This document shows, in pieces, positions 1 through 64,000 of a stretch of 64,000 bases of DNA. The notes beneath the pieces were generated by a model. It was given only the letters and a program-made list of their open reading frames with translations. It was not told the DNA's origin and did not search any database. The position numbers were made by a program, and so were the translations under genes. The stretch lies in assembly GCA_009015555.1 (NCBI GenBank), contig GCA_009015555.1_3613.1; one strand, written 5' to 3'. Position 1 is the stretch's first letter. The number at the start of each line of letters is the position of its first letter. The DNA is from a phage.

Positions 1-702
1 TCACTGCTTGAACAGTTTGAACTTATCAAGGCCCGTAAGGACTTCGAAGAAGGTTGCCGTGACCTCGGCATCGACTTCGGTGATGATTCAACTGTAGTCA
101 AACCCGCCACTGAAGTCAAGCCTGTTGTGGAAACGCAAAAGTCTGTGACTCCTGTAGCGCCAACTGAAAGCTCCGCTGGAGCGACTATCAAACCCGACGA
201 GGAGATTCCCGTGGAGAAAGAAGTTGATGTAACCAAATCCCAGCAGTTCATTGACCTGATGAAGGCCAACGAAGCTCTGGTGGCGCAGATGAAATCTATG
301 GAAGGCACTCTTACCGCTGCCCAAGAGATCGTCAAGTCCCAAGCTGCTGCTAAACGTGCAATCGCCGTTGAGAAAGCCGCTGGCTTTAGCTTCGTAGCTG
401 CTGACCAGCGCGATGTTGTTGCTGACGTTATCGAAAACCCGGCGCAGGCTGTTCTGGTGGCTGTACTGGAAAAAGCTGCTGCTGATCTGAAAGCGAAAGA
501 CGAAGCTCTGGCTGCTAAAGATCTGGAGATCGAAGAAGTTAAAAAATCCTTCGCAAATGGCAAAGAAGTCGGTGCTGATGGCACTCTGACTGAAGTAGCC
601 AAAGGTTCCGAAGATGCACAGGCCCGCCTGGACCGTGTGATCAAAGAACGCGCTGCGGAACTGGCGAAAGCCGCTAAATCCGCTGAATTTATTAACGCCT
701 AA
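1..702 (+). CDS. head scaffolding protein, 5' partial (reading frame open from window edge)
   Basis: Frame of track ORF 127..702 has no stop back to nt 1; Ala/Lys/Glu-rich helical composition; lies immediately upstream of decoration-like and capsid-like genes. Confidence 0.5.
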   Translation, partial: SLLEQFELIKARKDFEEGCRDLGIDFGDDSTVVKPATEVKPVVETQKSVTPVAPTESSAGATIKPDEEIPVEKEVDVTKSQQFIDLMKANEALVAQMKSMEGTLTAAQEIVKSQAAAKRAIAVEKAAGFSFVAADQRDVVADVIENPAQAVLVAVLEKAAADLKAKDEALAAKDLEIEEVKKSFANGKEVGADGTLTEVAKGSEDAQARLDRVIKERAAELAKAAKSAEFINA

Positions 703-719
703 TCTGGAGAACCTGACAA

Positions 720-1169
720 ATGGCTAAAGCACACGTTGCTACTCTCGAAGGTAACTACTCTGACATCGTTCTGGGCCGTGTTGTCGCTTTCGGCGATACT
801 GGTTGGAACTTCAAAGAAGTGGACATGACCTTCATCGCATCTGATGCGGATGCAGATTCCAAAACTGCTCTGTTCGCTGGTATGCTGGTTGGCGAAGATG
901 GAACCCCTGCTACTGCGGCTGATGGCGTCTTCGGCGTTCTGGTTGACCGTAAGGTTCTGCCGGGCGTTGACCACTACATCGGCGTTTTCGAACCGGGCGA
1001 AAAAGTCCCTATGGTTCTCGCTGTTCGCGGCCTGACCCTGAACCAGTTGAAACTGAAGTATGCTGACGGCTCTGACATTGATGCTGCTGGCATTAAAGCT
1101 CTGGAAGCCCAAGGTAACCAGGTAACTGATAAGATTGTCGGCACCCAGTTCATCGGTTCCGTACTGTAA
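720..1169 (+). CDS. head decoration-like protein (position equivalent to lambda gpD)
   Basis: 149-aa ORF with RBS GGAGAA; located between scaffold and major capsid gene; call by gene order only. Confidence 0.4.
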   Translation: MAKAHVATLEGNYSDIVLGRVVAFGDTGWNFKEVDMTFIASDADADSKTALFAGMLVGEDGTPATAADGVFGVLVDRKVLPGVDHYIGVFEPGEKVPMVLAVRGLTLNQLKLKYADGSDIDAAGIKALEAQGNQVTDKIVGTQFIGSVL

Positions 1170-1188
1170 TTTAACAGGAGATATTTAA

Positions 1189-2187
1189 ATGCAAAACGGC
1201 GATTTCCAGATTCTCGACTACACTGGCCTGATCTCTACCATGCCACGTGTGGACACTCTGCTTCAGAGCATGAACCTGTTCACCGAACATTTCGGTCGTA
1301 CCACTGTTGCCCGTATCGAACGTCTGGATGACGGCGCTGGTGACATCAAGGCTGTTCAGCGTGGCGGTGTGCGTCAGCACCTGGCTAACGATCGTAAAAA
1401 GATCGTCAACCTGAACATCCCGTTCTTCCCTCTGGACCGTTCCATCGACCGTGCAGACATTCAGAACTTCCGTGAGTTCGGAACTGAGAATGCCCCTGCA
1501 ACTGTTGATGCGGAAGTTCAGCGTCACATGGCACGTATTCGTCGTAGCCACGCGATCCTGAAGTCCAAGGCCATGTATGCTGCCCTGAAGGGCACCTCTT
1601 GGTCTCCGGATGACCCGGTTTCTGACTACAACTACTACGAAGTTTGGGGCGCAACTCAGCAGACTGCTGACGTTGACTTCACCAAGCTGGGCGTAGACCC
1701 GATTGAAGTCCTGGAAGCTGAAGCACGTGCTCACATCATCGACTGGGCTGGCGACAACGGTGACAACTACGAGATCGTCGTTCTGGCGTCCCGTCAGTGG
1801 TTCTCCGCGCTGATCGCTCACCCGCAGGTGACTGGTGCGTACTCTCAGTACCCGTCAACTCAGGAAATGCTGCGTCGTCGTCTGGGCGGTAACGCTAACA
1901 ACCGTATCTTCGAGCACAAGAACATCCTGTTCATCGAAGACATTTCCGGGAACATCCCGGCGGGTGAAGCGTACATCTTCCCACGTGGTATCTCTCGTAT
2001 GTTCGAGATCTACTACGCGCCGAGCGACACCCTGCGTGACGCTAACCAGGTGGCTCAAGAACTGTACGTGTTCTTCAAAGAGTCCAACTACCTGCGTGAA
2101 GCGAAGATCGAGTCTGAGACTTCCTTCCTGACTGTGAACAACCGTCCTGAACTGGTTGTTAAGTCCACAGGTAAGTTCACTGCATAA
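1189..2187 (+). CDS. major capsid protein
   Basis: 332-aa ORF with RBS AGGAGA; follows scaffold and decoration-like genes; followed by hairpin plus T-tract. Confidence 0.55.
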   Translation: MQNGDFQILDYTGLISTMPRVDTLLQSMNLFTEHFGRTTVARIERLDDGAGDIKAVQRGGVRQHLANDRKKIVNLNIPFFPLDRSIDRADIQNFREFGTENAPATVDAEVQRHMARIRRSHAILKSKAMYAALKGTSWSPDDPVSDYNYYEVWGATQQTADVDFTKLGVDPIEVLEAEARAHIIDWAGDNGDNYEIVVLASRQWFSALIAHPQVTGAYSQYPSTQEMLRRRLGGNANNRIFEHKNILFIEDISGNIPAGEAYIFPRGISRMFEIYYAPSDTLRDANQVAQELYVFFKESNYLREAKIESETSFLTVNNRPELVVKSTGKFTA

Positions 2188-2193
2188 TTGGAA

Positions 2194-2219
2194 AAGGTCA
2201 CCCTCGGGTGGCCTTTTTT
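2194..2219 (+). terminator. rho-independent terminator after capsid gene
   Basis: GGTCACCC-TCG-GGTGGCC stem-loop followed by TTTTTTATT. Confidence 0.5.
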
Positions 2220-2307
2220 ATTGACTGCGGTATAACTGTACATTTTAAGCAAAATAGTGTACCATTGTAAGATAGGCTTTTGATTATCAACGAAGGAGTA
2301 TCCTATA

Positions 2308-2922
2308 ATGGCACAACCTCATCTGGAAGTGTTCCAGAGCGAATACCACATGCTCAAGTTCTTCGGTCAATACCTGCCGAAACTGGACGTTGACGCATCT
2401 GCCCGCCTGGCACCGTTCCTGTATTCCTATGACAACGAACTGGTGATGGGCCGAAACCTTTATGAGTTCCTGAACCAGATTGAAGCGATGACCGCACTGG
2501 GCATCAATACGATCGCATCTGTTCAGAAAGGTGCTGCATTCCTCGTCTTCTTCGACGAGACCCCTAAGTCTCCAGAGAAGTTCTTGGCTAACATCGGTGA
2601 GATCAAGGCGGCTCGCGCCAACGTGATCCCAGAAGATGTTGAGACCGAGGTGGAATCACCACTGTCCTCTCTGGTACAAACAACTGTAATTGATCCTACG
2701 CCGGAAGTCAAGGAAGAAGTGAAGGAAGAAGAAAAATCTGCTTCTGCCCGCACTGACGAACAAAAGGCAGAGATCCTCGCTCATGCAGAAACCCTGCGTG
2801 ACGACACCAAAAAAGCGGCTGCTAAGGCTGCGCTGGAATCCTACGCTTTGACTATGGAGATCTCTCTGAGCAAGGCTAAGACTTTTGACGCAATGTTGGA
2901 AGACCTGAAAGCTGCACTGTAA
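2308..2922 (+). CDS. hypothetical protein with acidic EVKEEVKEEEK linker
   Basis: 204-aa ORF with RBS GAAGGAG. Confidence 0.55.
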   Translation: MAQPHLEVFQSEYHMLKFFGQYLPKLDVDASARLAPFLYSYDNELVMGRNLYEFLNQIEAMTALGINTIASVQKGAAFLVFFDETPKSPEKFLANIGEIKAARANVIPEDVETEVESPLSSLVQTTVIDPTPEVKEEVKEEEKSASARTDEQKAEILAHAETLRDDTKKAAAKAALESYALTMEISLSKAKTFDAMLEDLKAAL

Positions 2923-2982
2923 TTCCCTCCGGCCCCCGTGCGGGGCCATCCTCCTCCAATCCCGCCTCCGGAGAAGCAAGTA

Positions 2983-5900
2983 ATGGCACAATATGAAGAT
3001 AAGGTCGTGGAAGTTCTGGTGACTCTCCCGGAACCGTCTGCGAGCACCTCTGGTGGTTCTGGTGCGCCTTTCACGGGCATCGAAACCCAAGACACCGTAT
3101 CCACCACACTGATTGGTGATGGTACTCAATCCTCCCCTCTGCAAGCAAACATCAACATCTCCCGTCGTTCAGGAAACCGCCTCCAAGTGGTGAGCACCTC
3201 CAGTGAGCAGGGTCTGTATGTTGCTGGCTCCGACACCAAGGTGTCTGCTAAGGATGGGAACACCGTAACTTACATCTCCGCCCAAGATGCGGCTAACGCT
3301 GGCAACCCGGCCCTGGAAGGTGTATACTCTGATCCGGTGAACGTGTCAACCACGTCACCGAAGAAGACTCTGGAAATTAAGGCTGATCCTACCGGGAAAG
3401 CCAAGACCCAAATCGACGTGATCGTTGATCCAGATTCCATGAACGCCCTGAAGGTAGGCACTGCTGGCCTGAGCGTTCCTGTTTCTGTGGCTCAAGACAA
3501 CACTCTGGAAATCCGCCAGGGTGCTCTGTACGTCCGCCCGCAAGAGACTAAAATCTCCCAAGACCCAAACAACAAGATTCAAGTCAAGTCTGACGGGATT
3601 TACGTTGACACTGTAAAAGGTGATAAAGGTGATACCGGGGCAACTGGCCCGGAAGGCCCTCAAGGCCCACAGGGAGACCCGGGTCCTCAAGGTCCGCAAG
3701 GCCCGCAGGGCGATAAGGGTGATAAAGGTGACACCGGGGACGTAGGACCAGCGGGGGCAACTGGCCCGGCAGGGGCACAGGGTGCTCGTGGCCCAGAAGG
3801 TCCGAAAGGCCCGGCTGGTATTGGTATCAACGTCATCGATCAGCTTGACGAAGTTTCTCAGCTTCCGGCTGTTGCGGAAATGGAACTGGGCGACACTTAC
3901 GTTATTGGACAGAATTTCTGGACCGTTGTCAACGAAAACAACGTGAAGCAGTGGAAGGACATCGGTAACTTCGCGGGGCCTGAAGGTCTGTCTGCTTATG
4001 AAGTTGCAGAAGGCGCGGGCTTCGTTGGTACTGTTGATGAGTGGCTGGAATCCCTGAAAGGGGCTGACGGTATCGGTCTGCAAATTCTTGGTTCCTTCCC
4101 TGACCCGTCCTATCTGCCTGATGAAGGTAACAAGCCGGGTGACTGCTACATCATCCAAGACATGATGTATGTGTGGACAGGTGATGAAGATGGGTGGCAG
4201 ACTGTAGGTCAGATTGGCCCAGAGGGTAAATCTGCGTATCAGGTATGGCTGGCTAACGGTCACACCGGATCTCAGGTTGACTTTCTGAACTCCCTGGTTG
4301 GCCCACAAGGACCGAAAGGTGATAAAGGCGACAAAGGTGATACGGGTGCTGACGGTACTAACGCCAACGCCATCAACCTCTTGGGTAAAGTCGCAGACGA
4401 AGCGAGCCTCCCGGCTGGCGCGGATGCAGGCGATGCCTACCTGATCGGAACTAGCGTTTGGGTCTCCACTGGCAATGACAACTGGGAAAACCTCGGTGCC
4501 TTCCAAGGCCCTAAAGGTGATCAGGGGGATGTCGGCCCTGCTGGCCCGAAAGGCGACAAGGGGGACGCAGGTGACGTAGGCAAAGACAACTACGCATTGG
4601 CGGTAGAGAACGGGTTCCAAGGTTCCCTGAGCGACTACCTGGCATCTCTCAAAGGTGCGAAGGGCGACACTGGCCCGACTGGTCCGCGTGGTCTTACTGG
4701 TCCGCAGGGTGTGAAAGGTGACGCAGGGGAAGGTCTTGCGATCCTCGGATCAAAAGCTGATCCTTCAGAACTACCTTCCAATCCAGTAACTGGTGATGCG
4801 TGGCTGATCGGAGAAGACCTGTACATCTTCAACGGCACTGCTTGGGAGAATGCAGGCCCTGTCCGTGGTCCGAAAGGTGACACCGGAGCCACTGGCCCGG
4901 CTGGAGCTAAGGGTGACAAGGGTGACCAAGGCGAGAAAGGCGACAAGGGTGACCAAGGTGATGTCGGCCCGGCTGGCCCGGAAGGTCCGCAGGGGACTGG
5001 TCTGACGCCGAAAGGTTCTGTTCCTACAGTAGCAGATCTTCCTGACCAAGACAACACCAAAGGCGACTTCTGGGCTGTAGAGGAAGATGGCAATGGTTAC
5101 GCTTGGGATGGGTTGCAGTGGGTTGTTACTGGCCTGACTCGCGGCCCGCAAGGCGAGAAAGGCGACAAGGGCGACAAAGGGGATAAAGGTGATCCGGGGG
5201 ATACTGGTGCCACAGGCGCAGGTGTTATTCCGAAGGGAACTGTAACCTCTGCTGCGACCCTGCCTCCTACCGGGAACACCGTCGGTGATTACTACGTCAC
5301 TGAGGATACTGGGACCGGATACTCTTGGAACGGGACAACCTGGGTTGACTTGGGAGTTGTGCGTGGACCGCAAGGACCGCAGGGCGACAAAGGTGATACC
5401 GGAGACCAAGGTCCGCAAGGTGTGAAAGGTGACACTGGTGCTACAGGCCCTCAAGGCCCGCAAGGTGACATCGGCCCGGGCGTTGAGATCATGGGTAAAC
5501 TCAACAGCACCTCAGAACTGCCTTCAACCGGGCAACTGGGTCAGGGTTACCTGATTGACGGCGACTTCTGGGGATGGACTGGCTCTGCCTACGAAAACCT
5601 TGGACGTATCCAAGGCCCGGTTGGTCCTACTGGTCCTACTGGTGACCCAGGCCCTACGGGTCCGCAGGGTGTCAAGGGTGATAAGGGTGATCAAGGTTCC
5701 TTGTGGATCGTGTTCGACCATGACCCGGGTCCTGCTGATGGTCGTGTAGGTGACTACTTCCTTAACTCCTCAACGTTGCAGTTCTTCCGCAAGACGAACG
5801 CAACCACTTGGGCACCGATGGGTTACATGGGTGGCGGTAACGTTTACGATTCCCCGAAAGACGGCAAGCAGTACGCTCGTATCGACGGGGATTGGGAACT

Positions 5901-6264
5901 GGTCGAAGTTCTGGAAGCGCCTCAAGACAACGGCTACTACGTCCGTGCGAACGGTGCGTGGCAGAAACTGGATCGCTACGACCTGCGTGTCATGTCCGCA
6001 ACTGGCGCACTGGATGCTTCTGTATCCAACGTGTTCACCGTTGACGGAACCACGTCTAAGGCAATCACCATCTCCAACCTGCCAGCGGGTCGTGCGATGA
6101 CTGTGGTTGTTAAGTTCCTCGGTAAAGGTGGGTCCATGACTTGGCCTTCTCCGATGGCATGGTCTAACGGCACCCAGCCAGCACTTGGTACTACCCGTAC
6201 CATCCTGACGTTCTTCTGGGACGGCACGGACCTGACTGGTGTTCAGGCAATGACTGTAGACTAA
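2983..6264 (+). CDS. collagen-like fibre protein (multiple G-X-Y triple-helix blocks alternating with about 45-aa fibre repeats, C-terminal globular domain)
   Basis: Start moved to ATG at 2983 (RBS GGAG; N-terminus [11 protein letters not shown] resembles sheath-like gene at 11084); many [19 protein letters not shown]-type repeats; repeated LP..GD.Y/W..G..W....W.N.G modules. Confidence 0.8.
3604..5700 (+). repeat. tandem collagen G-X-Y coding repeats (ggtgataaaggtgacaccgg-type units)
   Basis: Repeated GGT GAY AAR GGY GAY ACY GG and CCN CAR GGN units visible across the gene. Confidence 0.7.
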
Positions 6265-6270
6265 TACCCC

Positions 6271-6290
6271 AAGGGGGCTTCGGCCCCCTT
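6271..6290 (+). promoter_or_regulatory. GC hairpin with UUCG tetraloop (AAGGGGGC-UUCG-GCCCCCUU), no U-tract
   Basis: Perfect 8-bp stem immediately after collagen gene stop; followed by RBS of next gene rather than a T-run. Confidence 0.4.
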
Positions 6291-6305
6291 CACAAGGAGA
6301 TTCAA

Positions 6306-6956
6306 ATGGCTGTAGATCCTACCAGCAAGGTTTATGCTTGGACACCGATGATTCGTTTGTCCGACATGAAATATCCTGTCTATCTTAGCGACTTCCTCAA
6401 AGAACATACTAACGTAAGTATTGGTTCTTACGTTTGGGAAAAGGACATGCGAGACCTGTGGGGTTATTGCATGGTTCATGATTCTGAAGTTCCTATTGGT
6501 GATGTGGTCACCGAAGGAAAACCGGAACTAAACGAAGAAGATGACCTGTGGTACAAGACTTGGGTTGCTCGTGATTTCTCCCCAGAAGAGATCGCAGAGA
6601 ACTTGGCCCGCGCCAAGGAAGATTATCGTACCCGTGCGTATCAGCAATATACCTCTGACCTTCAGTCGGGTGTGGCTGTTGACGGCGACGTTTTCTCTGT
6701 TGAACCACGAGAACTCCTGAACCTTGAACTGTCCAAAGCGTTTGCGTTTGCAAACTCTGAATCGGATGTTCTGATTCGCAAAGCTGATTACACAGTTTTG
6801 ACTCTACCGTCTGCGGATGCTGTTGTCAAGATTGATGAAATCCTGGCTGCAACTGCCAAGGTCCACCAGAACCTGTTGGCATACGTAAAAACTGTGTATG
6901 ACACCGAAGTCATCACAGACATCCCTGAAGTTCCTCAAACTTTCGTAGGAGAATAA
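6306..6956 (+). CDS. hypothetical protein (possible fibre assembly factor, by position)
   Basis: 216-aa ORF with RBS AAGGAGA; between two collagen-like genes. Confidence 0.55.
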   Translation: MAVDPTSKVYAWTPMIRLSDMKYPVYLSDFLKEHTNVSIGSYVWEKDMRDLWGYCMVHDSEVPIGDVVTEGKPELNEEDDLWYKTWVARDFSPEEIAENLARAKEDYRTRAYQQYTSDLQSGVAVDGDVFSVEPRELLNLELSKAFAFANSESDVLIRKADYTVLTLPSADAVVKIDEILAATAKVHQNLLAYVKTVYDTEVITDIPEVPQTFVGE

Positions 6957-6957
6957 C

Positions 6958-7269
6958 ATGGCAGCAATTGGCGGAGCATCCCTTGGTGTCCTGACTGGTT
7001 ACCAGATCATGGACCAAGCAACAGGAGAGAGCAAGACCATCTCTGAACTTTTTGCAGGTGGTGGCGGTACTCCCGGCCCGAAAGGTGACAAAGGTGATAC
7101 GGGAGACACTGGACCAGCAGGTCCAGCAGGCCCGGCGGGGGCAGCAGGTGCAGACGGTGTTGGAATCGCTGACATCGCAGCGGCTCGCTCAGGCGATACT
7201 GTAACTCTAACCTTCACCATGTCTGACTCTACAACGAAGACTGCATCTTTCGACCTTCCAGCCGCATAA
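6958..7269 (+). CDS. small collagen-like protein
   Basis: 103 aa; [34 protein letters not shown] block; RBS GGAGAA. Confidence 0.65.
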   Translation: MAAIGGASLGVLTGYQIMDQATGESKTISELFAGGGGTPGPKGDKGDTGDTGPAGPAGPAGAAGADGVGIADIAAARSGDTVTLTFTMSDSTTKTASFDLPAA

Positions 7270-7274
7270 TTAAT

Positions 7275-7296
7275 CCGCCCTTAGGGGCGGTTTTTG
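7275..7296 (+). terminator. rho-independent terminator
   Basis: CCGCCC-TTAG-GGGCGG stem followed by TTTTT. Confidence 0.55.
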
Positions 7297-7312
7297 TACA
7301 TAAGGAGACTGT

Positions 7313-8683
7313 ATGGGAACAATGAGGGGTATCACAGGGGAGCAGAACGGTGTATACTTCGGGTATGCACTTTACGATCTCGTTAACGAAAAACTTATCC
7401 CCTTTGACCAAATTGGCGAGGGGGGATCTTCTGTACCCGGCCCACAGGGTCCTCAAGGGGAGAAGGGGGATAAGGGAGACCCCGGTCCTCAAGGACCTCA
7501 AGGTGTCCAAGGAGAGCCGGGCAATCCTGGTGAACCAGGCCCTCAAGGGGAACAAGGCCCTCAGGGCGAGGCAGGGGAAATTGGTCCTCAAGGACCTCAG
7601 GGACCAGTAGGACCAACAGGCCCTCAGGGCGAGAAAGGGGAGAGGGGTGAACCAGGCCCTCAAGGTCCTGAAGGCCCTGCTGGCCCGCAAGGGGAACAGG
7701 GACCCGCCGGGGCAACAGGCCCCGTTGGACCTTCCGGTGCGACAGGTCTTGTATGGAGAGGGAACTATGATGATTCAGTCTCCTACGACGTTAACGATGC
7801 AGTTGGGTATCAGGGTGCCACATATTTCTCTACTCAGCCATCCACAGGTATCCCACCGGAATCTACTGGTACAAGGGTTAACGACCACTGGGCACTAATG
7901 GCCTCAGAAGGTGCGCCGGGACCAGTAGGTCCAGCAGGACCAACAGGCCCGCAGGGTTTGCAAGGACCAGTAGGACCCGCAGGGCCTTCCGGTGCGACAG
8001 GTCCTGCCGGACCCGCCGGACCACAAGGAGAGCAAGGCCCTCAAGGGCTACAAGGACCACAAGGTCAGCGAGGTATTCAAGGTGTTCCGGGTGAAAAAGG
8101 GGAAAAGGGAGATCAAGGACCAGTAGGTCCGGCAGGCCCTGCTGGCCCGCAAGGGGAACAGGGACCTCAGGGGGAGACTGGCCCTAAGGGAGATAAGGGT
8201 GACAATGCCCTCCCGACCATTTCTGGGATTTATGCCTCCCCGATCAACAAAACGAACTCTTGGATTCAACTCCCCGGTAACAACTTGGGGAATGTTCGTC
8301 TTATTCTCTCTGCAAACAACAATGTCTCTCAGACCCGAGTTGGTTTCTCCGCAGGAACTTCGTCAGTGGCGAAGAGGATCGGATTCTCTTATGCACTAAC
8401 AACAACTTACACGGACGTAAATCGTATTAAGACCGGGAGAACCGGCCCCACCTCGATCTCAAATACAGTAGTTTATCCGTCGGACTCTACTATCAACGTG
8501 GGGTTCGGCGACAAGGTAGTCCTTGTTGTTTTTTGCCACGACACCCTTGAAGCATGGGAAGTGACAGTGGCAGGGGTTGCCCAAAAAACTGCTGTGGGCG
8601 ACACAAGTGGGCGTTTGGCTGTACATGCAGTACAGATCTCCGGGGACAGTACGTTACTCACAGGTAATGTCTACAACCCATAA
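7313..8683 (+). CDS. collagen-like protein (two long G-X-Y regions, C-terminal globular domain)
   Basis: 456 aa; RBS AAGGAG; long [19 protein letters not shown] repeats. Confidence 0.75.
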
Positions 8684-8717
8684 TGGCTGGCTTGTGATCA
8701 TTCCCATCCCATAATTA

Positions 8718-8746
8718 AAAGCCGCCTCCGGGCGGCTTTCTTTTTA
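8718..8746 (+). terminator. rho-independent terminator
   Basis: AAAGCCGCC-TCC-GGCGGCTTT stem followed by CTTTTT. Confidence 0.55.
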
Positions 8747-8773
8747 CCTGTCAATGACTTTTTGTGACCAACA

Positions 8774-8782
8774 TGATAAAAT
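8774..8782 (+). promoter_or_regulatory. candidate extended -10 promoter (TGaTAAAAT)
   Basis: TGnTAAAAT motif downstream of a terminator and upstream of next gene; same motif recurs at 9374, 16358, 19961, 42803-42814 (minus) and 59785-59796 (minus). Confidence 0.3.
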
Positions 8783-8812
8783 GGTTGCACTGGCTAAAGC
8801 ATGGAGACTATT

Positions 8813-9340
8813 ATGACCAACGAACAAGTAATTGAGCTTGTCCGTGTCCTCCTTGGTGGGATCACCACTGAGGAAATTTCGGACCAGACGATCATCTTCT
8901 TCTGGACCAAGTGGAAGCTGACGTATGATTTGGATAACCACCCGGAGAAAATTCCGGTGGCCCTGTACAACACCGTTGTTGACTGTGTGCGTTGGTTGAT
9001 CGTACAAGAAGTCTCCAGCGGAAATTCATCAATTCGTGAGAGATTTGAAAAGATCGGTGATGAGACTATCTCCATCAAGGGCGGATCAAGCTGGCAATCC
9101 TGGAAAGACTTCCTTGACTGGCTAGAACTCAACCCGGACTACATTGATCCATCTCTGGCGTTCAATTCCTCACTGGTAATCATCGGCGGTGTGCGTAAAG
9201 ATGAGTTCTTCCGTGTGAAGAATAACCCTAACTCCTACAACGGCTTCATGGAGCAAGGTGTCTACCCTACCCCAGCGATCCCGAAGCAATCCTCGTGGCC
9301 TTGTGACCGTGTTCGGCGCAGTCCGTGGATGGTCCGCTAA
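8813..9340 (+). CDS. hypothetical head-tail joining protein
   Basis: Track ORF 8801..9340; second ATG at 8813 has GGAG spacing; gene order after head and fibre genes. Confidence 0.45.
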   Translation: MTNEQVIELVRVLLGGITTEEISDQTIIFFWTKWKLTYDLDNHPEKIPVALYNTVVDCVRWLIVQEVSSGNSSIRERFEKIGDETISIKGGSSWQSWKDFLDWLELNPDYIDPSLAFNSSLVIIGGVRKDEFFRVKNNPNSYNGFMEQGVYPTPAIPKQSSWPCDRVRRSPWMVR

Positions 9341-9373
9341 AGCGTTGACTTTGTTGCTTTTGCTGACCTATTG

Positions 9374-9382
9374 TGGTAAAAT
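9374..9382 (+). promoter_or_regulatory. candidate extended -10 promoter (within TTGTGGTAAAAT)
   Basis: Exact 12-mer TTGTGGTAAAAT at 9371-9382, also present twice on minus strand. Confidence 0.3.
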
Positions 9383-9402
9383 AACTTTCATGGGGAAATA
9401 CC

Positions 9403-9864
9403 GTGGCAAAGAAGTCATATACTGACATCTCTGAACTGAAGCGGTATTTCAGCCAACTCTCTGATTTAGCTGAGAAAGAAGTGGAGTACGGTTTTTACGA
9501 CGAGAAACACTATTCTGGGCTGAATATGGCGACTCTTGCCGCCATCCATGAAGAAGGCTGGAATAACCTTCCTGAGCGCAACTTCATGTTCTCAACCTCC
9601 ATGCACTTCCAAGAAGGTCTCCGGAAACATATTAAACGTATGCACAACGGGATCATTCAGGGCCGGGGCTTCTCAAGCTACCTGACCAAAATCGGGAAGG
9701 ATGCAGCCGACAGTATTCGCTTCACGATCTCCACGGGTTCATTCAGTAATCCAAAGGTATCAAAAGACTGGGCGAGTTACAAGGGGTTTGATGACGCAAT
9801 GATTCATTACGGTGACTTGTCGAGTGCGGCAACGTACAAAATCGTCAAGTACCAAGGGAAATAA
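9403..9864 (+). CDS. hypothetical virion protein
   Basis: 153-aa ORF, GTG start preceded by GGGGAA. Confidence 0.5.
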   Translation: MAKKSYTDISELKRYFSQLSDLAEKEVEYGFYDEKHYSGLNMATLAAIHEEGWNNLPERNFMFSTSMHFQEGLRKHIKRMHNGIIQGRGFSSYLTKIGKDAADSIRFTISTGSFSNPKVSKDWASYKGFDDAMIHYGDLSSAATYKIVKYQGK

Positions 9865-9874
9865 GGGGTGACCG

Positions 9875-10315
9875 ATGGCACGGGCTTATTCGTTGCTCTC
9901 AAGCAGAAACAGACTAATCCCTCGTGTCGAAGTGCAATGTCGGAAGCGTGAGTGGGTAAAGACAGACCCTGATAGCCCGTTTCTGAACGGCGGGCGGGAA
10001 GTGTTGTACACCCCGTTTACTGCCGTGGAATGCACTATTCAACCGATGCGTGGGAAAGCCATCCGTGACCAGAACAACCAGTTGATGATCGGCGGCGAGG
10101 AGGATTATGACTCCTACACCGTTTACTCTGAAACTCTGCTGTTCCGAGCGCGAGAGGGCACAGAACACCTTTCCGATCAGATGTTGCTGCCGGATTCCGG
10201 CGGCGGTCAGACATGGTTCACAGTGATGAAGGCGGACATGTATCCCTCTTCTGGTGTGCCTCGCTACCGCTACTACCTGATCGCTGTCCCTGTAGGGACT
10301 GAGGGAGGACTCTAA
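9875..10315 (+). CDS. hypothetical virion protein
   Basis: 146-aa ORF with RBS AAGGGGTGA. Confidence 0.5.
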   Translation: MARAYSLLSSRNRLIPRVEVQCRKREWVKTDPDSPFLNGGREVLYTPFTAVECTIQPMRGKAIRDQNNQLMIGGEEDYDSYTVYSETLLFRAREGTEHLSDQMLLPDSGGGQTWFTVMKADMYPSSGVPRYRYYLIAVPVGTEGGL

Positions 10316-11022
10316 TGGCCCTCCCTCTTGATTTTACAAACTCAGATGTCGTGATGGGAGCACTGACCAAGGCTGTCGGTCGTCTCTGTTTGGACGTAAC
10401 GGGTTATGATGTCGTTGAAGCTGATGAGACCATTCCAAAACCGGAAGGGCCATACATCCTCGTAGACCTTACTCTGCTTACCCCTCTCGACTGGGCAACA
10501 AACGAAGTGGTGGATGAAGAAGGTGTCGTTCATACGGCACACAACTATACCGCCAGCTATACCCTCACCGCTTACCGTGGGAAACCTCACTGGGCATTGT
10601 CCCGGGTGCATCAGGCTTTCGGCCTGCCGTTCATTCGTGAGAAATACTTCCCAACGGGGTCCCCTTATGCGTACTCTTCAACCTCGAACATTGCTCGAAT
10701 GCGTGTACCGCTGAACCAGCAAATGTTTGAGAACCGAGCACGAACCATTATCACTTTCAACGCGACATTCGTAGAGAAAGATATTGGGGCGTTCGAGGAT
10801 GTCGAGCACATCATTATCGGGATCGATATTGACAACCCTTCTGGTCCGCCTGTTGGTATTGAAGCAGACTATGACAAGGGTGTCAATCCCGGCGGTGATG
10901 ACCCTGGCCTACCACCAAAGCCTAACCCTCCGATCGTCTACCATGACGCCATCGCTCAGGTTTGTATGGCAACTCCGGTTATTGATAAGCCAGCGCTTAT
11001 CAGTGACAAGACGGGGGAGTAA
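10315..11022 (+). CDS. hypothetical virion protein (neck or tail completion, by position)
   Basis: 235-aa ORF; start overlaps upstream stop (TAATG); RBS GGAGGA. Confidence 0.5.
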   Translation: MALPLDFTNSDVVMGALTKAVGRLCLDVTGYDVVEADETIPKPEGPYILVDLTLLTPLDWATNEVVDEEGVVHTAHNYTASYTLTAYRGKPHWALSRVHQAFGLPFIREKYFPTGSPYAYSSTSNIARMRVPLNQQMFENRARTIITFNATFVEKDIGAFEDVEHIIIGIDIDNPSGPPVGIEADYDKGVNPGGDDPGLPPKPNPPIVYHDAIAQVCMATPVIDKPALISDKTGE

Positions 11023-11083
11023 TCCCCCCACATATTGGCACATTTGTGCTGGTCAATAATCGTTCAGAAGCAGAGGACACAAA

Positions 11084-12505
11084 ATGGCTGAATATCAAGA
11101 CAAGGTTGTTGACGTTGAGGTTAGCCTTGGCACTCAACCAATCGACACCGTTGGCTTTGAAACCCCGATGTTCCTGGCAATGCACGGCAACTTCCCAGAG
11201 CGTATTCGTTTCTACGTGTCCACTGCTGGGATGGTTGCTGATGGATTTGCAGTAGGTTCCCCGGCATATCAGTTTGCCACCAACGCATTCGCAGGGAACT
11301 TCGCCCCGCAGCGTGTGGCAATCGGACGTATGTCTCTGGAATCTACACGTGTGGACTTCACCGGGACCGCAAACACCGAACAGGTTGTCGTTAATATTAC
11401 CTTGAACAAGATGGTCAAGGCTGTTAAAATTAACGTACTGCCTGGAAACACCCCAGCCCAGATTGCTACGGCACTGGCTGATGCAGTTACCGCAGATGCA
11501 GATTTGACTGGCAAAGTCACTGCTGTTGCGAATGGGACTTATGTGACCATTTCAGCGGTATCTCCGAACGTGGTTAGCGTAGGTAAAGGCGCAGGTACTT
11601 ATAAGATCGTAAACGAATCTGGTGAGACTGTTGCAACTGCCCTGCCGTTCGTTCTTGCAGAGAACCACAACTGGTACTTCCTGTCAACGGAAGCCCGTTC
11701 TGATGCAGACATCGTTGCTGCCGCAGAGTTCTCCAAAGCGAACTACAAGCTGCACGTTTACAACTCCACCGATGTGGACGCATACGCCCCCGAGAACTCC
11801 GCTGCCTCCGTGTTCGACACGTTGAAGGCTCTGAGTTATGACTCTCTGGGAACATCCGACGCAGGTGCTGACGTTGACTTCACCGAAGGCTCTGTCATCG
11901 GCGCGATGGCTGCGAACGATCCTTCTTACGGCGACTCCTTGCACCTGAAAACGATGCCGGGTATGGTTCCGTTTGCTGGCTCCGACACTCAGCGTTCCAA
12001 CGCTTGGTCTCGTAACGCAAACATCTACCGTTCCCTGTACGGTGGTGGTAGCTACATCGAAGGTAAAACTTCTTCTGGGCAGTACGTTGACGTGATTCGC
12101 TTCTCCCATTGGGTTAAATTCCGTATGGAAGAATCCGTGTTCGCGTACATGAAGCGCCGTTCTGACATGGGTCTGTCCATGAAGATGAGCGACGAAGACC
12201 TGCCTGTACTGAAGTCTGTTCTGATGAACAACCCGATCAACATCGGTATTCGTAATGGTGGTATTCTGACTGGCTACGACGCTGAAAACAAAGTGTCCTA
12301 CGACCCGACGATCACTATTCCGAAACGCGCCCAGATCCCGACGAATGACCTTGCTGCACGTATCCTGCGTGACGTGAAGGTAGAGCTTGTGTACAACAAC
12401 TCTCTGCACTACGTTAAGATCCGCGCTTCCGTTGTACTGGATCGCCCGGCGGGCCAGAGCACCAACGCTCAGGCCCCGATGTCTTCCTCTGCTGTAGGAG
12501 TGTAA
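11084..12505 (+). CDS. tail sheath-like protein
   Basis: 473 aa; N-terminus MAEYQDKVVDVEV resembles sheath N-termini; followed by 160-aa tube-size gene, frameshifted chaperone pair and tape measure. Confidence 0.5.
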   Translation: MAEYQDKVVDVEVSLGTQPIDTVGFETPMFLAMHGNFPERIRFYVSTAGMVADGFAVGSPAYQFATNAFAGNFAPQRVAIGRMSLESTRVDFTGTANTEQVVVNITLNKMVKAVKINVLPGNTPAQIATALADAVTADADLTGKVTAVANGTYVTISAVSPNVVSVGKGAGTYKIVNESGETVATALPFVLAENHNWYFLSTEARSDADIVAAAEFSKANYKLHVYNSTDVDAYAPENSAASVFDTLKALSYDSLGTSDAGADVDFTEGSVIGAMAANDPSYGDSLHLKTMPGMVPFAGSDTQRSNAWSRNANIYRSLYGGGSYIEGKTSSGQYVDVIRFSHWVKFRMEESVFAYMKRRSDMGLSMKMSDEDLPVLKSVLMNNPINIGIRNGGILTGYDAENKVSYDPTITIPKRAQIPTNDLAARILRDVKVELVYNNSLHYVKIRASVVLDRPAGQSTNAQAPMSSSAVGV

Positions 12506-12508
12506 TAG

Positions 12509-12991
12509 ATGCTGAACCAATCCAAAATCTTGACGATGCAGGCGTATGACCCTGCGAAAGTCCTCGTCTTTATTGGTGGACAGCGTGTCTCTGGATTTGC
12601 AGCGGATACGAAGATCGTTATTACTCGTAACAACGACAACATCACCGTTCATGCGGGTGTTGACGGCGAGATCAGTAACGCACTGTCCCGTGATAACACC
12701 GGGGTCATGACCCTCTCCCTCCAGAACACGGCCCAATGGAACGGCTATCTGGCCCAGTGGCAGCGCCAGGCTAACGTAACTGGCCTGATTTATCTGCCTG
12801 TCCAAGTGGAAGGTTCTCAGGGTCTGTCCCTGAACACCATCGGCTGGATTCAGAAGCAGCCTGACCTGAGCTACGGCTCCGAAGTTGGTCAGATGGACTG
12901 GGAAATCGGTGTACTGGACGCATGGCTGTCTCCTGACCAGATTCAAGGCGTCGCTGCCGGGATCACTGGTCTGGTTGGACTGGACCAATAA
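12509..12991 (+). CDS. tail tube-like protein
   Basis: 160-aa ORF directly after sheath-like gene; RBS GGAG. Confidence 0.45.
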   Translation: MLNQSKILTMQAYDPAKVLVFIGGQRVSGFAADTKIVITRNNDNITVHAGVDGEISNALSRDNTGVMTLSLQNTAQWNGYLAQWQRQANVTGLIYLPVQVEGSQGLSLNTIGWIQKQPDLSYGSEVGQMDWEIGVLDAWLSPDQIQGVAAGITGLVGLDQ

Positions 12992-13062
12992 CAACGTGAG
13001 CCACATGGATGTGGCCTTTTCTCACGGCATGGATTATTCAACAGAAGACACAGGAGTGTATC

Positions 13063-13539
13063 ATGTTTAAGGTTAAGAAGTCCACAGAAGTTGTTCTGTG
13101 CGGCGGAAAGCGTTTCACAATTTATCACTGGTCACCAAGCCAAGTGATTCGTAATATGCCTAAAATTGGTCGCCTGGTGGCGGTCCCGATGGGCACGGTG
13201 GCTGGCTCTGCCCTCTCAAAAGGAGAAGGATTCAGTGACGCCATCCCTACCGCGATCCTTTACATCCTCGACCAGATCGAAGACGGTGGTGAAGAGATCA
13301 TCAACATGCTGCTCGAAGGTGTAGAAGTAGACAGCATGGGTGGCCCAATCGACATTGACGTAGTTTTCGAAGACCACGTTGAAGACCTGATTACTCTGCT
13401 CGGTAAGGTAGTTGAAGTCAACTATGGCTGTTTTTTCGGCAAGAGCGGTTTCGGGACCATCGACACGTTCCTCAAACGTCTGGGGCTGGCGCGAGCGGTG
13501 GAACAACTGGACGAGAATCCGACCCAGACGGAAACCTGA
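13063..13539 (+). CDS. tail assembly chaperone (short product)
   Basis: Track ORF 13009..13539; ATG at 13063 has AGGAG 7 nt upstream; acidic small protein between tube-like gene and tape measure. Confidence 0.55.
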   Translation: MFKVKKSTEVVLCGGKRFTIYHWSPSQVIRNMPKIGRLVAVPMGTVAGSALSKGEGFSDAIPTAILYILDQIEDGGEEIINMLLEGVEVDSMGGPIDIDVVFEDHVEDLITLLGKVVEVNYGCFFGKSGFGTIDTFLKRLGLARAVEQLDENPTQTET

Positions 13540-13808
13540 TCCCGCTAAGTACCGTAGAGAAAGCACTTGAGTATGCACGGAAGAACTCTTCTCTAAAATG
13601 GTATGACTACCTTTACTTCAGGGTAATGGAGCGGTTCAAGGGTGTCAATGAGATCTCTATTGAAGCTGGCGATATGGAAGACCTCCTGAAGAAAAACGAA
13701 TACTTGGACATCCAGGATTTCGTACAGGAAGCCAAGCAGAAGGACATCGATCAGGCACGGAAGAATGCTGAACAAGCTGCCCGCACGAAGAAGTTTAAGG
13801 GAGGATAA
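13063..13808 (+). CDS. tail assembly chaperone, long product via programmed -1 frameshift at T_TTT_TTC (13431-13437)
   Basis: Slippery heptamer TTTTTTC in codons Cys141-Phe-Phe; -1 frame is open from 13416 through 13808 and includes track ORF 13626..13808; canonical G/GT-type arrangement before tape measure. Confidence 0.45.
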
Positions 13809-13810
13809 GG

Positions 13811-13848
13811 GCTGGAGTCGAAAGACTCTGGCCTTTTCTTTTTGAGGC
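13811..13848 (+). terminator. terminator-like hairpin with T-tract (possible attenuator before tape measure gene)
   Basis: GCTGGAGTC-GAAA-GACTCTGGC stem with wobble pairs followed by TTTTCTTTTT. Confidence 0.35.
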
Positions 13849-13872
13849 GTTATAATTGCCGGAGGAGGATCA

Positions 13873-16317
13873 ATGGCAAGTGGAAACGTGATTGTCACCA
13901 AAACAGTCAACCGTACAACGTTTGAGGTGGACAAATCCTCGTATGCCCGGGCGGTCAAACAGATCCGTCAAGTTGGCAAAGAGTGGGAGAAGGCATCTGA
14001 TGCAATCTCTAAACCAAAGAAAGACCCGGCTAAAGCCTACGACAAATCAGCCCAGCAGATGCGCCTGGTGAATAAGCGCTTGGCAGAAACCCGCGCCCGT
14101 GAAGAGAAACGCGCCTCTGAACGCAGCATCGCGCTGGCCCGTCGAGAGGCGAAGGCCAAAGAAGCGATCGCCAAGGTATCCGCTGCTCGTATTAAGCAGC
14201 AGGTACAGCAGATGACCGCCCCTCGTGCCGGAATGAGCGAGATGAAGAAGTTCTACCAGCAGCAAGAGCGTGAGGCCAAGAAGGCTAACCGTAAAGCTAC
14301 GACTGGTATGAATGCAGCATCCCGTCCGATGAACGTTACCCGAATCAACTCTCTCCAACTGCCCCCTCGTGGTGGTCAGGGGACCGGAATGGTGGGTGAT
14401 CCGAATAAAGTTTACAACCCGGAATTGATCGCTGCCCAGAACCGTGCAATGGCAGGTCGAATCCGCAGTCAGTCTCAGGCCCAGGACCGCAGAACCAAGG
14501 CAGAGACACGCCGCAAGGCGGCTGAAGCGGCTCGTGCAGCCCGCATCGAAGATGTTATGGCACAACAGCGTATTCGTTTGTCATCCAAGTATGGCCGCAA
14601 CTATGCGGGCCGTCTTGGTGGAAATGCCGCTGGTCAAGGTATCCAAGATCTGAACCGTCAGTTCCGTACCGGGGCGCTGTCCGCCGGACAGTATCGCCAG
14701 AGTATTCAAGCACTGGAACGCCAGTTCCGTTCGGCACAGGCAAGTGCAGGCGGGTTTGGGGCCGTCATTGGAGACATCCGCTCCCAACTGTTGGGCGCAG
14801 GTGCAGCATACGGTGTATTTGCCGCAGGCGCAAGTGTTCTTCAACAAGGCCAGTTCTTCCAGGGTATGGATGCAACGATGACGATGGTTTCTGATTCATC
14901 CGAAGAAGCTGCAAAAAGAATCCAGTTCTTGAAGGATCAGGCTTATCGACTCGGATTGGATCTTAAAATCGCTTCTCAGGGCTACGTGCAGATGTCCGTC
15001 AACTCCGACGGTATCCTGAATAAGGCTCAGAACGATGAATTGTTCAAAGGCTTCTCTGAGTACGCAACGGCCCTTCAGGTTGACCCGGTTAAGTTCCAGC
15101 GTGGTATCACCGCGATCGGGCAGATGATGGGTAAAGGCCAGATCATGGCTGAAGAATTGAAAGGCCAGTTGGCTGAAGGTATCCCGGGTTCATTGCAGGT
15201 ATTCGTGAAGGCGTCTCAGGAAGCGTTCAACGACACCACCATCGACGTTGAAAAACTCATGGATATGATGCAGAAGGGTGAACTGAAAGCTGCCAAAGTT
15301 CTGCCATTCGTAGCCAAATACTTCGCCGAAGCTGCCCGTAACGGCGGCGCGTTGGATAAGGCATTGCAGAGCAACCGTGTGGCGATGCAACAGATGCAGC
15401 AGACGTGGGTTAACTTCCAGAACGCCATCTTCCAGGGTGGTTTCGGCGAGCAAATGACCCGTGTGTTCCGTGATCTCGCAACAATCCTTGATAGTAACGG
15501 TGAACTGGCAACCAACCTCGGGGCCTTCTTCGGCAATGTGATCGAGGGGTTCTGGGACATGGTTACAGAGATCCACGATGACTTCGTTCTGTTGGACCGT
15601 ATCGTCAGCTACTATGCTGAGAAACTCGGTTACCAAGGTGAACTCCTCAAGGATGTTTTCAACTGGGCAGGGTATGCAGTCGGCATGGCGATCTTCGTCG
15701 GCAGTCTCTACAAAATCTTCGGTATCCTTAGCAAAATCGCTGGACTGCGTGGTGCTCTTAAAGAGATCCGTGGTACAATGGGTGGCGATATGGGCGGAGG
15801 CCGTGGAGGAAGAGGTGGTAGAGGCGGACGTGGGGGCGGAGGCCGTGGAAATGGTTGGGGTGCTCCTCGCGGGGGTGGTGGATTCAAGCTGCCTGTTGTT
15901 CCTGGGCCGTGGCCTATGGTGGCAGGTATCCTTGGATGGAACTGGCTGAACGATGAGGAAGTTAACGCCAAAGCTCAGGCTGTAAATGAGTTCATGGCAC
16001 CTGCCCGTGCAACCCAGTCCCCTATCGAGCAAGCACTCACGGGGGACATGGGTCTCTTCATGAAGACAGCGTTCTACTCTTTGTTTGGTTCCAAGAAGGA
16101 AGCTCCAAGCACAACCATCGATCCTGAACGTTTGGTTACCGCTGGCGCTTCTGGGCCATATCCGGGGCCGTTCCCAATCAATCAGCCTCCTCAAAAGGTT
16201 GAGGGCAACGTGACCATCGAGATCAAGGCTGGCGAATTGAAGAACATGATTCGTGCCGTTGTTGATGAGAACAACCAGTTCAACTTCAACATGCTCATCC
16301 AGGGTGGGCCTAACTAA
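13873..16317 (+). CDS. tail tape measure protein
   Basis: 814 aa; Ala/Gln/Arg-rich coiled-coil composition; internal GGRGGRGGRGGRGGGG tract; RBS GGAGGAGG; position after frameshifted chaperone. Confidence 0.75.
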   Translation: MASGNVIVTKTVNRTTFEVDKSSYARAVKQIRQVGKEWEKASDAISKPKKDPAKAYDKSAQQMRLVNKRLAETRAREEKRASERSIALARREAKAKEAIAKVSAARIKQQVQQMTAPRAGMSEMKKFYQQQEREAKKANRKATTGMNAASRPMNVTRINSLQLPPRGGQGTGMVGDPNKVYNPELIAAQNRAMAGRIRSQSQAQDRRTKAETRRKAAEAARAARIEDVMAQQRIRLSSKYGRNYAGRLGGNAAGQGIQDLNRQFRTGALSAGQYRQSIQALERQFRSAQASAGGFGAVIGDIRSQLLGAGAAYGVFAAGASVLQQGQFFQGMDATMTMVSDSSEEAAKRIQFLKDQAYRLGLDLKIASQGYVQMSVNSDGILNKAQNDELFKGFSEYATALQVDPVKFQRGITAIGQMMGKGQIMAEELKGQLAEGIPGSLQVFVKASQEAFNDTTIDVEKLMDMMQKGELKAAKVLPFVAKYFAEAARNGGALDKALQSNRVAMQQMQQTWVNFQNAIFQGGFGEQMTRVFRDLATILDSNGELATNLGAFFGNVIEGFWDMVTEIHDDFVLLDRIVSYYAEKLGYQGELLKDVFNWAGYAVGMAIFVGSLYKIFGILSKIAGLRGALKEIRGTMGGDMGGGRGGRGGRGGRGGGGRGNGWGAPRGGGGFKLPVVPGPWPMVAGILGWNWLNDEEVNAKAQAVNEFMAPARATQSPIEQALTGDMGLFMKTAFYSLFGSKKEAPSTTIDPERLVTAGASGPYPGPFPINQPPQKVEGNVTIEIKAGELKNMIRAVVDENNQFNFNMLIQGGPN
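15779..15900 (+). repeat. Gly/Arg-rich low-complexity tract inside tape measure gene
   Basis: Encodes GGDMGGGRGGRGGRGGRGGGGRGNGWGAPRGGGGF. Confidence 0.6.
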
Positions 16318-16318
16318 T

Positions 16319-16347
16319 CAAGGGGGCTTCGGCCCCCTTTTTTATTG
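16319..16347 (+). terminator. rho-independent terminator after tape measure gene
   Basis: AAGGGGGC-TTCG-GCCCCCTT stem followed by TTTTATT. Confidence 0.55.
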
Positions 16348-16357
16348 CCTGCATTCA

Positions 16358-16366
16358 TGCTAAAAT
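16358..16366 (+). promoter_or_regulatory. candidate extended -10 promoter (TGcTAAAAT)
   Basis: TGnTAAAAT motif between terminator and next RBS. Confidence 0.3.
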
Positions 16367-16386
16367 ACTAGCACAGGAGGACTTTT

Positions 16387-17250
16387 ATGGCAAGTTACGA
16401 AAACGGTGTTTACGTTCCGTCAACGGAACAAGAGAAGAAAATGAAGGAGGCCGTTGACGACTGGCGGGCTGGAGTCGATCGGAAGGAAAAGGCGGTTTCT
16501 AACGCCAAGGCACGTGAAGACATTCAGTACACCATGTTCGTTTCCGGACTGCGCCGTGGACGGTTGAACGAGTTCGAGAGCAAAAACCAGACAGATGACC
16601 TGGCAATCCTCTTCGACTCAGTTACCAACCATAGTTACACAAAGGACTACAACAAGTCAAGCTATGCGGTGGAGTCAAAGGCAAAAGCCTCTGACCACGT
16701 AACAACGCAGGATGGCAAGTTTACGTTCTCTGGCACAGTTACCGACTCCCCTTACTTGATTGACCCTCGGAACATGATTGATCGGGACACAGATAAGGAA
16801 AACCCGATGCTTGCCCGCCGCCCGGCGAAGGCCATCGAGATTCTCGAACTGATTGCCGACTCACACCAGCTTGTAACTCTCGTCACCGAGGACAATATCC
16901 TCAGTAATTATGTTATCACCAACTTCCAAGTGGATCGTAGTTCAGAGACAGGATCTTCAATCAACGTGCAGGTTACGTTGGAAGAGTTCCGCTTCAAGAT
17001 GGTTAACAAGACCGTAATGGCTCGTACTTCTGACCCCAAGAAGGCTAAAAACGCCAACACCGGGACGAAGCAAACGGCTGAAGGTGGCGCGGTGGATGAC
17101 AGTGCGAAGCAGAAGCGTCAAACACCGTATATCGGGAAGAATGCTGAAACAAAAGAGCGCTGGGAAAACGCAGCTATCGGTACTACTGATTTCGGCGGGA
17201 AGCCGGGGGCGAAGCTACCGTTTGACCCATCTGACCTGATGAGGAAGTAA
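16387..17250 (+). CDS. tail or baseplate protein (post-tape-measure)
   Basis: 287-aa ORF with RBS AGGAGG; gene order. Confidence 0.5.
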   Translation: MASYENGVYVPSTEQEKKMKEAVDDWRAGVDRKEKAVSNAKAREDIQYTMFVSGLRRGRLNEFESKNQTDDLAILFDSVTNHSYTKDYNKSSYAVESKAKASDHVTTQDGKFTFSGTVTDSPYLIDPRNMIDRDTDKENPMLARRPAKAIEILELIADSHQLVTLVTEDNILSNYVITNFQVDRSSETGSSINVQVTLEEFRFKMVNKTVMARTSDPKKAKNANTGTKQTAEGGAVDDSAKQKRQTPYIGKNAETKERWENAAIGTTDFGGKPGAKLPFDPSDLMRK

Positions 17251-17252
17251 TT

Positions 17253-17627
17253 TTGGCTAACACTACAGAACGTACTGTGGTTCGGACCTTTGACTTTGAG
17301 TTGAGTGGCTATCCGGACGAAACATTCCGTGTGGTATTGGACTCCGTGACTTACGAACTCCGATTCATGTGGAATGAACGAGATGACTCATGGTTCATGT
17401 CTTTGGGGGATGTCGGTGCCCAGCGCCCAACCATTACCTCTAAACTGACCTGCTACTCTGACATCTTGGCCCCTTACCGCTATCTTGACAACGTACCTAA
17501 TGGCAACCTTTACCTCTGGCCCCTTGGGGACATCAGAACCCGGGCTGGACGTTTTAACATCGGCCCCCTTAAAGGTATCCAGATGACCTATTCGTCCCTT
17601 ATTGAGGACGTGGAGGATATTGAATAA
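17253..17627 (+). CDS. small baseplate-region protein
   Basis: 124-aa ORF, TTG start with GAGGAAG upstream. Confidence 0.45.
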   Translation: MANTTERTVVRTFDFELSGYPDETFRVVLDSVTYELRFMWNERDDSWFMSLGDVGAQRPTITSKLTCYSDILAPYRYLDNVPNGNLYLWPLGDIRTRAGRFNIGPLKGIQMTYSSLIEDVEDIE

Positions 17628-18619
17628 TGCGAGCTATGGAGAGGACTTATACCCTGGTGATTGGTCGTCCGGTGGTTATCGGCGAGAAGCCCGTTAACAT
17701 CGAGAAGTTTGCCAACACCAGTAAAGGTGATGCCTACGAGATCAAAGACCTCCACATTGAATTTAATGTGAAGAAGGATAACTCGAAGGAACCCAACAAA
17801 GGATACGTCACAGTTTACAACTTGTCAGATGAGGTTGTCAACTATCTCTCTGTAAACCAGCGTGAATCTCTTGCGGTTATGCTTCATGCGGGTTACAACG
17901 GTGACGAAAAGCTGATCTTCTCAGGGACAGTGGAGTATGTAGAGGACGACTTCCCAGAAGAAACGCGAACAACAAAGTTCATTCTCGGCGACGGTACATT
18001 GAACCTGACAACTGCGACCACAGCGCGGTCTTACCGCAAAGGGACTCCTATCAACAGCGTACTCAATGACCTGATTGCTGATTTGAAACTGCCAAAGGGT
18101 CGTGTGATTGACTTTGGTAATCAGACTCTGCAAACCTCTATGGCCTTTACAGGTAACGCTTCCCAGAACCTTGCCAATTTGGCGAAGAATACAGGATCTA
18201 CGTTCTCTGTGCAAGACGGCGCGGTGTATTGGACGAAAGAAGGTTCTCGTTTCAACAACGTGATGTTTGAGATTTCCGAAGAGGGCGGGATGGTTGGCAC
18301 ACCGACACCGAAACAACCATCATCCTCTAAAAAGCTGATTAAGGCTAAAGCTAAGGCCAAGGCGGACGCGGCGGAGGGTAAAAAACCCAAAGCTCCGTCG
18401 AAGAAGAAGAAAGAGCACGACATCAAGGAAGATGTGGGGATGACAGTCTCAACCCTCCTGAATGGTGCGATCCTACCTGAATCGACGGTCTATCTCAACA
18501 CTCGCTACCACAAAGGCTTCTACAAAGTTGCCGAGTTGACGCACAGAGGTGGCTACGAAACCGGGGATTGGATTACCGAACTTGGCCTGGTGGAAACACG
18601 TGGCGAATTGATCAAATAA
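17627..18619 (+). CDS. baseplate hub-like protein
   Basis: 330-aa ORF overlapping upstream stop; lysine-rich internal linker; gene order. Confidence 0.45.
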   Translation: MRAMERTYTLVIGRPVVIGEKPVNIEKFANTSKGDAYEIKDLHIEFNVKKDNSKEPNKGYVTVYNLSDEVVNYLSVNQRESLAVMLHAGYNGDEKLIFSGTVEYVEDDFPEETRTTKFILGDGTLNLTTATTARSYRKGTPINSVLNDLIADLKLPKGRVIDFGNQTLQTSMAFTGNASQNLANLAKNTGSTFSVQDGAVYWTKEGSRFNNVMFEISEEGGMVGTPTPKQPSSSKKLIKAKAKAKADAAEGKKPKAPSKKKKEHDIKEDVGMTVSTLLNGAILPESTVYLNTRYHKGFYKVAELTHRGGYETGDWITELGLVETRGELIK

Positions 18620-18628
18620 GGAGTTGAC

Positions 18629-19372
18629 GTGGCATACGCTGACCGCTATGATGCAGCATTTGGAATTTACATTTCCCGATTCCTGCGTAATAACGTCCAC
18701 ACGAACATTCGTGGGAAGGTGGTTGGGGTGAACTACAGTGGGCCGTCTGTTGATGTTCAACCGATGGCCTACACAGAGTTCCCTTCTGGAACCACAGACC
18801 GATACCCGGTTATTTATGATGTCCCTGTCCTGTTGCCGTCAGGCGCAGGGGGTAAGGCCCGCCTGACCATGCCGATTAAGCCCGGCGACGTGGTAGGTCT
18901 CTCCTTCTCTGAGCGGAACGAGGGGGACAATAACGATCAGAACACTCACCAACTGTTTGCCGGGTGGGCCGTCACCCAGATCTTCACCGATGGCAACTCA
19001 AAGGCGATTCATCCAGACAACGTTGTCTTGGAGAACGATAAAGCCATTATCACCCTGAAGCCTAACGGGGACACTTCCCTTCAGAACCCCAAGGTTACTG
19101 TGGAAGCCCTTGCGGACGGCAACGTCAAGATCAGTAATGGCACCGGGGAGTTCACCATGAGTCCTTCCGGGGAGATCAAGGGCGGAAACAAAGGAGGGTC
19201 ATTCACCCTTCAGTCCTCTGGGCAGTTGATGTGTAACGGAGCACGGATCACCACCTCTGGAAGAATCATTACTGCCAATGGTGTTGACATGGACGACTTC
19301 TATCAGAAGTATATGTCCCACACCCACGGCGGCGTAGAGCGCGGCGGTGATAACACCAATCCGCCGAACTAA
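18629..19372 (+). CDS. baseplate spike-like protein
   Basis: 247 aa; GTG start with AAGGAG; C-terminal HTHGG tip motif resembling metal-binding spike apex. Confidence 0.45.
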   Translation: MAYADRYDAAFGIYISRFLRNNVHTNIRGKVVGVNYSGPSVDVQPMAYTEFPSGTTDRYPVIYDVPVLLPSGAGGKARLTMPIKPGDVVGLSFSERNEGDNNDQNTHQLFAGWAVTQIFTDGNSKAIHPDNVVLENDKAIITLKPNGDTSLQNPKVTVEALADGNVKISNGTGEFTMSPSGEIKGGNKGGSFTLQSSGQLMCNGARITTSGRIITANGVDMDDFYQKYMSHTHGGVERGGDNTNPPN

Positions 19373-19380
19373 GGAGAATC

Positions 19381-19914
19381 ATGGCTACTCAGTTTAAAGA
19401 CCTGCTCCTCGATCCCTTGACCGGGGATCTGGACTTCGGAACCCCGGGAGACCGGGGCATGAGACTGGCTCTTACGAACCAACTGTCCCTGCGCCAGCGC
19501 CTGTATTTGCGTTTCGCAATTTGGGCAGGGGATTGGTACTTTGACGAAACATTCGGATTCCCTTACCGGACCTTCATTGGCAAGAAAACGGTAAAGGCAG
19601 TCCTCGACGGAAGGATCAAGTCGGAGGTTCGGCAAGAGCCGGATGTTCTTCAAATCACCGACTTCCAGTCAACGATGGATGTGGTTGGTCGTTCGTATAA
19701 GTGCTTCTTCACCGTGGTGACTGCCGAAGGTGAAGAGATCAACTTGGCGTTCGTTGGTGAGGACCAGTACCAATATCCTACACCACCGGAGAGCAACGTG
19801 CAACTTTGCGGTGACGAAGGCGTCATCATCAATTTCAAAAACAAACTGTACTACCTTATTAACTTCCAACTGCCGAAATACGGTGACAGTACGTGGGTTA
19901 ATACTTGGAAATGA
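19381..19914 (+). CDS. baseplate protein
   Basis: 177-aa ORF with RBS AAGGAGA; gene order. Confidence 0.45.
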   Translation: MATQFKDLLLDPLTGDLDFGTPGDRGMRLALTNQLSLRQRLYLRFAIWAGDWYFDETFGFPYRTFIGKKTVKAVLDGRIKSEVRQEPDVLQITDFQSTMDVVGRSYKCFFTVVTAEGEEINLAFVGEDQYQYPTPPESNVQLCGDEGVIINFKNKLYYLINFQLPKYGDSTWVNTWK

Positions 19915-19916
19915 CA

Positions 19917-19945
19917 AAGGGAGCCTCTGGCTCCCTTTTCTTTTA
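19917..19945 (+). terminator. rho-independent terminator
   Basis: AAGGGAGCC-TCT-GGCTCCCTT stem followed by TTCTTTT. Confidence 0.55.
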
Positions 19946-19960
19946 ATTCTCAGTGGAATA

Positions 19961-19969
19961 TGATAAAAT
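19961..19969 (+). promoter_or_regulatory. candidate extended -10 promoter (TGaTAAAAT)
   Basis: TGnTAAAAT motif after terminator, upstream of RBS AGGAGG. Confidence 0.3.
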
Positions 19970-20003
19970 ACGCTTATCGCCTAATTTAAGCGCAGGAGGA
20001 GTA

Positions 20004-21488
20004 ATGGCGGAGAATTACGGTTTGACAGGCAGCGGATTTAACCTCCCGCCGATGGACGACCTTGTTCAGGAAACGAAGAAGACTTTCAAGTCCGCCTTTG
20101 GTGAAGATTTCAACACCGAGAGCAACTCCGTTGCCGACAAGCTGATTCAGATTTTTAACGAGCGAGAGTATCAACTCTGGCTCCTGATGGGTTCTGTTTA
20201 CTACGCCCAGACCATGCAGGGTGCCGAAGGCATTTACCTGGATGACCTCTTGGGCAAGCGCGGTATCTACCGCCTCGGCAAGACCCGCAGTACCGGGACA
20301 GTCGTGATGACGATCGACTCCTCAGTCCCGTATAACATGATTTATTCCGCCGCTACTTATACAATCGACACCGATTATGAACTGTCTTCTGACGTTCAGG
20401 TAGCAGGTAATATTGTGGCCCAGCTTATTAAGGGTACTGATTTGTCAGTCGGAACTTACCGCCTGCAAATTCAGAACACAACCGACCAGTCTGTAAAAAC
20501 CCTCTCCCTGAATTTGACCGCGACCTCTGGTCAGCCCTTGATGACATTCTTCGGGCAGATCAAGGACTTTATCGTGAACAACACGATCCTGTCCAACCAA
20601 GATCGTATCTGGATCGATTCCACAGAGGGTGCGCTGTACATCGGTTATGATACTAACAAGAACATGATCGGCTTGTCAAGTCGCGTGGACTTCCGTACTA
20701 ACCCGATGGCTGGCACTCGCAGCATCTCTATGGATGTTCGCTCAATTGAACCGGGCTACATTTCCCGTGATGTCCATTCTGTCCGTAGCATCAACCCGAC
20801 CCCGGGTGGATTTGTTGATATTGATAACCTGTCTGCGTTTATCGACGGCTCTGATGTTGAGTCAGATAACGAATACCGCATCCGTGCAGCGACCTCCATC
20901 AACGAGGGCAAAGCAACCCGCCCGGCGATCCTTGCAGCGTTGCTGAACAAGGTGGAAGGTATCGAGAAGGTTCGTATCTTTAACAACAACACGGACAAGA
21001 CAAACAGTCTTGGAATCCCGCCCTATCGTTTCATGACTGTGTGTTATGGTGGCGGTACTGCTGAGATCAGTCAGGTTCTTTACGACACGATTGCAGCCTC
21101 TAACAACACGTATGGAGACACCTTCTACGATATCACCACAGAAGATGACCAAGTGGAACGTATTTGGCACACCAAGGCCACTGCCCGGCAGTTGGCTATT
21201 CGTGTTCGGTATCGAGGACGACCACTCTCCGTGACAGAGGAAACAACGATTGCCAATGGTTTGGCGACGGCTGTTAATGGAACGATGATTGCGGGCACCC
21301 TGTACAACGTTCGCTTGGTGGGCACTGTGATGAGTTCTACCTCTCCGGACCGTTTCACACAGGTCTATGTGGACATCAAAAACAAGGGCGAGCCGGATTC
21401 AGCATACGTTAACACTGACGTTACCGCAGGGACTACGCAGGTATTCTCCTTGGAGCCGGAAGACGTAATTTTCAGCCAGATTGTGTAA
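20004..21488 (+). CDS. baseplate J-like protein
   Basis: Track ORF 19953..21488; ATG at 20004 has AGGAGG; about 495 aa; position in baseplate block. Confidence 0.45.
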   Translation: MAENYGLTGSGFNLPPMDDLVQETKKTFKSAFGEDFNTESNSVADKLIQIFNEREYQLWLLMGSVYYAQTMQGAEGIYLDDLLGKRGIYRLGKTRSTGTVVMTIDSSVPYNMIYSAATYTIDTDYELSSDVQVAGNIVAQLIKGTDLSVGTYRLQIQNTTDQSVKTLSLNLTATSGQPLMTFFGQIKDFIVNNTILSNQDRIWIDSTEGALYIGYDTNKNMIGLSSRVDFRTNPMAGTRSISMDVRSIEPGYISRDVHSVRSINPTPGGFVDIDNLSAFIDGSDVESDNEYRIRAATSINEGKATRPAILAALLNKVEGIEKVRIFNNNTDKTNSLGIPPYRFMTVCYGGGTAEISQVLYDTIAASNNTYGDTFYDITTEDDQVERIWHTKATARQLAIRVRYRGRPLSVTEETTIANGLATAVNGTMIAGTLYNVRLVGTVMSSTSPDRFTQVYVDIKNKGEPDSAYVNTDVTAGTTQVFSLEPEDVIFSQIV

Positions 21489-21497
21489 GGAGCTAAG

Positions 21498-22142
21498 ATG
21501 GCAGAGGAAATTGTACTGAAGGATGTTAACCACATCCACCCTCTGCCGGATTTCGTGAAGGGAGGTTTTGATTACGTCCCTTCCGATATTTTCACAGGCA
21601 AAGAGAACTTCGAGAAGACCCTCCGGATCTTGTTGGAGCGCCTTGAGTATATCGACCAAAAGATGGTTGAACTTGCTGAACTGCGTACCACATTGAACGC
21701 AGAAGACGCCATCCTTGACGAAATCGGCAGACAGTTGGGCATTTACCGTAACGGCCTGAATGACCCCGAGTACCGTGCTGTTATTATGATCTTGACCGGG
21801 AACAACTCCAAGAGCGGGACCCGCGCCGATATCATTGCCACCCTGAAGCAACTCTTCGGGGAAGACGGAGTTACGACCTACAAGGGGCACAACTACCGTC
21901 TCGATATTAACATTTTCAATACCTGTATGGAAGTCACCGACATCCTGCCGGAGATCATCGACATGCTTCCCTTGGTCACTCACCTCCGTGTGGTTGAGAA
22001 CCAGGGTTACCCATTCGGTTTCAACGGTGACGCACAGGCATTTGGGTTCGCATCGGTTTATGACTCAGAGCGTACCGGGGCAGGTGGCATGTCCACCCTA
22101 ATTTATGTATCGGACGACGAGGAAGACTGGTCGTTCACGTGA
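21498..22142 (+). CDS. baseplate or tail protein (P2 gpI-like position)
   Basis: 214-aa ORF with RBS AAGGAG; precedes tail fibre gene. Confidence 0.4.
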   Translation: MAEEIVLKDVNHIHPLPDFVKGGFDYVPSDIFTGKENFEKTLRILLERLEYIDQKMVELAELRTTLNAEDAILDEIGRQLGIYRNGLNDPEYRAVIMILTGNNSKSGTRADIIATLKQLFGEDGVTTYKGHNYRLDINIFNTCMEVTDILPEIIDMLPLVTHLRVVENQGYPFGFNGDAQAFGFASVYDSERTGAGGMSTLIYVSDDEEDWSFT

Positions 22143-22152
22143 GGAGATTTTC

Positions 22153-23808
22153 ATGGCTAAACCAAAGGACCCTATTTACGTTTGGGCTGCTGCCGACGTA
22201 AACCTTCCAGGCACGGGTCGTCCTAACAAATCAAAACCTATTGACGACTTGCTCGCCAAGGGTTACGATAAAGGACAAAAGCCAGCAGCAGAAGAGTTCA
22301 ACTATATCCTGAATATGTCCTCTGCCTGGGTTAACTGGATCGTCAACGAGAAGTTTCCAGAGCTTGAGGCAGAAATCGCCCGGCTCTTGGCAGAACTTGA
22401 AAACCGCATCAACCAGCAGTTGGCTGTTATCCGTCAGGATATTGCCCAACTGAAGCAAGATGTCGCAGACCTTCGTCGGTATGTCGATCAGAAGGTTCAA
22501 GAACTGAAGCAAGAAATCCAAGGCGTCCGAAACGACCTGAACAAACTGCGTCAAGACTTTGATGCTGCGATTGCTCAAGTCAACGGACGAATTGATGACC
22601 TTGAGCCACGCCTTGTTCCAATCGGTGCCGTTATCCCTTGGCCTGGGGCTACAGTCCCTAACGGCTGGTTGGAGTGTAACGGCCAGGTGTTTAATACCGG
22701 GACAAACCCTAAGCTGTATGGAGTCTTGGGGCGTAACGTTGTTCCTGACTACCGTGGTCTCTTCCTGCGCGGCTGGGCACACGGCTCCGGTGCTAACGAT
22801 CCTGATGCTGGTCGTGCTCTCGGTTCTGTTCAGGGTGACGCCATCCGTAACATCACGGGTTACTTCCCTGCGGATATCGGTCAGTCAGGCTGGATCGGTC
22901 GTTACGTTGGTGGTGTGTTCCGGGACGATGGCGCACTGACCTCTGGTGACCAAGGATCTCGTAGTGGTGAAGTACGTAAGTATAGCCTCGATGCTTCCCG
23001 CCAGGTCCCAACGGCCCCGGAAAACCGTCCGAAGAACGTCGCGGTTATGTACATCATCAAGACTGACCAGGCACAATCCTCCGGAGGCAACTCACCAACG
23101 GCGATCGTCGTCTCTCCAGACACAATCACCAACCGTGTAGGATACACCGTCAAAGCGACTGCGAGTGTACTCCCTGCTTCCATCGCAGGTCAATACCCTG
23201 TAACATGGTCTACTCAAAATGCTGCGGTGGCAACGGTTGATGGTTCTGGCAACATCCGCCTTGTAGGGCCGGGTGAAACCAACATCATCGCTTCCATCTC
23301 TACCGGGATGAACGTAGCGATCCGTGTGACGAGCTATTCTGTTCTGACCAGCATCTCCATTGCTGATCCGGGCCAGATTCCGGTCACAGAATCGAAGATG
23401 CTGGTTGTTACCAAAAACCCGGGGAGCGCGAACGAACCTCTGCAATTCCTGTCAAATAACTCCGGTGTTGCGACTGTGAACGACGCAGGTTACGTAACTG
23501 GTGTTTCCCCGGGAAGTGCCACAATCACGGTTCGTGGTACTCTTTCCGGAGTGTCATCAACTCGTTCAGTGACTATTATCCCTGAGCAAGTGGAGGAGAG
23601 CGTACAGGACAACCGTCTCGGTGCGGTAGGATCTTACATCCCACCCGGCAACGAAATCAGTTGGACTTTCCAAGCCCCTCAAGGTTGTGCTCTGACAGGT
23701 ATCATCGTACAAGACGTCGGGTCCAACTCCGCCGACAACATCGGTGGTGTTTATTACAAACCGATCCAGAAGAAAGTTAACGGCGTCTGGGTCACGATCA
23801 CGGGGTAA
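22153..23808 (+). CDS. tail fibre protein with phage tail-collar domain and Ig-like (Big_2-type) repeats
   Basis: Start at ATG 22153 (RBS GAGGAG); N-terminal KPAAEEFNYILN fibre motif, coiled coil, collar motif PWPGATVPNGWLECNGQ...YGVLG, then repeated VTWSTQNAAVATVDGSGNI-type modules. Confidence 0.65.
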   Translation: MAKPKDPIYVWAAADVNLPGTGRPNKSKPIDDLLAKGYDKGQKPAAEEFNYILNMSSAWVNWIVNEKFPELEAEIARLLAELENRINQQLAVIRQDIAQLKQDVADLRRYVDQKVQELKQEIQGVRNDLNKLRQDFDAAIAQVNGRIDDLEPRLVPIGAVIPWPGATVPNGWLECNGQVFNTGTNPKLYGVLGRNVVPDYRGLFLRGWAHGSGANDPDAGRALGSVQGDAIRNITGYFPADIGQSGWIGRYVGGVFRDDGALTSGDQGSRSGEVRKYSLDASRQVPTAPENRPKNVAVMYIIKTDQAQSSGGNSPTAIVVSPDTITNRVGYTVKATASVLPASIAGQYPVTWSTQNAAVATVDGSGNIRLVGPGETNIIASISTGMNVAIRVTSYSVLTSISIADPGQIPVTESKMLVVTKNPGSANEPLQFLSNNSGVATVNDAGYVTGVSPGSATITVRGTLSGVSSTRSVTIIPEQVEESVQDNRLGAVGSYIPPGNEISWTFQAPQGCALTGIIVQDVGSNSADNIGGVYYKPIQKKVNGVWVTITG

Positions 23809-23813
23809 TTAAC

Positions 23814-24329
23814 ATGCGTATGAATAACTTCAAACACTACAACCCGAAGGCGAAAGCCTTCGGGGACGGTGTTCAATATTTTTCTGATGACAAGGGCCGT
23901 GATTTTTACGAGAGTCTCGGCCTGTTTACCAAGAAATATGCGGTCCTTTTCGATGAGTTCGGAATGGTCCGCTTCTTGGTCAAGTCTGTGGATATTTCTA
24001 TGACTTATCCATTGGGCCTGTCTATTTCTGACCTGAACAGCATCCCAAAGGACTTCGACATCATGAAGGGGCCTTGGATGTTCGATGGGAAGAAAATTAC
24101 CAAGGTGGACTTCGACTTGGCTATCGGAACTGCCAAGCGTAAGAAAGCCATCATGGGGTCTCTGTCCAGCCAGATCACACCATTGGCTGATGCAGTGGGA
24201 CTGGGTGAAGCAACAGAAGAGGAGATTGAGAAATATAATGCTCTTCTGAAACTTCGTGTTAAGCTAAATCGGATCTCTGATGACACTCCCGCGAGTGAAA
24301 TTGATTGGTCTGAGTTCACCGCTGCATAA
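23814..24329 (+). CDS. tail fibre assembly protein
   Basis: 171 aa; C-terminal ITPLADAVGLGEATEEE...LLKLRVKLNRISDDTPASEIDW matches conserved tail-fibre-assembly C-terminal region. Confidence 0.55.
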   Translation: MRMNNFKHYNPKAKAFGDGVQYFSDDKGRDFYESLGLFTKKYAVLFDEFGMVRFLVKSVDISMTYPLGLSISDLNSIPKDFDIMKGPWMFDGKKITKVDFDLAIGTAKRKKAIMGSLSSQITPLADAVGLGEATEEEIEKYNALLKLRVKLNRISDDTPASEIDWSEFTAA

Positions 24330-24337
24330 CCTTTCAG

Positions 24338-24357
24338 GCCGGGTATTTGCCCGGCCC
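24338..24357 (+). promoter_or_regulatory. intergenic hairpin (GGCCGGG-TATTTG-CCCGGCC)
   Basis: Inverted repeat between fibre-assembly gene and membrane-protein gene; no T-tract. Confidence 0.3.
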
Positions 24358-24370
24358 CAGGAGAACACAC

Positions 24371-24709
24371 ATGGCTCTTGATATTATGTTGATTCTGAAG
24401 TCTCTTTGGGGTTTGGTGACTTTCCTTCTGTTGGGGGTACTCAAAATCTTTTATTCCGACTTCAAGAAAATGCAGGAGAAGCAGGACGCTCTTGAAAAAG
24501 ATCTGATTCGGCTTCGTGGTGAGATGGTCAGCAAAGATAGTATTGATGACATCCTGGATCGTAAGATCAAGCATATCACCGACACTATTGGCGACATTCG
24601 TGCCGACATCACTGACATGCGGAAAGAGGCCAAAGAAGAGACTAACGCTCTTCAGAAGGACATCCGCTCCGTACTTAACGTCATGTTGGAGAGTCGTCGC
24701 AACAAATGA
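24371..24709 (+). CDS. membrane-anchored coiled-coil protein
   Basis: Track ORF 24347..24709; ATG 24371 with AGGAGA; N-terminal TM helix then heptad-rich region. Confidence 0.5.
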   Translation: MALDIMLILKSLWGLVTFLLLGVLKIFYSDFKKMQEKQDALEKDLIRLRGEMVSKDSIDDILDRKIKHITDTIGDIRADITDMRKEAKEETNALQKDIRSVLNVMLESRRNK

Positions 24710-25164
24710 TCACGTCCATTATTTTTGGACTCTGCTTCGTCATCCTGGCAACTCGCCCGGATGCCGGGGCCAAGATTATGGCGGGGCTTGGCCTCGCCTA
24801 TCTTGTTCTCGAAAACCTGATGTTTTGGTTTTTCAGCGGGGCCGAGTTCTTCGACATCACGCTGTACTTTACCACAGCTTGGGCATTGGATTCAATACTT
24901 TTATTTGCCGTGGCACTCTTTGTCCGAGGGTATCGTCAGGTCGCTGTTTTGGCGCTGGCCCTGCCTCTGATGCTGGTACAAGTATTCGCAATCCAATATC
25001 CAATCTTATTCCCCGATTGGGTTTATTCCTTCGCCGTACAGGATGCACACAGGTATTTCATCGAGGTGTTTATCTTCGTCTATTCCTGGAAGGACAATAC
25101 AGTCTCCGAGTGGCTCAGAACAGGAACCGTTCTGGCACTTGTTATTGTTGCCCATCTGGTGTGA
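24706..25164 (+). CDS. polytopic membrane protein (about 4 TM)
   Basis: 152-aa hydrophobic ORF; start overlaps upstream stop (ATGA). Confidence 0.5.
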   Translation: MITSIIFGLCFVILATRPDAGAKIMAGLGLAYLVLENLMFWFFSGAEFFDITLYFTTAWALDSILLFAVALFVRGYRQVAVLALALPLMLVQVFAIQYPILFPDWVYSFAVQDAHRYFIEVFIFVYSWKDNTVSEWLRTGTVLALVIVAHLV

Positions 25165-25187
25165 CGCATTGATAATGAAGGTGTTCT

Positions 25188-25451
25188 ATGCTAAAATTCT
25201 TCAAAGACCTCGTAACTTCCCCCATCGAACCTGACAAGGCTTCCCACACGAAGTTCTGGTCAAACGTGGGTATGGCGGCTATGACGGCAGTTTTCCTCTG
25301 GTACGGCTTCAACAACACCCTCCCGGAGTGGTATGTTTGGGTTTATGCACCCACAGTAGTAGCACCTCACCTTCTGAGTGACCTCATCAATCTTCGTTGG
25401 GGTATTGCCAAGAAAGAGTCGGAAGTTTCCAACAACGAAGAATCCAAATAA
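25188..25451 (+). CDS. holin-like small membrane protein
   Basis: 87 aa; one or two TM helices; charged C-terminal tail EVSNNEESK; RBS GAAGGTG. Confidence 0.4.
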   Translation: MLKFFKDLVTSPIEPDKASHTKFWSNVGMAAMTAVFLWYGFNNTLPEWYVWVYAPTVVAPHLLSDLINLRWGIAKKESEVSNNEESK

Positions 25452-25463
25452 GAGGAGATTCGC

Positions 25464-28400
25464 GTGTCATCCAATACTGATATCATTGCCCTGTTGAGCA
25501 GCGATGCTGACAAGGCAGTTGACCAGATCATCGAAGACTCCAAACGTCTTCACATCGTGGTCAACGGGACGGGCACCGAGCAGGCTGTTGCAGAGGATGG
25601 GAGCTTGCTCCCGTCTGTTCGCAAAGCGCTGATCGACAACCTGTATTTCAAAACCCCACCTCTTCCCTGGAGAAACGGTGGGTCTGTCAACGAGTTCAAC
25701 CAGCTTTACTCCTTCACCGACGTAAGCGGGAACACCACTTGGTGGTATGCGCCCGGAGCTACGGTATCAAACCCGGTTGTGATGCGTGACAGCCCGATCA
25801 ATGACGGCAAGTTCAAGGTTTTCTTGGACAAAACCAACATCGCCGATATCTATGCCCCTCTGAACTCTCCGAACTTCGTCGGTAACCCCCGTGTGCCTAC
25901 CCCGGCCCCTGGCGACAACAGCCAAACCGTCCCGACAACCGGGTGGGTTCAGTCAGAGATGCAGGACCTGGAAGACCAGATCATTGCCTCTATGAAGGGT
26001 GATTTCGAAAACATCACCGTCCGTAACGATGCCGTTCTCAAAGACACGTATATCAGCGGTGAGTTCATTGTCACCAGTGATAAGTTGTCCGCTGCCAGCG
26101 CCGAAGCAACCTTCCGTCGTATTCGTGTGGTCGGCACCGCAGACAATACTGAGATCGCTTTTGAGCAGAACACCGCACCTCCAGCGGGGGCGAGCACAAA
26201 GACTAACATCAAGCCGTACACGATGTCAACAGGCATCTTGACGATTGACCAGTTGAAAGGAAAATCTGCCCAGATTGGTGATGTTGCTGTTGCCACGGAC
26301 TCCCTGAATGTCGATGGGTACATGCGTGGGGATTACCTGCATCTGGAAGGTAACAACCGAAACAGCACAACCCGCCCTCAGTTGATCGTTGATGGTATTG
26401 CAGAGATCAATACGCTGCGGGTGACTGGAACCATCGAGGGTGTAAAAGCTGATGTTGATGGCTTGGATATTCATCCTCGTAGTGTTATCATCGACGAAGG
26501 TTTGACGGTTGGCAAAGATACCTCCCTGACAGGAAAGCTGACTGTCGGCGGTACAACCAAGGTGAATAACCTGGAGGTTACTGGAACCCTGTCTGGTGTT
26601 GCTATCAGTGTTGACGGTAAAGACATCAAGCCCCGCTCTGTTAACACCGGGAACTTGGTTGCTACTGGCAACGTGCAGATCAGTGGGACGACCACTGCAA
26701 CCGGGAAGATCACAACTCAAGATCTTGAAGTGCTTGGCACACTGACAGCTAACCTCGACCTGTCCGGGTCGGATCTGAGTGTTGATAATATCAACGTTGC
26801 AGAAACCGCGACAATAAAGGATTTGGTGGTTACCGGAAAAACAACCGGGGTCAAAGGTGACGTTGATGGAACCTTGATCAAGCCTTCTTCTGTTCAGGCA
26901 ACGGGCCTTGTGTCAGCAGGTTCATTGTCTACCAATGCAAATGCCTCTATCGGGGGTAACCTGACGGTGACTGGAGAGTTCCGTCCCGCCAGCATGGAAA
27001 CAGGTGCAGTTGAGGCAGATAGTCTGGTTGTTAATGGTAACATTTCCCAGACGACAGGAACAACCTCTGTAGTCAACCTGGTTGTCACAGGAACGACAAC
27101 TGGCGTAACAGCCGATGTCAATGGTGACGACATTTTGCCTCGCTCCGTGACTACTACTGCGGGGGTTAAAGTCGGAACCACCCTCGACGTAACTGGAAAG
27201 ACTACCCTCGGAGATGTTGATTTCACTGGGGTTGTTACCGGGCTTGAACTTGATCTTTCTCAAAAGAACGTGACAGTTAAGTCAATTGCTGCTGTAGATC
27301 CTTCTGCATTTGGGGATGTGACGACAGATAATCTGACCAACAGCGAGAAGATCATCACTCAAGACATCCAAGTTCTGGGTGATATTCTGGATGCTGCGGG
27401 GAATCCTGTCAACACCTTTGATGTTACAGGCAAAGATATTCTGCCAAACAGTGTTCAATCTGCGACGTTTATTCGCGGAAAAACTCTGGACATCAGTGAC
27501 GGTTCCACCCTCCGTGGCCCTGTCGAGTTCCGTAACGGGCTGACAGTAACTCTTGGAGACATCATGTCGCCCCAAGGGAAGGCAACGTTCAACGATGTAC
27601 AGGTCAATGGTGCATTGACGGACGCTAACGGCAACGTCATCGGCTCCGTTGAAAGCATCAAGGGCAAGGACATTGAACCACGCTCCGTTGTGGCTACCGT
27701 GTCTGTACAGGCCCCTCGTCTCCAATCAACTGGGGATATTTTGGGCCAGAGCGCGACAATCACCAATAACGTCTCTGCGGGGACCTTGGGTGTTTCCGGG
27801 TTGACAAACCTGGCAGAAACTCGTGTGAATGCGAAGCTAACAGGGCAATCCACAGAGTTCGAAACTCTGCTCCTGAAGCGCGTTGCTGGTCAAGATACAC
27901 CTCGCTTGGTTGTGCAGGGGGATTCAGATCTCCAGGGGGACCTGAACGTCTCGGGGACCATTACCGGGATTGTTGACCTGACGGCTCAAGATATCCGTAT
28001 GAACAGCCTTGTGCTCGCCGAGGATCTTTCTGCAAGGAATATTACAGGATCAGGCACGGTTCAGGGCGCTAATGGAATTTTCGGCCAGTCTTCCCAGCCC
28101 ACCACCCAGTACGGTTTGCAGTCTCTTTCCAGCGCTAAGGTAGATAAAAACCTCGATGTTGGAGGAAACTTGCGGGTAACTGGGGCCATTACCGGAAGTA
28201 TGGACTTCACAGGGAAGGATATTACCCCACGGAGTGTCGCGGCGTCAGCCGGAATCGGGGCCGTGGATATCACGGCATCCGGCACGACAACGACGAAGGA
28301 CCTTGTGGTCACCGGGACGACAAGTTTTGCGGGAGACAGCGTTTTCAATGCAGGCCAGGTTAAGTCCAAGTTGTTCACCGTTGACATTGGTACTGATATC

Positions 28401-28688
28401 ACTTCAGGATCGGGGTCTTGGATTCCAGACGGGCTTCAGTCCGTTTATAACGTGACGGTTACCGCCGATACCGTTATCGGTTCCATTGCTCAGTTGCCGG
28501 GCGCGGGGACTTACTTCTTCTATATCGAGCAGGATGCTGTTGGGGGCCACACTGTGACCTTTGACCCAGCTTACCTCAAGATTGGTGATGGAGAAGTGGC
28601 TACAGCGCCAAACGCAATCTCTCTGGTCCAAGTAATCTACCGTGGTAAAGGTTCAATCTTCGACTACGTGATTCTTAACCGAGGTTAA
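25464..28688 (+). CDS. long tail fibre protein with internal about 40-aa tandem repeats
   Basis: 1074 aa; GTG start with AGGAG; conserved fibre motif NSPNFVGNPRVPTPAPGDNSQTVPTTGWV; many repeats of VTG..GV.ADVDG.DI.PRSV. Confidence 0.7.
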   Translation: MSSNTDIIALLSSDADKAVDQIIEDSKRLHIVVNGTGTEQAVAEDGSLLPSVRKALIDNLYFKTPPLPWRNGGSVNEFNQLYSFTDVSGNTTWWYAPGATVSNPVVMRDSPINDGKFKVFLDKTNIADIYAPLNSPNFVGNPRVPTPAPGDNSQTVPTTGWVQSEMQDLEDQIIASMKGDFENITVRNDAVLKDTYISGEFIVTSDKLSAASAEATFRRIRVVGTADNTEIAFEQNTAPPAGASTKTNIKPYTMSTGILTIDQLKGKSAQIGDVAVATDSLNVDGYMRGDYLHLEGNNRNSTTRPQLIVDGIAEINTLRVTGTIEGVKADVDGLDIHPRSVIIDEGLTVGKDTSLTGKLTVGGTTKVNNLEVTGTLSGVAISVDGKDIKPRSVNTGNLVATGNVQISGTTTATGKITTQDLEVLGTLTANLDLSGSDLSVDNINVAETATIKDLVVTGKTTGVKGDVDGTLIKPSSVQATGLVSAGSLSTNANASIGGNLTVTGEFRPASMETGAVEADSLVVNGNISQTTGTTSVVNLVVTGTTTGVTADVNGDDILPRSVTTTAGVKVGTTLDVTGKTTLGDVDFTGVVTGLELDLSQKNVTVKSIAAVDPSAFGDVTTDNLTNSEKIITQDIQVLGDILDAAGNPVNTFDVTGKDILPNSVQSATFIRGKTLDISDGSTLRGPVEFRNGLTVTLGDIMSPQGKATFNDVQVNGALTDANGNVIGSVESIKGKDIEPRSVVATVSVQAPRLQSTGDILGQSATITNNVSAGTLGVSGLTNLAETRVNAKLTGQSTEFETLLLKRVAGQDTPRLVVQGDSDLQGDLNVSGTITGIVDLTAQDIRMNSLVLAEDLSARNITGSGTVQGANGIFGQSSQPTTQYGLQSLSSAKVDKNLDVGGNLRVTGAITGSMDFTGKDITPRSVAASAGIGAVDITASGTTTTKDLVVTGTTSFAGDSVFNAGQVKSKLFTVDIGTDITSGSGSWIPDGLQSVYNVTVTADTVIGSIAQLPGAGTYFFYIEQDAVGGHTVTFDPAYLKIGDGEVATAPNAISLVQVIYRGKGSIFDYVILNRG
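26380..28330 (+). repeat. tandem protein-coding repeats within tail fibre gene
   Basis: Recurring G-K/D-DI-x-PRSV and VTGT motifs at roughly 120-nt periodicity. Confidence 0.5.
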
Positions 28689-28691
28689 TAC

Positions 28692-28716
28692 AGCCGCCTT
28701 CGGGCGGCTTTTATTT
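28692..28716 (+). terminator. rho-independent terminator
   Basis: AGCCGCC-TTCG-GGCGGCT stem followed by TTTATTTT. Confidence 0.5.
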
Positions 28717-28726
28717 TGGAGGTATT

Positions 28727-29923
28727 ATGTTTCCTTTTGCTATTATTCCACCGTTTGTTCTTTCAGGCAAGGAAAAAATCAAGCAGTTTTCGGTTACGTC
28801 TTACGACAGTATGGTCCTGACTGATAAGGGGAACCTGTATGTTACAGGATTCAACCGGGTGGGTGAGCTTGGTGTTGGGGACACAACTAACCGAAATAAC
28901 CAATGGGTTTTGGTAATGCAGGACGTAAACTGGATTGCAAGCAACCGTGAGAAGCTGTGGGCAATTAAGAACGACGGTTCCATTTACACCCCGGATCTTC
29001 GGTCATCCAGTACAACTGCATATACTTGGCAAATCGACACGGTAGCACCTGGAAGTATTGGGGATTTGTCTGGGGATAATATCAAGGAGATTTACAGCGA
29101 CACAGAGAGCGTATATATCCTCAAAAAGGATGGTTCACTGTGGTATCTGGGAAATAACTCTAAAGGCCAAGCTGGAAACGGGGGAACTTCCTTAACCACA
29201 CGCTTTGTGAAGGTTTCAGATGGTGTGGTATCTTGGTCATCCAGTGGACCCACTGTTGTTTTCGTGAAAACAGACGGATACTTCTGGGGCTGCGGATCAA
29301 ATTCCCGAAATATCATTTCCTCTGCTGGCAGCAGTATCACAACCCCTACCCGGATGTTTAGCACCACCCACGCTGACGGAGGTGTTGTAACAGATTACAC
29401 GCTGGCCTCTGACCAAGCGTTTTTGATCAGATATAGTAATGGTAAATATCGTACCAAAGGTCTCAATATCGGACAACTTCCTTCAGGGGATGCAAGTCCA
29501 TACAATACCCTTACGGACGTTCCTGACGGATACACCCCCGGTGATGGAACGGAGCCTCTGGTAAGCAAAACAGGAGGGGTGTCGGCCTCTGGAACTTGGC
29601 CTAACTATAGTGGTCTTTTCTTCTACCATACGGGAGGGAAATTCATAGTCACTGGTCAAGCAAGCGGGAGAATTTCCGGGACCAGCCAAACCAGCGGTAC
29701 ACTCTCAAACTGGACCAATGTCGATGCGGCAAGTGACGAGATCCCATCTATCAAGGGAATGACCTTCGGACTGGGTTGGGTTGCTGCCTACAACGATACG
29801 CAGATTCTGTACTGGGGGTATACGGGAAACTCCTCTGCATATCCGGTTGTGGGATACCTAATGCCCGGACCTTCAAGGCTTGAATATGTGGCACGTTTTG
29901 CAACCCCGCCGATCGAGGCATAA
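28727..29923 (+). CDS. RCC1-like beta-propeller repeat protein (fibre-associated by position)
   Basis: 398 aa; repeated G.N..G.LG.G-type blades (GFNRVGELGVGD, GNNSKGQAGNG, WGCGSNS); RBS GGAGG. Confidence 0.5.
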   Translation: MFPFAIIPPFVLSGKEKIKQFSVTSYDSMVLTDKGNLYVTGFNRVGELGVGDTTNRNNQWVLVMQDVNWIASNREKLWAIKNDGSIYTPDLRSSSTTAYTWQIDTVAPGSIGDLSGDNIKEIYSDTESVYILKKDGSLWYLGNNSKGQAGNGGTSLTTRFVKVSDGVVSWSSSGPTVVFVKTDGYFWGCGSNSRNIISSAGSSITTPTRMFSTTHADGGVVTDYTLASDQAFLIRYSNGKYRTKGLNIGQLPSGDASPYNTLTDVPDGYTPGDGTEPLVSKTGGVSASGTWPNYSGLFFYHTGGKFIVTGQASGRISGTSQTSGTLSNWTNVDAASDEIPSIKGMTFGLGWVAAYNDTQILYWGYTGNSSAYPVVGYLMPGPSRLEYVARFATPPIEA

Positions 29924-29925
29924 TA

Positions 29926-29954
29926 AAAAGGCACCCTAACGGGTGCCTTTCTTT
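29926..29954. terminator. bidirectional rho-independent terminator at the convergence of plus and minus gene blocks
   Basis: AAGGCACCC-TAAC-GGGTGCCTT stem flanked by A-run upstream and T-run downstream. Confidence 0.6.
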
Positions 29955-29967
29955 TTATCATGACAAC

Positions 29968-31200
29968 TTAGAAGGGGATGTCATCGTCGAAATCAACTTC
30001 CGGCGGAGTCATGTCGATATGACCGTTGCTGCTTGTCGCAGGAGTCGATTGTAGAGTCTCCGGTTTAGGGTCCACCTTAGGGTCAGGCTGGGACTGTGCA
30101 GTTTGTGCCACAGAGCCACCAGAACTTTGCTCACCCTTGACGTATGCAGATACGCCCGGGACAACCTCGCTCATGAGACCACGAGCATAAGCCAACAGCT
30201 TACCAGTGATCTCTTCTGGATTGTCGTTCTCACCAACCTGGATATCACGGGTGGCGTTCAGAACAGCATGGCCCACCATCGCACCCAGATCGTAATCAGA
30301 CATACCCTTGTTAGCCGGATCATTTGCAGCGTCCAGCTTCAGATGTTTGGTGACATCATGAACAACCTTGGCTACTTCCACCACCGGAGGGATAGTCAGA
30401 CCGCTACGACGCAGGTTCAGGGCACCGTTCAGTGCATGGCCCGTTTCCATACCGGAGTTGTCCTTCTTGAAACCACCTTTGGAACCGCCCGCACCTGCAC
30501 CAGCAGAACCTTTTGGACCGTAGGCTTTGAAACCTGACAATGTACCATCCTCAGCACGTTGCCCTGCCAGGCGACCACCCACCTGAACTTGGGCGATCTG
30601 CTCTTTGTTCAGAACCACAGAGACTTCATTACCGTTCTCATCCTTCACCACAGCGCCTGTATCGCTCAGGGAGAGGATTTCTCCGTAAACCTTAGTGGTT
30701 TTGCCACCTGGGGCGTTGGACGACGCAGAGGACGTCTGAGAGCCTCCTGCATTGCCTGCCGGGGCGGCATCACGGGCACCGGATTTGTCGGTAATAACGA
30801 TCTTGGATTTCTTACCCTCCGGGGCAGAGCGTTCGTTGCCGTCACTATCAGTCCACTTACGGATCTGGACAGGAACACGAATTGCCATACCCGGCTTCAG
30901 GTCAACCCATACTTCGCCTTCTTTTACCTGATACTGGCTTTCGTATTTCATGTTCTTCACTTCGTGAGTTCCGAAGCTGATCCACACCTGATCTTCACCG
31001 TTTTTAACCAGCAGAGATGCACGGTGAGTGGCAACGATAGTCTTACCCTTGTTCGGACCCTTGTTAATGGGGGTAATTTTCGGACTGCCGTCCTCGTTGA
31101 TGCGTTTAATGTTGATACGTTCGATAGTACCAACAGCCAGGCTTACCGTAGAGTTGTCGATCGGGTTAACTACTTCGGTAATTACTTTAACATCAGACAT
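29968..31200 (-). CDS. single-stranded DNA-binding-like protein with host-SSB-type acidic C-terminal tip (…VDFDDDIPF)
   Basis: 410 aa; RBS AAGGAGAAG; C-terminal nonapeptide matches the E. coli SSB C-terminal tip DFDDDIPF; Gly/Ser-rich linkers; N-terminal region compatible with OB fold. Confidence 0.5.
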   Translation of the reverse strand: MSDVKVITEVVNPIDNSTVSLAVGTIERINIKRINEDGSPKITPINKGPNKGKTIVATHRASLLVKNGEDQVWISFGTHEVKNMKYESQYQVKEGEVWVDLKPGMAIRVPVQIRKWTDSDGNERSAPEGKKSKIVITDKSGARDAAPAGNAGGSQTSSASSNAPGGKTTKVYGEILSLSDTGAVVKDENGNEVSVVLNKEQIAQVQVGGRLAGQRAEDGTLSGFKAYGPKGSAGAGAGGSKGGFKKDNSGMETGHALNGALNLRRSGLTIPPVVEVAKVVHDVTKHLKLDAANDPANKGMSDYDLGAMVGHAVLNATRDIQVGENDNPEEITGKLLAYARGLMSEVVPGVSAYVKGEQSSGGSVAQTAQSQPDPKVDPKPETLQSTPATSSNGHIDMTPPEVDFDDDIPF

Positions 31201-31285
31201 TCACTTCTCCTTCGAGGATAAACAAGGCCCCAGAATTGAGGCCAGGACAACAGGTTACCACATTTACTCAGAATTGCAAGGTGCC

Positions 31286-31471
31286 TTACCAGACACCGAA
31301 CCAAACGCCGACCCCGTGGATAACACCGACCGGGGCGAAGATAGCACCCGCAATCAGGAACAGCCACGACGCAGTTTTGATACACACCACAACGTGGGTG
31401 ATCCATGCGACGATGGATGCGATTACGATTGCCAGCCAACCCAGACCTAAACCTGCCAGTAACTTGTTCAT
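31286..31471 (-). CDS. small membrane protein (2 TM)
   Basis: 61-aa hydrophobic ORF with RBS AAAGGAGAGG. Confidence 0.5.
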   Translation of the reverse strand: MNKLLAGLGLGWLAIVIASIVAWITHVVVCIKTASWLFLIAGAIFAPVGVIHGVGVWFGVW

Positions 31472-31483
31472 TTCCTCTCCTTT

Positions 31484-31861
31484 TTACAAATAGACGCGCT
31501 GCACCTCTTTGTCTGCTTGATCAAACATCAAGTTTGCAGCATTAATGTCCTTAATCATCTCCTCCGTCATCTGATCCGGGCGCAATGCCCGCAGTGAACG
31601 TTTGAAGAGGACTTTCGGATCTTCAGTTACATCTCCCGACACATCGAACATCTTGATGATCATCTTCACCGGAACCTCACGAGAAATCTGTCCGCCGACG
31701 TTGATGGCGTATGTAGCCCCTACTTCAACTTGACGGTGGTCCAGTTCGTACATCAGATTCAGGTTAACGTATTTGTATTCGTCGCAGCGAGTAATGTTCT
31801 TCTGTGCCTGAACACAAACCCAGCCCGGCTCAACAAAAGTGTTATCGAAAATGCTCATCAT
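31484..31861 (-). CDS. hypothetical protein
   Basis: 125-aa ORF with RBS GAGGAAG. Confidence 0.55.
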   Translation of the reverse strand: MMSIFDNTFVEPGWVCVQAQKNITRCDEYKYVNLNLMYELDHRQVEVGATYAINVGGQISREVPVKMIIKMFDVSGDVTEDPKVLFKRSLRALRPDQMTEEMIKDINAANLMFDQADKEVQRVYL

Positions 31862-31889
31862 GTCTTCCTCATCAGTTAATGTTGTGACC

Positions 31890-31917
31890 AGTATACCTAC
31901 ATTCCCGTAGAAGTCAA
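31890..31917 (-). promoter_or_regulatory. sigma70-like promoter (TTGACT, 16-nt spacer, TATACT)
   Basis: -35 at 31917..31912 and -10 at 31895..31890 read on minus strand; overlaps stop of upstream gene. Confidence 0.4.
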
Positions 31918-32564
31918 CTTACTTTTGAAATTACCAGTTTTTGAACGTAGCCCTGCAACAGGGCGTAAGTTACACCACCCACATAACTACCGCCGACAGA
32001 GAGTCTCTCTCCGGCACCGAACCAGTTGGGAACAGAAAAGTTCTGAACTTCCCCGCTCACCATATTTCTCACACGGATCTGCCGAGAGTCCGGGTAAGTT
32101 TCGATCCGCAGATTAAAAACTTGGCCCTGATTACCATTGATCGAGCAACGAACATAATTTCCGCTGTTGTCTGTTGGGAACAATTGGTGCCCTCCAACCC
32201 CAACCATGCCATAATGCGCCAGTCCGGCGACGATCCTTGTGACGTAATCGCCAGAACACCACACCATCTGGGTTGCAGAAGGACTAAGGCTTTGGAAAAC
32301 AACCTCAATCACCATAGGATCTGTGGATAGATCCACTGAATACTGAGTTTGGAAATACCCTTGGCCTTGGGCAGGTATGAACTGCATGACCCTTCCAATC
32401 CCTGCAACATCGACTATCCTTGGGCCTGTGCCGACCAAAGAGAAGGTGTGGTTTTCAGACCAGTCCTTCAAAACAGTCTCGCCGAGAGATTGCCGTGTGG
32501 CATCCACGTAGAGAATGGCATCCTCTTTGCGAGATGACTTCCCTATAATCATTATCTCGTTCAT
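31914..32564 (-). CDS. N-tag family paralog E: ConA/LamG-like jelly-roll protein (N-terminus MNEIMIIGKSS)
   Basis: Track ORF 31914..32567 trimmed to ATG; LamG-like pattern; N-terminal motif shared with four other genes. Confidence 0.55.
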   Translation of the reverse strand: MNEIMIIGKSSRKEDAILYVDATRQSLGETVLKDWSENHTFSLVGTGPRIVDVAGIGRVMQFIPAQGQGYFQTQYSVDLSTDPMVIEVVFQSLSPSATQMVWCSGDYVTRIVAGLAHYGMVGVGGHQLFPTDNSGNYVRCSINGNQGQVFNLRIETYPDSRQIRVRNMVSGEVQNFSVPNWFGAGERLSVGGSYVGGVTYALLQGYVQKLVISKVS

Positions 32565-32935
32565 CAATTTCTCCGAGGTTTTAAAACACCTGATTTTGAA
32601 AGAGGGATCTCATCGGCATCTCTGCCTTTCTCTCCATCTTTCCCGTCCTTCCCGGCCTTTCCTGGTTTGCCCTCCGGGCCTGCCGGACCCGCTGGACCTG
32701 GCACATAAACATACTGCGGTTCAGTAAACGCTGCAATAAACAGCAGTATTGCCCAAGCAACACCATTCACCCACAGTGCAGGCCACATTGAAAAGAATAC
32801 CGACAGCGCCAGAATCAACATCGTATTCCGATGTTCTCTCTTGCGGGCCACGAAGTAAGGGACCAGCCAGAACAGTACAAATACCCAGGCCGAGCCTGAG
32901 AACAACGACCACATCACATCGACAAACTCTGTCAT
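32564..32935 (-). CDS. membrane protein with short collagen-like segment
   Basis: 123 aa; three hydrophobic helices then [27 protein letters not shown]. Confidence 0.5.
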   Translation of the reverse strand: MTEFVDVMWSLFSGSAWVFVLFWLVPYFVARKREHRNTMLILALSVFFSMWPALWVNGVAWAILLFIAAFTEPQYVYVPGPAGPAGPEGKPGKAGKDGKDGEKGRDADEIPLSKSGVLKPRRN

Positions 32936-33228
32936 TTGATCAGCCCCTCTTGGATTTTAATTTGGAGGATCTCCGCATCGATCGAGTAGGTATTGCTGGT
33001 TCGGGTGTAATCTGCATCCCGGTATCGACACATCACACCTTTGGCCTCGCCGTCTCGCTGGACCACCCAGCTTGTGTCATAATTGGGTTGGCTCTTACAC
33101 ACCTTGTGTAATGCCACTACCTCGGTCGGCATCAGCGATTTCTTCGACTCATAATGATCTGGTTTCCCGTCATCGAAAGGATTGCATCCCGAAAGCAGGA
33201 GCGCCGTTAATAAAATCAGTTTCTTCAC
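32932..33228 (-). CDS. lipoprotein (signal peptide with lipobox LLSGC)
   Basis: Track ORF 32932..33306; likely GTG start giving MKKLILLTALLLSGC-NPF; preceded by GGGGGTGG. Confidence 0.45.
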   Translation of the reverse strand: MKKLILLTALLLSGCNPFDDGKPDHYESKKSLMPTEVVALHKVCKSQPNYDTSWVVQRDGEAKGVMCRYRDADYTRTSNTYSIDAEILQIKIQEGLIK

Positions 33229-33377
33229 ATCCACCCCCAGTATTTCGAAAGTTCTGTGGAGATCATGATCCCCACGACATAAGTCATTGAGAAAACCACG
33301 GTCCAATACATGAACCGGGTCCCAGCCATCGCTACCATAATGAACAATATAACAAAAGTTTCAGGCGCGATCAACAT
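33225..33377 (-). CDS. small membrane protein (50 aa, 2 TM), not in ORF track
   Basis: ATG 1 nt after upstream stop; hydrophobic MLIAPETFVILFIMVAMAG...; stop overlaps lipoprotein start. Confidence 0.35.
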   Translation of the reverse strand: MLIAPETFVILFIMVAMAGTRFMYWTVVFSMTYVVGIMISTELSKYWGWM

Positions 33378-33790
33378 TTTGTTGCTCCCTTGCGACGTTT
33401 ATCTTCATCTTCAATAGCCTCGTCTTCTGCCCGGGCCAAGATCTGATAGATTGTCTCTGGATTGTCGAGGAACTCTGTATACTTCTTGATCCTCACTGCC
33501 AACTTGCCACGGATCTTACGCTCCTGCATCTGCTGGTTCTGCATGAAACCACGCTGGTACAGGATGAAATAGTATACCTGCTTTGCTCGATTACGATCGC
33601 AACCCAGTGCATGGGCGAAGTCATTGAAGCAGTCGCTGTCGTGTTTGACCATGAAAATGTCCCAGAACACCTCACGCGCTTTTGCAAGCTCCTCGGGAGT
33701 CACTTTTGGGAACTCCGGGTCGCCATAGCGTGGATGCTTTTTGCCAGCCCACTCGGGTTTTGCCGGATAAACTTTTCTTGTATTGCTCAT
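33371..33790 (-). CDS. hypothetical protein
   Basis: Track ORF 33371..33805 starts at TTG; ATG at 33790 has GAGGAG upstream. Confidence 0.5.
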   Translation of the reverse strand: MSNTRKVYPAKPEWAGKKHPRYGDPEFPKVTPEELAKAREVFWDIFMVKHDSDCFNDFAHALGCDRNRAKQVYYFILYQRGFMQNQQMQERKIRGKLAVRIKKYTEFLDNPETIYQILARAEDEAIEDEDKRRKGATKC

Positions 33791-33828
33791 TTCATCACTC
33801 CTCAAGGTAAAACGTTATTCCACAGGAT

Positions 33829-33844
33829 GGGGGCCGAAGCCCCC
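33829..33844 (-). promoter_or_regulatory. GC hairpin with UUCG loop (GGGGGCUUCGGCCCCC), no U-tract
   Basis: Perfect stem in intergenic region after gene 33857..34549. Confidence 0.4.
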
Positions 33845-33856
33845 GATATTACTTAC

Positions 33857-34549
33857 TTAATCACAGGACGAGGAACTTGAACCGCTGTCATACGAACTGG
33901 AGTCGTAAGAACTGCTGGAAGAAGAACCATAGCTCGAACTGCTGTAGCTGTCGTCAGAAGACGAGTAGCTTGAACTGTACGTTGAGGTCGCAGAGGAACT
34001 GCGGCACTCTTCCACCGGGGCAGGCTGCGCCGCCGGGGTGTCGTCACTCAGGATCGCTCCGGCTGCATAGCCGTACATCGCCGCGTTTACGGGATCAATA
34101 CCGTGAGAAACGACATGACCACCTGTGCTGTGCGGGGTATCGTCAAGACGTCGGCTTGGGGCCGGAGAACCGGACATCTTAGCCTGCTTGATGAACTGAC
34201 GCTTCGCCTTCGGCGGTAGAGTCTTACCCTTCGCATACGCTGGCAGTTCCACACCTTTAAGCTGCTCGTTCAGAGGCTTTGGTGGGGTCTTTTCCACCGG
34301 GGCCTCACGAACAGTCTGGCGAGTTTCTACTGTCACCACGCGCTTGGTGTTTTCTGCTACATTTGCACTTACCAAGACTTGGTTCTTTTCCAGAGGCTCG
34401 TCCAGCGGACGGGTTTCAGCCTTGGTAAAGCGTACCTGACTTACGGTCTGGGCCTGAGATTGTTTGGCGATATACTCGTCAACCTTTGCGTCTTCGATCT
34501 TCGCCGGGGCGAACAGGGCTTTGATCCACGCCACAAATTTCTTGATCAT
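33857..34549 (-). CDS. hypothetical protein with Ser/Tyr-rich low-complexity C-terminal tail
   Basis: 230 aa; RBS AGGAGA; C-terminus SSSATSTYSSSYSSSDDSYSSSSYGSSSSSSYDSSSYDSGSSSSSCD. Confidence 0.55.
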   Translation of the reverse strand: MIKKFVAWIKALFAPAKIEDAKVDEYIAKQSQAQTVSQVRFTKAETRPLDEPLEKNQVLVSANVAENTKRVVTVETRQTVREAPVEKTPPKPLNEQLKGVELPAYAKGKTLPPKAKRQFIKQAKMSGSPAPSRRLDDTPHSTGGHVVSHGIDPVNAAMYGYAAGAILSDDTPAAQPAPVEECRSSSATSTYSSSYSSSDDSYSSSSYGSSSSSSYDSSSYDSGSSSSSCD

Positions 34550-34761
34550 ACTTTCTCTCCTTTCTCGTTGAGAACAGTTAGGTAATTGGTGCCCAGCAAG
34601 CCAGCGGAGATCAGATCATCAATACCCGCCTGCCCGGTAAGGCCGTCTTCGAAACAATCCTTCAGATTGTCGTTGTTGAGCATCCAGTTATTGGCGGCTT
34701 CCTCTGAAGTAAACAGAACGCCCTCCTGACCAACATCCCATTCGCAGAAAATCTCAAACAT
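34546..34761 (-). CDS. hypothetical acidic protein
   Basis: 71-aa ORF with RBS GAGGAGGAAG; stop overlaps next start. Confidence 0.5.
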   Translation of the reverse strand: MFEIFCEWDVGQEGVLFTSEEAANNWMLNNDNLKDCFEDGLTGQAGIDDLISAGLLGTNYLTVLNEKGEKV

Positions 34762-34762
34762 C

Positions 34763-35092
34763 TCACTTCCTCCTCTTATTGTAAACTTCCCTCGCCCATT
34801 TCACAGCCGCTTCAAGTACGTCTCCGTGACATGGGTGGGGATGACAAAAGCATACCAGATCTTTACCTTCCAAATCAAGAAGATCTTCAATGGTAATTTT
34901 CCCGGTACGAATCTGTTCCCACAACCAAACACGGTAGCGTTCGATAGTGGCCCCTCTCGGCTCGTCTTTCGACAGCTTGAAGGGGTTTGCAAACTTAGAC
35001 TGCTGTAGCCCGAAGTGGGGCATCCTGCGTCCTATGTATACAGCATTATCCGGGATTACTTTACTCAGGTGGTAAAAGTTAAGGACCGCCAT
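34763..35092 (-). CDS. DUF4326-like protein
   Basis: 109 aa; N-terminal YIGRRMP...SKFANPF and C-terminal CFCHPHPCHGD Cys/His cluster resemble DUF4326 family as I recall it. Confidence 0.4.
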   Translation of the reverse strand: MAVLNFYHLSKVIPDNAVYIGRRMPHFGLQQSKFANPFKLSKDEPRGATIERYRVWLWEQIRTGKITIEDLLDLEGKDLVCFCHPHPCHGDVLEAAVKWAREVYNKRRK

Positions 35093-35382
35093 TATCGGTC
35101 GGCCTTTAACTTCTTGTCAACCTCCGCCACCATACGGTTCAGTTCAGCCATTTCTTCGTCCAGCTTCTTGTTGATAGGTTTCCCAAACAACCAGAATTTA
35201 TCCTTCGCAAAGTCCACCTTGTCGGCTGTCCACTGGCAAAGGTCTTCCAACTTTCCCGCCAGGAAACTGCCAAAGGCAGCGAGCAGGCTGAACGGAATCA
35301 GTACCGCACGATGTGGGTTAAGCACAATGAGCGCCGTCAGCAGAAGAATGACTTTAGCAAACTTCGACAATACCTTCAACAT
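35092..35382 (-). CDS. membrane protein
   Basis: Track ORF 35092..35403; ATG 35382 with GGAG; hydrophobic N-terminal half. Confidence 0.45.
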   Translation of the reverse strand: MLKVLSKFAKVILLLTALIVLNPHRAVLIPFSLLAAFGSFLAGKLEDLCQWTADKVDFAKDKFWLFGKPINKKLDEEMAELNRMVAEVDKKLKADR

Positions 35383-35383
35383 T

Positions 35384-35617
35384 TTATCGCTCCAAAAGTT
35401 CAACAGCTTGATTCACCAACGCTTGCAGTTTGAGAAGGCCCGCTTTGTCGAGGAGTATGATATCGCAGCCTTCATCATCCCCTCCTTGGTTCAACCCGAA
35501 AGATGAGGATGTTTTGCACACCCACACTTCGGTTTCCCCACCAAGATCCCCGCCATCAATTTTGGCATGGTAGGTCTCAAACTCCGGACGGATACTTGGG
35601 TCAAGTACCAGCTTCAT
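35384..35617 (-). CDS. hypothetical protein
   Basis: 77-aa ORF; start overlaps upstream stop. Confidence 0.5.
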   Translation of the reverse strand: MKLVLDPSIRPEFETYHAKIDGGDLGGETEVWVCKTSSSFGLNQGGDDEGCDIILLDKAGLLKLQALVNQAVELLER

Positions 35618-36018
35618 CAGTTCCCCTCCAAACGAACATGTGGGTCAGCAAGATCATCCAACCCGTAATCCCAGAGGTCCATCCCGAAGTGACGAACGCC
35701 ATCCTCTGGCTCGTAGCCCGGTCGGGTGCATGGAGACACCCAAATACCTTCGACATTTGCTTCGATAAGCCCCTCGACACCAATACGGCTGTATGTCAGA
35801 TAAGGGACCAACACCGGGTCTTTTTCGCCGCAGCCGCAGTCACAGACCCATGCTTTTCCTTCCCCGATATACGGAAGTTTCTCTGCCGGGATGAAATTTA
35901 ACTGTGCCAGAGGGAATCTTTGGATCATCGCCGCCTGGTAGTCCGGGCCTACCAACCCGGATACGAAAGCATTGACTTCTTCAGATTGCTTCTCAACGAG
36001 TTCGCCGTTATTTAGCAT
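35617..36018 (-). CDS. hypothetical protein with CDCGCG motif
   Basis: 133-aa ORF with RBS AAGGAG. Confidence 0.5.
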   Translation of the reverse strand: MLNNGELVEKQSEEVNAFVSGLVGPDYQAAMIQRFPLAQLNFIPAEKLPYIGEGKAWVCDCGCGEKDPVLVPYLTYSRIGVEGLIEANVEGIWVSPCTRPGYEPEDGVRHFGMDLWDYGLDDLADPHVRLEGN

Positions 36019-36355
36019 CCAAAAGCTCCTTCTTGGTTTTGATTTCCTGATTAACTTTCACGTAAACATCCTTGGCGATCGGCTTGTAACAGCGGTTGTC
36101 AGAGAAGATGTACCCGGCCTGTTTGGCTTCGTACTTCTCACACGTTGCATAGTGACGCTTGTAATCACCGTAGTCCATACGAATGACCAGGGGAGACAAG
36201 ATGAACCCCCAAAAAATAACCCCAACCCCCACACCTGCCAGTTTATATTTCCATGACTCACCGAGGCCCTGTACAAATCCAAAAAGTGCGCCTGCAATCA
36301 CGAACACCAGGATAACTTCAGCGTTTTGCATCAAAAACTCAAAGAAACCAATCAT
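36008..36355 (-). CDS. membrane protein
   Basis: 115 aa; two or three hydrophobic helices; RBS AAGGAGAAG. Confidence 0.5.
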   Translation of the reverse strand: MIGFFEFLMQNAEVILVFVIAGALFGFVQGLGESWKYKLAGVGVGVIFWGFILSPLVIRMDYGDYKRHYATCEKYEAKQAGYIFSDNRCYKPIAKDVYVKVNQEIKTKKELLDAK

Positions 36356-36365
36356 CTACTTCTCC

Positions 36366-36587
36366 TTAAAAATCAAACTGTTTAGTTAACTTTTTCATCG
36401 TGCCCTGATAAGACGGGTGTAGTTTGTAATTACACCCCTTCTCAACACACCAATCCGAAGCGGGGTTACGAAGCGCCACCAAACCACACCAGGCGCAGAC
36501 TTGCTTGCCTGCGTGTTTGTCCAGATAGAAGTGGTGACGCTCATAATGGTACTCTTCTTTCTGGCCCTTGTCTACCTTTTTCACCAT
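36366..36587 (-). CDS. small zinc-ribbon-like protein
   Basis: 73 aa; CAWCG...C..KGC cysteine pattern; RBS GGAGA. Confidence 0.5.
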   Translation of the reverse strand: MVKKVDKGQKEEYHYERHHFYLDKHAGKQVCAWCGLVALRNPASDWCVEKGCNYKLHPSYQGTMKKLTKQFDF

Positions 36588-37255
36588 CCGAATTTCTCCG
36601 TTGGGAGGTAAACTTGCTGCTGATTACGCAGAACCAGCCGCAGATCTTTTTGTGGCTCAAGATAGTCAGTCTCGGTCACACGAATAAGGTATCGCCAGCC
36701 CGGCGCACGGGCCTGCTGTGCGGTGTGAAGTTCCCACCAGTCCCATTCCACCACCTGCCCATCCGGTGCGTCGTAGGTGTCGAGAAGGCCCTTATTGTCC
36801 ATCTCACAAACCTGACTGGAGATTCCGGCGTACAGGTTCGGGAGGTTCTCCGTCACGAGGTTGATGTTTCGTGAGGCAATGAACTTCGTCGGGCAATCTC
36901 CGCCGACAACCAGCAGGTGGTAACGAGGTGAGTCGGAACCGATCTGCATGTGGATGTGCGGAGCGCCGGAGGCCGGAGACAGAGACTTCCCGCCACGAGG
37001 AACGCCGTCCGTGTGCCAACCAGGGATCGCAGGGATCATACCCGGCATTAGCATGTGGGTCTTCACGTCAACCACGATATGCTTTTTGTCGCCACGGATG
37101 TTCATCGCTTGCAGGGCGGCGCGGGTCACGTCCCCACCGAAGCGGAAAGCATCATCGAACGATGCGTTCCACAGGCCCTGTGTGTTCTTGATGTCGTCCT
37201 GAGACGGCTTCTCGATCTTATTGCCAAACTGTACTTCGCCACGGTTAAATTTCAT
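36581..37255 (-). CDS. Fe(II)/2-oxoglutarate dioxygenase-like protein
   Basis: 224 aa; PGWHTDG motif resembling the HxD iron-binding dyad of TauD-type dioxygenases, with downstream histidines; call from motif only. Confidence 0.35.
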   Translation of the reverse strand: MKFNRGEVQFGNKIEKPSQDDIKNTQGLWNASFDDAFRFGGDVTRAALQAMNIRGDKKHIVVDVKTHMLMPGMIPAIPGWHTDGVPRGGKSLSPASGAPHIHMQIGSDSPRYHLLVVGGDCPTKFIASRNINLVTENLPNLYAGISSQVCEMDNKGLLDTYDAPDGQVVEWDWWELHTAQQARAPGWRYLIRVTETDYLEPQKDLRLVLRNQQQVYLPTEKFGW

Positions 37256-37264
37256 TTCGTCACC

Positions 37265-37513
37265 TCATTGATATTGGGCTTTCCAGGTAATTCGTCCGGT
37301 CTTGCATACAAACTTGTCTTCAACAACCAAGCCGCTGAAGGCACCGTCCGGGGCGTTGACCACGGAGTTGACCATCCGCTGCTCCCCAGTCTTTACACAT
37401 CCGTCCTTGAAGTCTTGGTATTCCTGCATCAGGTAACCAACGAGACCAAGTATAATCAAACCGCCGATGAAAGTAAACCACAATTTGAACCAAAAGTTAC
37501 TATTTTTACGCAT
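37265..37513 (-). CDS. small membrane protein
   Basis: Track ORF 37265..37567 trimmed to ATG 37513; one TM helix (FWFKLWFTFIGGLIILGLVGYL). Confidence 0.45.
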   Translation of the reverse strand: MRKNSNFWFKLWFTFIGGLIILGLVGYLMQEYQDFKDGCVKTGEQRMVNSVVNAPDGAFSGLVVEDKFVCKTGRITWKAQYQ

Positions 37514-37742
37514 CCGAACCCCCGAAGATCTTGTACGCCTTGCTGTAATCAATGTGCCCTTCCACAACGTGAGTCTCTTTCTTCAGGCACTTGCAGCAGA
37601 TCCGGTACACATTCGTCTGCTTCGACTCCGGGACAACGTATGCCGGAGTGTCGTGGTGCCGAGTGACGTGCAGGTTCTGGGTTATTTCCCAAGTGTGGTC
37701 GCAGGTACGCTCTTTCTTTCTCTTTTTGCTGAACCAACCCAT
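37506..37742 (-). CDS. small zinc-finger protein
   Basis: 78 aa; CDH...CCKC pattern; RBS GGGGGTG. Confidence 0.5.
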   Translation of the reverse strand: MGWFSKKRKKERTCDHTWEITQNLHVTRHHDTPAYVVPESKQTNVYRICCKCLKKETHVVEGHIDYSKAYKIFGGSDA

Positions 37743-37743
37743 C

Positions 37744-37962
37744 TTACACCCCCGGTGGTAAAGTTACGCCGCCGACGCTACGGCAGGCTGACAGGTACTG
37801 GGCTTGCGCCCGTCCGGCGTGAGCACGAAGCTCCTCATTCTCAATGTTCTGGCACTCAATGAACTGGAGCATTTCCCACAGTTTGTCGATAAGGACATCT
37901 TTCTTCAGGGATTTCCAGTGTTTGCGGAAGGCAACCTCATCTTCACTCATCAGTCTTTTCAT
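37744..37962 (-). CDS. hypothetical protein
   Basis: Track ORF 37744..38085 trimmed to ATG 37962 overlapping upstream stop (TAATG). Confidence 0.45.
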   Translation of the reverse strand: MKRLMSEDEVAFRKHWKSLKKDVLIDKLWEMLQFIECQNIENEELRAHAGRAQAQYLSACRSVGGVTLPPGV

Positions 37963-38330
37963 TACATCTTCCTCATTTTCTTGATGTTTTTTGGGGACAC
38001 GTAAGAGATATTGTTGAAAATCTTCATCTCTTCGGTGGAAACGCACACATTGTCTGTTTCTGCACAGAACGTACTGCCGAGCCACACGTACATGCAGCGC
38101 TCATCGCCGATGCCGAAGCATGGCTTGTCCCGGAGGTCACCGAAGATAAAGTTTTCATCCTTGTCCATCGGTTTCCCGTCAATAAAGATAATATACCCCT
38201 CGTCCTTTAGTTGCTGAATCTCAAAGGCCCGGTCAAAACCCTTCATGAAGCGACGGTATGAAGACTTATTCATGAAATCACTTTCGTGGATGATTGCAGA
38301 ACTTACCTGCGTGATTTTGGTGTTGGTCAT
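37962..38330 (-). CDS. hypothetical protein
   Basis: 122-aa ORF with RBS AGGAAAAG; first gene after promoter at 38360-38388. Confidence 0.55.
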   Translation of the reverse strand: MTNTKITQVSSAIIHESDFMNKSSYRRFMKGFDRAFEIQQLKDEGYIIFIDGKPMDKDENFIFGDLRDKPCFGIGDERCMYVWLGSTFCAETDNVCVSTEEMKIFNNISYVSPKNIKKMRKM

Positions 38331-38359
38331 GTCTTTTCCTCTTTGTTGTCGATGAGAGG

Positions 38360-38388
38360 ATTATGCGGGAAATCAGGAAGGAAGTCAA
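38360..38388 (-). promoter_or_regulatory. sigma70-like promoter (TTGACT, 17-nt spacer, CATAAT)
   Basis: Consensus-like hexamers on minus strand between terminator and gene 37962..38330. Confidence 0.5.
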
Positions 38389-38400
38389 CAATTTTGTGCA

Positions 38401-38427
38401 AATAAAAAGGCCACCCGAAGGTGGCCT
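38401..38427 (-). terminator. rho-independent terminator
   Basis: GGCCACC-TTCG-GGTGGCC stem followed by TTTTTATT on minus strand. Confidence 0.55.
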
Positions 38428-38432
38428 TAATC

Positions 38433-38831
38433 TTATTCAGCGTCCAGCGCCGCCAGTTCCGCACGAAGCTCTTCTGGGGTCTTGGACTGAACTTCACGCT
38501 GCTCGGCTTCCGCCAGGGCGTTGATCAGTTTCTGACGCTGCGCCGCCTTGTTCTGCGCTGCAACGCGCTCTGCCGCTTCGGTCTCTTTCACGCCGATCAC
38601 GTGCTTAACGATCTCCAGCTTCAGTTCCAGATCTTTACGCACGGCGTTTTTGTTCTGGGACAGGAAGGACTCTTCCTTCTCTGCATTGATCTGGCGGTTG
38701 ATACCCTTCGCCACTTCATCCAGTTGGGTCAGAGACAGATCGAACAGGTCTTCAGTCGCCAGTGACGCGAAGCGTGGGGAAGCGAAACGGATTTTTGCAC
38801 GTGCTGCGATTTCAAAGATGTTGGTAGACAT
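38433..38831 (-). CDS. hypothetical coiled-coil protein
   Basis: 132-aa ORF with RBS GAGGAGAAA; heptad-rich C-terminal half. Confidence 0.55.
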   Translation of the reverse strand: MSTNIFEIAARAKIRFASPRFASLATEDLFDLSLTQLDEVAKGINRQINAEKEESFLSQNKNAVRKDLELKLEIVKHVIGVKETEAAERVAAQNKAAQRQKLINALAEAEQREVQSKTPEELRAELAALDAE

Positions 38832-38863
38832 TGTATTTCTCCTCAGTAATTAAGTTCGGGTTC

Positions 38864-38892
38864 ATTATGGGGCCTTTCGGCCCCGCTGTCAA
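38864..38892 (-). promoter_or_regulatory. sigma70-like promoter (TTGACA, 17-nt spacer containing GC hairpin, CATAAT)
   Basis: -35 abuts stop of upstream gene; spacer is GCGGGGCCGAAAGGCCC. Confidence 0.5.
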
Positions 38893-40902
38893 TTAAAAAA
38901 TCACTTTCAGTGTGCGGGTGAATGCACCAGTCACTTTCACCGTCAGTTCGTTGCGCTGGGTATCAGAGAAGCCCAGGCCAGACAGTTGTTCGTCAGAGGC
39001 CGGAACCTTCATCTTACCTGCCAGATGCTCGAACACTTTACGGTGCTCGTTCAGTTCGTTACGCAGATACTCGTTGTAGAAACCGCGAGTAGTGCCCGGC
39101 TGTTTTGCGCCTTCCAGCATGAAGAAGTAATGCTTGTTACCAATCGCCTGACCGTCCCAGTGGTTCGGAGAGTTCATGATTACAGACACCTTCTGGAACT
39201 GCTCGGTAGCCATTCCCCACACATCTTTAGACTGCTTGCTGTGTGGCAGTGATTCAATGACCTCCACGCCACCTTTACGGGTGTAACGGAAGGTGATTAC
39301 ATCAACATCGCTACCGCGAGACATCGCCTGTGGACGACTAAACTCCAGCGTTGTATTGCCATGCTCCAGTTCAAGAGTGAAGCCAACACGGTCACGAGAA
39401 CGAACATTGTACTGGTTCACCCACACCTTATAAATACCTTCTTCGATCTGACTCTCGCGTTCGAAGATGATGTTCTCAACAGGGTTCAGATCATCATGCT
39501 TATCCATGCCGTTCATATCCAGGTCCAGATACGCACCGCCACCACGACGATTACCGTAATACAGGTGCTCACCGCGAGGGGTACGCATATGCAGGTCAAG
39601 GTCATCGCCATTGTTCCACGCCAGAGAGATACGCAGGGCACCCTCCACTTTACCACCCGCTGCTTTCACACGCTCTTTAATAGAGTCAGTAACTTCACCA
39701 TTGTAAGACCAGGAGAAGTTGTTGTCCCACTTCAGCATGTTCGGAGCGTCCGGATATACCGGGGCCACCAGAGACACCAGGTTGCCAGTGTGGCGGTTCT
39801 CAACCAGCGCTTCGATGCTTGTTGCCGTCGGCAGAACTTCACGGATGAATTTCTCGATGGAGATCTCTTCCACGTTAGCCGGGCCTTTAACAGGCTTCTT
39901 CGCCCCTTTCAGCAGGTCACCGAACACATCTGTGGCCTTCTGGGTGTTGCGGTCAGCAAACAGCACGTTGTTAACGGTCAGGTCTTCCAGTACAGCGTAG
40001 CGGCGAGGCAGAGAGTCCATCAGACCCAGTTGCTGAACCTTCTCCTGTGCTTTCTTGATCATCGCTTCGGTAACCAGCGCAGTCGGGCGCTTGTAGTTTG
40101 CCGGGGCCATAACCTTTTCCCAGCGCTTAACCGCAGATTCGATATCCATACCGCCGGACAGATCTTCCAGCAGGTTGCCGATCGCAGTATTACGGAACTT
40201 ACCGCGCTCACCCAGCTTCAGGCCGTTTGTCCACACGAACGCTTCTTTACCTGCGGTATCCAGAGCATCGTATTTGTTCTTCAGGTCGAGGAACAGGTTG
40301 ACGCTGGCGATCTGCTCGTTACCACGGTACAGGGAACCCTGTGCGTTCAGTTCGATGATCGTTTCTGCTGCGTCGGCAGTCAGTTCAATCAGGCTACGCT
40401 CCAGAACCTGCACGTTGCTACGAGAGCGGCTCAGGGCAGTTGCGATATCTGAGTTTGGCTTCACGAAGTTCTGCGGCAGAACGGCGTGGAAGTGGTTATA
40501 CGTCACGACCTGATCGTTTTCCAGAACGTTGCTTTGTGCCGTACCCACCTTAGTGGTGAAGTGCAGGAACTCGTCAGCGATCGGTGCTGCATGGATCAGC
40601 TTGGACAGCGAGTCAACCACCGCCTGGTAGTAACCCGGCACCTTGATGTCCCAGATGGAGACACGCTTACCGTCAACGAAGGTCACCACACGACCAACAT
40701 CACGGATGAATTGCTTACAGCAGTTGCAGTCGTACTCACGGCGCTCACGGAACATCAGGTTGGTGCCCGCCGGGAATGAATCGAGATAATGGTTCCACAC
40801 GACGTCTTTGTCAGCAGCCACTTCAAACAGGCCAGTTTTAGCCATCTTGGTCAGTTGTTTCTGGATAGCCAGTACGAAGTTATGATAGTTGTTAGTGCTC
40901 AT
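38893..40902 (-). CDS. large conserved hypothetical protein (669 aa)
   Basis: Long ORF with RBS GAGGAG; bounded by a promoter-terminator unit downstream; no catalytic motif recognised. Confidence 0.6.
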   Translation of the reverse strand: MSTNNYHNFVLAIQKQLTKMAKTGLFEVAADKDVVWNHYLDSFPAGTNLMFRERREYDCNCCKQFIRDVGRVVTFVDGKRVSIWDIKVPGYYQAVVDSLSKLIHAAPIADEFLHFTTKVGTAQSNVLENDQVVTYNHFHAVLPQNFVKPNSDIATALSRSRSNVQVLERSLIELTADAAETIIELNAQGSLYRGNEQIASVNLFLDLKNKYDALDTAGKEAFVWTNGLKLGERGKFRNTAIGNLLEDLSGGMDIESAVKRWEKVMAPANYKRPTALVTEAMIKKAQEKVQQLGLMDSLPRRYAVLEDLTVNNVLFADRNTQKATDVFGDLLKGAKKPVKGPANVEEISIEKFIREVLPTATSIEALVENRHTGNLVSLVAPVYPDAPNMLKWDNNFSWSYNGEVTDSIKERVKAAGGKVEGALRISLAWNNGDDLDLHMRTPRGEHLYYGNRRGGGAYLDLDMNGMDKHDDLNPVENIIFERESQIEEGIYKVWVNQYNVRSRDRVGFTLELEHGNTTLEFSRPQAMSRGSDVDVITFRYTRKGGVEVIESLPHSKQSKDVWGMATEQFQKVSVIMNSPNHWDGQAIGNKHYFFMLEGAKQPGTTRGFYNEYLRNELNEHRKVFEHLAGKMKVPASDEQLSGLGFSDTQRNELTVKVTGAFTRTLKVIF

Positions 40903-40935
40903 ATTTGAATCTCCTCAGTGAATGAAATGGGTTGC

Positions 40936-41220
40936 TTACTTAACTGTTACGAAGTTTACACCAGCTTGCTCAAGGATGTCAATACGCAATTGACGTTCTT
41001 TTCCACGGTAAATGTTTTTCAGGGCTTGACGCTGCTTTTCGAGGCTCTCGTACTCTCCTTCTGGGAAGATACGGATTACCGAATCAGCAGAGTAAATTCC
41101 AACACCCACGGCGTTGATCCCGCCCGTTTTTGTTAGCTTACCCTTTGTCACCAGGTAATAAGGATACAGGTCATACCCCACAATCGCCGTGACTGTCGGC
41201 AGCAGATCATCAGGATTCAT
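40936..41220 (-). CDS. hypothetical protein
   Basis: Track ORF 40936..41244 trimmed to ATG 41220. Confidence 0.45.
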   Translation of the reverse strand: MNPDDLLPTVTAIVGYDLYPYYLVTKGKLTKTGGINAVGVGIYSADSVIRIFPEGEYESLEKQRQALKNIYRGKERQLRIDILEQAGVNFVTVK

Positions 41221-41401
41221 CAGCCTTACCCTCCACTTTTCCAATATATGTCATATCCAGCTTGCTGCTGAATGTTTCGAGTCCGAGTTCATAAACCCCG
41301 TTCTCAACCAGACCAACACCCGGGATTTCGTGATTAATAACTTTTCCAGTGATGGTCCCGTCAGGGTGAACAGTCACCTGAGCCAGTGCTTTAAATGACA
41401 T
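41210..41401 (-). CDS. hypothetical protein
   Basis: 63-aa ORF with RBS AAGGAGA. Confidence 0.5.
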   Translation of the reverse strand: MSFKALAQVTVHPDGTITGKVINHEIPGVGLVENGVYELGLETFSSKLDMTYIGKVEGKADES

Positions 41402-41558
41402 AATCCGTCTCCTTTATCTTCGTCAGATCTTTTATCAGTTGTGCCAGAGAATAATTCTTTGCCACCCACGTGTTGTCTTTGCCAACTCGTTCCGGGTCAC
41501 CAAGATATTGCACTATTTCTTCCAGCGTGTCAAACGATTTGTTGTCACGGGTTTTCAT
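41391..41558 (-). CDS. hypothetical small protein
   Basis: Track ORF 41391..41621 trimmed to ATG 41558 (RBS GGAGTGG). Confidence 0.4.
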   Translation of the reverse strand: MKTRDNKSFDTLEEIVQYLGDPERVGKDNTWVAKNYSLAQLIKDLTKIKETDYVI

Positions 41559-41841
41559 TTTTCCACTCCTGAAACTCTTCCCACTCATCGAACCAACGCT
41601 TGTACTTGGCGAAAGCGGCATTCGCCCGGTCCTCAGTCTTGAACTTTCCTTTCACCGGGTAAATGTCCAGTGCCATCACCAAGGTCGGGTCGATGCTGCT
41701 CGGCCCGGCGACCCAGATCTTCCAGTTGATGTCGAAAGGATCGTTAGAGTAATTCAGGCGGAGACCGTGTGGCTTCCAGTTTCGCCGGGCGAAGTATTCA
41801 ACCGACTTGTCCAGAACGTCGAAGAAATCGTCTTTAGTCAT
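41545..41841 (-). CDS. hypothetical Trp-rich protein
   Basis: 98-aa ORF with RBS GGAGGA. Confidence 0.5.
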   Translation of the reverse strand: MTKDDFFDVLDKSVEYFARRNWKPHGLRLNYSNDPFDINWKIWVAGPSSIDPTLVMALDIYPVKGKFKTEDRANAAFAKYKRWFDEWEEFQEWKNENP

Positions 41842-42035
41842 TAGTCCTCCGCCGGGGCAGTTAACCCCGCCATGTATCGCCGGGCAACTTGGAGTCCCAA
41901 CCTCTCCTGTGGGGTGGCCTCATTGAAACCCTCCCCCATCATCTGTCTCAGTTGGTACTGTGTCACGGCAGACTTGATAGTCTCCTCGTAGCACTCAATC
42001 TCAACTGTGAACTTCACAATTTTCTTCTCGGTCAT
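41841..42035 (-). CDS. hypothetical protein
   Basis: 64-aa ORF with RBS AAGGAGG; first gene after promoter at 42063-42090. Confidence 0.5.
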   Translation of the reverse strand: MTEKKIVKFTVEIECYEETIKSAVTQYQLRQMMGEGFNEATPQERLGLQVARRYMAGLTAPAED

Positions 42036-42062
42036 GATGACCTCCTTTGTTTCGATGGGGCC

Positions 42063-42090
42063 ATATTACCAGAATGAATCTGGACGTCAA
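42063..42090 (-). promoter_or_regulatory. sigma70-like promoter (TTGACG, 16-nt spacer, TAATAT)
   Basis: Hexamers on minus strand between terminator and gene 41841..42035. Confidence 0.45.
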
Positions 42091-42104
42091 CACTTTTCTT
42101 CAGG

Positions 42105-42131
42105 TAATAAAAAACCGCCCCGAAGGGCGGT
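42105..42131 (-). terminator. rho-independent terminator
   Basis: ACCGCCC-TTCG-GGGCGGT stem followed by TTTTTATTA on minus strand. Confidence 0.55.
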
Positions 42132-42757
42132 TATCTTTTCTTGGTTTCAATCTTGATTGAGCGCATCAAGCACCGGGAATGATACAGAGCTTGGTCTTGA
42201 GAACCGCCGATCATGAGATTAAAACTTGTCCCGTCTGCAAGATCTGGGATGGCTTTGTTGTTTATCGTTGGCGATCCATCAACAGTTACAGTGAGGCTCT
42301 TGTTAATAGACTCGAAGATTATCTCGTGATAAACACCTTTTGTCACGGCGGGGCCTGCATTGACCCTGCTGGAATTATACCACCAGTCAAGGTATCCGTT
42401 ACTCAGCATGTTGGCGATCCAAGTGCCAGACCCGTTTCCTTGAATAGATCTCCCCACAAATATCATTGGGTTTGTTGCCGCTGCCTTAACCTTCAGATTC
42501 ATGGTGATCTTCCAGTCATTGTTTAGCAGCTTGTCTGGGGTGGTCCCTCCGCTCAATGCCCCATCTCCAACAAAATCCATCGCTGGCAGGCCCTCGTCGA
42601 GAACCGTCGCGGATGTTCCGGCGGTCCTGTTGAACGTTATCCCGCGATCAGTGAATCCTGAGAATGTGCCCAAGGGATACTTGGTGAAGTCCAACTCGAA
42701 CCAAGTGCTGTACTTTTTCGGATCTCCGCCCCCCGGCAGTACCAACATCTCTTGCAT
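42131..42757 (-). CDS. N-tag family paralog B: ConA/LamG-like jelly-roll protein (N-terminus MQEMLVLPGGG)
   Basis: 208-aa ORF with RBS GGGGG; LamG-like pattern; shared N-terminal motif. Confidence 0.55.
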   Translation of the reverse strand: MQEMLVLPGGGDPKKYSTWFELDFTKYPLGTFSGFTDRGITFNRTAGTSATVLDEGLPAMDFVGDGALSGGTTPDKLLNNDWKITMNLKVKAAATNPMIFVGRSIQGNGSGTWIANMLSNGYLDWWYNSSRVNAGPAVTKGVYHEIIFESINKSLTVTVDGSPTINNKAIPDLADGTSFNLMIGGSQDQALYHSRCLMRSIKIETKKR

Positions 42758-42766
42758 ATTGCCCCC

Positions 42767-42791
42767 TAAAAGAAAAGGGGCCGAAGCCCCC
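42767..42791 (-). terminator. hairpin plus U-tract (GGGGGCUUCGGCCCC then UUUUCUUUU) between polymerase gene and paralog B
   Basis: Perfect stem with UUCG loop followed by T-run on minus strand; lies 5 nt downstream of predicted start site of the motif at 42803-42814. Confidence 0.45.
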
Positions 42792-42802
42792 GGAATACAA
42801 GC

Positions 42803-42814
42803 ATTTTACCACAA
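42803..42814 (-). promoter_or_regulatory. TTGTGGTAAAAT motif (candidate extended -10 promoter)
   Basis: Exact 12-mer also at 9371-9382 (plus) and 59785-59796 (minus). Confidence 0.3.
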
Positions 42815-42831
42815 ATGTGTAAAAATAGCCA

Positions 42832-45468
42832 TTAGTGACAATCTCCCCAGCTTGTGCCCGTCAGGTATTCACCTGTGATGTGGACTGGAGATTTCATCAT
42901 CTTAGCCGCCTGCTCCACGCACTTAACGACCATCTGCCCGACCGGGCAATGAATAATCGTGTACACGCCGTTCTCGTCCGGATCACACTTGAACTTACCT
43001 TCTTTCACACAGTGACCATCCAGAACCAGACCTTTCGCCAGGCACTGCTCAACAAAGGCTTTTGCGGTTGCCTCGTCGTTGAACTTCCATTCTTTCTTGA
43101 ACTTGTGCGGCACTTCAAGCTGGTATTCATCGTGGTAGTAGATGATACGGCGGACGCCTTCATCATACCAGCCACGCTTAACCAACTGCCAGTGCAGCAG
43201 GATACCGACCAGATCGAACAGTGCAGCACCGCCGTTCTGCTGGTATGCGTTCAGCAAGGAGTGTTTGGAGCGGGTGTAGATCTTACGACCATCGAGGCCG
43301 TAGATAAAGCGTTTCCCGGTCAACTCCCAGAACTTCTCAAGTGCTTCTTTACGACCTTTCAGACCGATGTTGCTATCCCAGAATGCGTCGATTACCGCCT
43401 GAGCCTTGTCGAGGGAAATACCCAACATGGAGGCGATCTTCGCGGCCTGGGCACCGTACATGATGCCGTATGTCACACCCTTACCTTCACCACGGGAAAC
43501 CTTCTTACCCGCCGCTTTGGTATACGCTTCAGCGTTTCGGCTGTGGGCGTCACCTGATTCCATGATCCGGAGATATGCCCCGCCGTCGAACTCGTAGGCA
43601 CCCCATGCTGCGATCATACCTTCGAGGTTTGAGCCGTCGATACCAACCTGATATTTCCCTTCAGATGCCCGGAATAAGCCACGCATCTCTTTACCCAGTA
43701 AAACCTTCTCGTCTGGTTTAGGGACGTTAGCCACGATTGTGTGCTTACGTCGCCCGGTGTTGGTGATCCCAGAATAACGCGCCGGGAGTTTACCGTCAAT
43801 ACGCAGTCGTGGGTGGTTCAGCCATCCTGTGTCAACCTTGTCTTCCTTGAGCGGGTCAAGTACAGAACGACGGTTACGCAGAGACAGCCACTTCACGATC
43901 TGCTTTGCCATATGACCGTCAACCTTCTCCAAGTTCGGACACAGGCCGCTCATATCTTTCAACTGCGGAGACGTAGGCAGGCCACGGGCCTTACGTCGCA
44001 ACAGCTTGTACATCTTCTCTTTGTCCTGCCACGCCTTCGGGGTGATGCCGAGGTATTCCAGAATAAGATCCCGGTATTCAACTTGGTCCAACTGCTCAAT
44101 GTACTCACGGACAAGCCCATCGACCTCGTTATCGGGGCGTTGTTTCTTAAACTGGTCCTTCGTCACATCCTTACTGCGCCACAGGGTTGGCTTCCAGCCT
44201 GCATCACGGATAAGGAACTTCTTCACGTCATCTTGGTTACCGATACGCATCGGAATCATAATGTCCGGCATGGTTTGGTTCTTCAGATCCAACATTGCCC
44301 GTGCCATGTCCTCTGGTGAGAGAGGGATCAGGGTCGTTTGCTTGTTGTTCTGGTCCCGGATAAACTGCGGCATCGCTGCCTCATCCTCGACACCATGCTC
44401 ATTGCAATACTTGATTGCTGCCGCCGTCAGGCTACCATCGGCCTTGAAAGACTTCGCCGGGGGACCCTTAAAGTCGAGTGCCTCCCAGTTGACATTATAC
44501 CCCAACTTCTCCAGCCACTTCCACCCAGTCCCGGACAAAGATCCATCGCCCTTGAACGGCTTAGAAGGGAAGGTCGGTTGTGCTGACTTCGCCATCTCTT
44601 TCTTCGGGAGATGGGGTTCAACATCTCCCTCGATCTCTCGCATCATTTGATCGATACGGTCACGAAGTTTAAGTGCCGCCTCTTCGTCGAAAGATACGCC
44701 CTGAATCTCCTGCTCAATCATCAGGTAGTCTGTCAGCATACCACGACGCATGGCATTCTTCCAGTTGATCAGCTTGTACTTCTTGGCGTCCTTATCCTTA
44801 TCTTCATCCTTGTACATGAAGCGTTTGTCATCTACCAGCTTGCCGTCGCAGGCGATCTCCTCCATGAGGGCCGTCCACACCATTTCGTTGATGATAACGT
44901 CTTCGATGATACGATCACAATACTTCCACAGCGGCAGGCCACGCCAGTCTTCGATTGCCACTTTCTGGTTGGCAACACGCATACCCCACGCCTCTAAGCC
45001 GTGAGGGCCGACAGGTTTCATCTTCCCGGTGACCGGGTTCTTTACCATCTCCGGACACCCACGAGGAAGCGGTCGGTCTGGATAAAGAGTTCGAGACATT
45101 GACAGAGTGTCGAACAGGTTAACCTGCTTGCCGTTCAGGGTGCCCATGCACTTAGGGTCGCCGAACATATCATACTGTGTTCCCAACATCTTTTTAAACA
45201 GACGAAGGTCGTAGCCGAACAGGTTGTGGATCGCGATGGATTTAGGCTCCGTCTTGAACCAATCGTTCAACTCCTCAAAGGTACGAATTTTGAAATTCTT
45301 GCCCTTCGATTGGATAAATTTCAACGCCTGATCGTACCCTTCCCGGTTGGGGTCGAGGAAGATATTCCAGTTATCGACCTTATACTCCTTGAACAGGATC
45401 ACGTGAAGCTGGTCTACTTCTTCGAGCAGACCATTGGCTTCAGCATCCCCTACAAACAACCCTTTCAT
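42832..45468 (-). CDS. DNA polymerase, family A, with 3'-5' exonuclease domain
   Basis: Track ORF 42832..45495 starts at GTG; ATG at 45468 has AAGGAG; N-terminal exonuclease motif VGDAEANGL; C-terminal KxxxYG..YG region and HDE motif typical of family A polymerases. Confidence 0.85.
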   Translation of the reverse strand: MKGLFVGDAEANGLLEEVDQLHVILFKEYKVDNWNIFLDPNREGYDQALKFIQSKGKNFKIRTFEELNDWFKTEPKSIAIHNLFGYDLRLFKKMLGTQYDMFGDPKCMGTLNGKQVNLFDTLSMSRTLYPDRPLPRGCPEMVKNPVTGKMKPVGPHGLEAWGMRVANQKVAIEDWRGLPLWKYCDRIIEDVIINEMVWTALMEEIACDGKLVDDKRFMYKDEDKDKDAKKYKLINWKNAMRRGMLTDYLMIEQEIQGVSFDEEAALKLRDRIDQMMREIEGDVEPHLPKKEMAKSAQPTFPSKPFKGDGSLSGTGWKWLEKLGYNVNWEALDFKGPPAKSFKADGSLTAAAIKYCNEHGVEDEAAMPQFIRDQNNKQTTLIPLSPEDMARAMLDLKNQTMPDIMIPMRIGNQDDVKKFLIRDAGWKPTLWRSKDVTKDQFKKQRPDNEVDGLVREYIEQLDQVEYRDLILEYLGITPKAWQDKEKMYKLLRRKARGLPTSPQLKDMSGLCPNLEKVDGHMAKQIVKWLSLRNRRSVLDPLKEDKVDTGWLNHPRLRIDGKLPARYSGITNTGRRKHTIVANVPKPDEKVLLGKEMRGLFRASEGKYQVGIDGSNLEGMIAAWGAYEFDGGAYLRIMESGDAHSRNAEAYTKAAGKKVSRGEGKGVTYGIMYGAQAAKIASMLGISLDKAQAVIDAFWDSNIGLKGRKEALEKFWELTGKRFIYGLDGRKIYTRSKHSLLNAYQQNGGAALFDLVGILLHWQLVKRGWYDEGVRRIIYYHDEYQLEVPHKFKKEWKFNDEATAKAFVEQCLAKGLVLDGHCVKEGKFKCDPDENGVYTIIHCPVGQMVVKCVEQAAKMMKSPVHITGEYLTGTSWGDCH

Positions 45469-45557
45469 ACTCTCTCCTTTTTGGCATACCTCCACTCAGG
45501 ATAGCCCAATGCCTCGTAAAGATCAACCTATCAATACCCGTCCTTGGGTGAATAATC

Positions 45558-46274
45558 CTAAAGTTTTTCGAACACGGGCCACCAGATCCCGTTGTTTACC
45601 GTCGTCTGCAAGTAGGTGTTGTCGAACTGCACATACTTAAAGGGGTACGTTGCCGAGTCCGGGTAGTTAGTGTCAAACCTACCACGAATGAATGCCTTGG
45701 TGGTCAGGTTTCCTTTCACCATTGCCCCGCTTCTCGTAGACCCGGTGTAGTTAGGCTTCGTGACCTTCACCGACTCCGGGACAAAAAGATCATGAAAGTT
45801 GATGACCGCCTTTACCTGATCTGACAATGCCCACATATTGGGCACAAAAAGATCGTATTCCTGAACCGGAGTGAAGTCAGGAACATTTATGGTGGCAGAG
45901 GCTCCATAAACATCGTTGGGCACACCTGACATCAAGCGGACCCGGTAGGTATCCTGCCCAATGGTGATCTTTCTGTCCTGTGCTGTTGCTGCCACCCCTG
46001 GTGGGGTTATTCCAACACCGTCACTACCGAATACCGCCCCTTTGAGATAAACAGCCTGGTAATTGTCCCGTCCGATGGGATGGGAGGGGACAATAATGGT
46101 CTTGCCTCCCTTTGTGTAAATGAAATATTTAAAGGAAGCCGCCTTGGCAAGTATATTCGCCGGGGCAAGATCTGCAACAAGGTCAGCGTGTGATATGAAG
46201 GAACCTTCTGAGAGAATCCCTACATACGTAGCCTCCGCGCCGGGCTTAGAGGCAACAATCAACATTTCCTGCAT
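45558..46274 (-). CDS. N-tag family paralog C (N-terminus MQEMLIVASKPG), beta-rich hypothetical
   Basis: 238-aa ORF with RBS GGAGGG; shared N-terminal motif. Confidence 0.55.
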   Translation of the reverse strand: MQEMLIVASKPGAEATYVGILSEGSFISHADLVADLAPANILAKAASFKYFIYTKGGKTIIVPSHPIGRDNYQAVYLKGAVFGSDGVGITPPGVAATAQDRKITIGQDTYRVRLMSGVPNDVYGASATINVPDFTPVQEYDLFVPNMWALSDQVKAVINFHDLFVPESVKVTKPNYTGSTRSGAMVKGNLTTKAFIRGRFDTNYPDSATYPFKYVQFDNTYLQTTVNNGIWWPVFEKL

Positions 46275-46453
46275 CAGCCCTCCAGTTTAACCATGCACGA
46301 ACCGCTTTTCCATTTGCTTACGGTGCCCAGAACTTCGACCTTGGCCTTGTTCCCTTTGATCTGGCGGATGATCCCACCCTGAAGCTCATTGTAGCCCCAA
46401 TAAATAGCCACCTTGTCGCCCTCTTTAAGAGGGGTCCCACGATAATCAGTCAT
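46274..46453 (-). CDS. small hypothetical protein (59 aa), not in ORF track
   Basis: ATG overlapping preceding mini-ORF stop; stop overlaps start of paralog C and supplies its RBS. Confidence 0.3.
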   Translation of the reverse strand: MTDYRGTPLKEGDKVAIYWGYNELQGGIIRQIKGNKAKVEVLGTVSKWKSGSCMVKLEG

Positions 46454-46538
46454 TATGGTTCCTTATGTCCATGATGTACATGACAACACAAAGGAGGCCC
46501 ACGGCCCCCAAGAAAACTAAACCAAACCAATCCGGCAT
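46446..46538 (-). CDS. mini membrane peptide (30 aa), not in ORF track
   Basis: MPDWFGLVFLGAVGLLCVVMYIMD...; start overlaps stop of gene 46538..47005. Confidence 0.2.
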   Translation of the reverse strand: MPDWFGLVFLGAVGLLCVVMYIMDIRNHND

Positions 46539-47005
46539 CAGTCCACCTCAACAGGCTCGATGAAGTAGTTCTGGCCCTTCTTGACTTGCATGAAGGTCCC
46601 CTCTACCCAAGTACCTGAACCTTGAATACGTGTTTCCGAGATGTCATACTTCGTGTTTGGATCACGTTTTCTGTGAAGCAGTTGGAGAATCAACTCCAGA
46701 CTACTGAAGGAGATCTTGTATTCAAATCCCTCTTTGTCTTCAAAGACCGCCACCGCAGAACTCCTTCCTTTCTCTGTGTGAGAAAACTGGAGAGACATCT
46801 TGCGGGTTTCGTGCTCTATCTCTTCTACACGTTTGTTTTCCGAACCGGGCCGGAACATATGAACAAAGTCACAGAGTGGGAATCGGGCAGCATACACCTC
46901 TTCTGCTTTTGGTGTAAAAGCAAATCCCTCCCATCCTGTGAACCACTTCCCGCCTGACCCGGCTTCCGCCAAGGCAGGGTATGAACGTTTACGAAGTTTT
47001 CCCAT
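46538..47005 (-). CDS. hypothetical protein
   Basis: Track ORF 46538..47008 (GTG) trimmed to ATG 47005; RBS GGGAGG. Confidence 0.5.
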   Translation of the reverse strand: MGKLRKRSYPALAEAGSGGKWFTGWEGFAFTPKAEEVYAARFPLCDFVHMFRPGSENKRVEEIEHETRKMSLQFSHTEKGRSSAVAVFEDKEGFEYKISFSSLELILQLLHRKRDPNTKYDISETRIQGSGTWVEGTFMQVKKGQNYFIEPVEVD

Positions 47006-47958
47006 CACAAACCTCCCGGTAATTTGTATTGATAGATCGTCTTCGAACTATAACCAGATAGCCAGAAGAACAAGTCGCCCACCCTTAAACATGGGCAGTG
47101 GAACTGGTTTGTTGGGACAGAAGCTGTTGTTTTACTACCTGTCAAGATATCGAACTGGTTAAGTACCGTACTGCTTTGTTGGACTGTATATATAACCCCT
47201 TTCCATACGCAAGACGGCATATCATAAGGGGTAAATCCCGGGCTTGTAACTTGTACTGTTGAGATCTGAAGGTTTGTCAAATCCACACGGAGGACATCCA
47301 GATATGGAGAGCCGTCACCCTCGCTTGTGTTCTTTATTGAACCCCCTCCGGTTATATAAACAAACCCGCCCATCAAAGTGGCGTCCCCACCAGACACCCC
47401 GTGAGAAAAAGCACCGGAAAGAACTACGTCTTCCCAAGCCAAGCCATCTATCCGGCACCTGCGGATTGCATTGGATGAAAACCCGGTGGACTTGTAGACA
47501 TTGGCAATAGAGTACACGTAATCGTCATCTACGTAAATAGCTCCATAATCATAAGGCAAGGCGGGATAAGTTTTGTACACACCCGTCTCCAAGTTCAGGG
47601 ATTCGATTACCCCTGTCTTTGTCCTGCCTTGTCCGAAGTAAAGAACTCCCTTATGGAGATAACTGGCGGTATTCAACGGTATGGTTCTTCCAGCCACACC
47701 AGGGACCATACCTGAGTATGCCATGTCGCTCACATTGAAGGTGTGCAAACCATCTGCTTTCAGGACATAGATTTTTCCATTCCAATACCCGATCGCGACG
47801 GCTGCTGTGCTGGTAGGAGAAGAGCCTCCCAAAGTTCCACCACGGGATTGGCCCGGCATCATGGCGGCTGATGCCGACACTAATGCCTCGTCAGCATTAA
47901 CGTCATCCATGTCCACAGGCACCCCTTTCTTCCCTCCTGCCATTAATAACTCGATCAT
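47005..47958 (-). CDS. N-tag family paralog D: Kelch-like beta-propeller protein (N-terminus MIELLMAGGKKG)
   Basis: 317 aa; RBS GGAGGA; repeated G.IY..GG-type blades; shared N-terminal motif. Confidence 0.55.
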   Translation of the reverse strand: MIELLMAGGKKGVPVDMDDVNADEALVSASAAMMPGQSRGGTLGGSSPTSTAAVAIGYWNGKIYVLKADGLHTFNVSDMAYSGMVPGVAGRTIPLNTASYLHKGVLYFGQGRTKTGVIESLNLETGVYKTYPALPYDYGAIYVDDDYVYSIANVYKSTGFSSNAIRRCRIDGLAWEDVVLSGAFSHGVSGGDATLMGGFVYITGGGSIKNTSEGDGSPYLDVLRVDLTNLQISTVQVTSPGFTPYDMPSCVWKGVIYTVQQSSTVLNQFDILTGSKTTASVPTNQFHCPCLRVGDLFFWLSGYSSKTIYQYKLPGGL

Positions 47959-48149
47959 TATTCCTCCACCAACTCGCCCGCGCCGTTGTACCGAGTGTTC
48001 CAGTCCCTCAGCACGGAATCGTACCCGTACTCAGATCTCTTTTCTGCCCCGCACCAGCCGCAGGTTATTACGTGCCTGTCTTGATAATGGGTATCTTCCC
48101 AGTAATCAGGTTGCTTACCACAGAAAGGGCATGGTTTAATATCAGTCAT
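47958..48149 (-). CDS. Lar-family-like restriction-alleviation zinc-ribbon protein
   Basis: Track ORF 47958..48182 trimmed to ATG 48149 (RBS GGAG); MTDIKPCPFCG...CGWCG resembles the Lar-family CPFCG signature. Confidence 0.4.
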   Translation of the reverse strand: MTDIKPCPFCGKQPDYWEDTHYQDRHVITCGWCGAEKRSEYGYDSVLRDWNTRYNGAGELVEE

Positions 48150-48516
48150 CGGACCACTCCTTGTCGTACCCGGCATCTTCACGGGTCATAGCGATATGCG
48201 GGGCATCGCACCCGTCATACCAGTTATCGACAAACATTTTCTCGGACCCTTCTACGATGAACAGGCCCGCCTGCCGTAATTCCTCTTGCAGGTTGCCAAA
48301 CATATTATCGTTCTGGTCGAAGATCACCAGGCCTGCATCATACGACGGTCCGTCTTCATGACGGTAAACGACCATATCACCACTGTAAGTGATCTTCAGC
48401 TTGGAATCGATCTCGTCAAGCCTGTCGGAAACCTCTTGCCAAGAATCCGTGTGCAGATTGCCCAGCGGAGGGTCTAACAGTGCAATGACGCCCACGGTTA
48501 CACGTTGCTCGCTCAT
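48142..48516 (-). CDS. hypothetical acidic protein
   Basis: 124-aa ORF with RBS GAGAGGAG. Confidence 0.5.
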   Translation of the reverse strand: MSEQRVTVGVIALLDPPLGNLHTDSWQEVSDRLDEIDSKLKITYSGDMVVYRHEDGPSYDAGLVIFDQNDNMFGNLQEELRQAGLFIVEGSEKMFVDNWYDGCDAPHIAMTREDAGYDKEWSDD

Positions 48517-48531
48517 GAATACTCCTCTCTA

Positions 48532-49185
48532 TTAATCAAGAACAAATGGTGCCGTCGGCACTGAGAAATTACCGTCGTAACGGGCCACCTTGCTGATACG
48601 GAATTGGTCAAGCCCACCAAACATAGTTTGTTCGCCGAAGCCGATTCTTGCAAAACGGCTTACGTCACTCCACCCTCCGGAAGCAAAGGACGTGGTGGTT
48701 GGTGCCACTTTACCGTTCAGATATAACTTCGTGACTCCCCCTTTGCTCACAATAGCCACATGTGTCCAGTTGGAAAGAGGCCAGTAGTTGGTACTAAAGC
48801 TCAAATAATTCTTCTGGTCCTGAAGATAAACCACACTTTGGTAAACCTTGAGGCAACTCTGAGTACCTGTCCCAAAATACATCCACCAGGAAGAGGCAAC
48901 TGAAGAGTTTCTTGACCAAAATTCGATAGTGAACTCGTCCTCTGGTTTGAAGACGAGATCTGTTTTCTCTGTCGCCATCATCTCAAAATAGCTGGCAGTG
49001 TTAGTACAGTCAAAGTATTTGTTGTTGAATTTTCCGTAACTTCCGGTGCCTACTGTTGCTACTTTTGAAAATTGCCGGGTAGGCTTGGCAACATCAATAC
49101 CTCCCTTGTCTGCTTGCAGGAGAAGGAGAGTTTTATCTCCCTTCATGCCGCCGCCTGCACCAGCCGCCAATAGGATTTCCTGCAC
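48532..49185 (-). CDS. N-tag family paralog A: ConA/LamG-like jelly-roll protein (N-terminus MQEILLAAGAGGG)
   Basis: 217 aa; GTG start with AAGGAG; LamG-type pattern (W.HVAIV...LYLNGK...DQFRISKVARY). Confidence 0.6.
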   Translation of the reverse strand: MQEILLAAGAGGGMKGDKTLLLLQADKGGIDVAKPTRQFSKVATVGTGSYGKFNNKYFDCTNTASYFEMMATEKTDLVFKPEDEFTIEFWSRNSSVASSWWMYFGTGTQSCLKVYQSVVYLQDQKNYLSFSTNYWPLSNWTHVAIVSKGGVTKLYLNGKVAPTTTSFASGGWSDVSRFARIGFGEQTMFGGLDQFRISKVARYDGNFSVPTAPFVLD

Positions 49186-49195
49186 TTTTTACTCC

Positions 49196-49867
49196 TTAAT
49201 GATTGAAGTGGTAAACAGCCCGGGCAAACCCCTCTGGGGTCAGCGATCGTAGCTGTTTGGTCCTCTCCGACTTACCACCTAAAAACTTCCAGCCCCAGAA
49301 GCAGCCTATATGAGGCACAGGCTTCTTGTCAGGCATCACAAAGCCATTCCCTACCCAGAGGCAAGTTTTCTTTGTGTAGGCGTTCCTGTACGGCATTTTT
49401 GGGTGGTACGAGCCTTCAATCTGACTCAAGTACCCTCCATACTCGTAAGGGTCGAAATAATGATCCGGCTTGCGCCACAGCGTACTCATCTTACCCACCG
49501 GGTTCTCGACCATCCAAGGACAGCCAAAAACGTTAGCAACACGCTCTACCATTTTAGCATTATCTATCGACTCCATCAACTCCGATTTCGTCCGGGTATG
49601 CTTGGCCCCGGCTACAGACAGGTTGGTGCAGCTTGGAAATGCAAAGATAATGTCCGGCTTCGGAATACCCGCTTTGGCAACGAAGGCTTCGAAGTCTTCA
49701 TCGATCCAACAATTCACATACTGGATGTTGGGGTGCTCCCGGCGCAGTTCATACTGACCATGATCAGCGGTGTCTGCATTAAAGCAGAACACCTTCCAAC
49801 CATTCAGGGCGTACTCATACCCCATGAAACCAGACCCATCAAACAGGCTCCAGACGACTTTAGACAT
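49196..49867 (-). CDS. DNA cytosine-C5 methyltransferase-like protein (short, divergent)
   Basis: Track ORF 49196..49966 trimmed to ATG 49867; motifs LFDGSGFMG (motif I-like), FPSC (Pro-Cys-type), MVENPVG (ENV-like). Confidence 0.35.
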   Translation of the reverse strand: MSKVVWSLFDGSGFMGYEYALNGWKVFCFNADTADHGQYELRREHPNIQYVNCWIDEDFEAFVAKAGIPKPDIIFAFPSCTNLSVAGAKHTRTKSELMESIDNAKMVERVANVFGCPWMVENPVGKMSTLWRKPDHYFDPYEYGGYLSQIEGSYHPKMPYRNAYTKKTCLWVGNGFVMPDKKPVPHIGCFWGWKFLGGKSERTKQLRSLTPEGFARAVYHFNH

Positions 49868-50114
49868 TACCAACCTCGCCGTGAATTGTGCAAGGGACAA
49901 ATACATCACGTCCGAAACCATCGCGCATCTTAACTTTTTGGTAAGGGAACAGGATGTCGTCTTCATCTGCCGCGATCATGTTTTCGCCGTGTTCGATGTA
50001 AAAACGAAGCTGCCGGATCAGATAGATGGAATCTATACCGGAAGAGTCCAGCAGGTCCTCTTCGTCGTAATCTGCCATGATGCGCTGCTTATCCAGACGG
50101 ACCCAATATTTCAT
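49860..50114 (-). CDS. hypothetical acidic protein
   Basis: 84-aa ORF with RBS GGAGAGAA. Confidence 0.5.
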   Translation of the reverse strand: MKYWVRLDKQRIMADYDEEDLLDSSGIDSIYLIRQLRFYIEHGENMIAADEDDILFPYQKVKMRDGFGRDVFVPCTIHGEVGNV

Positions 50115-50290
50115 TGCATTCTCTCCAAAATGATCCCTGCCTCTTTGGCCTCTTTCACAGGCACATATCCACCATGCCAGTCAAGGATGAACTCCTTGCC
50201 CTGGCGCACGAAGATTTGGTAGCGTCCGTTAACCGTCAACGCCGGAACCTTGCGAGTTGTGCTGACCACTCTTACTGTACCACCCATCAT
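50111..50290 (-). CDS. small hypothetical protein
   Basis: C-terminal 59 codons of track ORF 50111..50461, starting at ATG overlapping stop of upstream membrane ORF. Confidence 0.35.
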   Translation of the reverse strand: MMGGTVRVVSTTRKVPALTVNGRYQIFVRQGKEFILDWHGGYVPVKEAKEAGIILERMQ

Positions 50291-50466
50291 AGCGTACCCC
50301 TCGCAATAAGTCCACCAAAAGACATCAGAACGGCGATAAAGTTGGTGGTAAACACCACCCGGCTCCAGATGCCGTCGCCATAAATCTTGGGCCAGTACAC
50401 CGCAGTTAACATGAAAAACCCATTGGTAATCAGGAAGATCAGGTCTAAAATATCGCGGCAACTCAT
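50287..50466 (-). CDS. small membrane protein (59 aa), not in ORF track
   Basis: Hydrophobic MSCRDILDLIFLITNGFFMLTAVYW...; ATGA overlap with upstream gene; preferred over the W/R-rich overlapping frame. Confidence 0.3.
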   Translation of the reverse strand: MSCRDILDLIFLITNGFFMLTAVYWPKIYGDGIWSRVVFTTNFIAVLMSFGGLIARGTL

Positions 50467-50804
50467 CGTTTAGCTCCTTTCACAGACACAACAACCAAGA
50501 ACTGGAATACCGCCAAGACGCCCATCAAGAATAACCCTGCGATAGTGGCAAAAAATATGAACGGTAAACCGTATACCGATGCCAAAACGCAACCACCGAT
50601 AAACCCAGCCACAATCACCTCAATGCCCTCCAAGATGAACATGGCTTCACATTTCTTGTACTGATCTCGTAAGATAAAGAACAGCGCCACTGCCGAGAAG
50701 GCTATGAGGTAAATAATTAGGGTTGTCGGTGAAGTGATGGGTTTCAGGATTTCCCACCACCAATCCTGTGCCGCCGTCATCAGCCCAATAATCCTGTCAA
50801 TCAT
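50463..50804 (-). CDS. membrane protein (3-4 TM)
   Basis: 113-aa hydrophobic ORF with RBS GAGG. Confidence 0.5.
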   Translation of the reverse strand: MIDRIIGLMTAAQDWWWEILKPITSPTTLIIYLIAFSAVALFFILRDQYKKCEAMFILEGIEVIVAGFIGGCVLASVYGLPFIFFATIAGLFLMGVLAVFQFLVVVSVKGAKR

Positions 50805-51073
50805 GATCCATACCTCGCTTCATAAAGGAAAGTGTCCAAATCTGTTTTGTTGTCCCAGCCCGGCTCGGAGACAGGCATCAGCCAATCTACGTTGAGGATC
50901 AGCATATCCCCTTTGCGGTCGAAGGACTCCCACCAACCGAACTCGTCGGCCTTGCTCAGGAAGACCATCTTCCCGTGGAACTCTTTTGGCCCGGCGTAGA
51001 CCAAGGCATACCCGCCGGAGAACAACGTCCCCTCGTGCAGGTTGCAAGGGTCTTTGCGTGAATCGTCAATCAT
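50801..51073 (-). CDS. hypothetical protein
   Basis: 90-aa ORF; ATGA overlap with upstream gene. Confidence 0.5.
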   Translation of the reverse strand: MIDDSRKDPCNLHEGTLFSGGYALVYAGPKEFHGKMVFLSKADEFGWWESFDRKGDMLILNVDWLMPVSEPGWDNKTDLDTFLYEARYGS

Positions 51074-51234
51074 TTACGTGGTTTCCTCTTTGAGGGTTGT
51101 GGTTCACAGACCCGCGCCCGGTAGCAACTGTACTCAACGTAGCGCCAGGTTTTCTTTAAGTGCTCGATCAGTTCTTTGAGATGTTCCTCGGTCCGGGCAT
51201 AGCCGCACACATGATAACAGTCCCCGACTGACAT
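51070..51234 (-). CDS. small Cys-rich protein
   Basis: C-terminal 54 codons of track ORF 51070..51351 from ATG 51234; CYHVCG...CYRARVC pattern. Confidence 0.35.
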   Translation of the reverse strand: MSVGDCYHVCGYARTEEHLKELIEHLKKTWRYVEYSCYRARVCEPQPSKRKPRK

Positions 51235-51275
51235 CCGGCACTTCACACTGTAGTGTGTTTCGAAGTTCTTGTCAA

Positions 51276-51416
51276 TCACTTCAACAACTCCCCTATCGCC
51301 AGCCCGGCGATCAGAAGCTCCAGCATACCAACCATCATTGCAATCACCCAAATCACCTCATCCACAGGTCGGCGACCAAAACAGTGTGCCAGCAGCGTCA
51401 TGAAAAATGTGATCAT
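51276..51416 (-). CDS. small membrane protein (46 aa), not in ORF track
   Basis: MITFFMTLLAHCF...VIWVIAMMVGMLELLIAGLAIG; ATGA overlap with upstream gene. Confidence 0.3.
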   Translation of the reverse strand: MITFFMTLLAHCFGRRPVDEVIWVIAMMVGMLELLIAGLAIGELLK

Positions 51417-51709
51417 AATCCAAGTTCCTCCGCAGAATAAATGTCGTTGCCCTCATAACCACGGAACAGTACCATCACTGGGTCACAGCGGCCCTTGGTA
51501 GACATGAAACGCGACTTCTCGGCATTCACCAAGTAAACATCTTTGTTCACCGGAAATGTCTTTGGCTGACCCATACCGGGCGTTGCCACCGTGATACGGC
51601 TGTGCTTAGGGATCTTCTTGACGACTTCGACCTGCTTGCCGACCAGCGACTCGATCCCTTCACGTTCTGCGACCATATCCCGCACTACCGGGACCAGTAA
51701 CTTAATCAT
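51413..51709 (-). CDS. hypothetical protein
   Basis: Track ORF 51413..51754 trimmed to ATG 51709 (RBS GGAGG). Confidence 0.45.
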   Translation of the reverse strand: MIKLLVPVVRDMVAEREGIESLVGKQVEVVKKIPKHSRITVATPGMGQPKTFPVNKDVYLVNAEKSRFMSTKGRCDPVMVLFRGYEGNDIYSAEELGL

Positions 51710-51917
51710 CCACAACCTCCACTTCATCTTCAAACAGGCAAACCGACAATCCATCGGTGTTCTTCACCACATAGTACACCGGGGTTCCATCGTAGCCACC
51801 ATAGGGTACACCTTGAACTTCCAGAATATCCCCGACCTTAGTCCGAGTGAACAGGGCCGGGTGCGACCAGCAACGGTTCATGCTGGCTACCTTGACCTTG
51901 ACTTTAGTCACAATCAT
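51702..51917 (-). CDS. hypothetical protein
   Basis: 71-aa ORF with RBS GTAGGAGG. Confidence 0.5.
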   Translation of the reverse strand: MIVTKVKVKVASMNRCWSHPALFTRTKVGDILEVQGVPYGGYDGTPVYYVVKNTDGLSVCLFEDEVEVVDD

Positions 51918-51943
51918 ATAACCTCCTACTGGTTGATAAGGGG

Positions 51944-51972
51944 AGTTTACAGGGGTTTTATCGGGGAGTCAA
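51944..51972 (-). promoter_or_regulatory. sigma70-like promoter (TTGACT, 17-nt spacer, TAAACT)
   Basis: Hexamers on minus strand directly downstream of terminator. Confidence 0.4.
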
Positions 51973-51974
51973 AC

Positions 51975-51998
51975 GAAAAAAGGCCCCCGAAGGGACCT
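51975..51998 (-). terminator. rho-independent terminator
   Basis: GGUCCC-UUCG-GGGGCC stem (one G-U pair) followed by UUUUUU on minus strand. Confidence 0.5.
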
Positions 51999-52003
51999 TT
52001 TTA

Positions 52004-52522
52004 TTATTCTGCCGCTGCTTCAGGCATTGCCTCAGCAACTTCCGGCTCCGGAGTGAATACACGGAAAGAGGTTTCTGTCTCGATAGAGAAACGGTCATTG
52101 TGCCGACGCAGAAATGCGTATACCGAACGGGCCTGCGTGTTTGCGTACATGATCATATCTGCCGGGTGGAACTCCAAACAGGAGTGGCCTGACGCCTGCA
52201 CACGCTGAATAACATTATTCGCCTGCACGGTGATCACTTGGGCGATAAAGTTACGCAGTTCGGTAGATGCCGTTCCAGTACGAACAAACTCCGACAGGTG
52301 CGGATAAAGATATTGCGGCACATTCCGATCCAGCGGATAGAACTGAGAGTCGTTCGGCACAGACGTCGAGAAGGTCACCTTCACAGAGTTACCAAGATTC
52401 TGCAAGATCGCATTCTCAAAAGCGGTTGTCACAATATCGGTGATGTCCACAACCGCACCATTTTTCATCGGCGGGATGTCAAAATCGTTACGTTCGCCAC
52501 CACGTTGACGTTCAATAATCAT
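52004..52522 (-). CDS. hypothetical protein
   Basis: Track ORF 52004..52528 (GTG) trimmed to ATG 52522 with GAGGTG. Confidence 0.5.
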   Translation of the reverse strand: MIIERQRGGERNDFDIPPMKNGAVVDITDIVTTAFENAILQNLGNSVKVTFSTSVPNDSQFYPLDRNVPQYLYPHLSEFVRTGTASTELRNFIAQVITVQANNVIQRVQASGHSCLEFHPADMIMYANTQARSVYAFLRRHNDRFSIETETSFRVFTPEPEVAEAMPEAAAE

Positions 52523-52540
52523 AATCACCTCGAAGTAAAT

Positions 52541-52555
52541 GGGGCCGAAGCCCCG
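52541..52555 (-). promoter_or_regulatory. GC hairpin with UUCG loop (GGGGCUUCGGCCCC), no U-tract
   Basis: Perfect stem immediately after primase-helicase stop. Confidence 0.4.
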
Positions 52556-52559
52556 TTAA

Positions 52560-54632
52560 TTAAAATGGGCAGTCATCATCCATTTCATCAGGCATGTCCG
52601 GGACTTCCGGGATGTCTGGGATAACGACAGGTTTTGTTTGAACAGGCTCCGGAGTTTCCTCCTTCGTCTGTTCCTCTTCCGGAACTTCCAGGCCCAGATC
52701 CTGCTGTTCAACCTGCTGTTCCTTGGCCTCTTCCTGTGCTGCCAGGAACTGCTCGTCCGCCGGAGGGATGTCATCATCCGTCAGGTCAGATCCGGTCTTA
52801 TCTTGGTTCTCCGGAGACAGAGGTTGTGCTGCACTTCCCGTCGGCTCCTGATAAGAATCGTTGCTCGGATCATGTTCCGGGTGGACCGCATACCACTCAC
52901 GGAGAGTTTCGTATGGACTGTCCAAGAACCCCTCTGGCGGTTCCAGATAATCACCTGTGTCGATGTCGTAGAACACCGGGAACTTACCAGCACGACCGTG
53001 CTTACGGTCATCCAACAGCACAAACCAAGAGGTGTTGCGCTGCTTCATTGGAAGCTCCGGGTCCTTATTACGCTCAATACCTACCATGTAGTAGGTGTTA
53101 CGCATCATTGCACGGGAACCAGCAAACTGTGCCGACTGAACCTGACCACCGAACTCGTGAGGCTTACCAGTCTCCGGCTTGTTCAGGTGACAGAAGCAAC
53201 AATACCAGAAGCCCAGTTCCTTCGCAAGTTTGGAGATTTCATCAGAGAAACGCTCCAACTCCACGTTCGCTTCGGATGCAGACATACCCTGCACCAGACG
53301 AGTGATCGGGTCAATGAAGATGTCCTCACAACCCTCTACGATAACCGCATGGCGGATAGCGCCCTTAACCTCGTCCCATACTGCACGACCGTAGTTGTTG
53401 TAGTAGATGATGTTGTCACCTACCTTGTCGGTAGCCTCAATCAGTTCTTCCTGTTTGAAGTAACCACGCTGACCCTCGAAGACTTCCTCACCCCAGATGT
53501 CCCGGTAAGTTCCGTCCTCTTGTGGGATCATCACCTTCTCTGCGTTCACGAAATCCTTGTGGTACAGCTTACCAGCGACCTTCTTACACGTGATCTCGTT
53601 CTCTTCCTCGAACTTGAACACTGCGGCCTTACGGCCCTCTGTACCGATGATGTGCTCCACAAGCTGGTTAAGCCACTCGGACTTACCCATCTTAACCCCG
53701 GCACCGACGAACATACCTTCCCCGAGACGACGGCCCAACGTCAGGCGCGTCATTGTAGGCCAAGGCCATTTCTTCCCGAGTTTAGGGATCTCGTGTGCCT
53801 TCTCACGGAACTGAGAGTAGGTCGCAAAGCCGTCCGGCACGTACTCTTTAGGCTTCATCGCTGCCCAGAAAAGCTGCTGCGCCAAGCCCTTATTGTACAT
53901 GTCACAAGGGTCCATGTCTTCAGGGATATCGACGACTTTCATCTGTGGGATGACAGAATACACTGCCGCCACGGCATCTTTACCCTTCATGATACCCTTG
54001 GCTTTCTCAGTTTCGTTCGCCCGGTCGGCGTCGAAAGCCACAATGATCTCTTCGAACTTACTCAGGAGCTTATAGTTGTTCTTCTGAGACAGGTTCTGTA
54101 CTGCGTTGGATGTGCCGTTGGAGATTGACACAACCGTGAAGTTAGGCTTACGGGCATTGCCGTCCTTCGATTTGTAGTTCTCGCGGAGAACCTGCCACAA
54201 AATCGCTGCATCGTACTCACCTTCGGTGATGAAGATCATACGCTTGGACGACTTGTTGGCACCTTCCAGGCCAAACAGATCACAGGCTACTGACTGGAAG
54301 CCGATGGTGCTGAAGTGGCCCTTCTGCTGCTTAGGGATGGTCAGGTCGCGCTTCTTAAAACCAACGATCTTTCCTTCCAAAGTATATGGAAAATAATGCG
54401 CTTCCGGCGTCATACCGTCCTTAGCAGACAGTTTTGTGCGAATACCGAAGCGTTCAGCCGTCTTCTCATCAATCCCGCGCTCTGGGATCGCCTTGAAGGG
54501 ATACGTCTTTACATCTTCAACTGTCTCTTCAACTCGCTGCACTCCGCCTCCAAAACCACGGGTGGTTGACGCCTTCGGGTTGGTGTACCCCGTCTTATAT
54601 CCACCGAACAACCCTTCACCAAATGTGCTCAC
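52560..54632 (-). CDS. DNA primase-helicase (TOPRIM primase domain fused to DnaB-like helicase)
   Basis: 690 aa; GTG start preceded by GGGAGG; FITEGEYDA TOPRIM-type motif; P-loop GAGVKMGKSE in C-terminal half. Confidence 0.75.
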   Translation of the reverse strand: MSTFGEGLFGGYKTGYTNPKASTTRGFGGGVQRVEETVEDVKTYPFKAIPERGIDEKTAERFGIRTKLSAKDGMTPEAHYFPYTLEGKIVGFKKRDLTIPKQQKGHFSTIGFQSVACDLFGLEGANKSSKRMIFITEGEYDAAILWQVLRENYKSKDGNARKPNFTVVSISNGTSNAVQNLSQKNNYKLLSKFEEIIVAFDADRANETEKAKGIMKGKDAVAAVYSVIPQMKVVDIPEDMDPCDMYNKGLAQQLFWAAMKPKEYVPDGFATYSQFREKAHEIPKLGKKWPWPTMTRLTLGRRLGEGMFVGAGVKMGKSEWLNQLVEHIIGTEGRKAAVFKFEEENEITCKKVAGKLYHKDFVNAEKVMIPQEDGTYRDIWGEEVFEGQRGYFKQEELIEATDKVGDNIIYYNNYGRAVWDEVKGAIRHAVIVEGCEDIFIDPITRLVQGMSASEANVELERFSDEISKLAKELGFWYCCFCHLNKPETGKPHEFGGQVQSAQFAGSRAMMRNTYYMVGIERNKDPELPMKQRNTSWFVLLDDRKHGRAGKFPVFYDIDTGDYLEPPEGFLDSPYETLREWYAVHPEHDPSNDSYQEPTGSAAQPLSPENQDKTGSDLTDDDIPPADEQFLAAQEEAKEQQVEQQDLGLEVPEEEQTKEETPEPVQTKPVVIPDIPEVPDMPDEMDDDCPF

Positions 54633-54808
54633 TTCTTACCTCCCTCTTTCGGAGATTCAACCATTGTGGCAACATAAATCGTACTGCCATTGGGGTTAGT
54701 TCCCACAGAAACAGACCCTTGCAAGGTGTAACCGTAATCCCTGATCCATTTTCGGATCTGGCGCTCTAACTCCACCGGGTGAGTATACACCAACAGTTTA
54801 ACTTCCAT
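54629..54808 (-). CDS. small hypothetical protein (59 aa), not in ORF track
   Basis: ATG overlapping upstream stop (TAATG); stop overlaps primase GTG start and contains its RBS. Confidence 0.3.
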   Translation of the reverse strand: MEVKLLVYTHPVELERQIRKWIRDYGYTLQGSVSVGTNPNGSTIYVATMVESPKEGGKK

Positions 54809-55083
54809 TAAAAACCCCCGTCTTCTTCCAAAAACGCACGTGACATTTCGGCATCACGAATTTGAGCCGAGATCTCAGCATAAATCACTTGACGGGGAAT
54901 GTCAATGTCCAGCACATCACCTTCGAAGTAGACGGAAACCGAAATGATGTCGAGGTAATCCTCTGCATCCCAGTCGCTTGCGGCGTTGGGAATGCCCTTA
55001 TACAGCATCACTTCGGCTTCGACTACAACTTCCTGTCCGAAATCCTTGTGAAAATATGGGAACTCTACAGTTGTGCTACGCAT
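54808..55083 (-). CDS. hypothetical acidic protein
   Basis: 91-aa ORF with RBS AAGGAG. Confidence 0.5.
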   Translation of the reverse strand: MRSTTVEFPYFHKDFGQEVVVEAEVMLYKGIPNAASDWDAEDYLDIISVSVYFEGDVLDIDIPRQVIYAEISAQIRDAEMSRAFLEEDGGF

Positions 55084-55118
55084 GATAACTCCTTATTGAT
55101 GATTTCTTAACTGATCTG

Positions 55119-55310
55119 TTACTTCTTACCGGAAATTTGGTCTTCTCTGACCTGTGTCTTGACTCCATCCGGCATTTCGACCAGATAAGCATTGCAGGTC
55201 AGGTATTCCTGTTGAAGCAGGACCTTACCTTCCCCGCGATAATCCCAGCGCTGATTGCCCTGGTCAAAGAGAACAACGTCGTTGATCTCATAAGCAAAAA
55301 CAGGTTTCAT
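55119..55310 (-). CDS. hypothetical protein
   Basis: 63-aa ORF with RBS GGAG; ATGA overlap with upstream gene. Confidence 0.5.
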   Translation of the reverse strand: MKPVFAYEINDVVLFDQGNQRWDYRGEGKVLLQQEYLTCNAYLVEMPDGVKTQVREDQISGKK

Positions 55311-55522
55311 CGGAACTCCACCGCAGATACCTTTTCGAAACCATCCTCTGCGAGGTGCTTTTCGAACAGCTTTAGTAAACGTTCAGGGGTCGTACAGGCG
55401 CTCCCCGGGTAAATCAACCACATATAACCCTCAGCGCAGTTCAGGTTGATGGCGTATCCCAGCCCTGCGGCCCGATCAAAATCCCCTTCACCCTTCTTCA
55501 CCAAACAACGGACATCTTTCAT
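55307..55522 (-). CDS. hypothetical protein
   Basis: Track ORF 55307..55591 trimmed to ATG 55522 overlapping upstream stop. Confidence 0.45.
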   Translation of the reverse strand: MKDVRCLVKKGEGDFDRAAGLGYAINLNCAEGYMWLIYPGSACTTPERLLKLFEKHLAEDGFEKVSAVEFR

Positions 55523-55788
55523 CTTGGCCTCGTATGTGAATGGTCCGGCACAACGTACTTGGAGATAACTCCGACCAGCTTGGTCCGGCACTGCTGGGTC
55601 GCACCATAGGTCTTAACGGTATCCATGATGTCGATCACCAGCTTGTTGAACAAATCCGGGCGGATTCGAGGAGTTTCACGCTCACGCTGTAAAAGCTCCT
55701 CAATCGCGCTCTCAGCGATTTCTGCCATTTGCTGGGCGTTTCCATGACATGCCTCGTCAAAACGCTCCCAGTGGCGTTCTGCGGTCAT
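55519..55788 (-). CDS. hypothetical protein
   Basis: Track ORF 55519..55911 trimmed to ATG 55788. Confidence 0.45.
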   Translation of the reverse strand: MTAERHWERFDEACHGNAQQMAEIAESAIEELLQRERETPRIRPDLFNKLVIDIMDTVKTYGATQQCRTKLVGVISKYVVPDHSHTRPR

Positions 55789-55795
55789 TCTGACC

Positions 55796-55960
55796 CTATT
55801 CTGCTGCTCGGTTTCCACGGACTTCGATCTCCAGCTTAATTGCCGCCAACATTTCTTCCAGTTCTGCTTTGTTCTTCTCCACACGGCGAAGATCATCACG
55901 GCCCAGATCACGCAGGGCCAGAAGGTGACTCATGGACAGATTGCTCAGGTCTTTAGTCAT
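55796..55960 (-). CDS. small hypothetical protein
   Basis: Track ORF 55796..56167 trimmed to ATG 55960 with GAGGAG. Confidence 0.4.
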   Translation of the reverse strand: MTKDLSNLSMSHLLALRDLGRDDLRRVEKNKAELEEMLAAIKLEIEVRGNRAAE

Positions 55961-56381
55961 TGAGAGACTCCTCATATTTTTCCACCAGAGCATCAACAAA
56001 GTACGCATGGTGAACCCACGCAGATGCACATCCGTCTTTGTGAAGCTCTTCGGAGATTTCTCTACGAAGTTCTGCCGCAGGACCAACAATATTGCGGACG
56101 TGTTTGTCAAACGACTCCCAAGCGTTGGCCCGGCCCTCTTTGCCGGGGTCTCGTTTCGTCGTGTCAATTACGAAACAACCCTCTCCCCGGCGAAGCTCGT
56201 CGGAAGCAGAACGGTACATGGACCCGGTTTTACCGGAGAAGAAAACGGATTTCTCCGTCATCTTCGTGATCACTGCCATCTCGAATGGCTTGGCCCCGGC
56301 ATTTCCCCGGGAAAAGGCGATGTGGTCACCCACACGCGCCTCGATTCCGAAACAGTCCTTAATCACCACACACCTCAACAT
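55953..56381 (-). CDS. hypothetical protein
   Basis: Track ORF 55953..56465 trimmed to internal ATG 56381. Confidence 0.4.
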   Translation of the reverse strand: MLRCVVIKDCFGIEARVGDHIAFSRGNAGAKPFEMAVITKMTEKSVFFSGKTGSMYRSASDELRRGEGCFVIDTTKRDPGKEGRANAWESFDKHVRNIVGPAAELRREISEELHKDGCASAWVHHAYFVDALVEKYEESLND

Positions 56382-56577
56382 CAGTTTCGAAACAGTAGAA
56401 GCCCTCGCATACCGTGCCGTCTTGGCGGGTAAAGTTGACGATGACCTCATCGTCATCGGCGTCAACAGAGACTACGACGCCCTTATCCCCCGGACTAACC
56501 CCGTCGAGGCTATAATCTTCCAGATTTTCCGGATTGAAGATAACCTTTTCGCCTACCGCTACCAGTTTGTTGCTCAT
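56359..56577 (-). CDS. hypothetical acidic protein
   Basis: 72-aa ORF with RBS GGAGGTGAGG; ATGA overlap with helicase stop. Confidence 0.5.
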   Translation of the reverse strand: MSNKLVAVGEKVIFNPENLEDYSLDGVSPGDKGVVVSVDADDDEVIVNFTRQDGTVCEGFYCFETDVEVCGD

Positions 56578-57935
56578 ACCTCACCTCCAAAAATTTCAGG
56601 GAATGTCTCATGATAGAACTTACGGACACCTTGGTCAACAATAATGTCCTTCACACGTAGGCGCTTCATCAGGCGAAGACCTTCGGTGCTCGTCGCTCGG
56701 GACAGCATAACATAGGCTTGGCCCGGCGTGAAGGTGCCGAAACCTAAATCAATGTTCACTTTACCCAGCGTCAGGCCCTGTGCTTTGTGTCCGGTGATAG
56801 CATAGCCCAATTTGAACGGGAACTGCAAGTATTTCCCGATCTCTTTGTCAACCAGTACGGTCTGCTTCTCCATCACCTTGACAGTCTGCTTGGTGCCGTC
56901 TTCCAGTTCGATCTCCTTTTCAACCTGGACCATCTTTTCTTCCGGGACCTGTGTCACGTTGGTCCACTCGTACTTGCCGATGTGGATCGGCTTTCCGTCA
57001 ATGTCCACGATGACAAAAGTCTTGGCGATTTTCTTGATGATCCCCACCGTACCGTTGACGTAATCTGGCTCCTTTTTCTTCTGGTCGTTGTCGTTAACAA
57101 CAATCATGACCTTCAGACCTTCTTTCAGGTTCAGAACTTCGTTGACCGGACGCTCCGGGAACTCGCCCGAGATCTTGGCTTCGAACACATGAGGCTGGGC
57201 CTTGATCTTCTCAAACTCCCGCTGGTTGATTTCCTCTGCGAGTTTGTTGGTGGTCGTTAAAGTCACCGCCCCTGGCAGGGCCGGGCCGAAACAGTGTTGG
57301 TTGAAGTAATCAACCGCCGCCCCGACGTTATTACCCACACGGATGTTGTTCAGGTGTTGAGCGAACACAGGATCAGACTGGCGGTGTACCTTCGGAAGAT
57401 ACGCATTGGTAAAATCCAGTTGGTTCCAAATATCCGAACCGAACGGGATTTCATTGCCGTGCAGTTCACGGAACATCGCCGTCTCTTCGCGCTTCAGAAC
57501 AGGCTTGATCTGGAAACCGTCGCCAAACATGATGACCTGAAGGCCACCGAAAGGCTTGTTTACCTTGCGGTGATAACGCAGCTTCATGTCGATCTCCCGC
57601 AGCTTGTCGCTACGAATCATGGAGATTTCGTCGAACACGATAGCGTCCAGCGCATTAGATGCCATCAGCATCGCAGGCTTCTTGGACTTCGCTTTGTAAT
57701 CTTCCTTGGTGGTAACACCAAACGTCAGACCAAAAGCCTTGTGAGCGGTGATCCCTGAAATGTTCAGCGCCGCAATCCCTGTCGGTGCAACGAACAGGAA
57801 ACTGTCAGCGAAGAACTCACGCAGAGTGGCAATCATCAAGCTCTTGCCAGATCCACCTGGCCCGGTGATGAACACGTTATCACCCGCCATGATGGCTCGC
57901 ATTGCTTCTTCGTTACCAATTACTGTTTTACCCAT
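56574..57935 (-). CDS. SF1B DNA helicase (PIF1/RecD/Dda-like)
   Basis: 453 aa; Walker A GPGGSGKS, Walker B VFDEISM. Confidence 0.8.
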   Translation of the reverse strand: MGKTVIGNEEAMRAIMAGDNVFITGPGGSGKSLMIATLREFFADSFLFVAPTGIAALNISGITAHKAFGLTFGVTTKEDYKAKSKKPAMLMASNALDAIVFDEISMIRSDKLREIDMKLRYHRKVNKPFGGLQVIMFGDGFQIKPVLKREETAMFRELHGNEIPFGSDIWNQLDFTNAYLPKVHRQSDPVFAQHLNNIRVGNNVGAAVDYFNQHCFGPALPGAVTLTTTNKLAEEINQREFEKIKAQPHVFEAKISGEFPERPVNEVLNLKEGLKVMIVVNDNDQKKKEPDYVNGTVGIIKKIAKTFVIVDIDGKPIHIGKYEWTNVTQVPEEKMVQVEKEIELEDGTKQTVKVMEKQTVLVDKEIGKYLQFPFKLGYAITGHKAQGLTLGKVNIDLGFGTFTPGQAYVMLSRATSTEGLRLMKRLRVKDIIVDQGVRKFYHETFPEIFGGEV

Positions 57936-58120
57936 TACGCCTCTGCCTCAAATTTGGTGGTGCCAATGATTTTGGCCTCACTGATTTCAATATTCGTGTG
58001 GCCTTTCTTTGCCAAACGGCTGGCCTTCAGTGTTGCCGCCTGCGGATCGTCAACTTTGGCGCGAACGCTTTGACCATAACCCGCATCGGATGATACCAGA
58101 AAAACAGACTTCTCTTCCAT
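57935..58120 (-). CDS. hypothetical protein
   Basis: 61-aa ORF with RBS AAGGGGAG. Confidence 0.5.
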   Translation of the reverse strand: MEEKSVFLVSSDAGYGQSVRAKVDDPQAATLKASRLAKKGHTNIEISEAKIIGTTKFEAEA

Positions 58121-58129
58121 ACACTCCCC

Positions 58130-58318
58130 TTAATCGTGAGCCAAACAAGCAGTGATTACAGTTGCCAAGAGGAACATCAAGGCTCCCCACCCCATCAAAT
58201 ACGGGACCTGGGATGAGAACTGTGCCATCATCTCAGGGAAAAAGAACTGTGCGCCCCAGCGGGCCGGGAATATCCAAACCAGCATGAATGTAATGAACAG
58301 AATGATAAGATTTCTCAT
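58130..58318 (-). CDS. small membrane protein (2 TM), holin-like by size and position
   Basis: 62 aa, hydrophobic; RBS AGAGGAAAAGG; start overlaps stop of hydrolase gene. Confidence 0.45.
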   Translation of the reverse strand: MRNLIILFITFMLVWIFPARWGAQFFFPEMMAQFSSQVPYLMGWGALMFLLATVITACLAHD

Positions 58319-58848
58319 GTCGCCTTTTCCTCTTTTGGTTTATAAAACACATGGTAGCCGATAGTGGCTGTTTTCGTAAAGAACTTTCTCCAGTATGGCT
58401 TGACCTTCTTCGTGTGGAAGTGAGTCGCACCATGTGTTGGGTCCAGCTTGTTGTACAATACCTCATTATTCCGGATCTTGTAAAGGAATCTCGCAATATC
58501 TTGTGCGACCATCCAAGACTCCCGATCCCTGACTGCATAGCCGTTTCTTGCCATTGTCCAGGAAAATTGTGCAGATTGATACACAACCTTCCTGACTGAC
58601 CCGGGATACCCGTCGTGCTTTAGCCTGTTCAGAGTAACAAATCCAACCGCCATCTGTCCACTGATATTTTCCCCACGCGACTCGAAATAAATATTGCAGG
58701 CCAGTGCGTTGACCGACGAGTCATTGTTTTTGCACACATGAACAACCGGGGCGAGCTTTTTCTTCGGTGCGTTATCTTTTGCCAAAGCAGATACTGGGGC
58801 GAAAGATAAAGCGCTGGCTGCGAATAGTGCAGCGATGCTCTTTTTCAT
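58315..58848 (-). CDS. secreted cell-wall hydrolase, SleB-type
   Basis: 177 aa; N-terminal signal peptide MKKSIAALFAASALSFAPVSALA; NIYFESRGE...GQMAVGFVTLNRL motif of SleB-type hydrolases. Confidence 0.6.
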   Translation of the reverse strand: MKKSIAALFAASALSFAPVSALAKDNAPKKKLAPVVHVCKNNDSSVNALACNIYFESRGENISGQMAVGFVTLNRLKHDGYPGSVRKVVYQSAQFSWTMARNGYAVRDRESWMVAQDIARFLYKIRNNEVLYNKLDPTHGATHFHTKKVKPYWRKFFTKTATIGYHVFYKPKEEKAT

Positions 58849-58897
58849 CCAAACTCCTAAATGAGAAAGGCCCAGTTTATCACTGAGCCTTTAGAAG

Positions 58898-59299
58898 TCA
58901 AGCCTTTTTGGAGGCTTGAGCGAGAACTCCCTTCTTAACATCTTCCCAAAGAGAATTGAGGAAAGGGTCGTTGGTGATCACGTCGGCATACCAAGGGCCG
59001 TAGATACGGTACACGGAATCGACGGTGATCGCGTACAAATGCCCAGAATGGACGGCAAGGCCAGTCACGTAGCCAGTACGCACTTGGGTCCCATCCTTAC
59101 CTGTCTTCCGGCGCTTCGCCTCATTGAACTCGATATAACCTGTCAATGTGACAATCTTCTCCGGGACCTGAAGATCCGGGAGTTTTTCGTGGCTAAGGAC
59201 CTGATTCCCAGATTTACATCCCTCCAGGCACAGATTTCCGCCGTACTTCTTCCCGTACTTACGGGCAAACTCAGCCATTTTGATCGTGGACAATTTCAC
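58898..59299 (-). CDS. hypothetical protein
   Basis: 133-aa track ORF (GTG start; alternative ATG at 59278 would give 8-nt overlap with macro gene). Confidence 0.45.
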   Translation of the reverse strand: MKLSTIKMAEFARKYGKKYGGNLCLEGCKSGNQVLSHEKLPDLQVPEKIVTLTGYIEFNEAKRRKTGKDGTQVRTGYVTGLAVHSGHLYAITVDSVYRIYGPWYADVITNDPFLNSLWEDVKKGVLAQASKKA

Positions 59300-59801
59300 T
59301 CTCCTTCAGAACATAAATGGTCACATCGAAGTCTCTCAGGCGACCTTCAATCATCCGAGATATGATACCCCAATCGCCACCTGCGAGTCCAGCCCCTATT
59401 TTTGGTAGCCCGATACGAAGGTCTTGGGTACTCATATCCAGAGTACGACACTTGGCATGGAGAGATACCGCCATTGCAGACAGGGCCGAACGCAATGCCC
59501 AGTAATCGAGGTCCATCTTACCCTCTCTGCGCCCGGTGAAGGTGTATTGACCGTACAGATTGTAAACCAGTAAACCATTTTTGCAGAAGGCCGACGACAA
59601 AGTTCCCAGTTTAGCCCGATCACCACGGGTGGTCATTTGGTCTGCCGTCCACGCTTCCGGAAAAGCTGACGCAATCTTTGGGGCAATACCAGACTTCATG
59701 GTATTCATGCAGTTACAGCAGTGGGCTATCACGTTTACCTCTCCAGCCTGCGCCGCAGAGATCAGATCGCCCACACGGTATGTCATTTTACCACAAGGCA
59801 T
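59271..59801 (-). CDS. macro-domain-like (ADP-ribose binding or processing) protein
   Basis: Track ORF 59271..59882 trimmed to ATG 59801; VNVIAHCCNCMNTMKSGIAPKIASAFPE near N-terminus and GLAGGDWGII near C-terminus resemble macro-domain motifs. Confidence 0.45.
   Translation of the reverse strand: MPCGKMTYRVGDLISAAQAGEVNVIAHCCNCMNTMKSGIAPKIASAFPEAWTADQMTTRGDRAKLGTLSSAFCKNGLLVYNLYGQYTFTGRREGKMDLDYWALRSALSAMAVSLHAKCRTLDMSTQDLRIGLPKIGAGLAGGDWGIISRMIEGRLRDFDVTIYVLKESEIVHDQNG
59785..59796 (-). promoter_or_regulatory. TTGTGGTAAAAT motif inside 5' end of macro gene (candidate internal promoter)
   Basis: Third exact copy of the 12-mer. Confidence 0.25.
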
Positions 59802-59802
59802 A

Positions 59803-60015
59803 TTAAAGTTCACCCCGCTTCGCCTTCTGGCACATCTGGAGAACGTCATAGCAAGACTGCTTGACGATCCACGGCTCGCCACGGTACAGGGTAATCAGGG
59901 TTCCCTTGCGGTCTTTCCCTTCTACTTCGGTCACCTGCGGGTGAAACTCCCGGATATTTGCAACATCGAGGCAGATTGGTTCTTCAGACGCTAGTTGGTT
60001 CAGGTATACGAACAT
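59803..60015 (-). CDS. hypothetical protein
   Basis: 70-aa ORF with RBS AGGAGGG. Confidence 0.5.
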   Translation of the reverse strand: MFVYLNQLASEEPICLDVANIREFHPQVTEVEGKDRKGTLITLYRGEPWIVKQSCYDVLQMCQKAKRGEL

Positions 60016-60023
60016 AAACCCTC

Positions 60024-60284
60024 CTACAGGTATTGATTTTCAAGCCACTGCGCCGCCTCATCAGGGGACTTGCAGTCTCGCTTTTCGTTGATGGTGAACC
60101 AGCCGTCAACACAATGACACGCCCAGTCCTCTTCATCCTCTTCCTCAGCACGTTCTTGAACCTCAACGTGCCAAGTGCCGTCCCAGTTCTGGTCGATAAT
60201 TACCTGAACCTCATTGTGGAGTTCTTTTTCCACACGGTCAGCAACTTCATTGAACTGATCCATAATATCAATTTCATTTTCCAC
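60024..60284 (-). CDS. hypothetical acidic protein
   Basis: Track ORF 60024..60290 (TTG); GTG at 60284 has AAGGAGA upstream. Confidence 0.45.
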   Translation of the reverse strand: MENEIDIMDQFNEVADRVEKELHNEVQVIIDQNWDGTWHVEVQERAEEEDEEDWACHCVDGWFTINEKRDCKSPDEAAQWLENQYL

Positions 60285-60651
60285 TTTCAATCTCCTTCAG
60301 TTTGAGAGACAGAGCTTCAACTTCCCTCTTGAGGTCCTCAGCCAACAGCGTTGTCCGGGACCACTCTCGGGCTTTCTCCATGAGTTGGCGACCAATAGCG
60401 AGCGCCTCAGTGGCGCACACAATTTCACCTTTGCTGTAACGAACTTTCACAGTGCTGTTGTATGGAACATCACACCAACCGACCGCCCCAAGGTTAGTGT
60501 AGTGGCTGAATTTGTACGGCCCCCACACCTTCCCCGTCTTTTGGTTAAAGACCCAGAAGTCATCACCCCGTTTCAGTTGCGGGTTCCAACTTTTGTCGAT
60601 CTCTTCCTGATAGCGATAATCGGTCGGTTTGTATTCAGGACGTCTTGACAT
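60274..60651 (-). CDS. hypothetical protein
   Basis: 125-aa ORF with RBS GAGAAGG. Confidence 0.5.
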   Translation of the reverse strand: MSRRPEYKPTDYRYQEEIDKSWNPQLKRGDDFWVFNQKTGKVWGPYKFSHYTNLGAVGWCDVPYNSTVKVRYSKGEIVCATEALAIGRQLMEKAREWSRTTLLAEDLKREVEALSLKLKEIESGK

Positions 60652-61096
60652 GTTTGCCTTCTCCGGTCCCCATGCAATTCAGTTCTCGGCCTGTACGCAT
60701 CTCTAAAAATGCCTTCAGGTCCCCAAACTTCCCTGTTGCCACCGCTCCTGCTGGCGCTCGGTTGTAGTCCCAAGTGTCCTTCGCCTCCTCGATATCACCA
60801 ACCCGAGTTTCGACCTGCTTACGGAATTTGTATGCAGAGAACTTCGACTTGATTTTTCTGGGCGGTACATAACGCATCGTATCACAGAACCCACCGTGCA
60901 GACGGACCTTGTTCTGGTGCAACTTAATGCAGCGTTTTGTGTACTCTTCGAACTCCACTTTGAACGCCGGGTGAATCAATTCTTCAGGGGCCGTAATCGT
61001 CACTTCACGGTAATTGCCGTTACCGTCATTGTGGTAAACGATCTCGGGCTTACCCGCCAGAACTGTCACCTCAAAATCTTCAATCGTAAATTTCAT
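60635..61096 (-). CDS. hypothetical protein
   Basis: 153-aa ORF; 17-nt overlap with downstream gene. Confidence 0.5.
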   Translation of the reverse strand: MKFTIEDFEVTVLAGKPEIVYHNDGNGNYREVTITAPEELIHPAFKVEFEEYTKRCIKLHQNKVRLHGGFCDTMRYVPPRKIKSKFSAYKFRKQVETRVGDIEEAKDTWDYNRAPAGAVATGKFGDLKAFLEMRTGRELNCMGTGEGKHVKTS

Positions 61097-61139
61097 CTAA
61101 AAAGCCCTCTCTGTTTCCAATGAGGGCAGATTACATGAC

Positions 61140-61328
61140 TTACTGGTCGGTGTCAACCTTTTCGATAAACACAATGTCGCCATACTTCAATTTACGACGT
61201 TTGTCTTCGTCCTGCTCTTGGTTCAGGTTGAATGAACCCTTACCATTAGAACGACGCCAGCCAGATGCTCCCGTGAACTGCTTCAACAGGGCCGCAAAGT
61301 CTTCTTTCGTCACTTCAACCTTGTGCAT
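61140..61328 (-). CDS. hypothetical protein
   Basis: 62-aa ORF overlapping upstream stop. Confidence 0.45.
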   Translation of the reverse strand: MHKVEVTKEDFAALLKQFTGASGWRRSNGKGSFNLNQEQDEDKRRKLKYGDIVFIEKVDTDQ

Positions 61329-61651
61329 TACAGGCTCCCCGGCAGTACCAGTTTAGGACCCTCGCCCTTCTTAGATTCACGGATACGCTCACGAACGTAT
61401 ACCTCGATGTCCGTCGGACGCCACAGTTCAACAGCGACAACCTGGAATCGACCAATGTGGGCACCCGGTTGTTTGTCCATGTGGTTAGCCATCAGTTTGG
61501 CGCTGTCTTCGTCAGCAAACACAGCTTTCACCACAATCGGATGACCGTCATCGGTCTGCCCGAGGCTCATGGAAGGCACATTGTGCCCGGCGGCGGTGTC
61601 GTCGATTGCATACATCAGGGTGGTGCCGCCAACGTTATTAGTCAGTTCCAT
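61328..61651 (-). CDS. hypothetical protein
   Basis: Track ORF 61328..61708 trimmed to ATG 61651 with GGAGA. Confidence 0.45.
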   Translation of the reverse strand: MELTNNVGGTTLMYAIDDTAAGHNVPSMSLGQTDDGHPIVVKAVFADEDSAKLMANHMDKQPGAHIGRFQVVAVELWRPTDIEVYVRERIRESKKGEGPKLVLPGSL

Positions 61652-61856
61652 CAATTTTCTCCACTTTGCTACCAAAAGAGGCCATAAAACAACGGCCCTC
61701 GTCTCCACCGAACGGGATCATCACGGTCCCGCCGATGATAATTGCATCATCACTTGCCAGGATCGGCTGGCTCATGATCGGCTTGCCGAACAGGTCGCAA
61801 TCACACACGTATTTGAACGTGTCGCCAACCTTGATGTCTTGTGCCAACACTTGCAT
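61638..61856 (-). CDS. hypothetical protein
   Basis: Track ORF 61638..61949 (GTG, no RBS) trimmed to internal ATG about 61856. Confidence 0.3.
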   Translation of the reverse strand: MQVLAQDIKVGDTFKYVCDCDLFGKPIMSQPILASDDAIIIGGTVMIPFGGDEGRCFMASFGSKVEKIDGTD

Positions 61857-61860
61857 CCGA

Positions 61861-61980
61861 TTACCCCACGCAGACTTCGTACCAGCCGCATTTTGTGCAT
61901 TCACGAACAAAAGCGTGTACGCTGCCCTTGGTAATGAACTTATGCTCACAATTTTGCTGCTTCACAGATTTTACTGTCAT
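61861..61980 (-). CDS. small zinc-ribbon-like protein (39 aa)
   Basis: Internal ATG of track ORF 61861..62052 giving MTVKSVKQQNCEHKF...CTKCGWYEVC; ATGA overlap with upstream gene. Confidence 0.3.
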   Translation of the reverse strand: MTVKSVKQQNCEHKFITKGSVHAFVRECTKCGWYEVCVG

Positions 61981-62321
61981 ACAACACCCCTCGGTTTTAC
62001 CAGTTCCAGATCTGATTGCGGGATGAAGTAGAACCCGCTGCGATAGAACCATTCGTACCCGTCGCTACCTTCCTGTACCTCGGCATCGCTCACATAAAAC
62101 GACTTGCCGTTGAACTTGTCACGAACAAAGTCGCCACGGGTAAAGCCCGGGATGCCACACTTACGAACGTGATAAAGCTCATGACGAACTCCCTCGAACG
62201 CCCCACGCAGATCCATAACCTCACGAAGCTCGAACTCTACGTCCTCTTCGTCGTTACCGATCCCGTGGATTTTGGCATCAATCCGGGTCAGCAGGTCCTC
62301 TACTGTAGCCCAATCTGTCAT
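61977..62321 (-). CDS. hypothetical protein
   Basis: 114-aa ORF with RBS GGAGGACAAAGG. Confidence 0.5.
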   Translation of the reverse strand: MTDWATVEDLLTRIDAKIHGIGNDEEDVEFELREVMDLRGAFEGVRHELYHVRKCGIPGFTRGDFVRDKFNGKSFYVSDAEVQEGSDGYEWFYRSGFYFIPQSDLELVKPRGVV

Positions 62322-63049
62322 CCTTTGTCCTCCAACTCCAGAGGCTTCATGCCCAGCGCCTTGATCCCGGTGCGGGTGATCAGGCTGTTGAGGGACGCTT
62401 CAATCTCTGCATTGGCACGGGCCATGACCGTCTCCGAGTGCTCAGTGAAGGTATGGAGTGCATATGCCGTTACTTCTGGCAGCTTGGCATGAATGGTCTG
62501 GAACTTCTCCATCGCCGCCTGCAACTCTCCCTTGTTGGCCTTGCCTTTGGCAATCAATGCCGACAGCGCTTCCAGACCCTCTGCATGGCGTTTCATCATG
62601 ATCTTGAGGGATGCCTCAATCTCACGGTTGGCCTGCTCGGTACTGGTGTTCTGCCCATCAATCAGAGGAAGGTTACCCTGCCCATGAGGGGTAATGTAAC
62701 GCAAGGTACACGGTACACCATTCCCGCTGTGGGATGCAACCAAACCTGCCCACTGGTAAGCTGTCAGTTCCAGTTCCAGCACACGCCCTCCACGGCTCTG
62801 TGGCTGGCTGCGGTAATTAGGAATACCGTAGGCCGTCTCTTCATACGCCAGGTCGATACGCAGCGCTATGCGCTCATTGTGGATGATGTCCGAACCAAAC
62901 ATCTCCGTATTGCCACCGGACGGGTGGGTCAGGGTGATGCGACCATACGCCGGGTGCTCTTGGATAATACGATCACAACCTGAACCCGTCATTTCAGAAC
63001 GGATCGTTGGTCGTTCCTTCGGGTAAGGTTTGAACTCCTCTTTACTCAT
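62318..63049 (-). CDS. hypothetical protein
   Basis: 243-aa ORF with RBS AAGGTGG; ATGA overlap with upstream gene. Confidence 0.55.
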   Translation of the reverse strand: MSKEEFKPYPKERPTIRSEMTGSGCDRIIQEHPAYGRITLTHPSGGNTEMFGSDIIHNERIALRIDLAYEETAYGIPNYRSQPQSRGGRVLELELTAYQWAGLVASHSGNGVPCTLRYITPHGQGNLPLIDGQNTSTEQANREIEASLKIMMKRHAEGLEALSALIAKGKANKGELQAAMEKFQTIHAKLPEVTAYALHTFTEHSETVMARANAEIEASLNSLITRTGIKALGMKPLELEDKG

Positions 63050-63249
63050 TTCGCCACCTTAATTACATAGTCGGAAGTTTTCTTGGTGGTTTTCGTCTCA
63101 CCGTAATGGGAATACTCTACGATGACCATCCCCATACCTTTAGAAAACCCTTTCACGGTGCCACGGGTCAAGGCGTGGCGGTTATATTCGGTGAAGGCGA
63201 CATCATCACCCTCTTTCAGTTCATTGCCCACAAAATCACGCATTTGCAT
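63046..63249 (-). CDS. small hypothetical protein
   Basis: Track ORF 63046..63366 trimmed to ATG 63249 with GAGGAG 10 nt upstream. Confidence 0.4.
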   Translation of the reverse strand: MQMRDFVGNELKEGDDVAFTEYNRHALTRGTVKGFSKGMGMVIVEYSHYGETKTTKKTSDYVIKVAK

Positions 63250-63481
63250 TGGCTCGTTGCTCCTCAAAGAACAGTTGGTCTGCCAGTGCATTAAGGTGAT
63301 CCGCCATCTGGCGGGCCTGCTCACGGGTAAGTCGGATACCTGCACTATCACGGTCCCCGTTTTCAATGTCTTTCATCCAGAGTTGGATGAGAATCATACC
63401 AGGGTTCGCTTTTGATTCCATCACCTCGATGTCACCACGATAGAAACGAGTATCTTCTTTCAAATTCAGGTACTTTTCCAT
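63236..63481 (-). CDS. hypothetical protein
   Basis: 81-aa ORF with RBS AAGGGGAAG. Confidence 0.5.
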   Translation of the reverse strand: MEKYLNLKEDTRFYRGDIEVMESKANPGMILIQLWMKDIENGDRDSAGIRLTREQARQMADHLNALADQLFFEEQRANANA

Positions 63482-64000
63482 TATTTCTTCCCCTTACGTT
63501 TAAATTTATTGTGGCCCTTACCACGGCGGAGTCGCCCCTGCTCCCAGTCACGTGCTGGCTTGTCCAGCTTCGCAATGTTGGCGAAGTCTTTGAAGTTCCA
63601 CGTGTCGAAAGAGTCAACACATACAGACAGGCCATGCTGATCTGCGATAATCCGCTTCACCATCCCGCTGATTCCGCCGCCACCGACAATTGCGACCCTG
63701 CGGAGCTTGCTTTCGTACATCTCGATGGCTTTCTCCACAGAGATCTCGTCAAGCTGCGACATGTCGAGGTCTTCCTTCTTGGCACCGTACATCAAAGAGT
63801 ACAAAGCAGTCTTCAATGCAGGCTTGGTGCCGAAGTAGATCTGCACTTTATACTTTCTTGCGAGCGCTGTCAACTGAGACATTACGTCTGCCGCCGCACG
63901 GGCCACAATGTTGGCATCGGGGATTGCTTCGATGAACATAGGTGGCGCAGGCCAGCCGATCATCTCTTCAATTTCTTTGTTGCGCTCCAGAGTCTCTTGC
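63481..64000 (-). CDS. hypothetical protein, 5' partial (N-terminus beyond window), Gly-rich loop VAIVGGGGISG
   Basis: Frame of track ORF 63481..63963 remains open to the window edge; Gly-rich loop could be a nucleotide-binding motif; basic C-terminal tail. Confidence 0.45.
   Translation of the reverse strand, partial: QETLERNKEIEEMIGWPAPPMFIEAIPDANIVARAAADVMSQLTALARKYKVQIYFGTKPALKTALYSLMYGAKKEDLDMSQLDEISVEKAIEMYESKLRRVAIVGGGGISGMVKRIIADQHGLSVCVDSFDTWNFKDFANIAKLDKPARDWEQGRLRRGKGHNKFKRKGKK

Follow-up and report, generated by a model that had tools for sequence, protein, structure and literature searches.

A shared N-terminal peptide on five binding-domain proteins of a Certrevirus, a probable docking device for accessory virion modules

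The stretch of DNA analysed here (the window, 64 kb) belongs to a Certrevirus (CR3/CR8-like) of the Cronobacter type. Five of its minus-strand genes, denoted A to E, start with a common core, M-x-E-[ILM]-[LM]-[LIVM]-x, followed by a G/K/P-rich linker; a check of the open reading frames recovered all five with the coordinates, strand and N-termini of the original prediction. Gene A (48532..49185, 217 aa, GTG start) encodes the tag MQEILLA (nt 49165-49185), a Gly-rich linker and a Laminin_G_3/ConA-like jelly roll (Pfam Laminin_G_3, E=1.6e-10, 41.8 bits with a cut-off of 27.6), and gene D (42131..42757, 208 aa), the tag MQEMLVL (nt 42737-42757), a PGGG linker and a Laminin_G_3 jelly roll (E=1.7e-6, 28.7 bits with the same cut-off of 27.6). 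The RefSeq/PHROG name of D, "major tail protein," is unsubstantiated. Gene E (31914..32564, 216 aa) starts at the ATG at 32564, sharing 1 nt with the stop codon of the preceding gene, whose product is a membrane protein containing a collagen-like motif; initiation at the TTG immediately before this ATG would yield MMNE. The product of E consists of the tag MNEIMII (nt 32544-32564), a linker and a predicted ConA-like beta-sandwich, the AF2 model of which is of moderate confidence (pLDDT 62, pTM 0.68) and matches legume lectins and NTNH ConA-like domains in Foldseek (118 matches at E<=1e-3). Thus, the three jelly rolls proposed initially are supported as ConA/LamG folds, A and D by Pfam matches above the cut-off, and E by a fold search on a moderate-confidence model.

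The two other bodies differ from these. Gene B (47005..47958, 317 aa) encodes the tag MIELLMA (nt 47938-47958), a GGKKG linker and a body for which the proposed Kelch-type beta-propeller is probable, although the matches to Pfam Kelch families are all sub-threshold (E=0.004 and 0.022). The product of gene C (45558..46274, 238 aa) carries the tag MQEMLIV (nt 46254-46274) and a variable linker; its body, originally described as beta-rich and unassigned, is instead modelled as an alpha/beta C-type-lectin-like fold of the Mtd/TvpA/FGE class (AF2 pLDDT 92), the tag having pLDDT <50 and lacking secondary structure.

The relaxed pattern ^M.E[ILMV][LMIV][LIVMA][LIVAMG], applied to ATG, GTG and TTG starts of open reading frames of at least 40 aa in six frames of the window, retrieved A-E and nothing else, with no match among spurious frames. 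With 20,000 shuffles of residues 1-40 from 93 approximate genes, the expectation is 0.034 chance matches per window, compared to five observed (Poisson P(>=5) ~4e-10). The codons vary between the copies (Glu GAA/GAG; Leu CTA/TTG/TTA), and hence the conservation acts at the level of the peptide, as had been claimed; A and C have GCAGGAAAT in common over codons 1-4. All-against-all BLASTP found zero similarity between A-E past the first approximately seven residues, in agreement with the predicted divergence of the bodies, and the information content drops past position 6-7, into the variable linker. Of the consensus suggested initially, the seven-residue core holds, but the terminal x-G at position 11 is present in only two out of five proteins. 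The tag is therefore real and separable from the bodies. Removal of Met1 by methionine aminopeptidase depends on residue 2 being small. None of 49 tags has a small residue at position 2, so Met1 is likely kept, and the free N-terminus may belong to the epitope. A-E have neither a signal peptide nor a lipobox or transmembrane segment.

The tag is retained by homologues in other phages. Orthologues of A carry it in KaOmega (MQEILLAAGASGG), PVP-SE1 ((V)KELLLVGG from an upstream GTG), PCH45 (MLETILSRKAGGG; 42% identity) and pEa_SNUABM_48 (MLETLLVVPQ). Gp51 of the Erwinia jumbo phage Bosolaphorus, a homologue of B with an overall identity of 22% and a Pfam Kelch match (E=4.5e-5), shares five out of six tag residues (MLELLML at an internal Met). 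The alignment of the C family retains the tag, M1 and E3 are invariant in the E family, and gp038 of CR8, an allele in the slot of E that is 33% identical to it, keeps MQELLTVGGG; orthologues of D were found only in some Certreviruses and in Salmonella phage KE22. The same body types bear the tag in at least seven jumbo-phage lineages, and the tag class spans these and Vequintavirinae, phages that differ in host and GC content; only a "hypothetical" annotation exists for the LamG partner in Psa21 and for homologues of B in jumbo phages. Judging by these alignments, the tag is conserved both within families and across distant phages, down to 22% identity of the bodies.

The Mimasvirus homologues (XbC2 and GAP32) of bodies A, C and E have another peptide in common, MLPF.... 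XbC2 contains a tandem array of 11 genes, 11 out of 11 beginning with MLPFPQLVQYGN. The homology of C with XbC2_589 (E=1e-20) extends from approximately residue 15 to the end, and that of E with XbC2_587, which begins with MLPFPQL, starts at residue 14 (E=9e-24, 32% identity), the first 13-16 residues being unrelated in both pairs; the GAP32 homologue of A begins with MLPFARII. By sequence comparison, one shared peptide has been replaced wholesale by another in a different lineage, which bears out the earlier claim of a common tag on different binding domains.

Other members of the C-type family have different modules in the position of the tag, namely, an FN3-like domain in 18 representatives and an Mtd_N-type N-terminus in six (Pfam Mtd_N 9.7e-6, just under the cut-off). 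Mtd_N is the N-terminal domain of Mtd, a tail-fibre receptor-binding protein. Since these regions fill the same place, the tag is positionally equivalent to fibre N-terminal modules. Giant proteins of the family combine the tag with Kelch and C-type bodies, or C-type bodies with LamG, and relatives of the bodies include proteins of 700-1,500 aa with several lectin domains.

As noted in the original prediction, A-E are located among replication genes; they also lie on the strand of these genes, and their initial label as "early" is putative. Such siting is unusual for tail components. Terminator-like hairpins lie on the minus strand at 42776..42791 (GGGGGCTTCGGCCCCT + TTTCTTTT), between the stop of the DNA polymerase gene and the start of D and within 40 nt upstream of the latter, and at 42113..42132 (AACCGCCCTTCGGGGCGGTT + TTTTATT), at the stop codon of D; with such a hairpin on either side, D forms an insulated cassette. 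A-E are missing from phiTE at the syntenic sites, even though its virion proteins match those of the window at 85-99% identity. These genes are best explained as variable cargo on a conserved chassis, inserted at different places of the genome.

Proteomic data on sister phages place two tag-bearing proteins in virions. CB7_55, a tagged orthologue of C (82% identical), has been found by mass spectrometry in purified virions (four peptides, 24% coverage); its gene lies in the replication region, and it was the authors' one virion protein from outside the structural region (PMC7344957). The protein phiTE_203 (pTE203), encoded by the sole genuinely tagged gene of the whole phiTE genome, has also been detected by mass spectrometry, surpassed in abundance among unassigned virion proteins only by the "Pagoda" protein, and has been placed nowhere in the phiTE cryo-EM structure (PMC11972413). 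No report places A, B, D or any orthologue of these in virions. Among the roles suggested initially, virion incorporation or docking is thus the best supported, whereas export is unsupported, as no signal-peptide-like feature is present. Overall, the original observation is confirmed, and its interpretation is supported in part.

We consider attachment of accessory binding modules to the virion by way of a docking peptide to be the best, and a probable, explanation. The seven residues, comprising the retained Met1, the invariant Glu3 and three hydrophobic residues, together with the flexible G/K/P-rich linker, would fix small, interchangeable ligand-binding modules (the ConA/LamG jelly rolls of A, D and E, the probable Kelch propeller of B and the Mtd-like C-type-lectin domain of C) to a conserved site of the assembled virion, most likely on a fibre, where they could serve in an accessory role, as adhesins or in receptor binding. 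The tag would be what fits each product to the virion of this particular phage. From the analogous, experimentally validated peptides of KP32, KP34 and K1-5, we infer that the tag itself is the attachment agent; incorporation of all five proteins, their external location and the identity of the partner are likewise extrapolated. A candidate platform is the collagen-repeat, fibritin-like fibre at 2938..6264 (plus strand, 1108 aa), a homologue of phiTE_215/CB7_10 (the unmodelled "third fibre"). It matches Pfam Collagen (5.5e-32) and, weakly, Fibritin_C, its PDB matches being foldon tags; two foldon-like motifs at approximately residues 961-1010 are accompanied by a distal domain of about 100 aa. 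Nearly all lineages with a verified tag of the window type have strong homologues of its C-terminal 267 aa (107 records at E<=1e-25). This whisker-like fibre is only a lead, co-occurrence not being proof of partnership.

A much less likely alternative is capsid targeting of the T4 type, where the tag would bind the prohead scaffold or core, and the proteins, packed in the head, would enter the host as effectors along with the injected DNA. In T4, IPI, IPII, IPIII and Alt share an N-terminal CTS of about 10 residues (MKTYQEFIAE), cut off by the prohead protease at L/I-x-E; their genes, found at separate places in early regions, differ strongly from one related phage to the next, and the cargo of the head consists of enzymes or of proteins that are small and basic. 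Similarly, here a short N-terminal peptide is common to unrelated, virion-found proteins from dispersed loci outside the structural module; tagged genes come and go between close relatives, and tagged proteins are positive in mass spectrometry yet unseen in symmetrised cryo-EM. Moreover, CB7 has an annotated T4-like "prohead core protein protease," QEFIA of the CTS looks like QEMLV of the tag, and sequences of the C family show, at approximately residues 14-17, [GS]-[AV]-E, a motif similar to phiKZ-type cleavage sites. However, no cleavage motif is conserved among A-E or across families, and the bodies have extracellular-type binding folds, with relatives that carry fibre-type N-termini (Mtd_N, FN3) or are large multi-lectin proteins. 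Phage LamG domains have been linked with the virion surface, with fibres and with baseplates (PMC7824862), and matches to cyanophage baseplate or structural proteins agree with this, while folded propellers and jelly rolls would be improbable cargo for the tail tube. Apart from the fibre-type relatives of the bodies, all features would also fit capsid targeting.

Slightly less probable again, and on the whole doubtful, is a non-virion partner, the tag leading to an assembly chaperone or to a host-surface or cell-envelope complex, with an action in the infected cell or on lysis debris, e.g., the masking of receptors. This would agree with the siting among replication genes, with mass-spectrometric support for just two body families, and with B-type and some LamG-type homologues not being annotated as structural in jumbo phages where proteome-informed annotation may exist; it is at odds with the two detections in purified virions, with the positional equivalence of the tag to fibre N-terminal modules, and with the lack of a signal peptide, lipobox or transmembrane segment, which leaves no route to the cell surface. 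Finally, that the tag has no function, being the best-kept remnant of very divergent paralogues or a nucleotide-level translation-initiation signal, could be suggested by the ConA-like fold of three out of five bodies and by the nucleotides common to A and C, but is very improbable given the differing folds (jelly roll, C-type lectin, probable propeller), the differing codons, and the persistence of the tag across hosts and GC contents, and it is close to refuted by the Mimasvirus bodies, whose entirely different shared peptide cannot be explained by descent.

The docking reading can be compared with several known systems. Compared to Mtd of the Bordetella phage BPP-1 and the DGR variable proteins TvpA and TaqVP, C has the seven-residue tag instead of the N-terminal and intermediate domains of Mtd, its sequence identity to these proteins is below 12%, and a non-systematic look noticed no reverse transcriptase or template repeat near it. 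Gp526 and gp529 of RaK2 and the ViI-like tailspikes TSP1 and TSP3 share an N-terminal motif of about 50 residues, proposed to be an attachment element (PMC3622015); this, too, is a conserved N-terminus on different receptor-binding proteins of one phage, but it is a folded domain on large tailspikes rather than a seven-residue peptide on small lectin modules. T4 differs in the cleavage site, which is not conserved in A-E, and in its cargo.

The closest systems are the branched receptor-binding proteins (RBPs). The original prediction knew of no described system with such an arrangement; however, N-terminal docking peptides have been validated in K1-5/K1E/SP6, KP34 and KP32 (PMC6872550, PMC13352976). 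Conserved N-terminal peptides of 7-29 aa, differing between phage groups, dock secondary RBPs, e.g., the hepta-/undecapeptide of K1-5/K1E/SP6, "MALxxLV" of KP34-like phages, the first 29 aa of KP32 gp38, and those of the Menlow and PhiK64-1/RaK2 groups (Latka et al. 2019, PMC6872550; Latka et al. 2026, PMC13352976). In KP32, docking requires the peptide, which also suffices once fused to a foreign enzyme, with contacts predicted for Leu2, Asp3, Phe5 and Asn6 (PMC6872550, PMC13352976); the start of gp38, M-L-D-x-F-N, may be compared with M-L-E-x-L-L of the tag. As here, an extreme N-terminal peptide, phage-group-specific, hydrophobic, as short as seven residues and portable for virion incorporation, is found on several virion proteins with unrelated remainders. 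Unlike the small lectin-type domains of 208-317 aa described here, the branched cargo consists of trimeric beta-helical depolymerases or tailspikes from an RBP gene cluster, and a T4gp10-like branching domain serves as the partner; at the sequence level, no such domain was detected in the structural proteins. Those systems usually comprise one to four proteins with group-bound peptides, whereas here the genes lie apart from each other among replication genes (in XbC2, 11 are arranged in an array), and the tag class covers Vequintavirinae and at least seven jumbo-phage lineages. Thus, the tag system is probably a new version of a known phage route for adding extra host-recognition proteins.

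Five genes of the window, all on the minus strand, encode proteins with a common N-terminal peptide tag: A (48532..49185, 217 aa), B (47005..47958, 317 aa), C (45558..46274, 238 aa), D (42131..42757, 208 aa) and E (31914..32564, 216 aa) start with MQEILLAAGAGGG, MIELLMAGGKKG, MQEMLIVASKPG, MQEMLVLPGGG and MNEIMIIGKSS, respectively. The relaxed pattern of the seven-residue core, M-x-E-[ILM]-[LM]-[LIVM]-x, matches only these five genes when applied at every possible start in six frames of the window, and the chance expectation, obtained by shuffling the N-terminal 40 residues of approximately 93 genes, is 0.034 matches (P ~4e-10). The shared N-terminus described in the original prediction is confirmed. 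The bodies, that is, the parts of the proteins following the tag and the linker, have no pairwise similarity, and the codons of the tag vary between copies, also as predicted. Of the longer consensus proposed initially, the seven-residue core stands, and the glycine ending it ("x-G" at position 11) is found in two out of five proteins only.

The conserved core comprises Met1, a large residue at position 2, Glu3, and three hydrophobic residues; beyond position 7, it is followed by a variable linker rich in Gly, Lys, and Pro. Removal of the initiator Met by methionine aminopeptidase depends on the size of the residue at position 2. Given this specificity and the absence of small residues at position 2 (zero out of 49 tags), Met1 is expected to be retained, which would give peptides such as MQEMLVLPGGGDPK, and the free N-terminus could belong to the recognised epitope. 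In the AF2 model of C, which is confident, residues 1–11 have pLDDT <50 and lack secondary structure.

According to Pfam, A and D contain the Laminin_G_3 domain (41.8 and 28.7 bits, respectively, at the cut-off of 27.6). E has no Pfam match, and its AF2 model, a beta-sandwich of moderate confidence (pLDDT 62, pTM 0.68), matches legume lectins and ConA-like domains of NTNH/BoNT (118 matches at E<=1e-3), in line with the ConA/LamG jelly rolls guessed for three of the proteins. C, initially considered beta-rich and unassigned, can be assigned: it shows fold-level likeness to the C-type-lectin fold of the Mtd/TvpA/FGE class. As to a diversity-generating retroelement, which would comprise a template repeat and a reverse transcriptase, none of the ORFs read in the window looks like the latter. 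The Kelch propeller suggested for B stays below the Pfam gathering score both in B itself (E=0.004) and in its jumbo-phage homologue (4.5e-5), and a two-sequence profile built from B yields no significant link to other tagged propellers. Taking these assignments together, each of the five bodies has a ligand-binding fold, the propeller of B being probable only. We also considered E as a relative of A or of the tagged phiTE protein phiTE_203, but hhalign aligns little outside the tag region, and therefore the three are treated as separate families.

The tag is a module separate from the bodies. In the families of C and E, it is kept (MQEML, MFELL, MEEML and MNEIM, MQEIL, MNEML, respectively), and the next approximately ten residues are variable. 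Overall identity between B and its homologue from the Erwinia jumbo phage Bosolaphorus is 22%, yet five out of six tag residues coincide, and the CR8 allele occupying the slot of E, being 33% identical, still starts with MQELLTVGGG. In line with the original prediction, these homologues retain the shared N-terminus. The Bosolaphorus gene (gp51, L011 8950-9939) is annotated with a start 17 codons upstream that hides the tag, probably an annotation error.

In Mimasvirus phages, the peptide itself has been exchanged. The Xanthomonas jumbo phage XbC2 carries an array of 11 consecutive genes, XbC2_581-591 (OP292654.1 357194-367543; L012 74-9607), whose products start with MLPFPQLVQYGN or a close variant. 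At the end of the record, the array is isolated on its strand, and its bodies are kelch-like, a C-type "structural protein," E-type ConA-like, an RCC1 propeller, LamG, and others without an assigned fold. Homology spans residue 17 to the C-terminus for XbC2_589 and C (E=1e-20), and residue 14 to the C-terminus for XbC2_587 and E (E=9e-24), the first 13–16 residues in both pairs being unrelated; conversely, many pairs inside the array are alike in the first 12–25 residues only. In GAP32, a phage of the same genus, the homologue of A starts with MLPFARII. Judging from these sequences, the tags of the XbC2 array form a second class, attached to the same body repertoire. Inherited bodies with lineage-specific N-terminal peptides would be expected for a peptide that has to fit a partner specific to the phage.

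The window-type tag, i.e., that of A–E, was verified directly, phage by phage. It is present in PhiEaH1, Agricanvirus, pEa_SNUABM_48, Ralstonia FLC1-1B, and PVP-SE1 (from an upstream GTG), in two genes of the nucleus-forming Serratia phage PCH45, in an adjoining LamG and C-type pair of Psa21, in a ConA-like protein and an unannotated C-type ORF located between thymidylate kinase and DNA polymerase in Burkholderia phage SURPRISE13, and in two genes following a giant GH19-containing protein in a metagenomic contig. By these sequence comparisons, the tag occurs in Vequintavirinae and in at least seven lineages of jumbo phages. PVP-SE1 gene 10 (L013 1501-2166) is annotated at an internal Met, and the upstream GTG gives (M)KELLLVGG, again a probable annotation error; the SURPRISE13 C-type ORF (L020 ~2498-3185) encodes 228 aa between the ConA-like gene and the DNA polymerase gene; PSA21_90 carries the annotation label "virion structural protein." When all ORFs surrounding tagged genes at five distant loci were compared by BLASTP with the window and with phiTE, only the C-type bodies themselves were retrieved, and no conserved neighbour emerged as a partner. 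The tag is not mentioned in publications on XbC2, XacN1, Goslar and jumbo-phage comparisons, nor is the gene array in that on XbC2.

An exhaustive HMMER search with C as a query yielded 80 cluster representatives (50% identity clusters). Approximately 35 of them carry the tag at the start (consensus close to MLEMLL, then G/K-rich residues), in 18 an FN3-like domain of ~95 residues takes the place of the tag, and in six the N-terminus is of the Mtd_N type (Pfam Mtd_N 9.7e-6, slightly under the cut-off). The family consensus is ...YxGxV...FIxGxxLAxxxGLTxG...WxKF...GKxLxVP...YRVRL...WRPVLEL (proteins P0016-P0094 and C). Tandem C-type copies occur in proteins of 700–2,200 aa; for example, a 1,257-aa protein consists of the tag, a Kelch propeller, and four C-type bodies, in this order, and in a 1,563-aa protein, C-type bodies are joined to LamG. 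In C and six family members scanned, Pfam found no match to the body itself, and in two of them Mtd_N or Laminin_G_3 matched an accessory domain. The family is large, has no Pfam match for the body in the members scanned, and occurs with three alternative N-terminal modules, which would serve for attachment if the tag is a docking peptide.

At 97% identity, the window matches CR3 and CR8, Cronobacter phages of the genus Certrevirus (subfamily Vequintavirinae), which are rV5-like myoviruses ~150 kb in size. Its plus-strand head, neck, tail, baseplate, and fibre module (1-30 kb) is collinear with that of Pectobacterium phage phiTE, the virion of which has been solved by cryo-EM (PMC11972413), with identities of 99% for the MCP, 95% for the sheath, and 96–99% for baseplate proteins. 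From ~30 kb onward, genes annotated as DNA polymerase, primase/helicase, helicase, and methylase lie on the minus strand, and the GC skew reverses at the same point as the strand switch; A–E are found among these replication genes, outside the RBP gene cluster, and the early expression given to them in the original prediction is putative. The phiTE hexamer-centre protein "Pagoda" (pTE217, 164 aa; PMC11972413) corresponds in the window to a 103-aa ORF (6958-7269, plus strand; 71% identity, partial length), after which a different frame encodes a 456-aa protein with collagen repeats (7313-8683, plus strand), which has no phiTE counterpart there. Two other minus-strand products of the replication region are a 230-aa protein (33857-34549; 86% identical to phiTE_004), whose C-terminal tail is extremely rich in Ser, Tyr, and Asp (...SSSATSTYSSSYSSSDDSYSSSSYGSSSSSSYDSSSYDSGSSSSSCD), and a large unannotated protein of 669 aa (38893-40902) conserved in CR8 and KaOmega, with zero Pfam matches. 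The gene directly upstream of E (32564-32935, minus strand, 123 aa) encodes membrane-helix-like hydrophobic segments and a short collagen-like stretch; its stop codon shares one base with the ATG of E, which suggests translational coupling. D is flanked by two strong terminator-like hairpins on the minus strand, one upstream (42776-42791), with only ~18 nt between its T-tract and the D start codon, and one at the 3′ end of the gene (42113-42132), and hence its expression must need read-through or an unrecognised promoter type.

Two tagged proteins of sister phages have been detected in virions. In purified virions of the Certrevirus phage CB7, ESI-MS/MS identified 26 proteins, among them CB7_55 (26.5 kDa, four peptides, 24% coverage), singled out by the authors as the only one encoded in the replication region, its homologues being confined to Erwinia jumbo phages (PMC7344957). 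This protein is orthologous to C, with 82% identity. In phiTE, only the "Pagoda" candidate exceeds pTE203 in abundance among the unidentified virion proteins, and pTE203 is absent from the map model (PMC11972413). This protein, phiTE_203, starts with MNELLLIG, has a weak LamG match, and is encoded by the only genuinely tagged gene in the entire phiTE genome. The MS support for virion presence is limited to these two sister-phage proteins. The sets of tagged genes in phiTE, CB7, KaOmega, CR8, and the window phage are different subsets on a near-identical virion chassis, and this variation, together with the position of D between two terminators, indicates that the tagged genes are exchangeable cargo. 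Considering the MS data and the tag swap, the peptide is likely a docking or virion-incorporation tag, one of the roles originally proposed.

The same dispersed, variable, MS-positive, cryo-EM-invisible proteins with a common N-terminal peptide would also be predicted if the tag were a T4-style capsid-targeting sequence directing proteins inside the capsid; such sequences are likewise shared by otherwise unrelated, dispersed, variable genes, and a T4-like prohead protease is annotated in these phages (PMC7344957). However, no cleavage site (L/I-x-E, or the phiKZ-like S/A/G-x-E) after the tag is conserved across A–E: [GS]-[AV]-E is seen near residue 15 in the C family only, one member having Asp instead. 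Moreover, the body folds are of the extracellular type, and relatives of the bodies bear fibre-type N-termini or form giant multi-lectin proteins, making capsid targeting quite improbable. Export, another role originally suggested, is rejected, as the N-terminus has no basic n-region and no cleavage site, and its hydrophobic stretch is too short for a signal peptide. Finally, on the basis of the tag swap between lineages, both whole-protein common descent (a paralogue remnant) and a generic N-terminal bias are rejected as explanations, and so is a nucleotide-level initiation signal, in view of the differing codons.

If the tag docks proteins onto the virion, a partner may be sought among the fibres. 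Homologues of the A–E bodies are absent from all solved virions. A candidate docking fibre of 1,108 aa (2938-6264, plus strand), the homologue of phiTE_215 and CB7_10, corresponds to the unmodelled "third fibre" of phiTE; its gene sits between the capsid/head and neck genes. It contains four collagen-repeat blocks, two tandem foldon-like motifs at approximately residues 961–1010, and a distal domain of ~100 residues, and thus, by its domain order, looks like a collagenous, fibritin-type whisker. Its C-terminal 267 residues have strong homologues (E<=1e-25) in only 107 out of 50,697 phage records, and these cover nearly every lineage with the verified window-type tag, including Certrevirus, Seunavirus, Agricanvirus, PCH45, PhiEaH1, pEa_SNUABM_48, SURPRISE13, and the FLC group. 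In PhiEaH1, the C-type array is preceded by the fibre gene, which ends ~2 kb upstream. In rV5-like phages of E. coli, there is only a partial match, and homologues of A–E are lacking. A search of the small distant loci analysed gave no hits for the fibre domain, a result without weight either way. The co-occurrence of the fibre and the tag could stem from shared ancestry of these phages, and the distal post-foldon domain is a tentative, rather doubtful candidate for the specific socket of the tag.

A mechanism uniting these observations would be a portable plug-and-socket system common to Vequintavirinae (150 kb) and jumbo phages, including nucleus-forming ones. As its plug, it would have the N-terminal peptide of 6–7 residues (M-x-E and three hydrophobic residues, Met kept), and as its socket, the post-foldon distal domain of the collagen-containing, fibritin-like whisker fibre. 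The virion would be hung with exchangeable monomeric modules, such as ConA/LamG, Kelch or RCC1 propellers, and Mtd-like C-type lectins, forming an array for combinatorial scanning of glycans or surfaces, and Mimasvirus would have re-invented a separate plug, MLPFPQLVQYGN, for a separate socket of its own. In this complete form, the scheme is speculative and unlikely to hold in all parts.

If the tag is a docking peptide, it accounts for orphan virion proteins encoded outside the structural modules and unplaced by cryo-EM (CB7_55, pTE203), and large myoviruses have a concealed set of proteins for host recognition or adhesion, overlooked by genome annotation, as such genes are labelled "hypothetical," are set among replication genes, and some have mis-called starts cutting off the tag. 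Such a tag, seven residues long and able to mount arbitrary binding domains, would also lend itself directly to phage engineering and display.

The original prediction held that no described system matches this arrangement, but N-terminal docking peptides are well documented. In K1-5/K1E/SP6, a hepta- and an undecapeptide dock secondary RBPs on the primary RBP or an adaptor, and KP34-like phages have the docking peptide "MALxxLV" (PMC6872550). In KP32, the peptide comprises 29 residues (PMC6872550, PMC13352976); its deletion abolishes RBP2 incorporation, its fusion to a foreign endosialidase leads to mounting of the enzyme on the virion, and contacts are predicted at Leu2, Asp3, Phe5, and Asn6 (PMC13352976). 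The KP32 start, M-L-D-x-F-N, is very similar to M-L-E-x-L-L of the tag studied here. A T4gp10-like branching domain was sought with phmmer and BLASTP of T4 gp10 against all 31 structural-module proteins of the window and gave no match (best E 0.15), the search being insensitive, as published cases needed HHpred; PHROGs, Pfam, and NCBIfam provided only generic fibre and baseplate labels for the structural proteins. As in the conserved-peptide systems (K1-5, SP6, KP32, KP34, G7C type), a short N-terminal peptide is common to otherwise unrelated proteins, and by analogy with these precedents the tag is likely a docking device of the same kind, though outside those systems as defined. Unlike their trimeric beta-helical tailspikes and depolymerases, encoded in the RBP gene cluster, the cargo here is LamG/ConA-like, C-type-lectin-like, and probably Kelch, and is encoded among replication genes. 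The distinctive points are the breadth across lineages, the tag swap, the unusual cargo and gene placement, and the seven-residue mounting tag, which, if it docks, widens the conserved-peptide principle from Klebsiella/coli podophage tailspikes to small lectin modules in many jumbo-phage lineages.

What the first reader, a model, noticed from the sequence alone, without database searches (positions are those of the whole stretch)
32564..33377. Small membrane protein, lipoprotein and membrane collagen-like protein in a coupled unit
Three overlapping minus-strand genes: a 50-aa two-helix membrane peptide (not in the ORF track), a lipoprotein with lipobox LLSGC, and a membrane protein with a short G-X-Y segment. 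The arrangement resembles exclusion lipoprotein systems (Llp or Cor-like) or an unusual spanin pair. It is followed directly by one of the N-tag paralogs.
Basis: inference. Interest (0 to 1): 0.55.

Follow-up and report, generated by a model that had tools for sequence, protein, structure and literature searches.

The report
Phage superinfection-immunity-like envelope gene cassette
Three tightly coupled genes of a Cronobacter/Enterobacter-type virulent phage encode a small membrane peptide, a lipoprotein of unknown fold and a membrane protein whose core resembles phage T4's superinfection-immunity protein Imm but carries a collagen-like stalk with an invariant tip. The set most likely stops a second phage from injecting its DNA and is not a lysis (spanin) device.

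Summary
Three overlapping minus-strand genes are real and under purifying selection (dN/dS 0.03-0.22): p50 (33377-33225), a lipoprotein (33228-32932, lipobox LSGC) and a 123-aa membrane protein with nine G-X-Y triplets (32935-32564). The window is a Certrevirus (Vequintavirinae, CR3/CR8-like).

The new result concerns the third protein. Its membrane domain is a remote relative of T4 Imm (PF14373). Pfam hits are sub-threshold in 18/20 homologues, phrog_1039 gives E 3.7e-8, and hhalign gives 90% probability against at most 1.6% for 31 shuffled or reversed controls. T4 Imm residues P26, A30 and R33 align. Its G-X-Y tract varies in length and ends in an invariant peptide, G[KR]DADEIPLSK[SA]GVLKPR.

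The lipoprotein has no known fold relative. It keeps its lipobox in 35/35 relatives and has two further conserved cysteines. It always sits directly upstream of the Imm-like gene, in four phage clades.

A canonical Rz/Rz1 spanin pair lies elsewhere in every relative, and CB7 and phiTE have deleted the cassette. A spanin role is therefore unlikely. The resemblance to Llp/Cor covers the signal peptide only.

Best reading (about 0.45): an accessory superinfection-exclusion module. I rate it a new variant of a known kind. Nothing here tests function.

The parts
33225..33377 (-). p50: 50-aa small membrane peptide with two hydrophobic helices (about 2-19 and 22-40) and a single Arg21 between them. 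Its start overlaps the stop of upstream p144.
   Evidence: phrog_22594, E 2.7e-33. Annotated as KaOmega gp40 and unannotated in CR3/CR8. 76% identical in a phage where the neighbouring genes are 40-56% identical. dN/dS 0.10-0.20. CB7 keeps only its first 21 codons.
32932..33228 (-). Lipoprotein precursor, 98 aa, GTG start. Mature part is 83 aa: an acidic linker followed by a compact alpha+beta domain with two conserved Cys (C44, C67).
   Evidence: AF2 mean pLDDT 81, with the core above 90. No fold relative in the PDB or BFVD. Only 11 clusters among 1.84 billion representatives. dN/dS 0.035-0.195.
33184..33195 (-). Lipobox L12-S13-G14-C15 (signal peptidase II site). The +2 residue is Asn.
   Evidence: A lipobox is found in 35/35 family members scanned. 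The +2 residue is N in 12, D in 12, K in 4, F in 3, L in 2, G in 1 and R in 1.
32564..32935 (-). 123-aa membrane protein: an Imm-like four-helix membrane domain, a collagen-like stalk and an invariant C-terminal peptide.
   Evidence: phrog_15593. UniRef names the CR8/PBES02 orthologues 'Superinfection immunity protein'. dN/dS 0.08-0.22.
32720..32935 (-). Imm_superinfect-like membrane domain (residues 1-72). It has an acidic N-tail, helices 2-23, 25-32, 38-49 and 51-70, and a basic loop A30-R-K-R33-E-H-R-N37.
   Evidence: PF14373 matched in 18/20 homologues, best 25 bits against a gathering score of 27.9. phrog_1039 at E 3.7e-8 and 5e-6 for distant members. hhalign to the T4 Imm family: 90% probability, E 1.5e-6, 60 columns. 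Controls reach at most 1.6%. AF2 helices. Charge distribution.
32618..32698 (-). Collagen-like tract: nine uninterrupted G-X-Y triplets (G80-D106). Its length varies among homologues from 3 to about 10 triplets. In E. coli phage A5-4 it is expanded by fibre-like 'SAYxxY...EWLxSLxG' modules.
   Evidence: PF01391 at 23 bits, below the gathering score of 27.2, for the window protein; several orthologues carry PF01391. Alignment A1. A5-4 and SSBI34 sequences. Tail-fibre PHROG hits confined to this tract.
32573..32626 (-). Invariant C-terminal tip peptide G104-R-D-A-D-E-I-P-L-S-K-S-G-V-L-K-P-R121. It shares its first triplet with the G-X-Y tract.
   Evidence: D106-S113, G116 and V117 are invariant in 20/20 sequences although overall identity falls to 40%. 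The tip is recognisable in A5-4 (GKDADELPLSKKGV), SSBI34 (GRDAEEIPLSKRGV) and Serratia phages (GKDAIPMSKAGNL). It is not repeated elsewhere in the window.

Best explanation
The unit is an accessory envelope module of a virulent Certrevirus. Its most likely job is superinfection exclusion at the genome-entry step.

Shown by the sequence:
- The three genes are translationally linked by overlapping stop and start codons.
- They are conserved as a set.
- The third protein has a T4 Imm-like membrane core in which the counterparts of Imm P26, A30 and the functionally important R33 are kept.

Inferred:
1. p50 and the Imm-like protein insert into the inner membrane. The N-terminus is periplasmic and the basic R-x-H-R-N loop is cytoplasmic.
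2. The G-X-Y tract trimerises into a short stalk of variable length and presents the invariant C-terminal peptide, probably in the periplasm.
3. The lipoprotein is exported, lipidated at C15 and disulfide-bonded (C44-C67). It acts in the periplasm as the partner of the Imm-like protein, possibly by binding the invariant tip.
4. As reported for T4 Imm, which binds the tape-measure protein gp29, the membrane core prevents the tape-measure protein of an incoming related phage from opening a channel in the inner membrane. The second genome is then left outside the cytoplasm.

The lipoprotein may add a periplasmic block, analogous to T4 Spackle but not homologous to it.
For: 1. Imm relationship. 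PF14373 is matched by 18/20 homologues at up to 25 bits. phrog_1039 'immunity to superinfection' gives E 3.7e-8 for SSBI34 and 5e-6 for A5-4. Profile-profile hhalign to the T4 Imm family gives 90% probability and E 1.5e-6 over 60 columns. The reversed profile and 30 column-shuffled profiles reach at most 1.6%. In that alignment P26, A30 and R33 coincide with T4 Imm P26, A30 and R33. R33A impairs T4 Imm, and Imm binds the tape-measure protein (bioRxiv 10.64898/2026.03.06.709160). AF2 gives four helices, as described for T4 Imm.

2. Module behaviour. The lipoprotein and the Imm-like gene co-occur in essentially the same 28-29 phage records. They are adjacent with overlapping codons in Certrevirus, in the E. 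coli 'Septuagintavirus' phages, in Salmonella SSBI34 and, as a non-lipidated exported homologue, in Serratia phages.

3. Dispensability. CB7 and phiTE have deleted the block from codon 22 of p50 through the 61-aa membrane-protein gene (p61, 31286-31471), just upstream of the p410 homologue. These phages are viable, as expected for an accessory competition function.

4. Envelope targeting. A lipobox is present in 35/35 members and there are exactly two further Cys in all but one. The charge pattern is acidic N-tail and basic loop.

5. Lysis functions are encoded elsewhere.
Against: - No functional data exist for any member.
- The window protein itself scores only 11.8 bits on PF14373, and no member reaches Pfam's gathering score.
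- Foldseek of the AF2 model against viral predicted structures found no Imm match.
- PF14373 is a broad family and only T4 Imm has a tested function.
- The topology of the C-terminal tail is unresolved. The 33-residue hydrophobic stretch 38-70, with conserved P52, could cross the membrane once (tail periplasmic) or form a helical hairpin (tail cytoplasmic). A cytoplasmic tail could not touch the lipoprotein.
- The T4 Imm W50 loop falls in an alignment gap.
- No promoter typical of early genes was found directly upstream.
- The role of p50 is unknown, and p50 is absent from the Serratia clade.
Confidence: 0.45

Rival explanations
1. A second, unconventional spanin-like or lysis-timing device. 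The inner-membrane protein with its collagen stalk and the outer-membrane lipoprotein would bridge the periplasm and help disrupt, or control the timing of disruption of, the envelope at lysis. p50 would act as a holin- or antiholin-like peptide.
For: - The pairing of a lipoprotein with an inner-membrane protein, with overlapping genes, superficially recalls Rz/Rz1.
- phrog_6073 'Rz-like spanin' hits the lipoprotein at E 2e-4.
- T4 imm mutants have partial lysis-inhibition defects, and Imm has been said to resemble a holin (PMC6832632).
- No holin has been validated experimentally in Certrevirus.
Against: - The spanin PHROG hit covers only residues 1-26, the signal peptide.
- A canonical Rz (phrog_4297) / Rz1 (phrog_1267) pair is present in all relatives, e.g. 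CR3 148483-148851 at 94% identity.
- The SleB-like endolysin and candidate holin lie 25 kb away.
- Gene order is lipoprotein first, and the membrane protein is multi-helical with no coiled coil.
- 12/35 lipoproteins have Asp at +2, the inner-membrane retention signal.
- CB7 and phiTE lack the cassette yet lyse their hosts.
Confidence: 0.08
2. Llp/Cor-type receptor masking. The lipoprotein alone blocks the phage's outer-membrane receptor from the periplasmic side, preventing adsorption of further phage and loss of progeny on debris. The Imm-like protein would be an independent neighbour.
For: - It is a small phage lipoprotein with a conserved disulfide, as in T5 Llp (PMC9586334, listed).
- The window copy has Asn at +2, which predicts outer-membrane sorting.
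- phrog_1119 'Cor' hits at E 3e-4.
Against: - The Cor hit is confined to residues 1-24.
- There is no fold similarity to any solved structure.
- One third of family members carry Asp at +2, and the Serratia homologues have no lipobox Cys at all. An outer-membrane anchor is therefore not conserved.
- Strict adjacency to the Imm-like gene across four clades argues for a joint function.
Confidence: 0.1
3. Another envelope function unrelated to exclusion. Examples are protection of the infected cell's membrane against host abortive-infection or membrane-targeting defences, or remodelling of the envelope for efficient infection in particular hosts.
For: - The dispensable block deleted in CB7 holds three membrane proteins and a lipoprotein (p50, lipoprotein, Imm-like protein, p61) together with variable genes.
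- PF14373 proteins are widespread in bacteria and their function there is unknown.
- No PADLOC defence family matches.
Against: - The only member of the Imm family with a tested function acts in superinfection exclusion.
- No specific evidence points to any alternative target.
Confidence: 0.2
4. The three genes are merely adjacent small ORFs with unrelated or no functions, and the G-X-Y tract is low-complexity drift copied from the phage's collagen-like fibre genes.
For: - The phage carries several long collagen-like structural genes (2938-6264, 6958-7269, 7313-8683) that could donate G-X-Y DNA.
- G-X-Y length varies freely.
Against: - All three genes are under purifying selection.
- The tip peptide after the variable tract is invariant.
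- Order and overlaps are conserved down to 37-45% identity in several clades.
Confidence: 0.05

Closest known systems
Phage T4 Imm (immunity to superinfection; Pfam PF14373 Imm_superinfect; phrog_1039)
   Same: - Small inner-membrane protein of a virulent myovirus.
- Acidic N-terminus, a first long helix ending in a conserved L-P-x-x-(I/V)-A motif, and a basic residue at position 33, followed by a second long hydrophobic segment.
- Profile-profile probability 90%.
- AF2 predicts four helices, as described for Imm.
   Different: - Below Pfam's gathering score.
- A six-residue insertion lies where the T4 W50 loop aligns.
- It carries a 50-aa (up to 120-aa) C-terminal collagen/fibre-like stalk with an invariant tip, instead of T4's short 'VIIIREKE' tail.
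- It is always paired with an exported two-Cys protein and often with a small 2-TM peptide. T4 imm stands alone.
Phage T4 Spackle (gp61.3), periplasmic inhibitor of the tail lysozyme gp5
   Same: - A small (75-83 aa mature) exported phage protein with one disulfide.
- It works alongside Imm in T4 exclusion (PMC7677548).
- This offers a possible analogy for the lipoprotein.
   Different: - Spackle is an all-alpha bundle with a cleaved signal peptide.
- The protein here is predicted alpha+beta and lipidated, and it shows no structural or sequence match to Spackle.
- No tail lysozyme target has been identified.
Rz/Rz1 two-component spanins
   Same: An inner-membrane protein and a lipoprotein encoded by overlapping genes, both facing the periplasm.
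   Different: - Reversed gene order.
- A multi-helix Imm-like anchor with a collagen-like rather than coiled-coil periplasmic part.
- Outer-membrane sorting of the lipoprotein is not conserved.
- A genuine Rz/Rz1 pair exists elsewhere in these genomes.
- The cassette is dispensable.
Exclusion lipoproteins Llp (T5) and Cor (phi80/N15/HK022); Ltp (Streptococcus phage TP-J34)
   Same: - Small phage-encoded lipoproteins that block entry of further phage.
- Ltp is discussed in relation to the tape-measure protein (PMC3952083, listed).
   Different: - There is no homology beyond the signal peptide and no fold match.
- Those proteins act alone, whereas this one is coupled to an Imm-like membrane protein.
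Bacterial and phage collagen-like proteins (Scl1/Scl2, phage tail-fibre G-X-Y segments; PF01391)
   Same: - Uninterrupted, charge-rich G-X-Y triplets.
- In A5-4 the tract is combined with the 'SAYxxY...EWLxSLxG' modules typical of phage fibre shafts.
   Different: - Only 3-10 triplets.
- Attached to an integral membrane domain rather than to a virion or cell-wall anchor.
- Followed by a short invariant peptide rather than a globular head.

Membership tests
T4 Imm / Pfam PF14373 Imm_superinfect | Sequence match to the family model at or above Pfam's gathering score (27.9 bits) | tested here: not met
   The window protein scores 11.8 bits and the best family member 25.0 bits. 18/20 members match at sub-threshold level. 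UniRef nevertheless names two orthologues 'Superinfection immunity protein'.
T4 Imm / Pfam PF14373 Imm_superinfect | Remote homology detectable by profile-profile comparison and not explained by hydrophobic composition | tested here: met
   hhalign A5 against A4 gives 90% probability, E 1.5e-6, over 60 columns. The reversed control and 30 column-shuffled controls reach at most 1.6%. phrog_1039 gives E 3.7e-8 and 5e-6 for distant members.
T4 Imm / Pfam PF14373 Imm_superinfect | Conserved core residues: L-P-x-x-I-A motif and Arg33 (R33A impairs T4 Imm); Trp50 loop that faces the tape-measure protein | tested here: inconclusive
   P26 and A30 are invariant, and R33 is invariant in A1 and nearly invariant in A5 (Lys in SSBI34). 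All three align with T4 P26, A30 and R33. The W50 position falls next to a six-residue gap. W51 and W55 exist in Certrevirus copies but not in distant ones.
T4 Imm / Pfam PF14373 Imm_superinfect | Inner-membrane location with periplasmic N-terminus | not testable with these tools
   Prediction only: acidic N-tail (0 K/R, and 1-2 D/E in all but one member), basic loop 29-38 (+2 to +5), four predicted helices.
T4 Imm / Pfam PF14373 Imm_superinfect | Blocks genome entry of a superinfecting phage by binding its tape-measure protein | not testable with these tools
   Requires plating, DNA-entry and pull-down experiments.
Two-component spanin (Rz/Rz1) | i-spanin: a single N-terminal TMD followed by a periplasmic coiled-coil domain | tested here: not met
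   Four predicted helices within residues 2-70, then G-X-Y triplets and no coiled coil.
Two-component spanin (Rz/Rz1) | o-spanin: a lipoprotein sorted to the outer membrane, encoded within or after the i-spanin gene | tested here: not met
   A lipobox is present, but the lipoprotein gene comes first. 12/35 family members have Asp at +2, the retention signal, and the Serratia homologues lack the Cys.
Two-component spanin (Rz/Rz1) | Homology to known spanin families, and being the genome's spanin | tested here: not met
   Only residues 1-26 hit phrog_6073. A genuine Rz (phrog_4297) / Rz1 (phrog_1267) pair is present in all relatives. The cassette is deleted in CB7 and phiTE.
Llp / Cor exclusion lipoproteins | Sequence or fold homology of the mature protein | tested here: not met
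Llp / Cor exclusion lipoproteins | Binds and inactivates the phage's outer-membrane receptor | not testable with these tools
   The receptor is unknown and adsorption assays are needed.
Bacterial lipoprotein (signal peptidase II substrate) | Positive n-region, hydrophobic h-region and a lipobox [LVI][ASTVI][GAS]C | tested here: met
   MKK-LILLTALL-LSGC15. A lipobox is found in 35/35 family members.
Bacterial lipoprotein (signal peptidase II substrate) | Actual lipid modification and membrane sorting | not testable with these tools
   Needs globomycin sensitivity or palmitate labelling, and membrane fractionation.
Collagen triple-helix repeat (PF01391) | Run of uninterrupted G-X-Y triplets recognised by the family model | tested here: inconclusive
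   Nine triplets (residues 80-106). The window protein scores 23 bits against a gathering score of 27.2, while several orthologues carry PF01391 in precomputed annotation.
Collagen triple-helix repeat (PF01391) | Formation of a trimeric triple helix | not testable with these tools
   Monomer AF2 leaves residues 86-114 below pLDDT 50. A multimer prediction or biophysical measurement is needed.
T4 Spackle | All-alpha bundle fold that inhibits the tail lysozyme | tested here: not met
   The predicted fold is alpha+beta and no PDB match was found.

The most novel reading that the evidence does not exclude
A new architecture for phage superinfection exclusion. A T4 Imm-type inner-membrane core is extended by a trimeric collagen-like stalk of variable length. 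The invariant C-terminal peptide of that stalk docks onto a dedicated disulfide-bonded periplasmic (lipo)protein of novel fold. Together with a small 2-TM peptide, this would form a periplasm-reaching trap for the tip or tape-measure protein of an incoming contractile tail. It would be the first collagen-like element used in a phage-encoded envelope immunity complex.
Probability: 0.2. Interest if true: 0.7.

Novelty: new variant of a known kind. Interest (0 to 1): 0.5.

Why it matters
Superinfection exclusion by virulent phages is understood mechanistically almost only for T4 (Imm and Spackle) and T5 (Llp). A 2026 preprint reports that T4 Imm works by binding the tape-measure protein.

This cassette would give a second, architecturally different Imm-type system, in phages (Certrevirus and relatives) that are being developed for biocontrol of Cronobacter, Pectobacterium, Enterobacter and E. 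coli.

- If it excludes related phages, it affects how such phages can be combined in cocktails. CB7 and phiTE, which lack it, would be predicted to be excluded without excluding in return.
- The invariant tip peptide, the variable-length stalk and the strictly co-inherited periplasmic partner are concrete handles for testing how an Imm-type protein senses or blocks an incoming tail.

Tried and rejected
- **Spanin reading:** rejected. See the membership tests.
- **Llp/Cor homology of the lipoprotein:** rejected. The hits cover the signal peptide only.
- **Structural confirmation of the Imm relationship:** Foldseek of the Imm-like model against BFVD found nothing significant. The PDB profile search gave only a chance rhodopsin hit.
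- **Wider distribution:**
  - The HMM search of 1.84 billion representatives found only 11 lipoprotein clusters.
  - The bacterial genome scan found 18 occurrences of the pattern G[KR]DADEIPL and no relative, about what chance predicts.
  - The IMG/VR scans found only Certrevirus-like contigs, plus three contigs of an unrelated phage carrying DADEIPLSKAG in a tail protein, which is probably chance.
  - One alignment was too divergent for the search for related loci.
- **Tip peptide as a copy of one of the phage's own fibre proteins:** rejected. Only the G-X-Y part matches other genes in the window.
- **Horizontal-transfer signal:** GC content and skew of the block are unremarkable. The tandem-repeat search found only a 2.2-copy 9-bp unit.
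- **Promoter and terminator scan:** no convincing dedicated promoter.
- **T4 Imm topology paper** (Lu et al. 1993, PMC237878): could not be read, so the orientation of the C-terminus remains open.
- **'N-tag paralog' remark:** not reproducible.
Full report
**Context**

The window is a Certrevirus (Vequintavirinae). Region 31400-34600 matches Cronobacter phages CR3, CR8 and PBES02 at 94-96% identity, and Enterobacter, Klebsiella and Pectobacterium relatives at 78-93%. Structural genes run on the plus strand up to about 29.9 kb. A long leftward unit of small genes and replication genes starts at 64 kb and ends at 29968. The finding lies near the 3' end of that leftward unit.

**Observation**

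The minus strand carries a chain of genes joined by overlapping stop and start codons:
- p144 (33805-33371)
- p50 (33377-33225)
- a lipoprotein starting at GTG 33228 and ending at 32932
- a 123-aa protein (32935-32564)
- p217 (32564-31914)

Each of the three central genes has a plausible Shine-Dalgarno sequence.
- p50 has two hydrophobic helices.
- The lipoprotein begins MKKLILLTALLLSGC.
- The third protein has hydrophobic segments at 9-30 and 38-70 and nine uninterrupted G-X-Y triplets (residues 80-106).

All three belong to PHROG families of unknown function. They are annotated 'hypothetical' in relatives, and p50 is annotated only in KaOmega. They evolve under purifying selection, with dN/dS of 0.03-0.22.

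The remark about an adjacent 'N-tag paralog' could not be reproduced. Neither neighbour has a paralogue in the window.

**The third protein**

An alignment of 20 homologues (A1) shows three parts.

1. *A membrane domain (residues 1-72).* W9, W17, W23, P26, A30, R33, R36, N37, S49 and P52 are invariant.
   - It matches Pfam PF14373 (Imm_superinfect) in 18 of 20 members. All matches are below the gathering score: best 25 bits against 27.9, and 11.8 bits for the window copy.
   - Distant members hit phrog_1039 'immunity to superinfection' at E 3.7e-8 and 5e-6.
   - UniRef already calls the CR8 and PBES02 orthologues 'Superinfection immunity protein'.
   - A profile of the domain aligned to a profile of T4 Imm and its relatives gives 90% probability and E 1.5e-6 over 60 columns. 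The reversed T4 profile and 30 column-shuffled T4 profiles reach at most 1.6%. The match is therefore not a by-product of hydrophobic composition.
   - The residue numbering happens to coincide: P26, A30 and R33 align with T4 Imm P26, A30 and R33.
   - A 2026 preprint reports that T4 Imm binds the helical-bundle domain of the tape-measure protein gp29, that R33A and W50A impair exclusion, and that the Imm N-terminus is periplasmic.
   - AF2 predicts four helices (2-23, 25-32, 38-49, 51-70) with pLDDT 85-91. This is the same count as described for Imm.

2. *A G-X-Y tract of variable length.* It runs from three to about ten triplets. In E. coli phage A5-4 it is expanded to about 120 residues by 'SAYxxY...EWLxSLxG' modules typical of phage fibre shafts.

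3. *An invariant C-terminal peptide, G[KR]DADEIPLSK[SA]GVLKPR.* It is recognisable even in the Salmonella, E. coli and Serratia clades. A variable spacer followed by an invariant tip suggests a stalk that presents a binding peptide.

**The lipoprotein**

- All 35 family members examined keep a lipobox, and all but one have exactly two further cysteines (C44, C67). This is consistent with an exported, disulfide-bonded protein.
- AF2 gives a confident small alpha+beta domain (helix 34-45, strands 50-58, 61-70 and 80-84, helix 85-93; core pLDDT above 90) behind a flexible acidic linker.
- The family is tiny: 11 clusters among 1.84 billion representatives.
- The +2 residue after the lipidated Cys is Asn in 12 members and Asp in 12. 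From established knowledge of Lol sorting in enterobacteria, Asp at +2 retains lipoproteins in the inner membrane. The anchoring membrane is therefore not conserved.
- In Serratia phages the homologue has a signal sequence without the Cys.
- What is conserved is export to the periplasm and the position directly upstream of the Imm-like gene.

**Module behaviour**

- tblastn over 50,697 phage records finds the lipoprotein and the Imm-like protein in essentially the same records: all Certreviruses except CB7 and phiTE, six E. coli 'Septuagintavirus' phages, and Salmonella SSBI34.
- The most divergent metagenomic copy, at 40% identity, keeps the order 142-50-98-105 aa with 4-nt overlaps.
- CB7 retains only the first 21 codons of p50 and then jumps to the p410 homologue. 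The whole block from p50 to p61 has been deleted in a viable phage lineage.
- p50 is conserved in Certrevirus and Septuagintavirus. SSBI34 has a different unannotated 2-TM ORF at the same position. The Serratia clade has none.

**Lysis genes are elsewhere**

- The CB7 paper describes a canonical Rz/Rz1 pair (CB7_252/253) next to the terminase and a SleB-like endolysin with a candidate class II holin.
- CB7_252 and CB7_253 match spanin PHROGs.
- CB7_252 (Rz) has homologues in every cassette-bearing phage, e.g. CR3 148483-148851.
- These genes lie outside the window.
- The SleB-like endolysin is at 58321-58848, with the holin candidate just downstream.

Taken with the reversed gene order, the multi-helix membrane partner, the non-conserved outer-membrane sorting and the natural deletion, this makes a spanin role unlikely. 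The lipoprotein's PHROG hits to spanin and Cor families cover only the signal peptide.

**Mechanism proposed**

Shown:
- gene coupling and co-inheritance;
- the Imm-like core with the functionally important Arg conserved;
- export signals.

Inferred:
- The Imm-like protein sits in the inner membrane, N-terminus out and basic loop in.
- The G-X-Y tract trimerises.
- The tip peptide and the lipoprotein meet in the periplasm.
- The lipoprotein may play a Spackle-like periplasmic role without being homologous to Spackle.

The main uncertainty is topology. Residues 38-70 form one 33-residue uncharged stretch with a conserved Pro52. This stretch could be one kinked span, giving a periplasmic tail, or a helical hairpin, giving a cytoplasmic tail. 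I favour the periplasmic tail, mainly because of the strictly coupled exported partner.

AF2 weakly pairs the strand YVYV (75-78) with VLKP (117-120). That raises an alternative in which the G-X-Y tract is a loop rather than a stalk (low confidence).

**Comparison and novelty**

The closest known system is T4 Imm. Membership of PF14373 fails Pfam's own threshold but is supported by profile-profile evidence with controls. The stalk, the tip peptide and the obligatory exported partner are not features of any described Imm protein, and I found no paper describing them. I rate this a new variant of a known kind.

No experiment bears on function, so confidence in the exclusion mechanism is moderate (0.45).

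Noticed in passing
window 29968-31200 (-): The 410-aa protein that closes the leftward unit (phrog_4477, unknown function) ends in ...PPEVDFDDDIPF. From my own knowledge, this is identical to the C-terminal tip of E. coli SSB that recruits host replication and repair proteins. It may be an SSB-like protein or an SSB-tip mimic.
   Followed up: no
window 31914-32564 (-): p217 (phrog_6011 'virion structural protein') is coupled to the cassette by a 1-nt overlap but is mosaic. It is 94% identical to KaOmega gp37, only about 33% identical to CR8 gp038, and absent from CR3. It has no Pfam, PDB or in-window paralogue match.
   Followed up: partly
window 31286-31861 (-): A DUF7325 protein (31484-31861) and a 61-aa two-helix membrane protein (31286-31471, phrog_7319) belong to the same block that CB7 and phiTE have deleted. 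DUF7325 co-occurs with the cassette in nearly the same phage records.
   Followed up: partly
L019 518-1188 and L018 1040-1687 (Serratia phages ChuuTotoro and Kashira): These phages carry a diverged version of the pair. The first gene encodes an exported two-Cys protein without a lipobox Cys. The second encodes an Imm-like/G-X-Y protein ending GKDAIPMSKAGNL. In Kashira the first gene is split by a frameshift in a run of A's, which is either a sequencing error or a pseudogene.
   Followed up: partly
L010 about 2290-2460 (Salmonella phage SSBI34): An unannotated small ORF with two hydrophobic helices occupies the p50 position upstream of the lipoprotein gene. It is not obviously homologous to p50.
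   Followed up: no
L009 2754-2942 (E. coli phage A5-4): An extra 62-aa ORF lies between the lipoprotein gene and the Imm-like gene. The Imm-like protein here is 190 aa, with two or three fibre-shaft-like repeats in its tail.
   Followed up: partly
L015 5410-7467 (-) (IMG/VR contig of an unrelated low-GC phage): The 11-residue string DADEIPLSKAG also occurs near the C-terminus of a 685-aa tail protein that is followed by holin and amidase genes. By rough estimate the number of such matches is about what chance allows.
   Followed up: partly
window 33857-34549 (-): The 230-aa protein upstream (phrog_13005) has a striking Ser/Tyr-rich low-complexity C-terminus (SSSATSTYSSSYSSSDDSYSSSSYGSSSSSSYDSSSYDSGSSSSSCD).
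   Followed up: no
window 33828-33845: A GC-rich hairpin (GGGGGCCGAAGCCCCC) lies in the short gap between p230 and p144. It could be a transcript-processing or stability element within the leftward unit.
   Followed up: no
window 58124-58848 (-): The phage's SleB-like endolysin, which has a signal peptide and is 90% identical to CB7_83, lies here with the candidate class II holin just downstream. This is about 25 kb from the cassette. The Rz/Rz1 pair is outside the window.
   Followed up: yes
window 2938-8683 (+): Three structural genes carry long collagen-like G-X-Y tracts (2938-6264, 6958-7269, 7313-8683). They are a possible source of the G-X-Y DNA in the Imm-like gene.
   Followed up: partly
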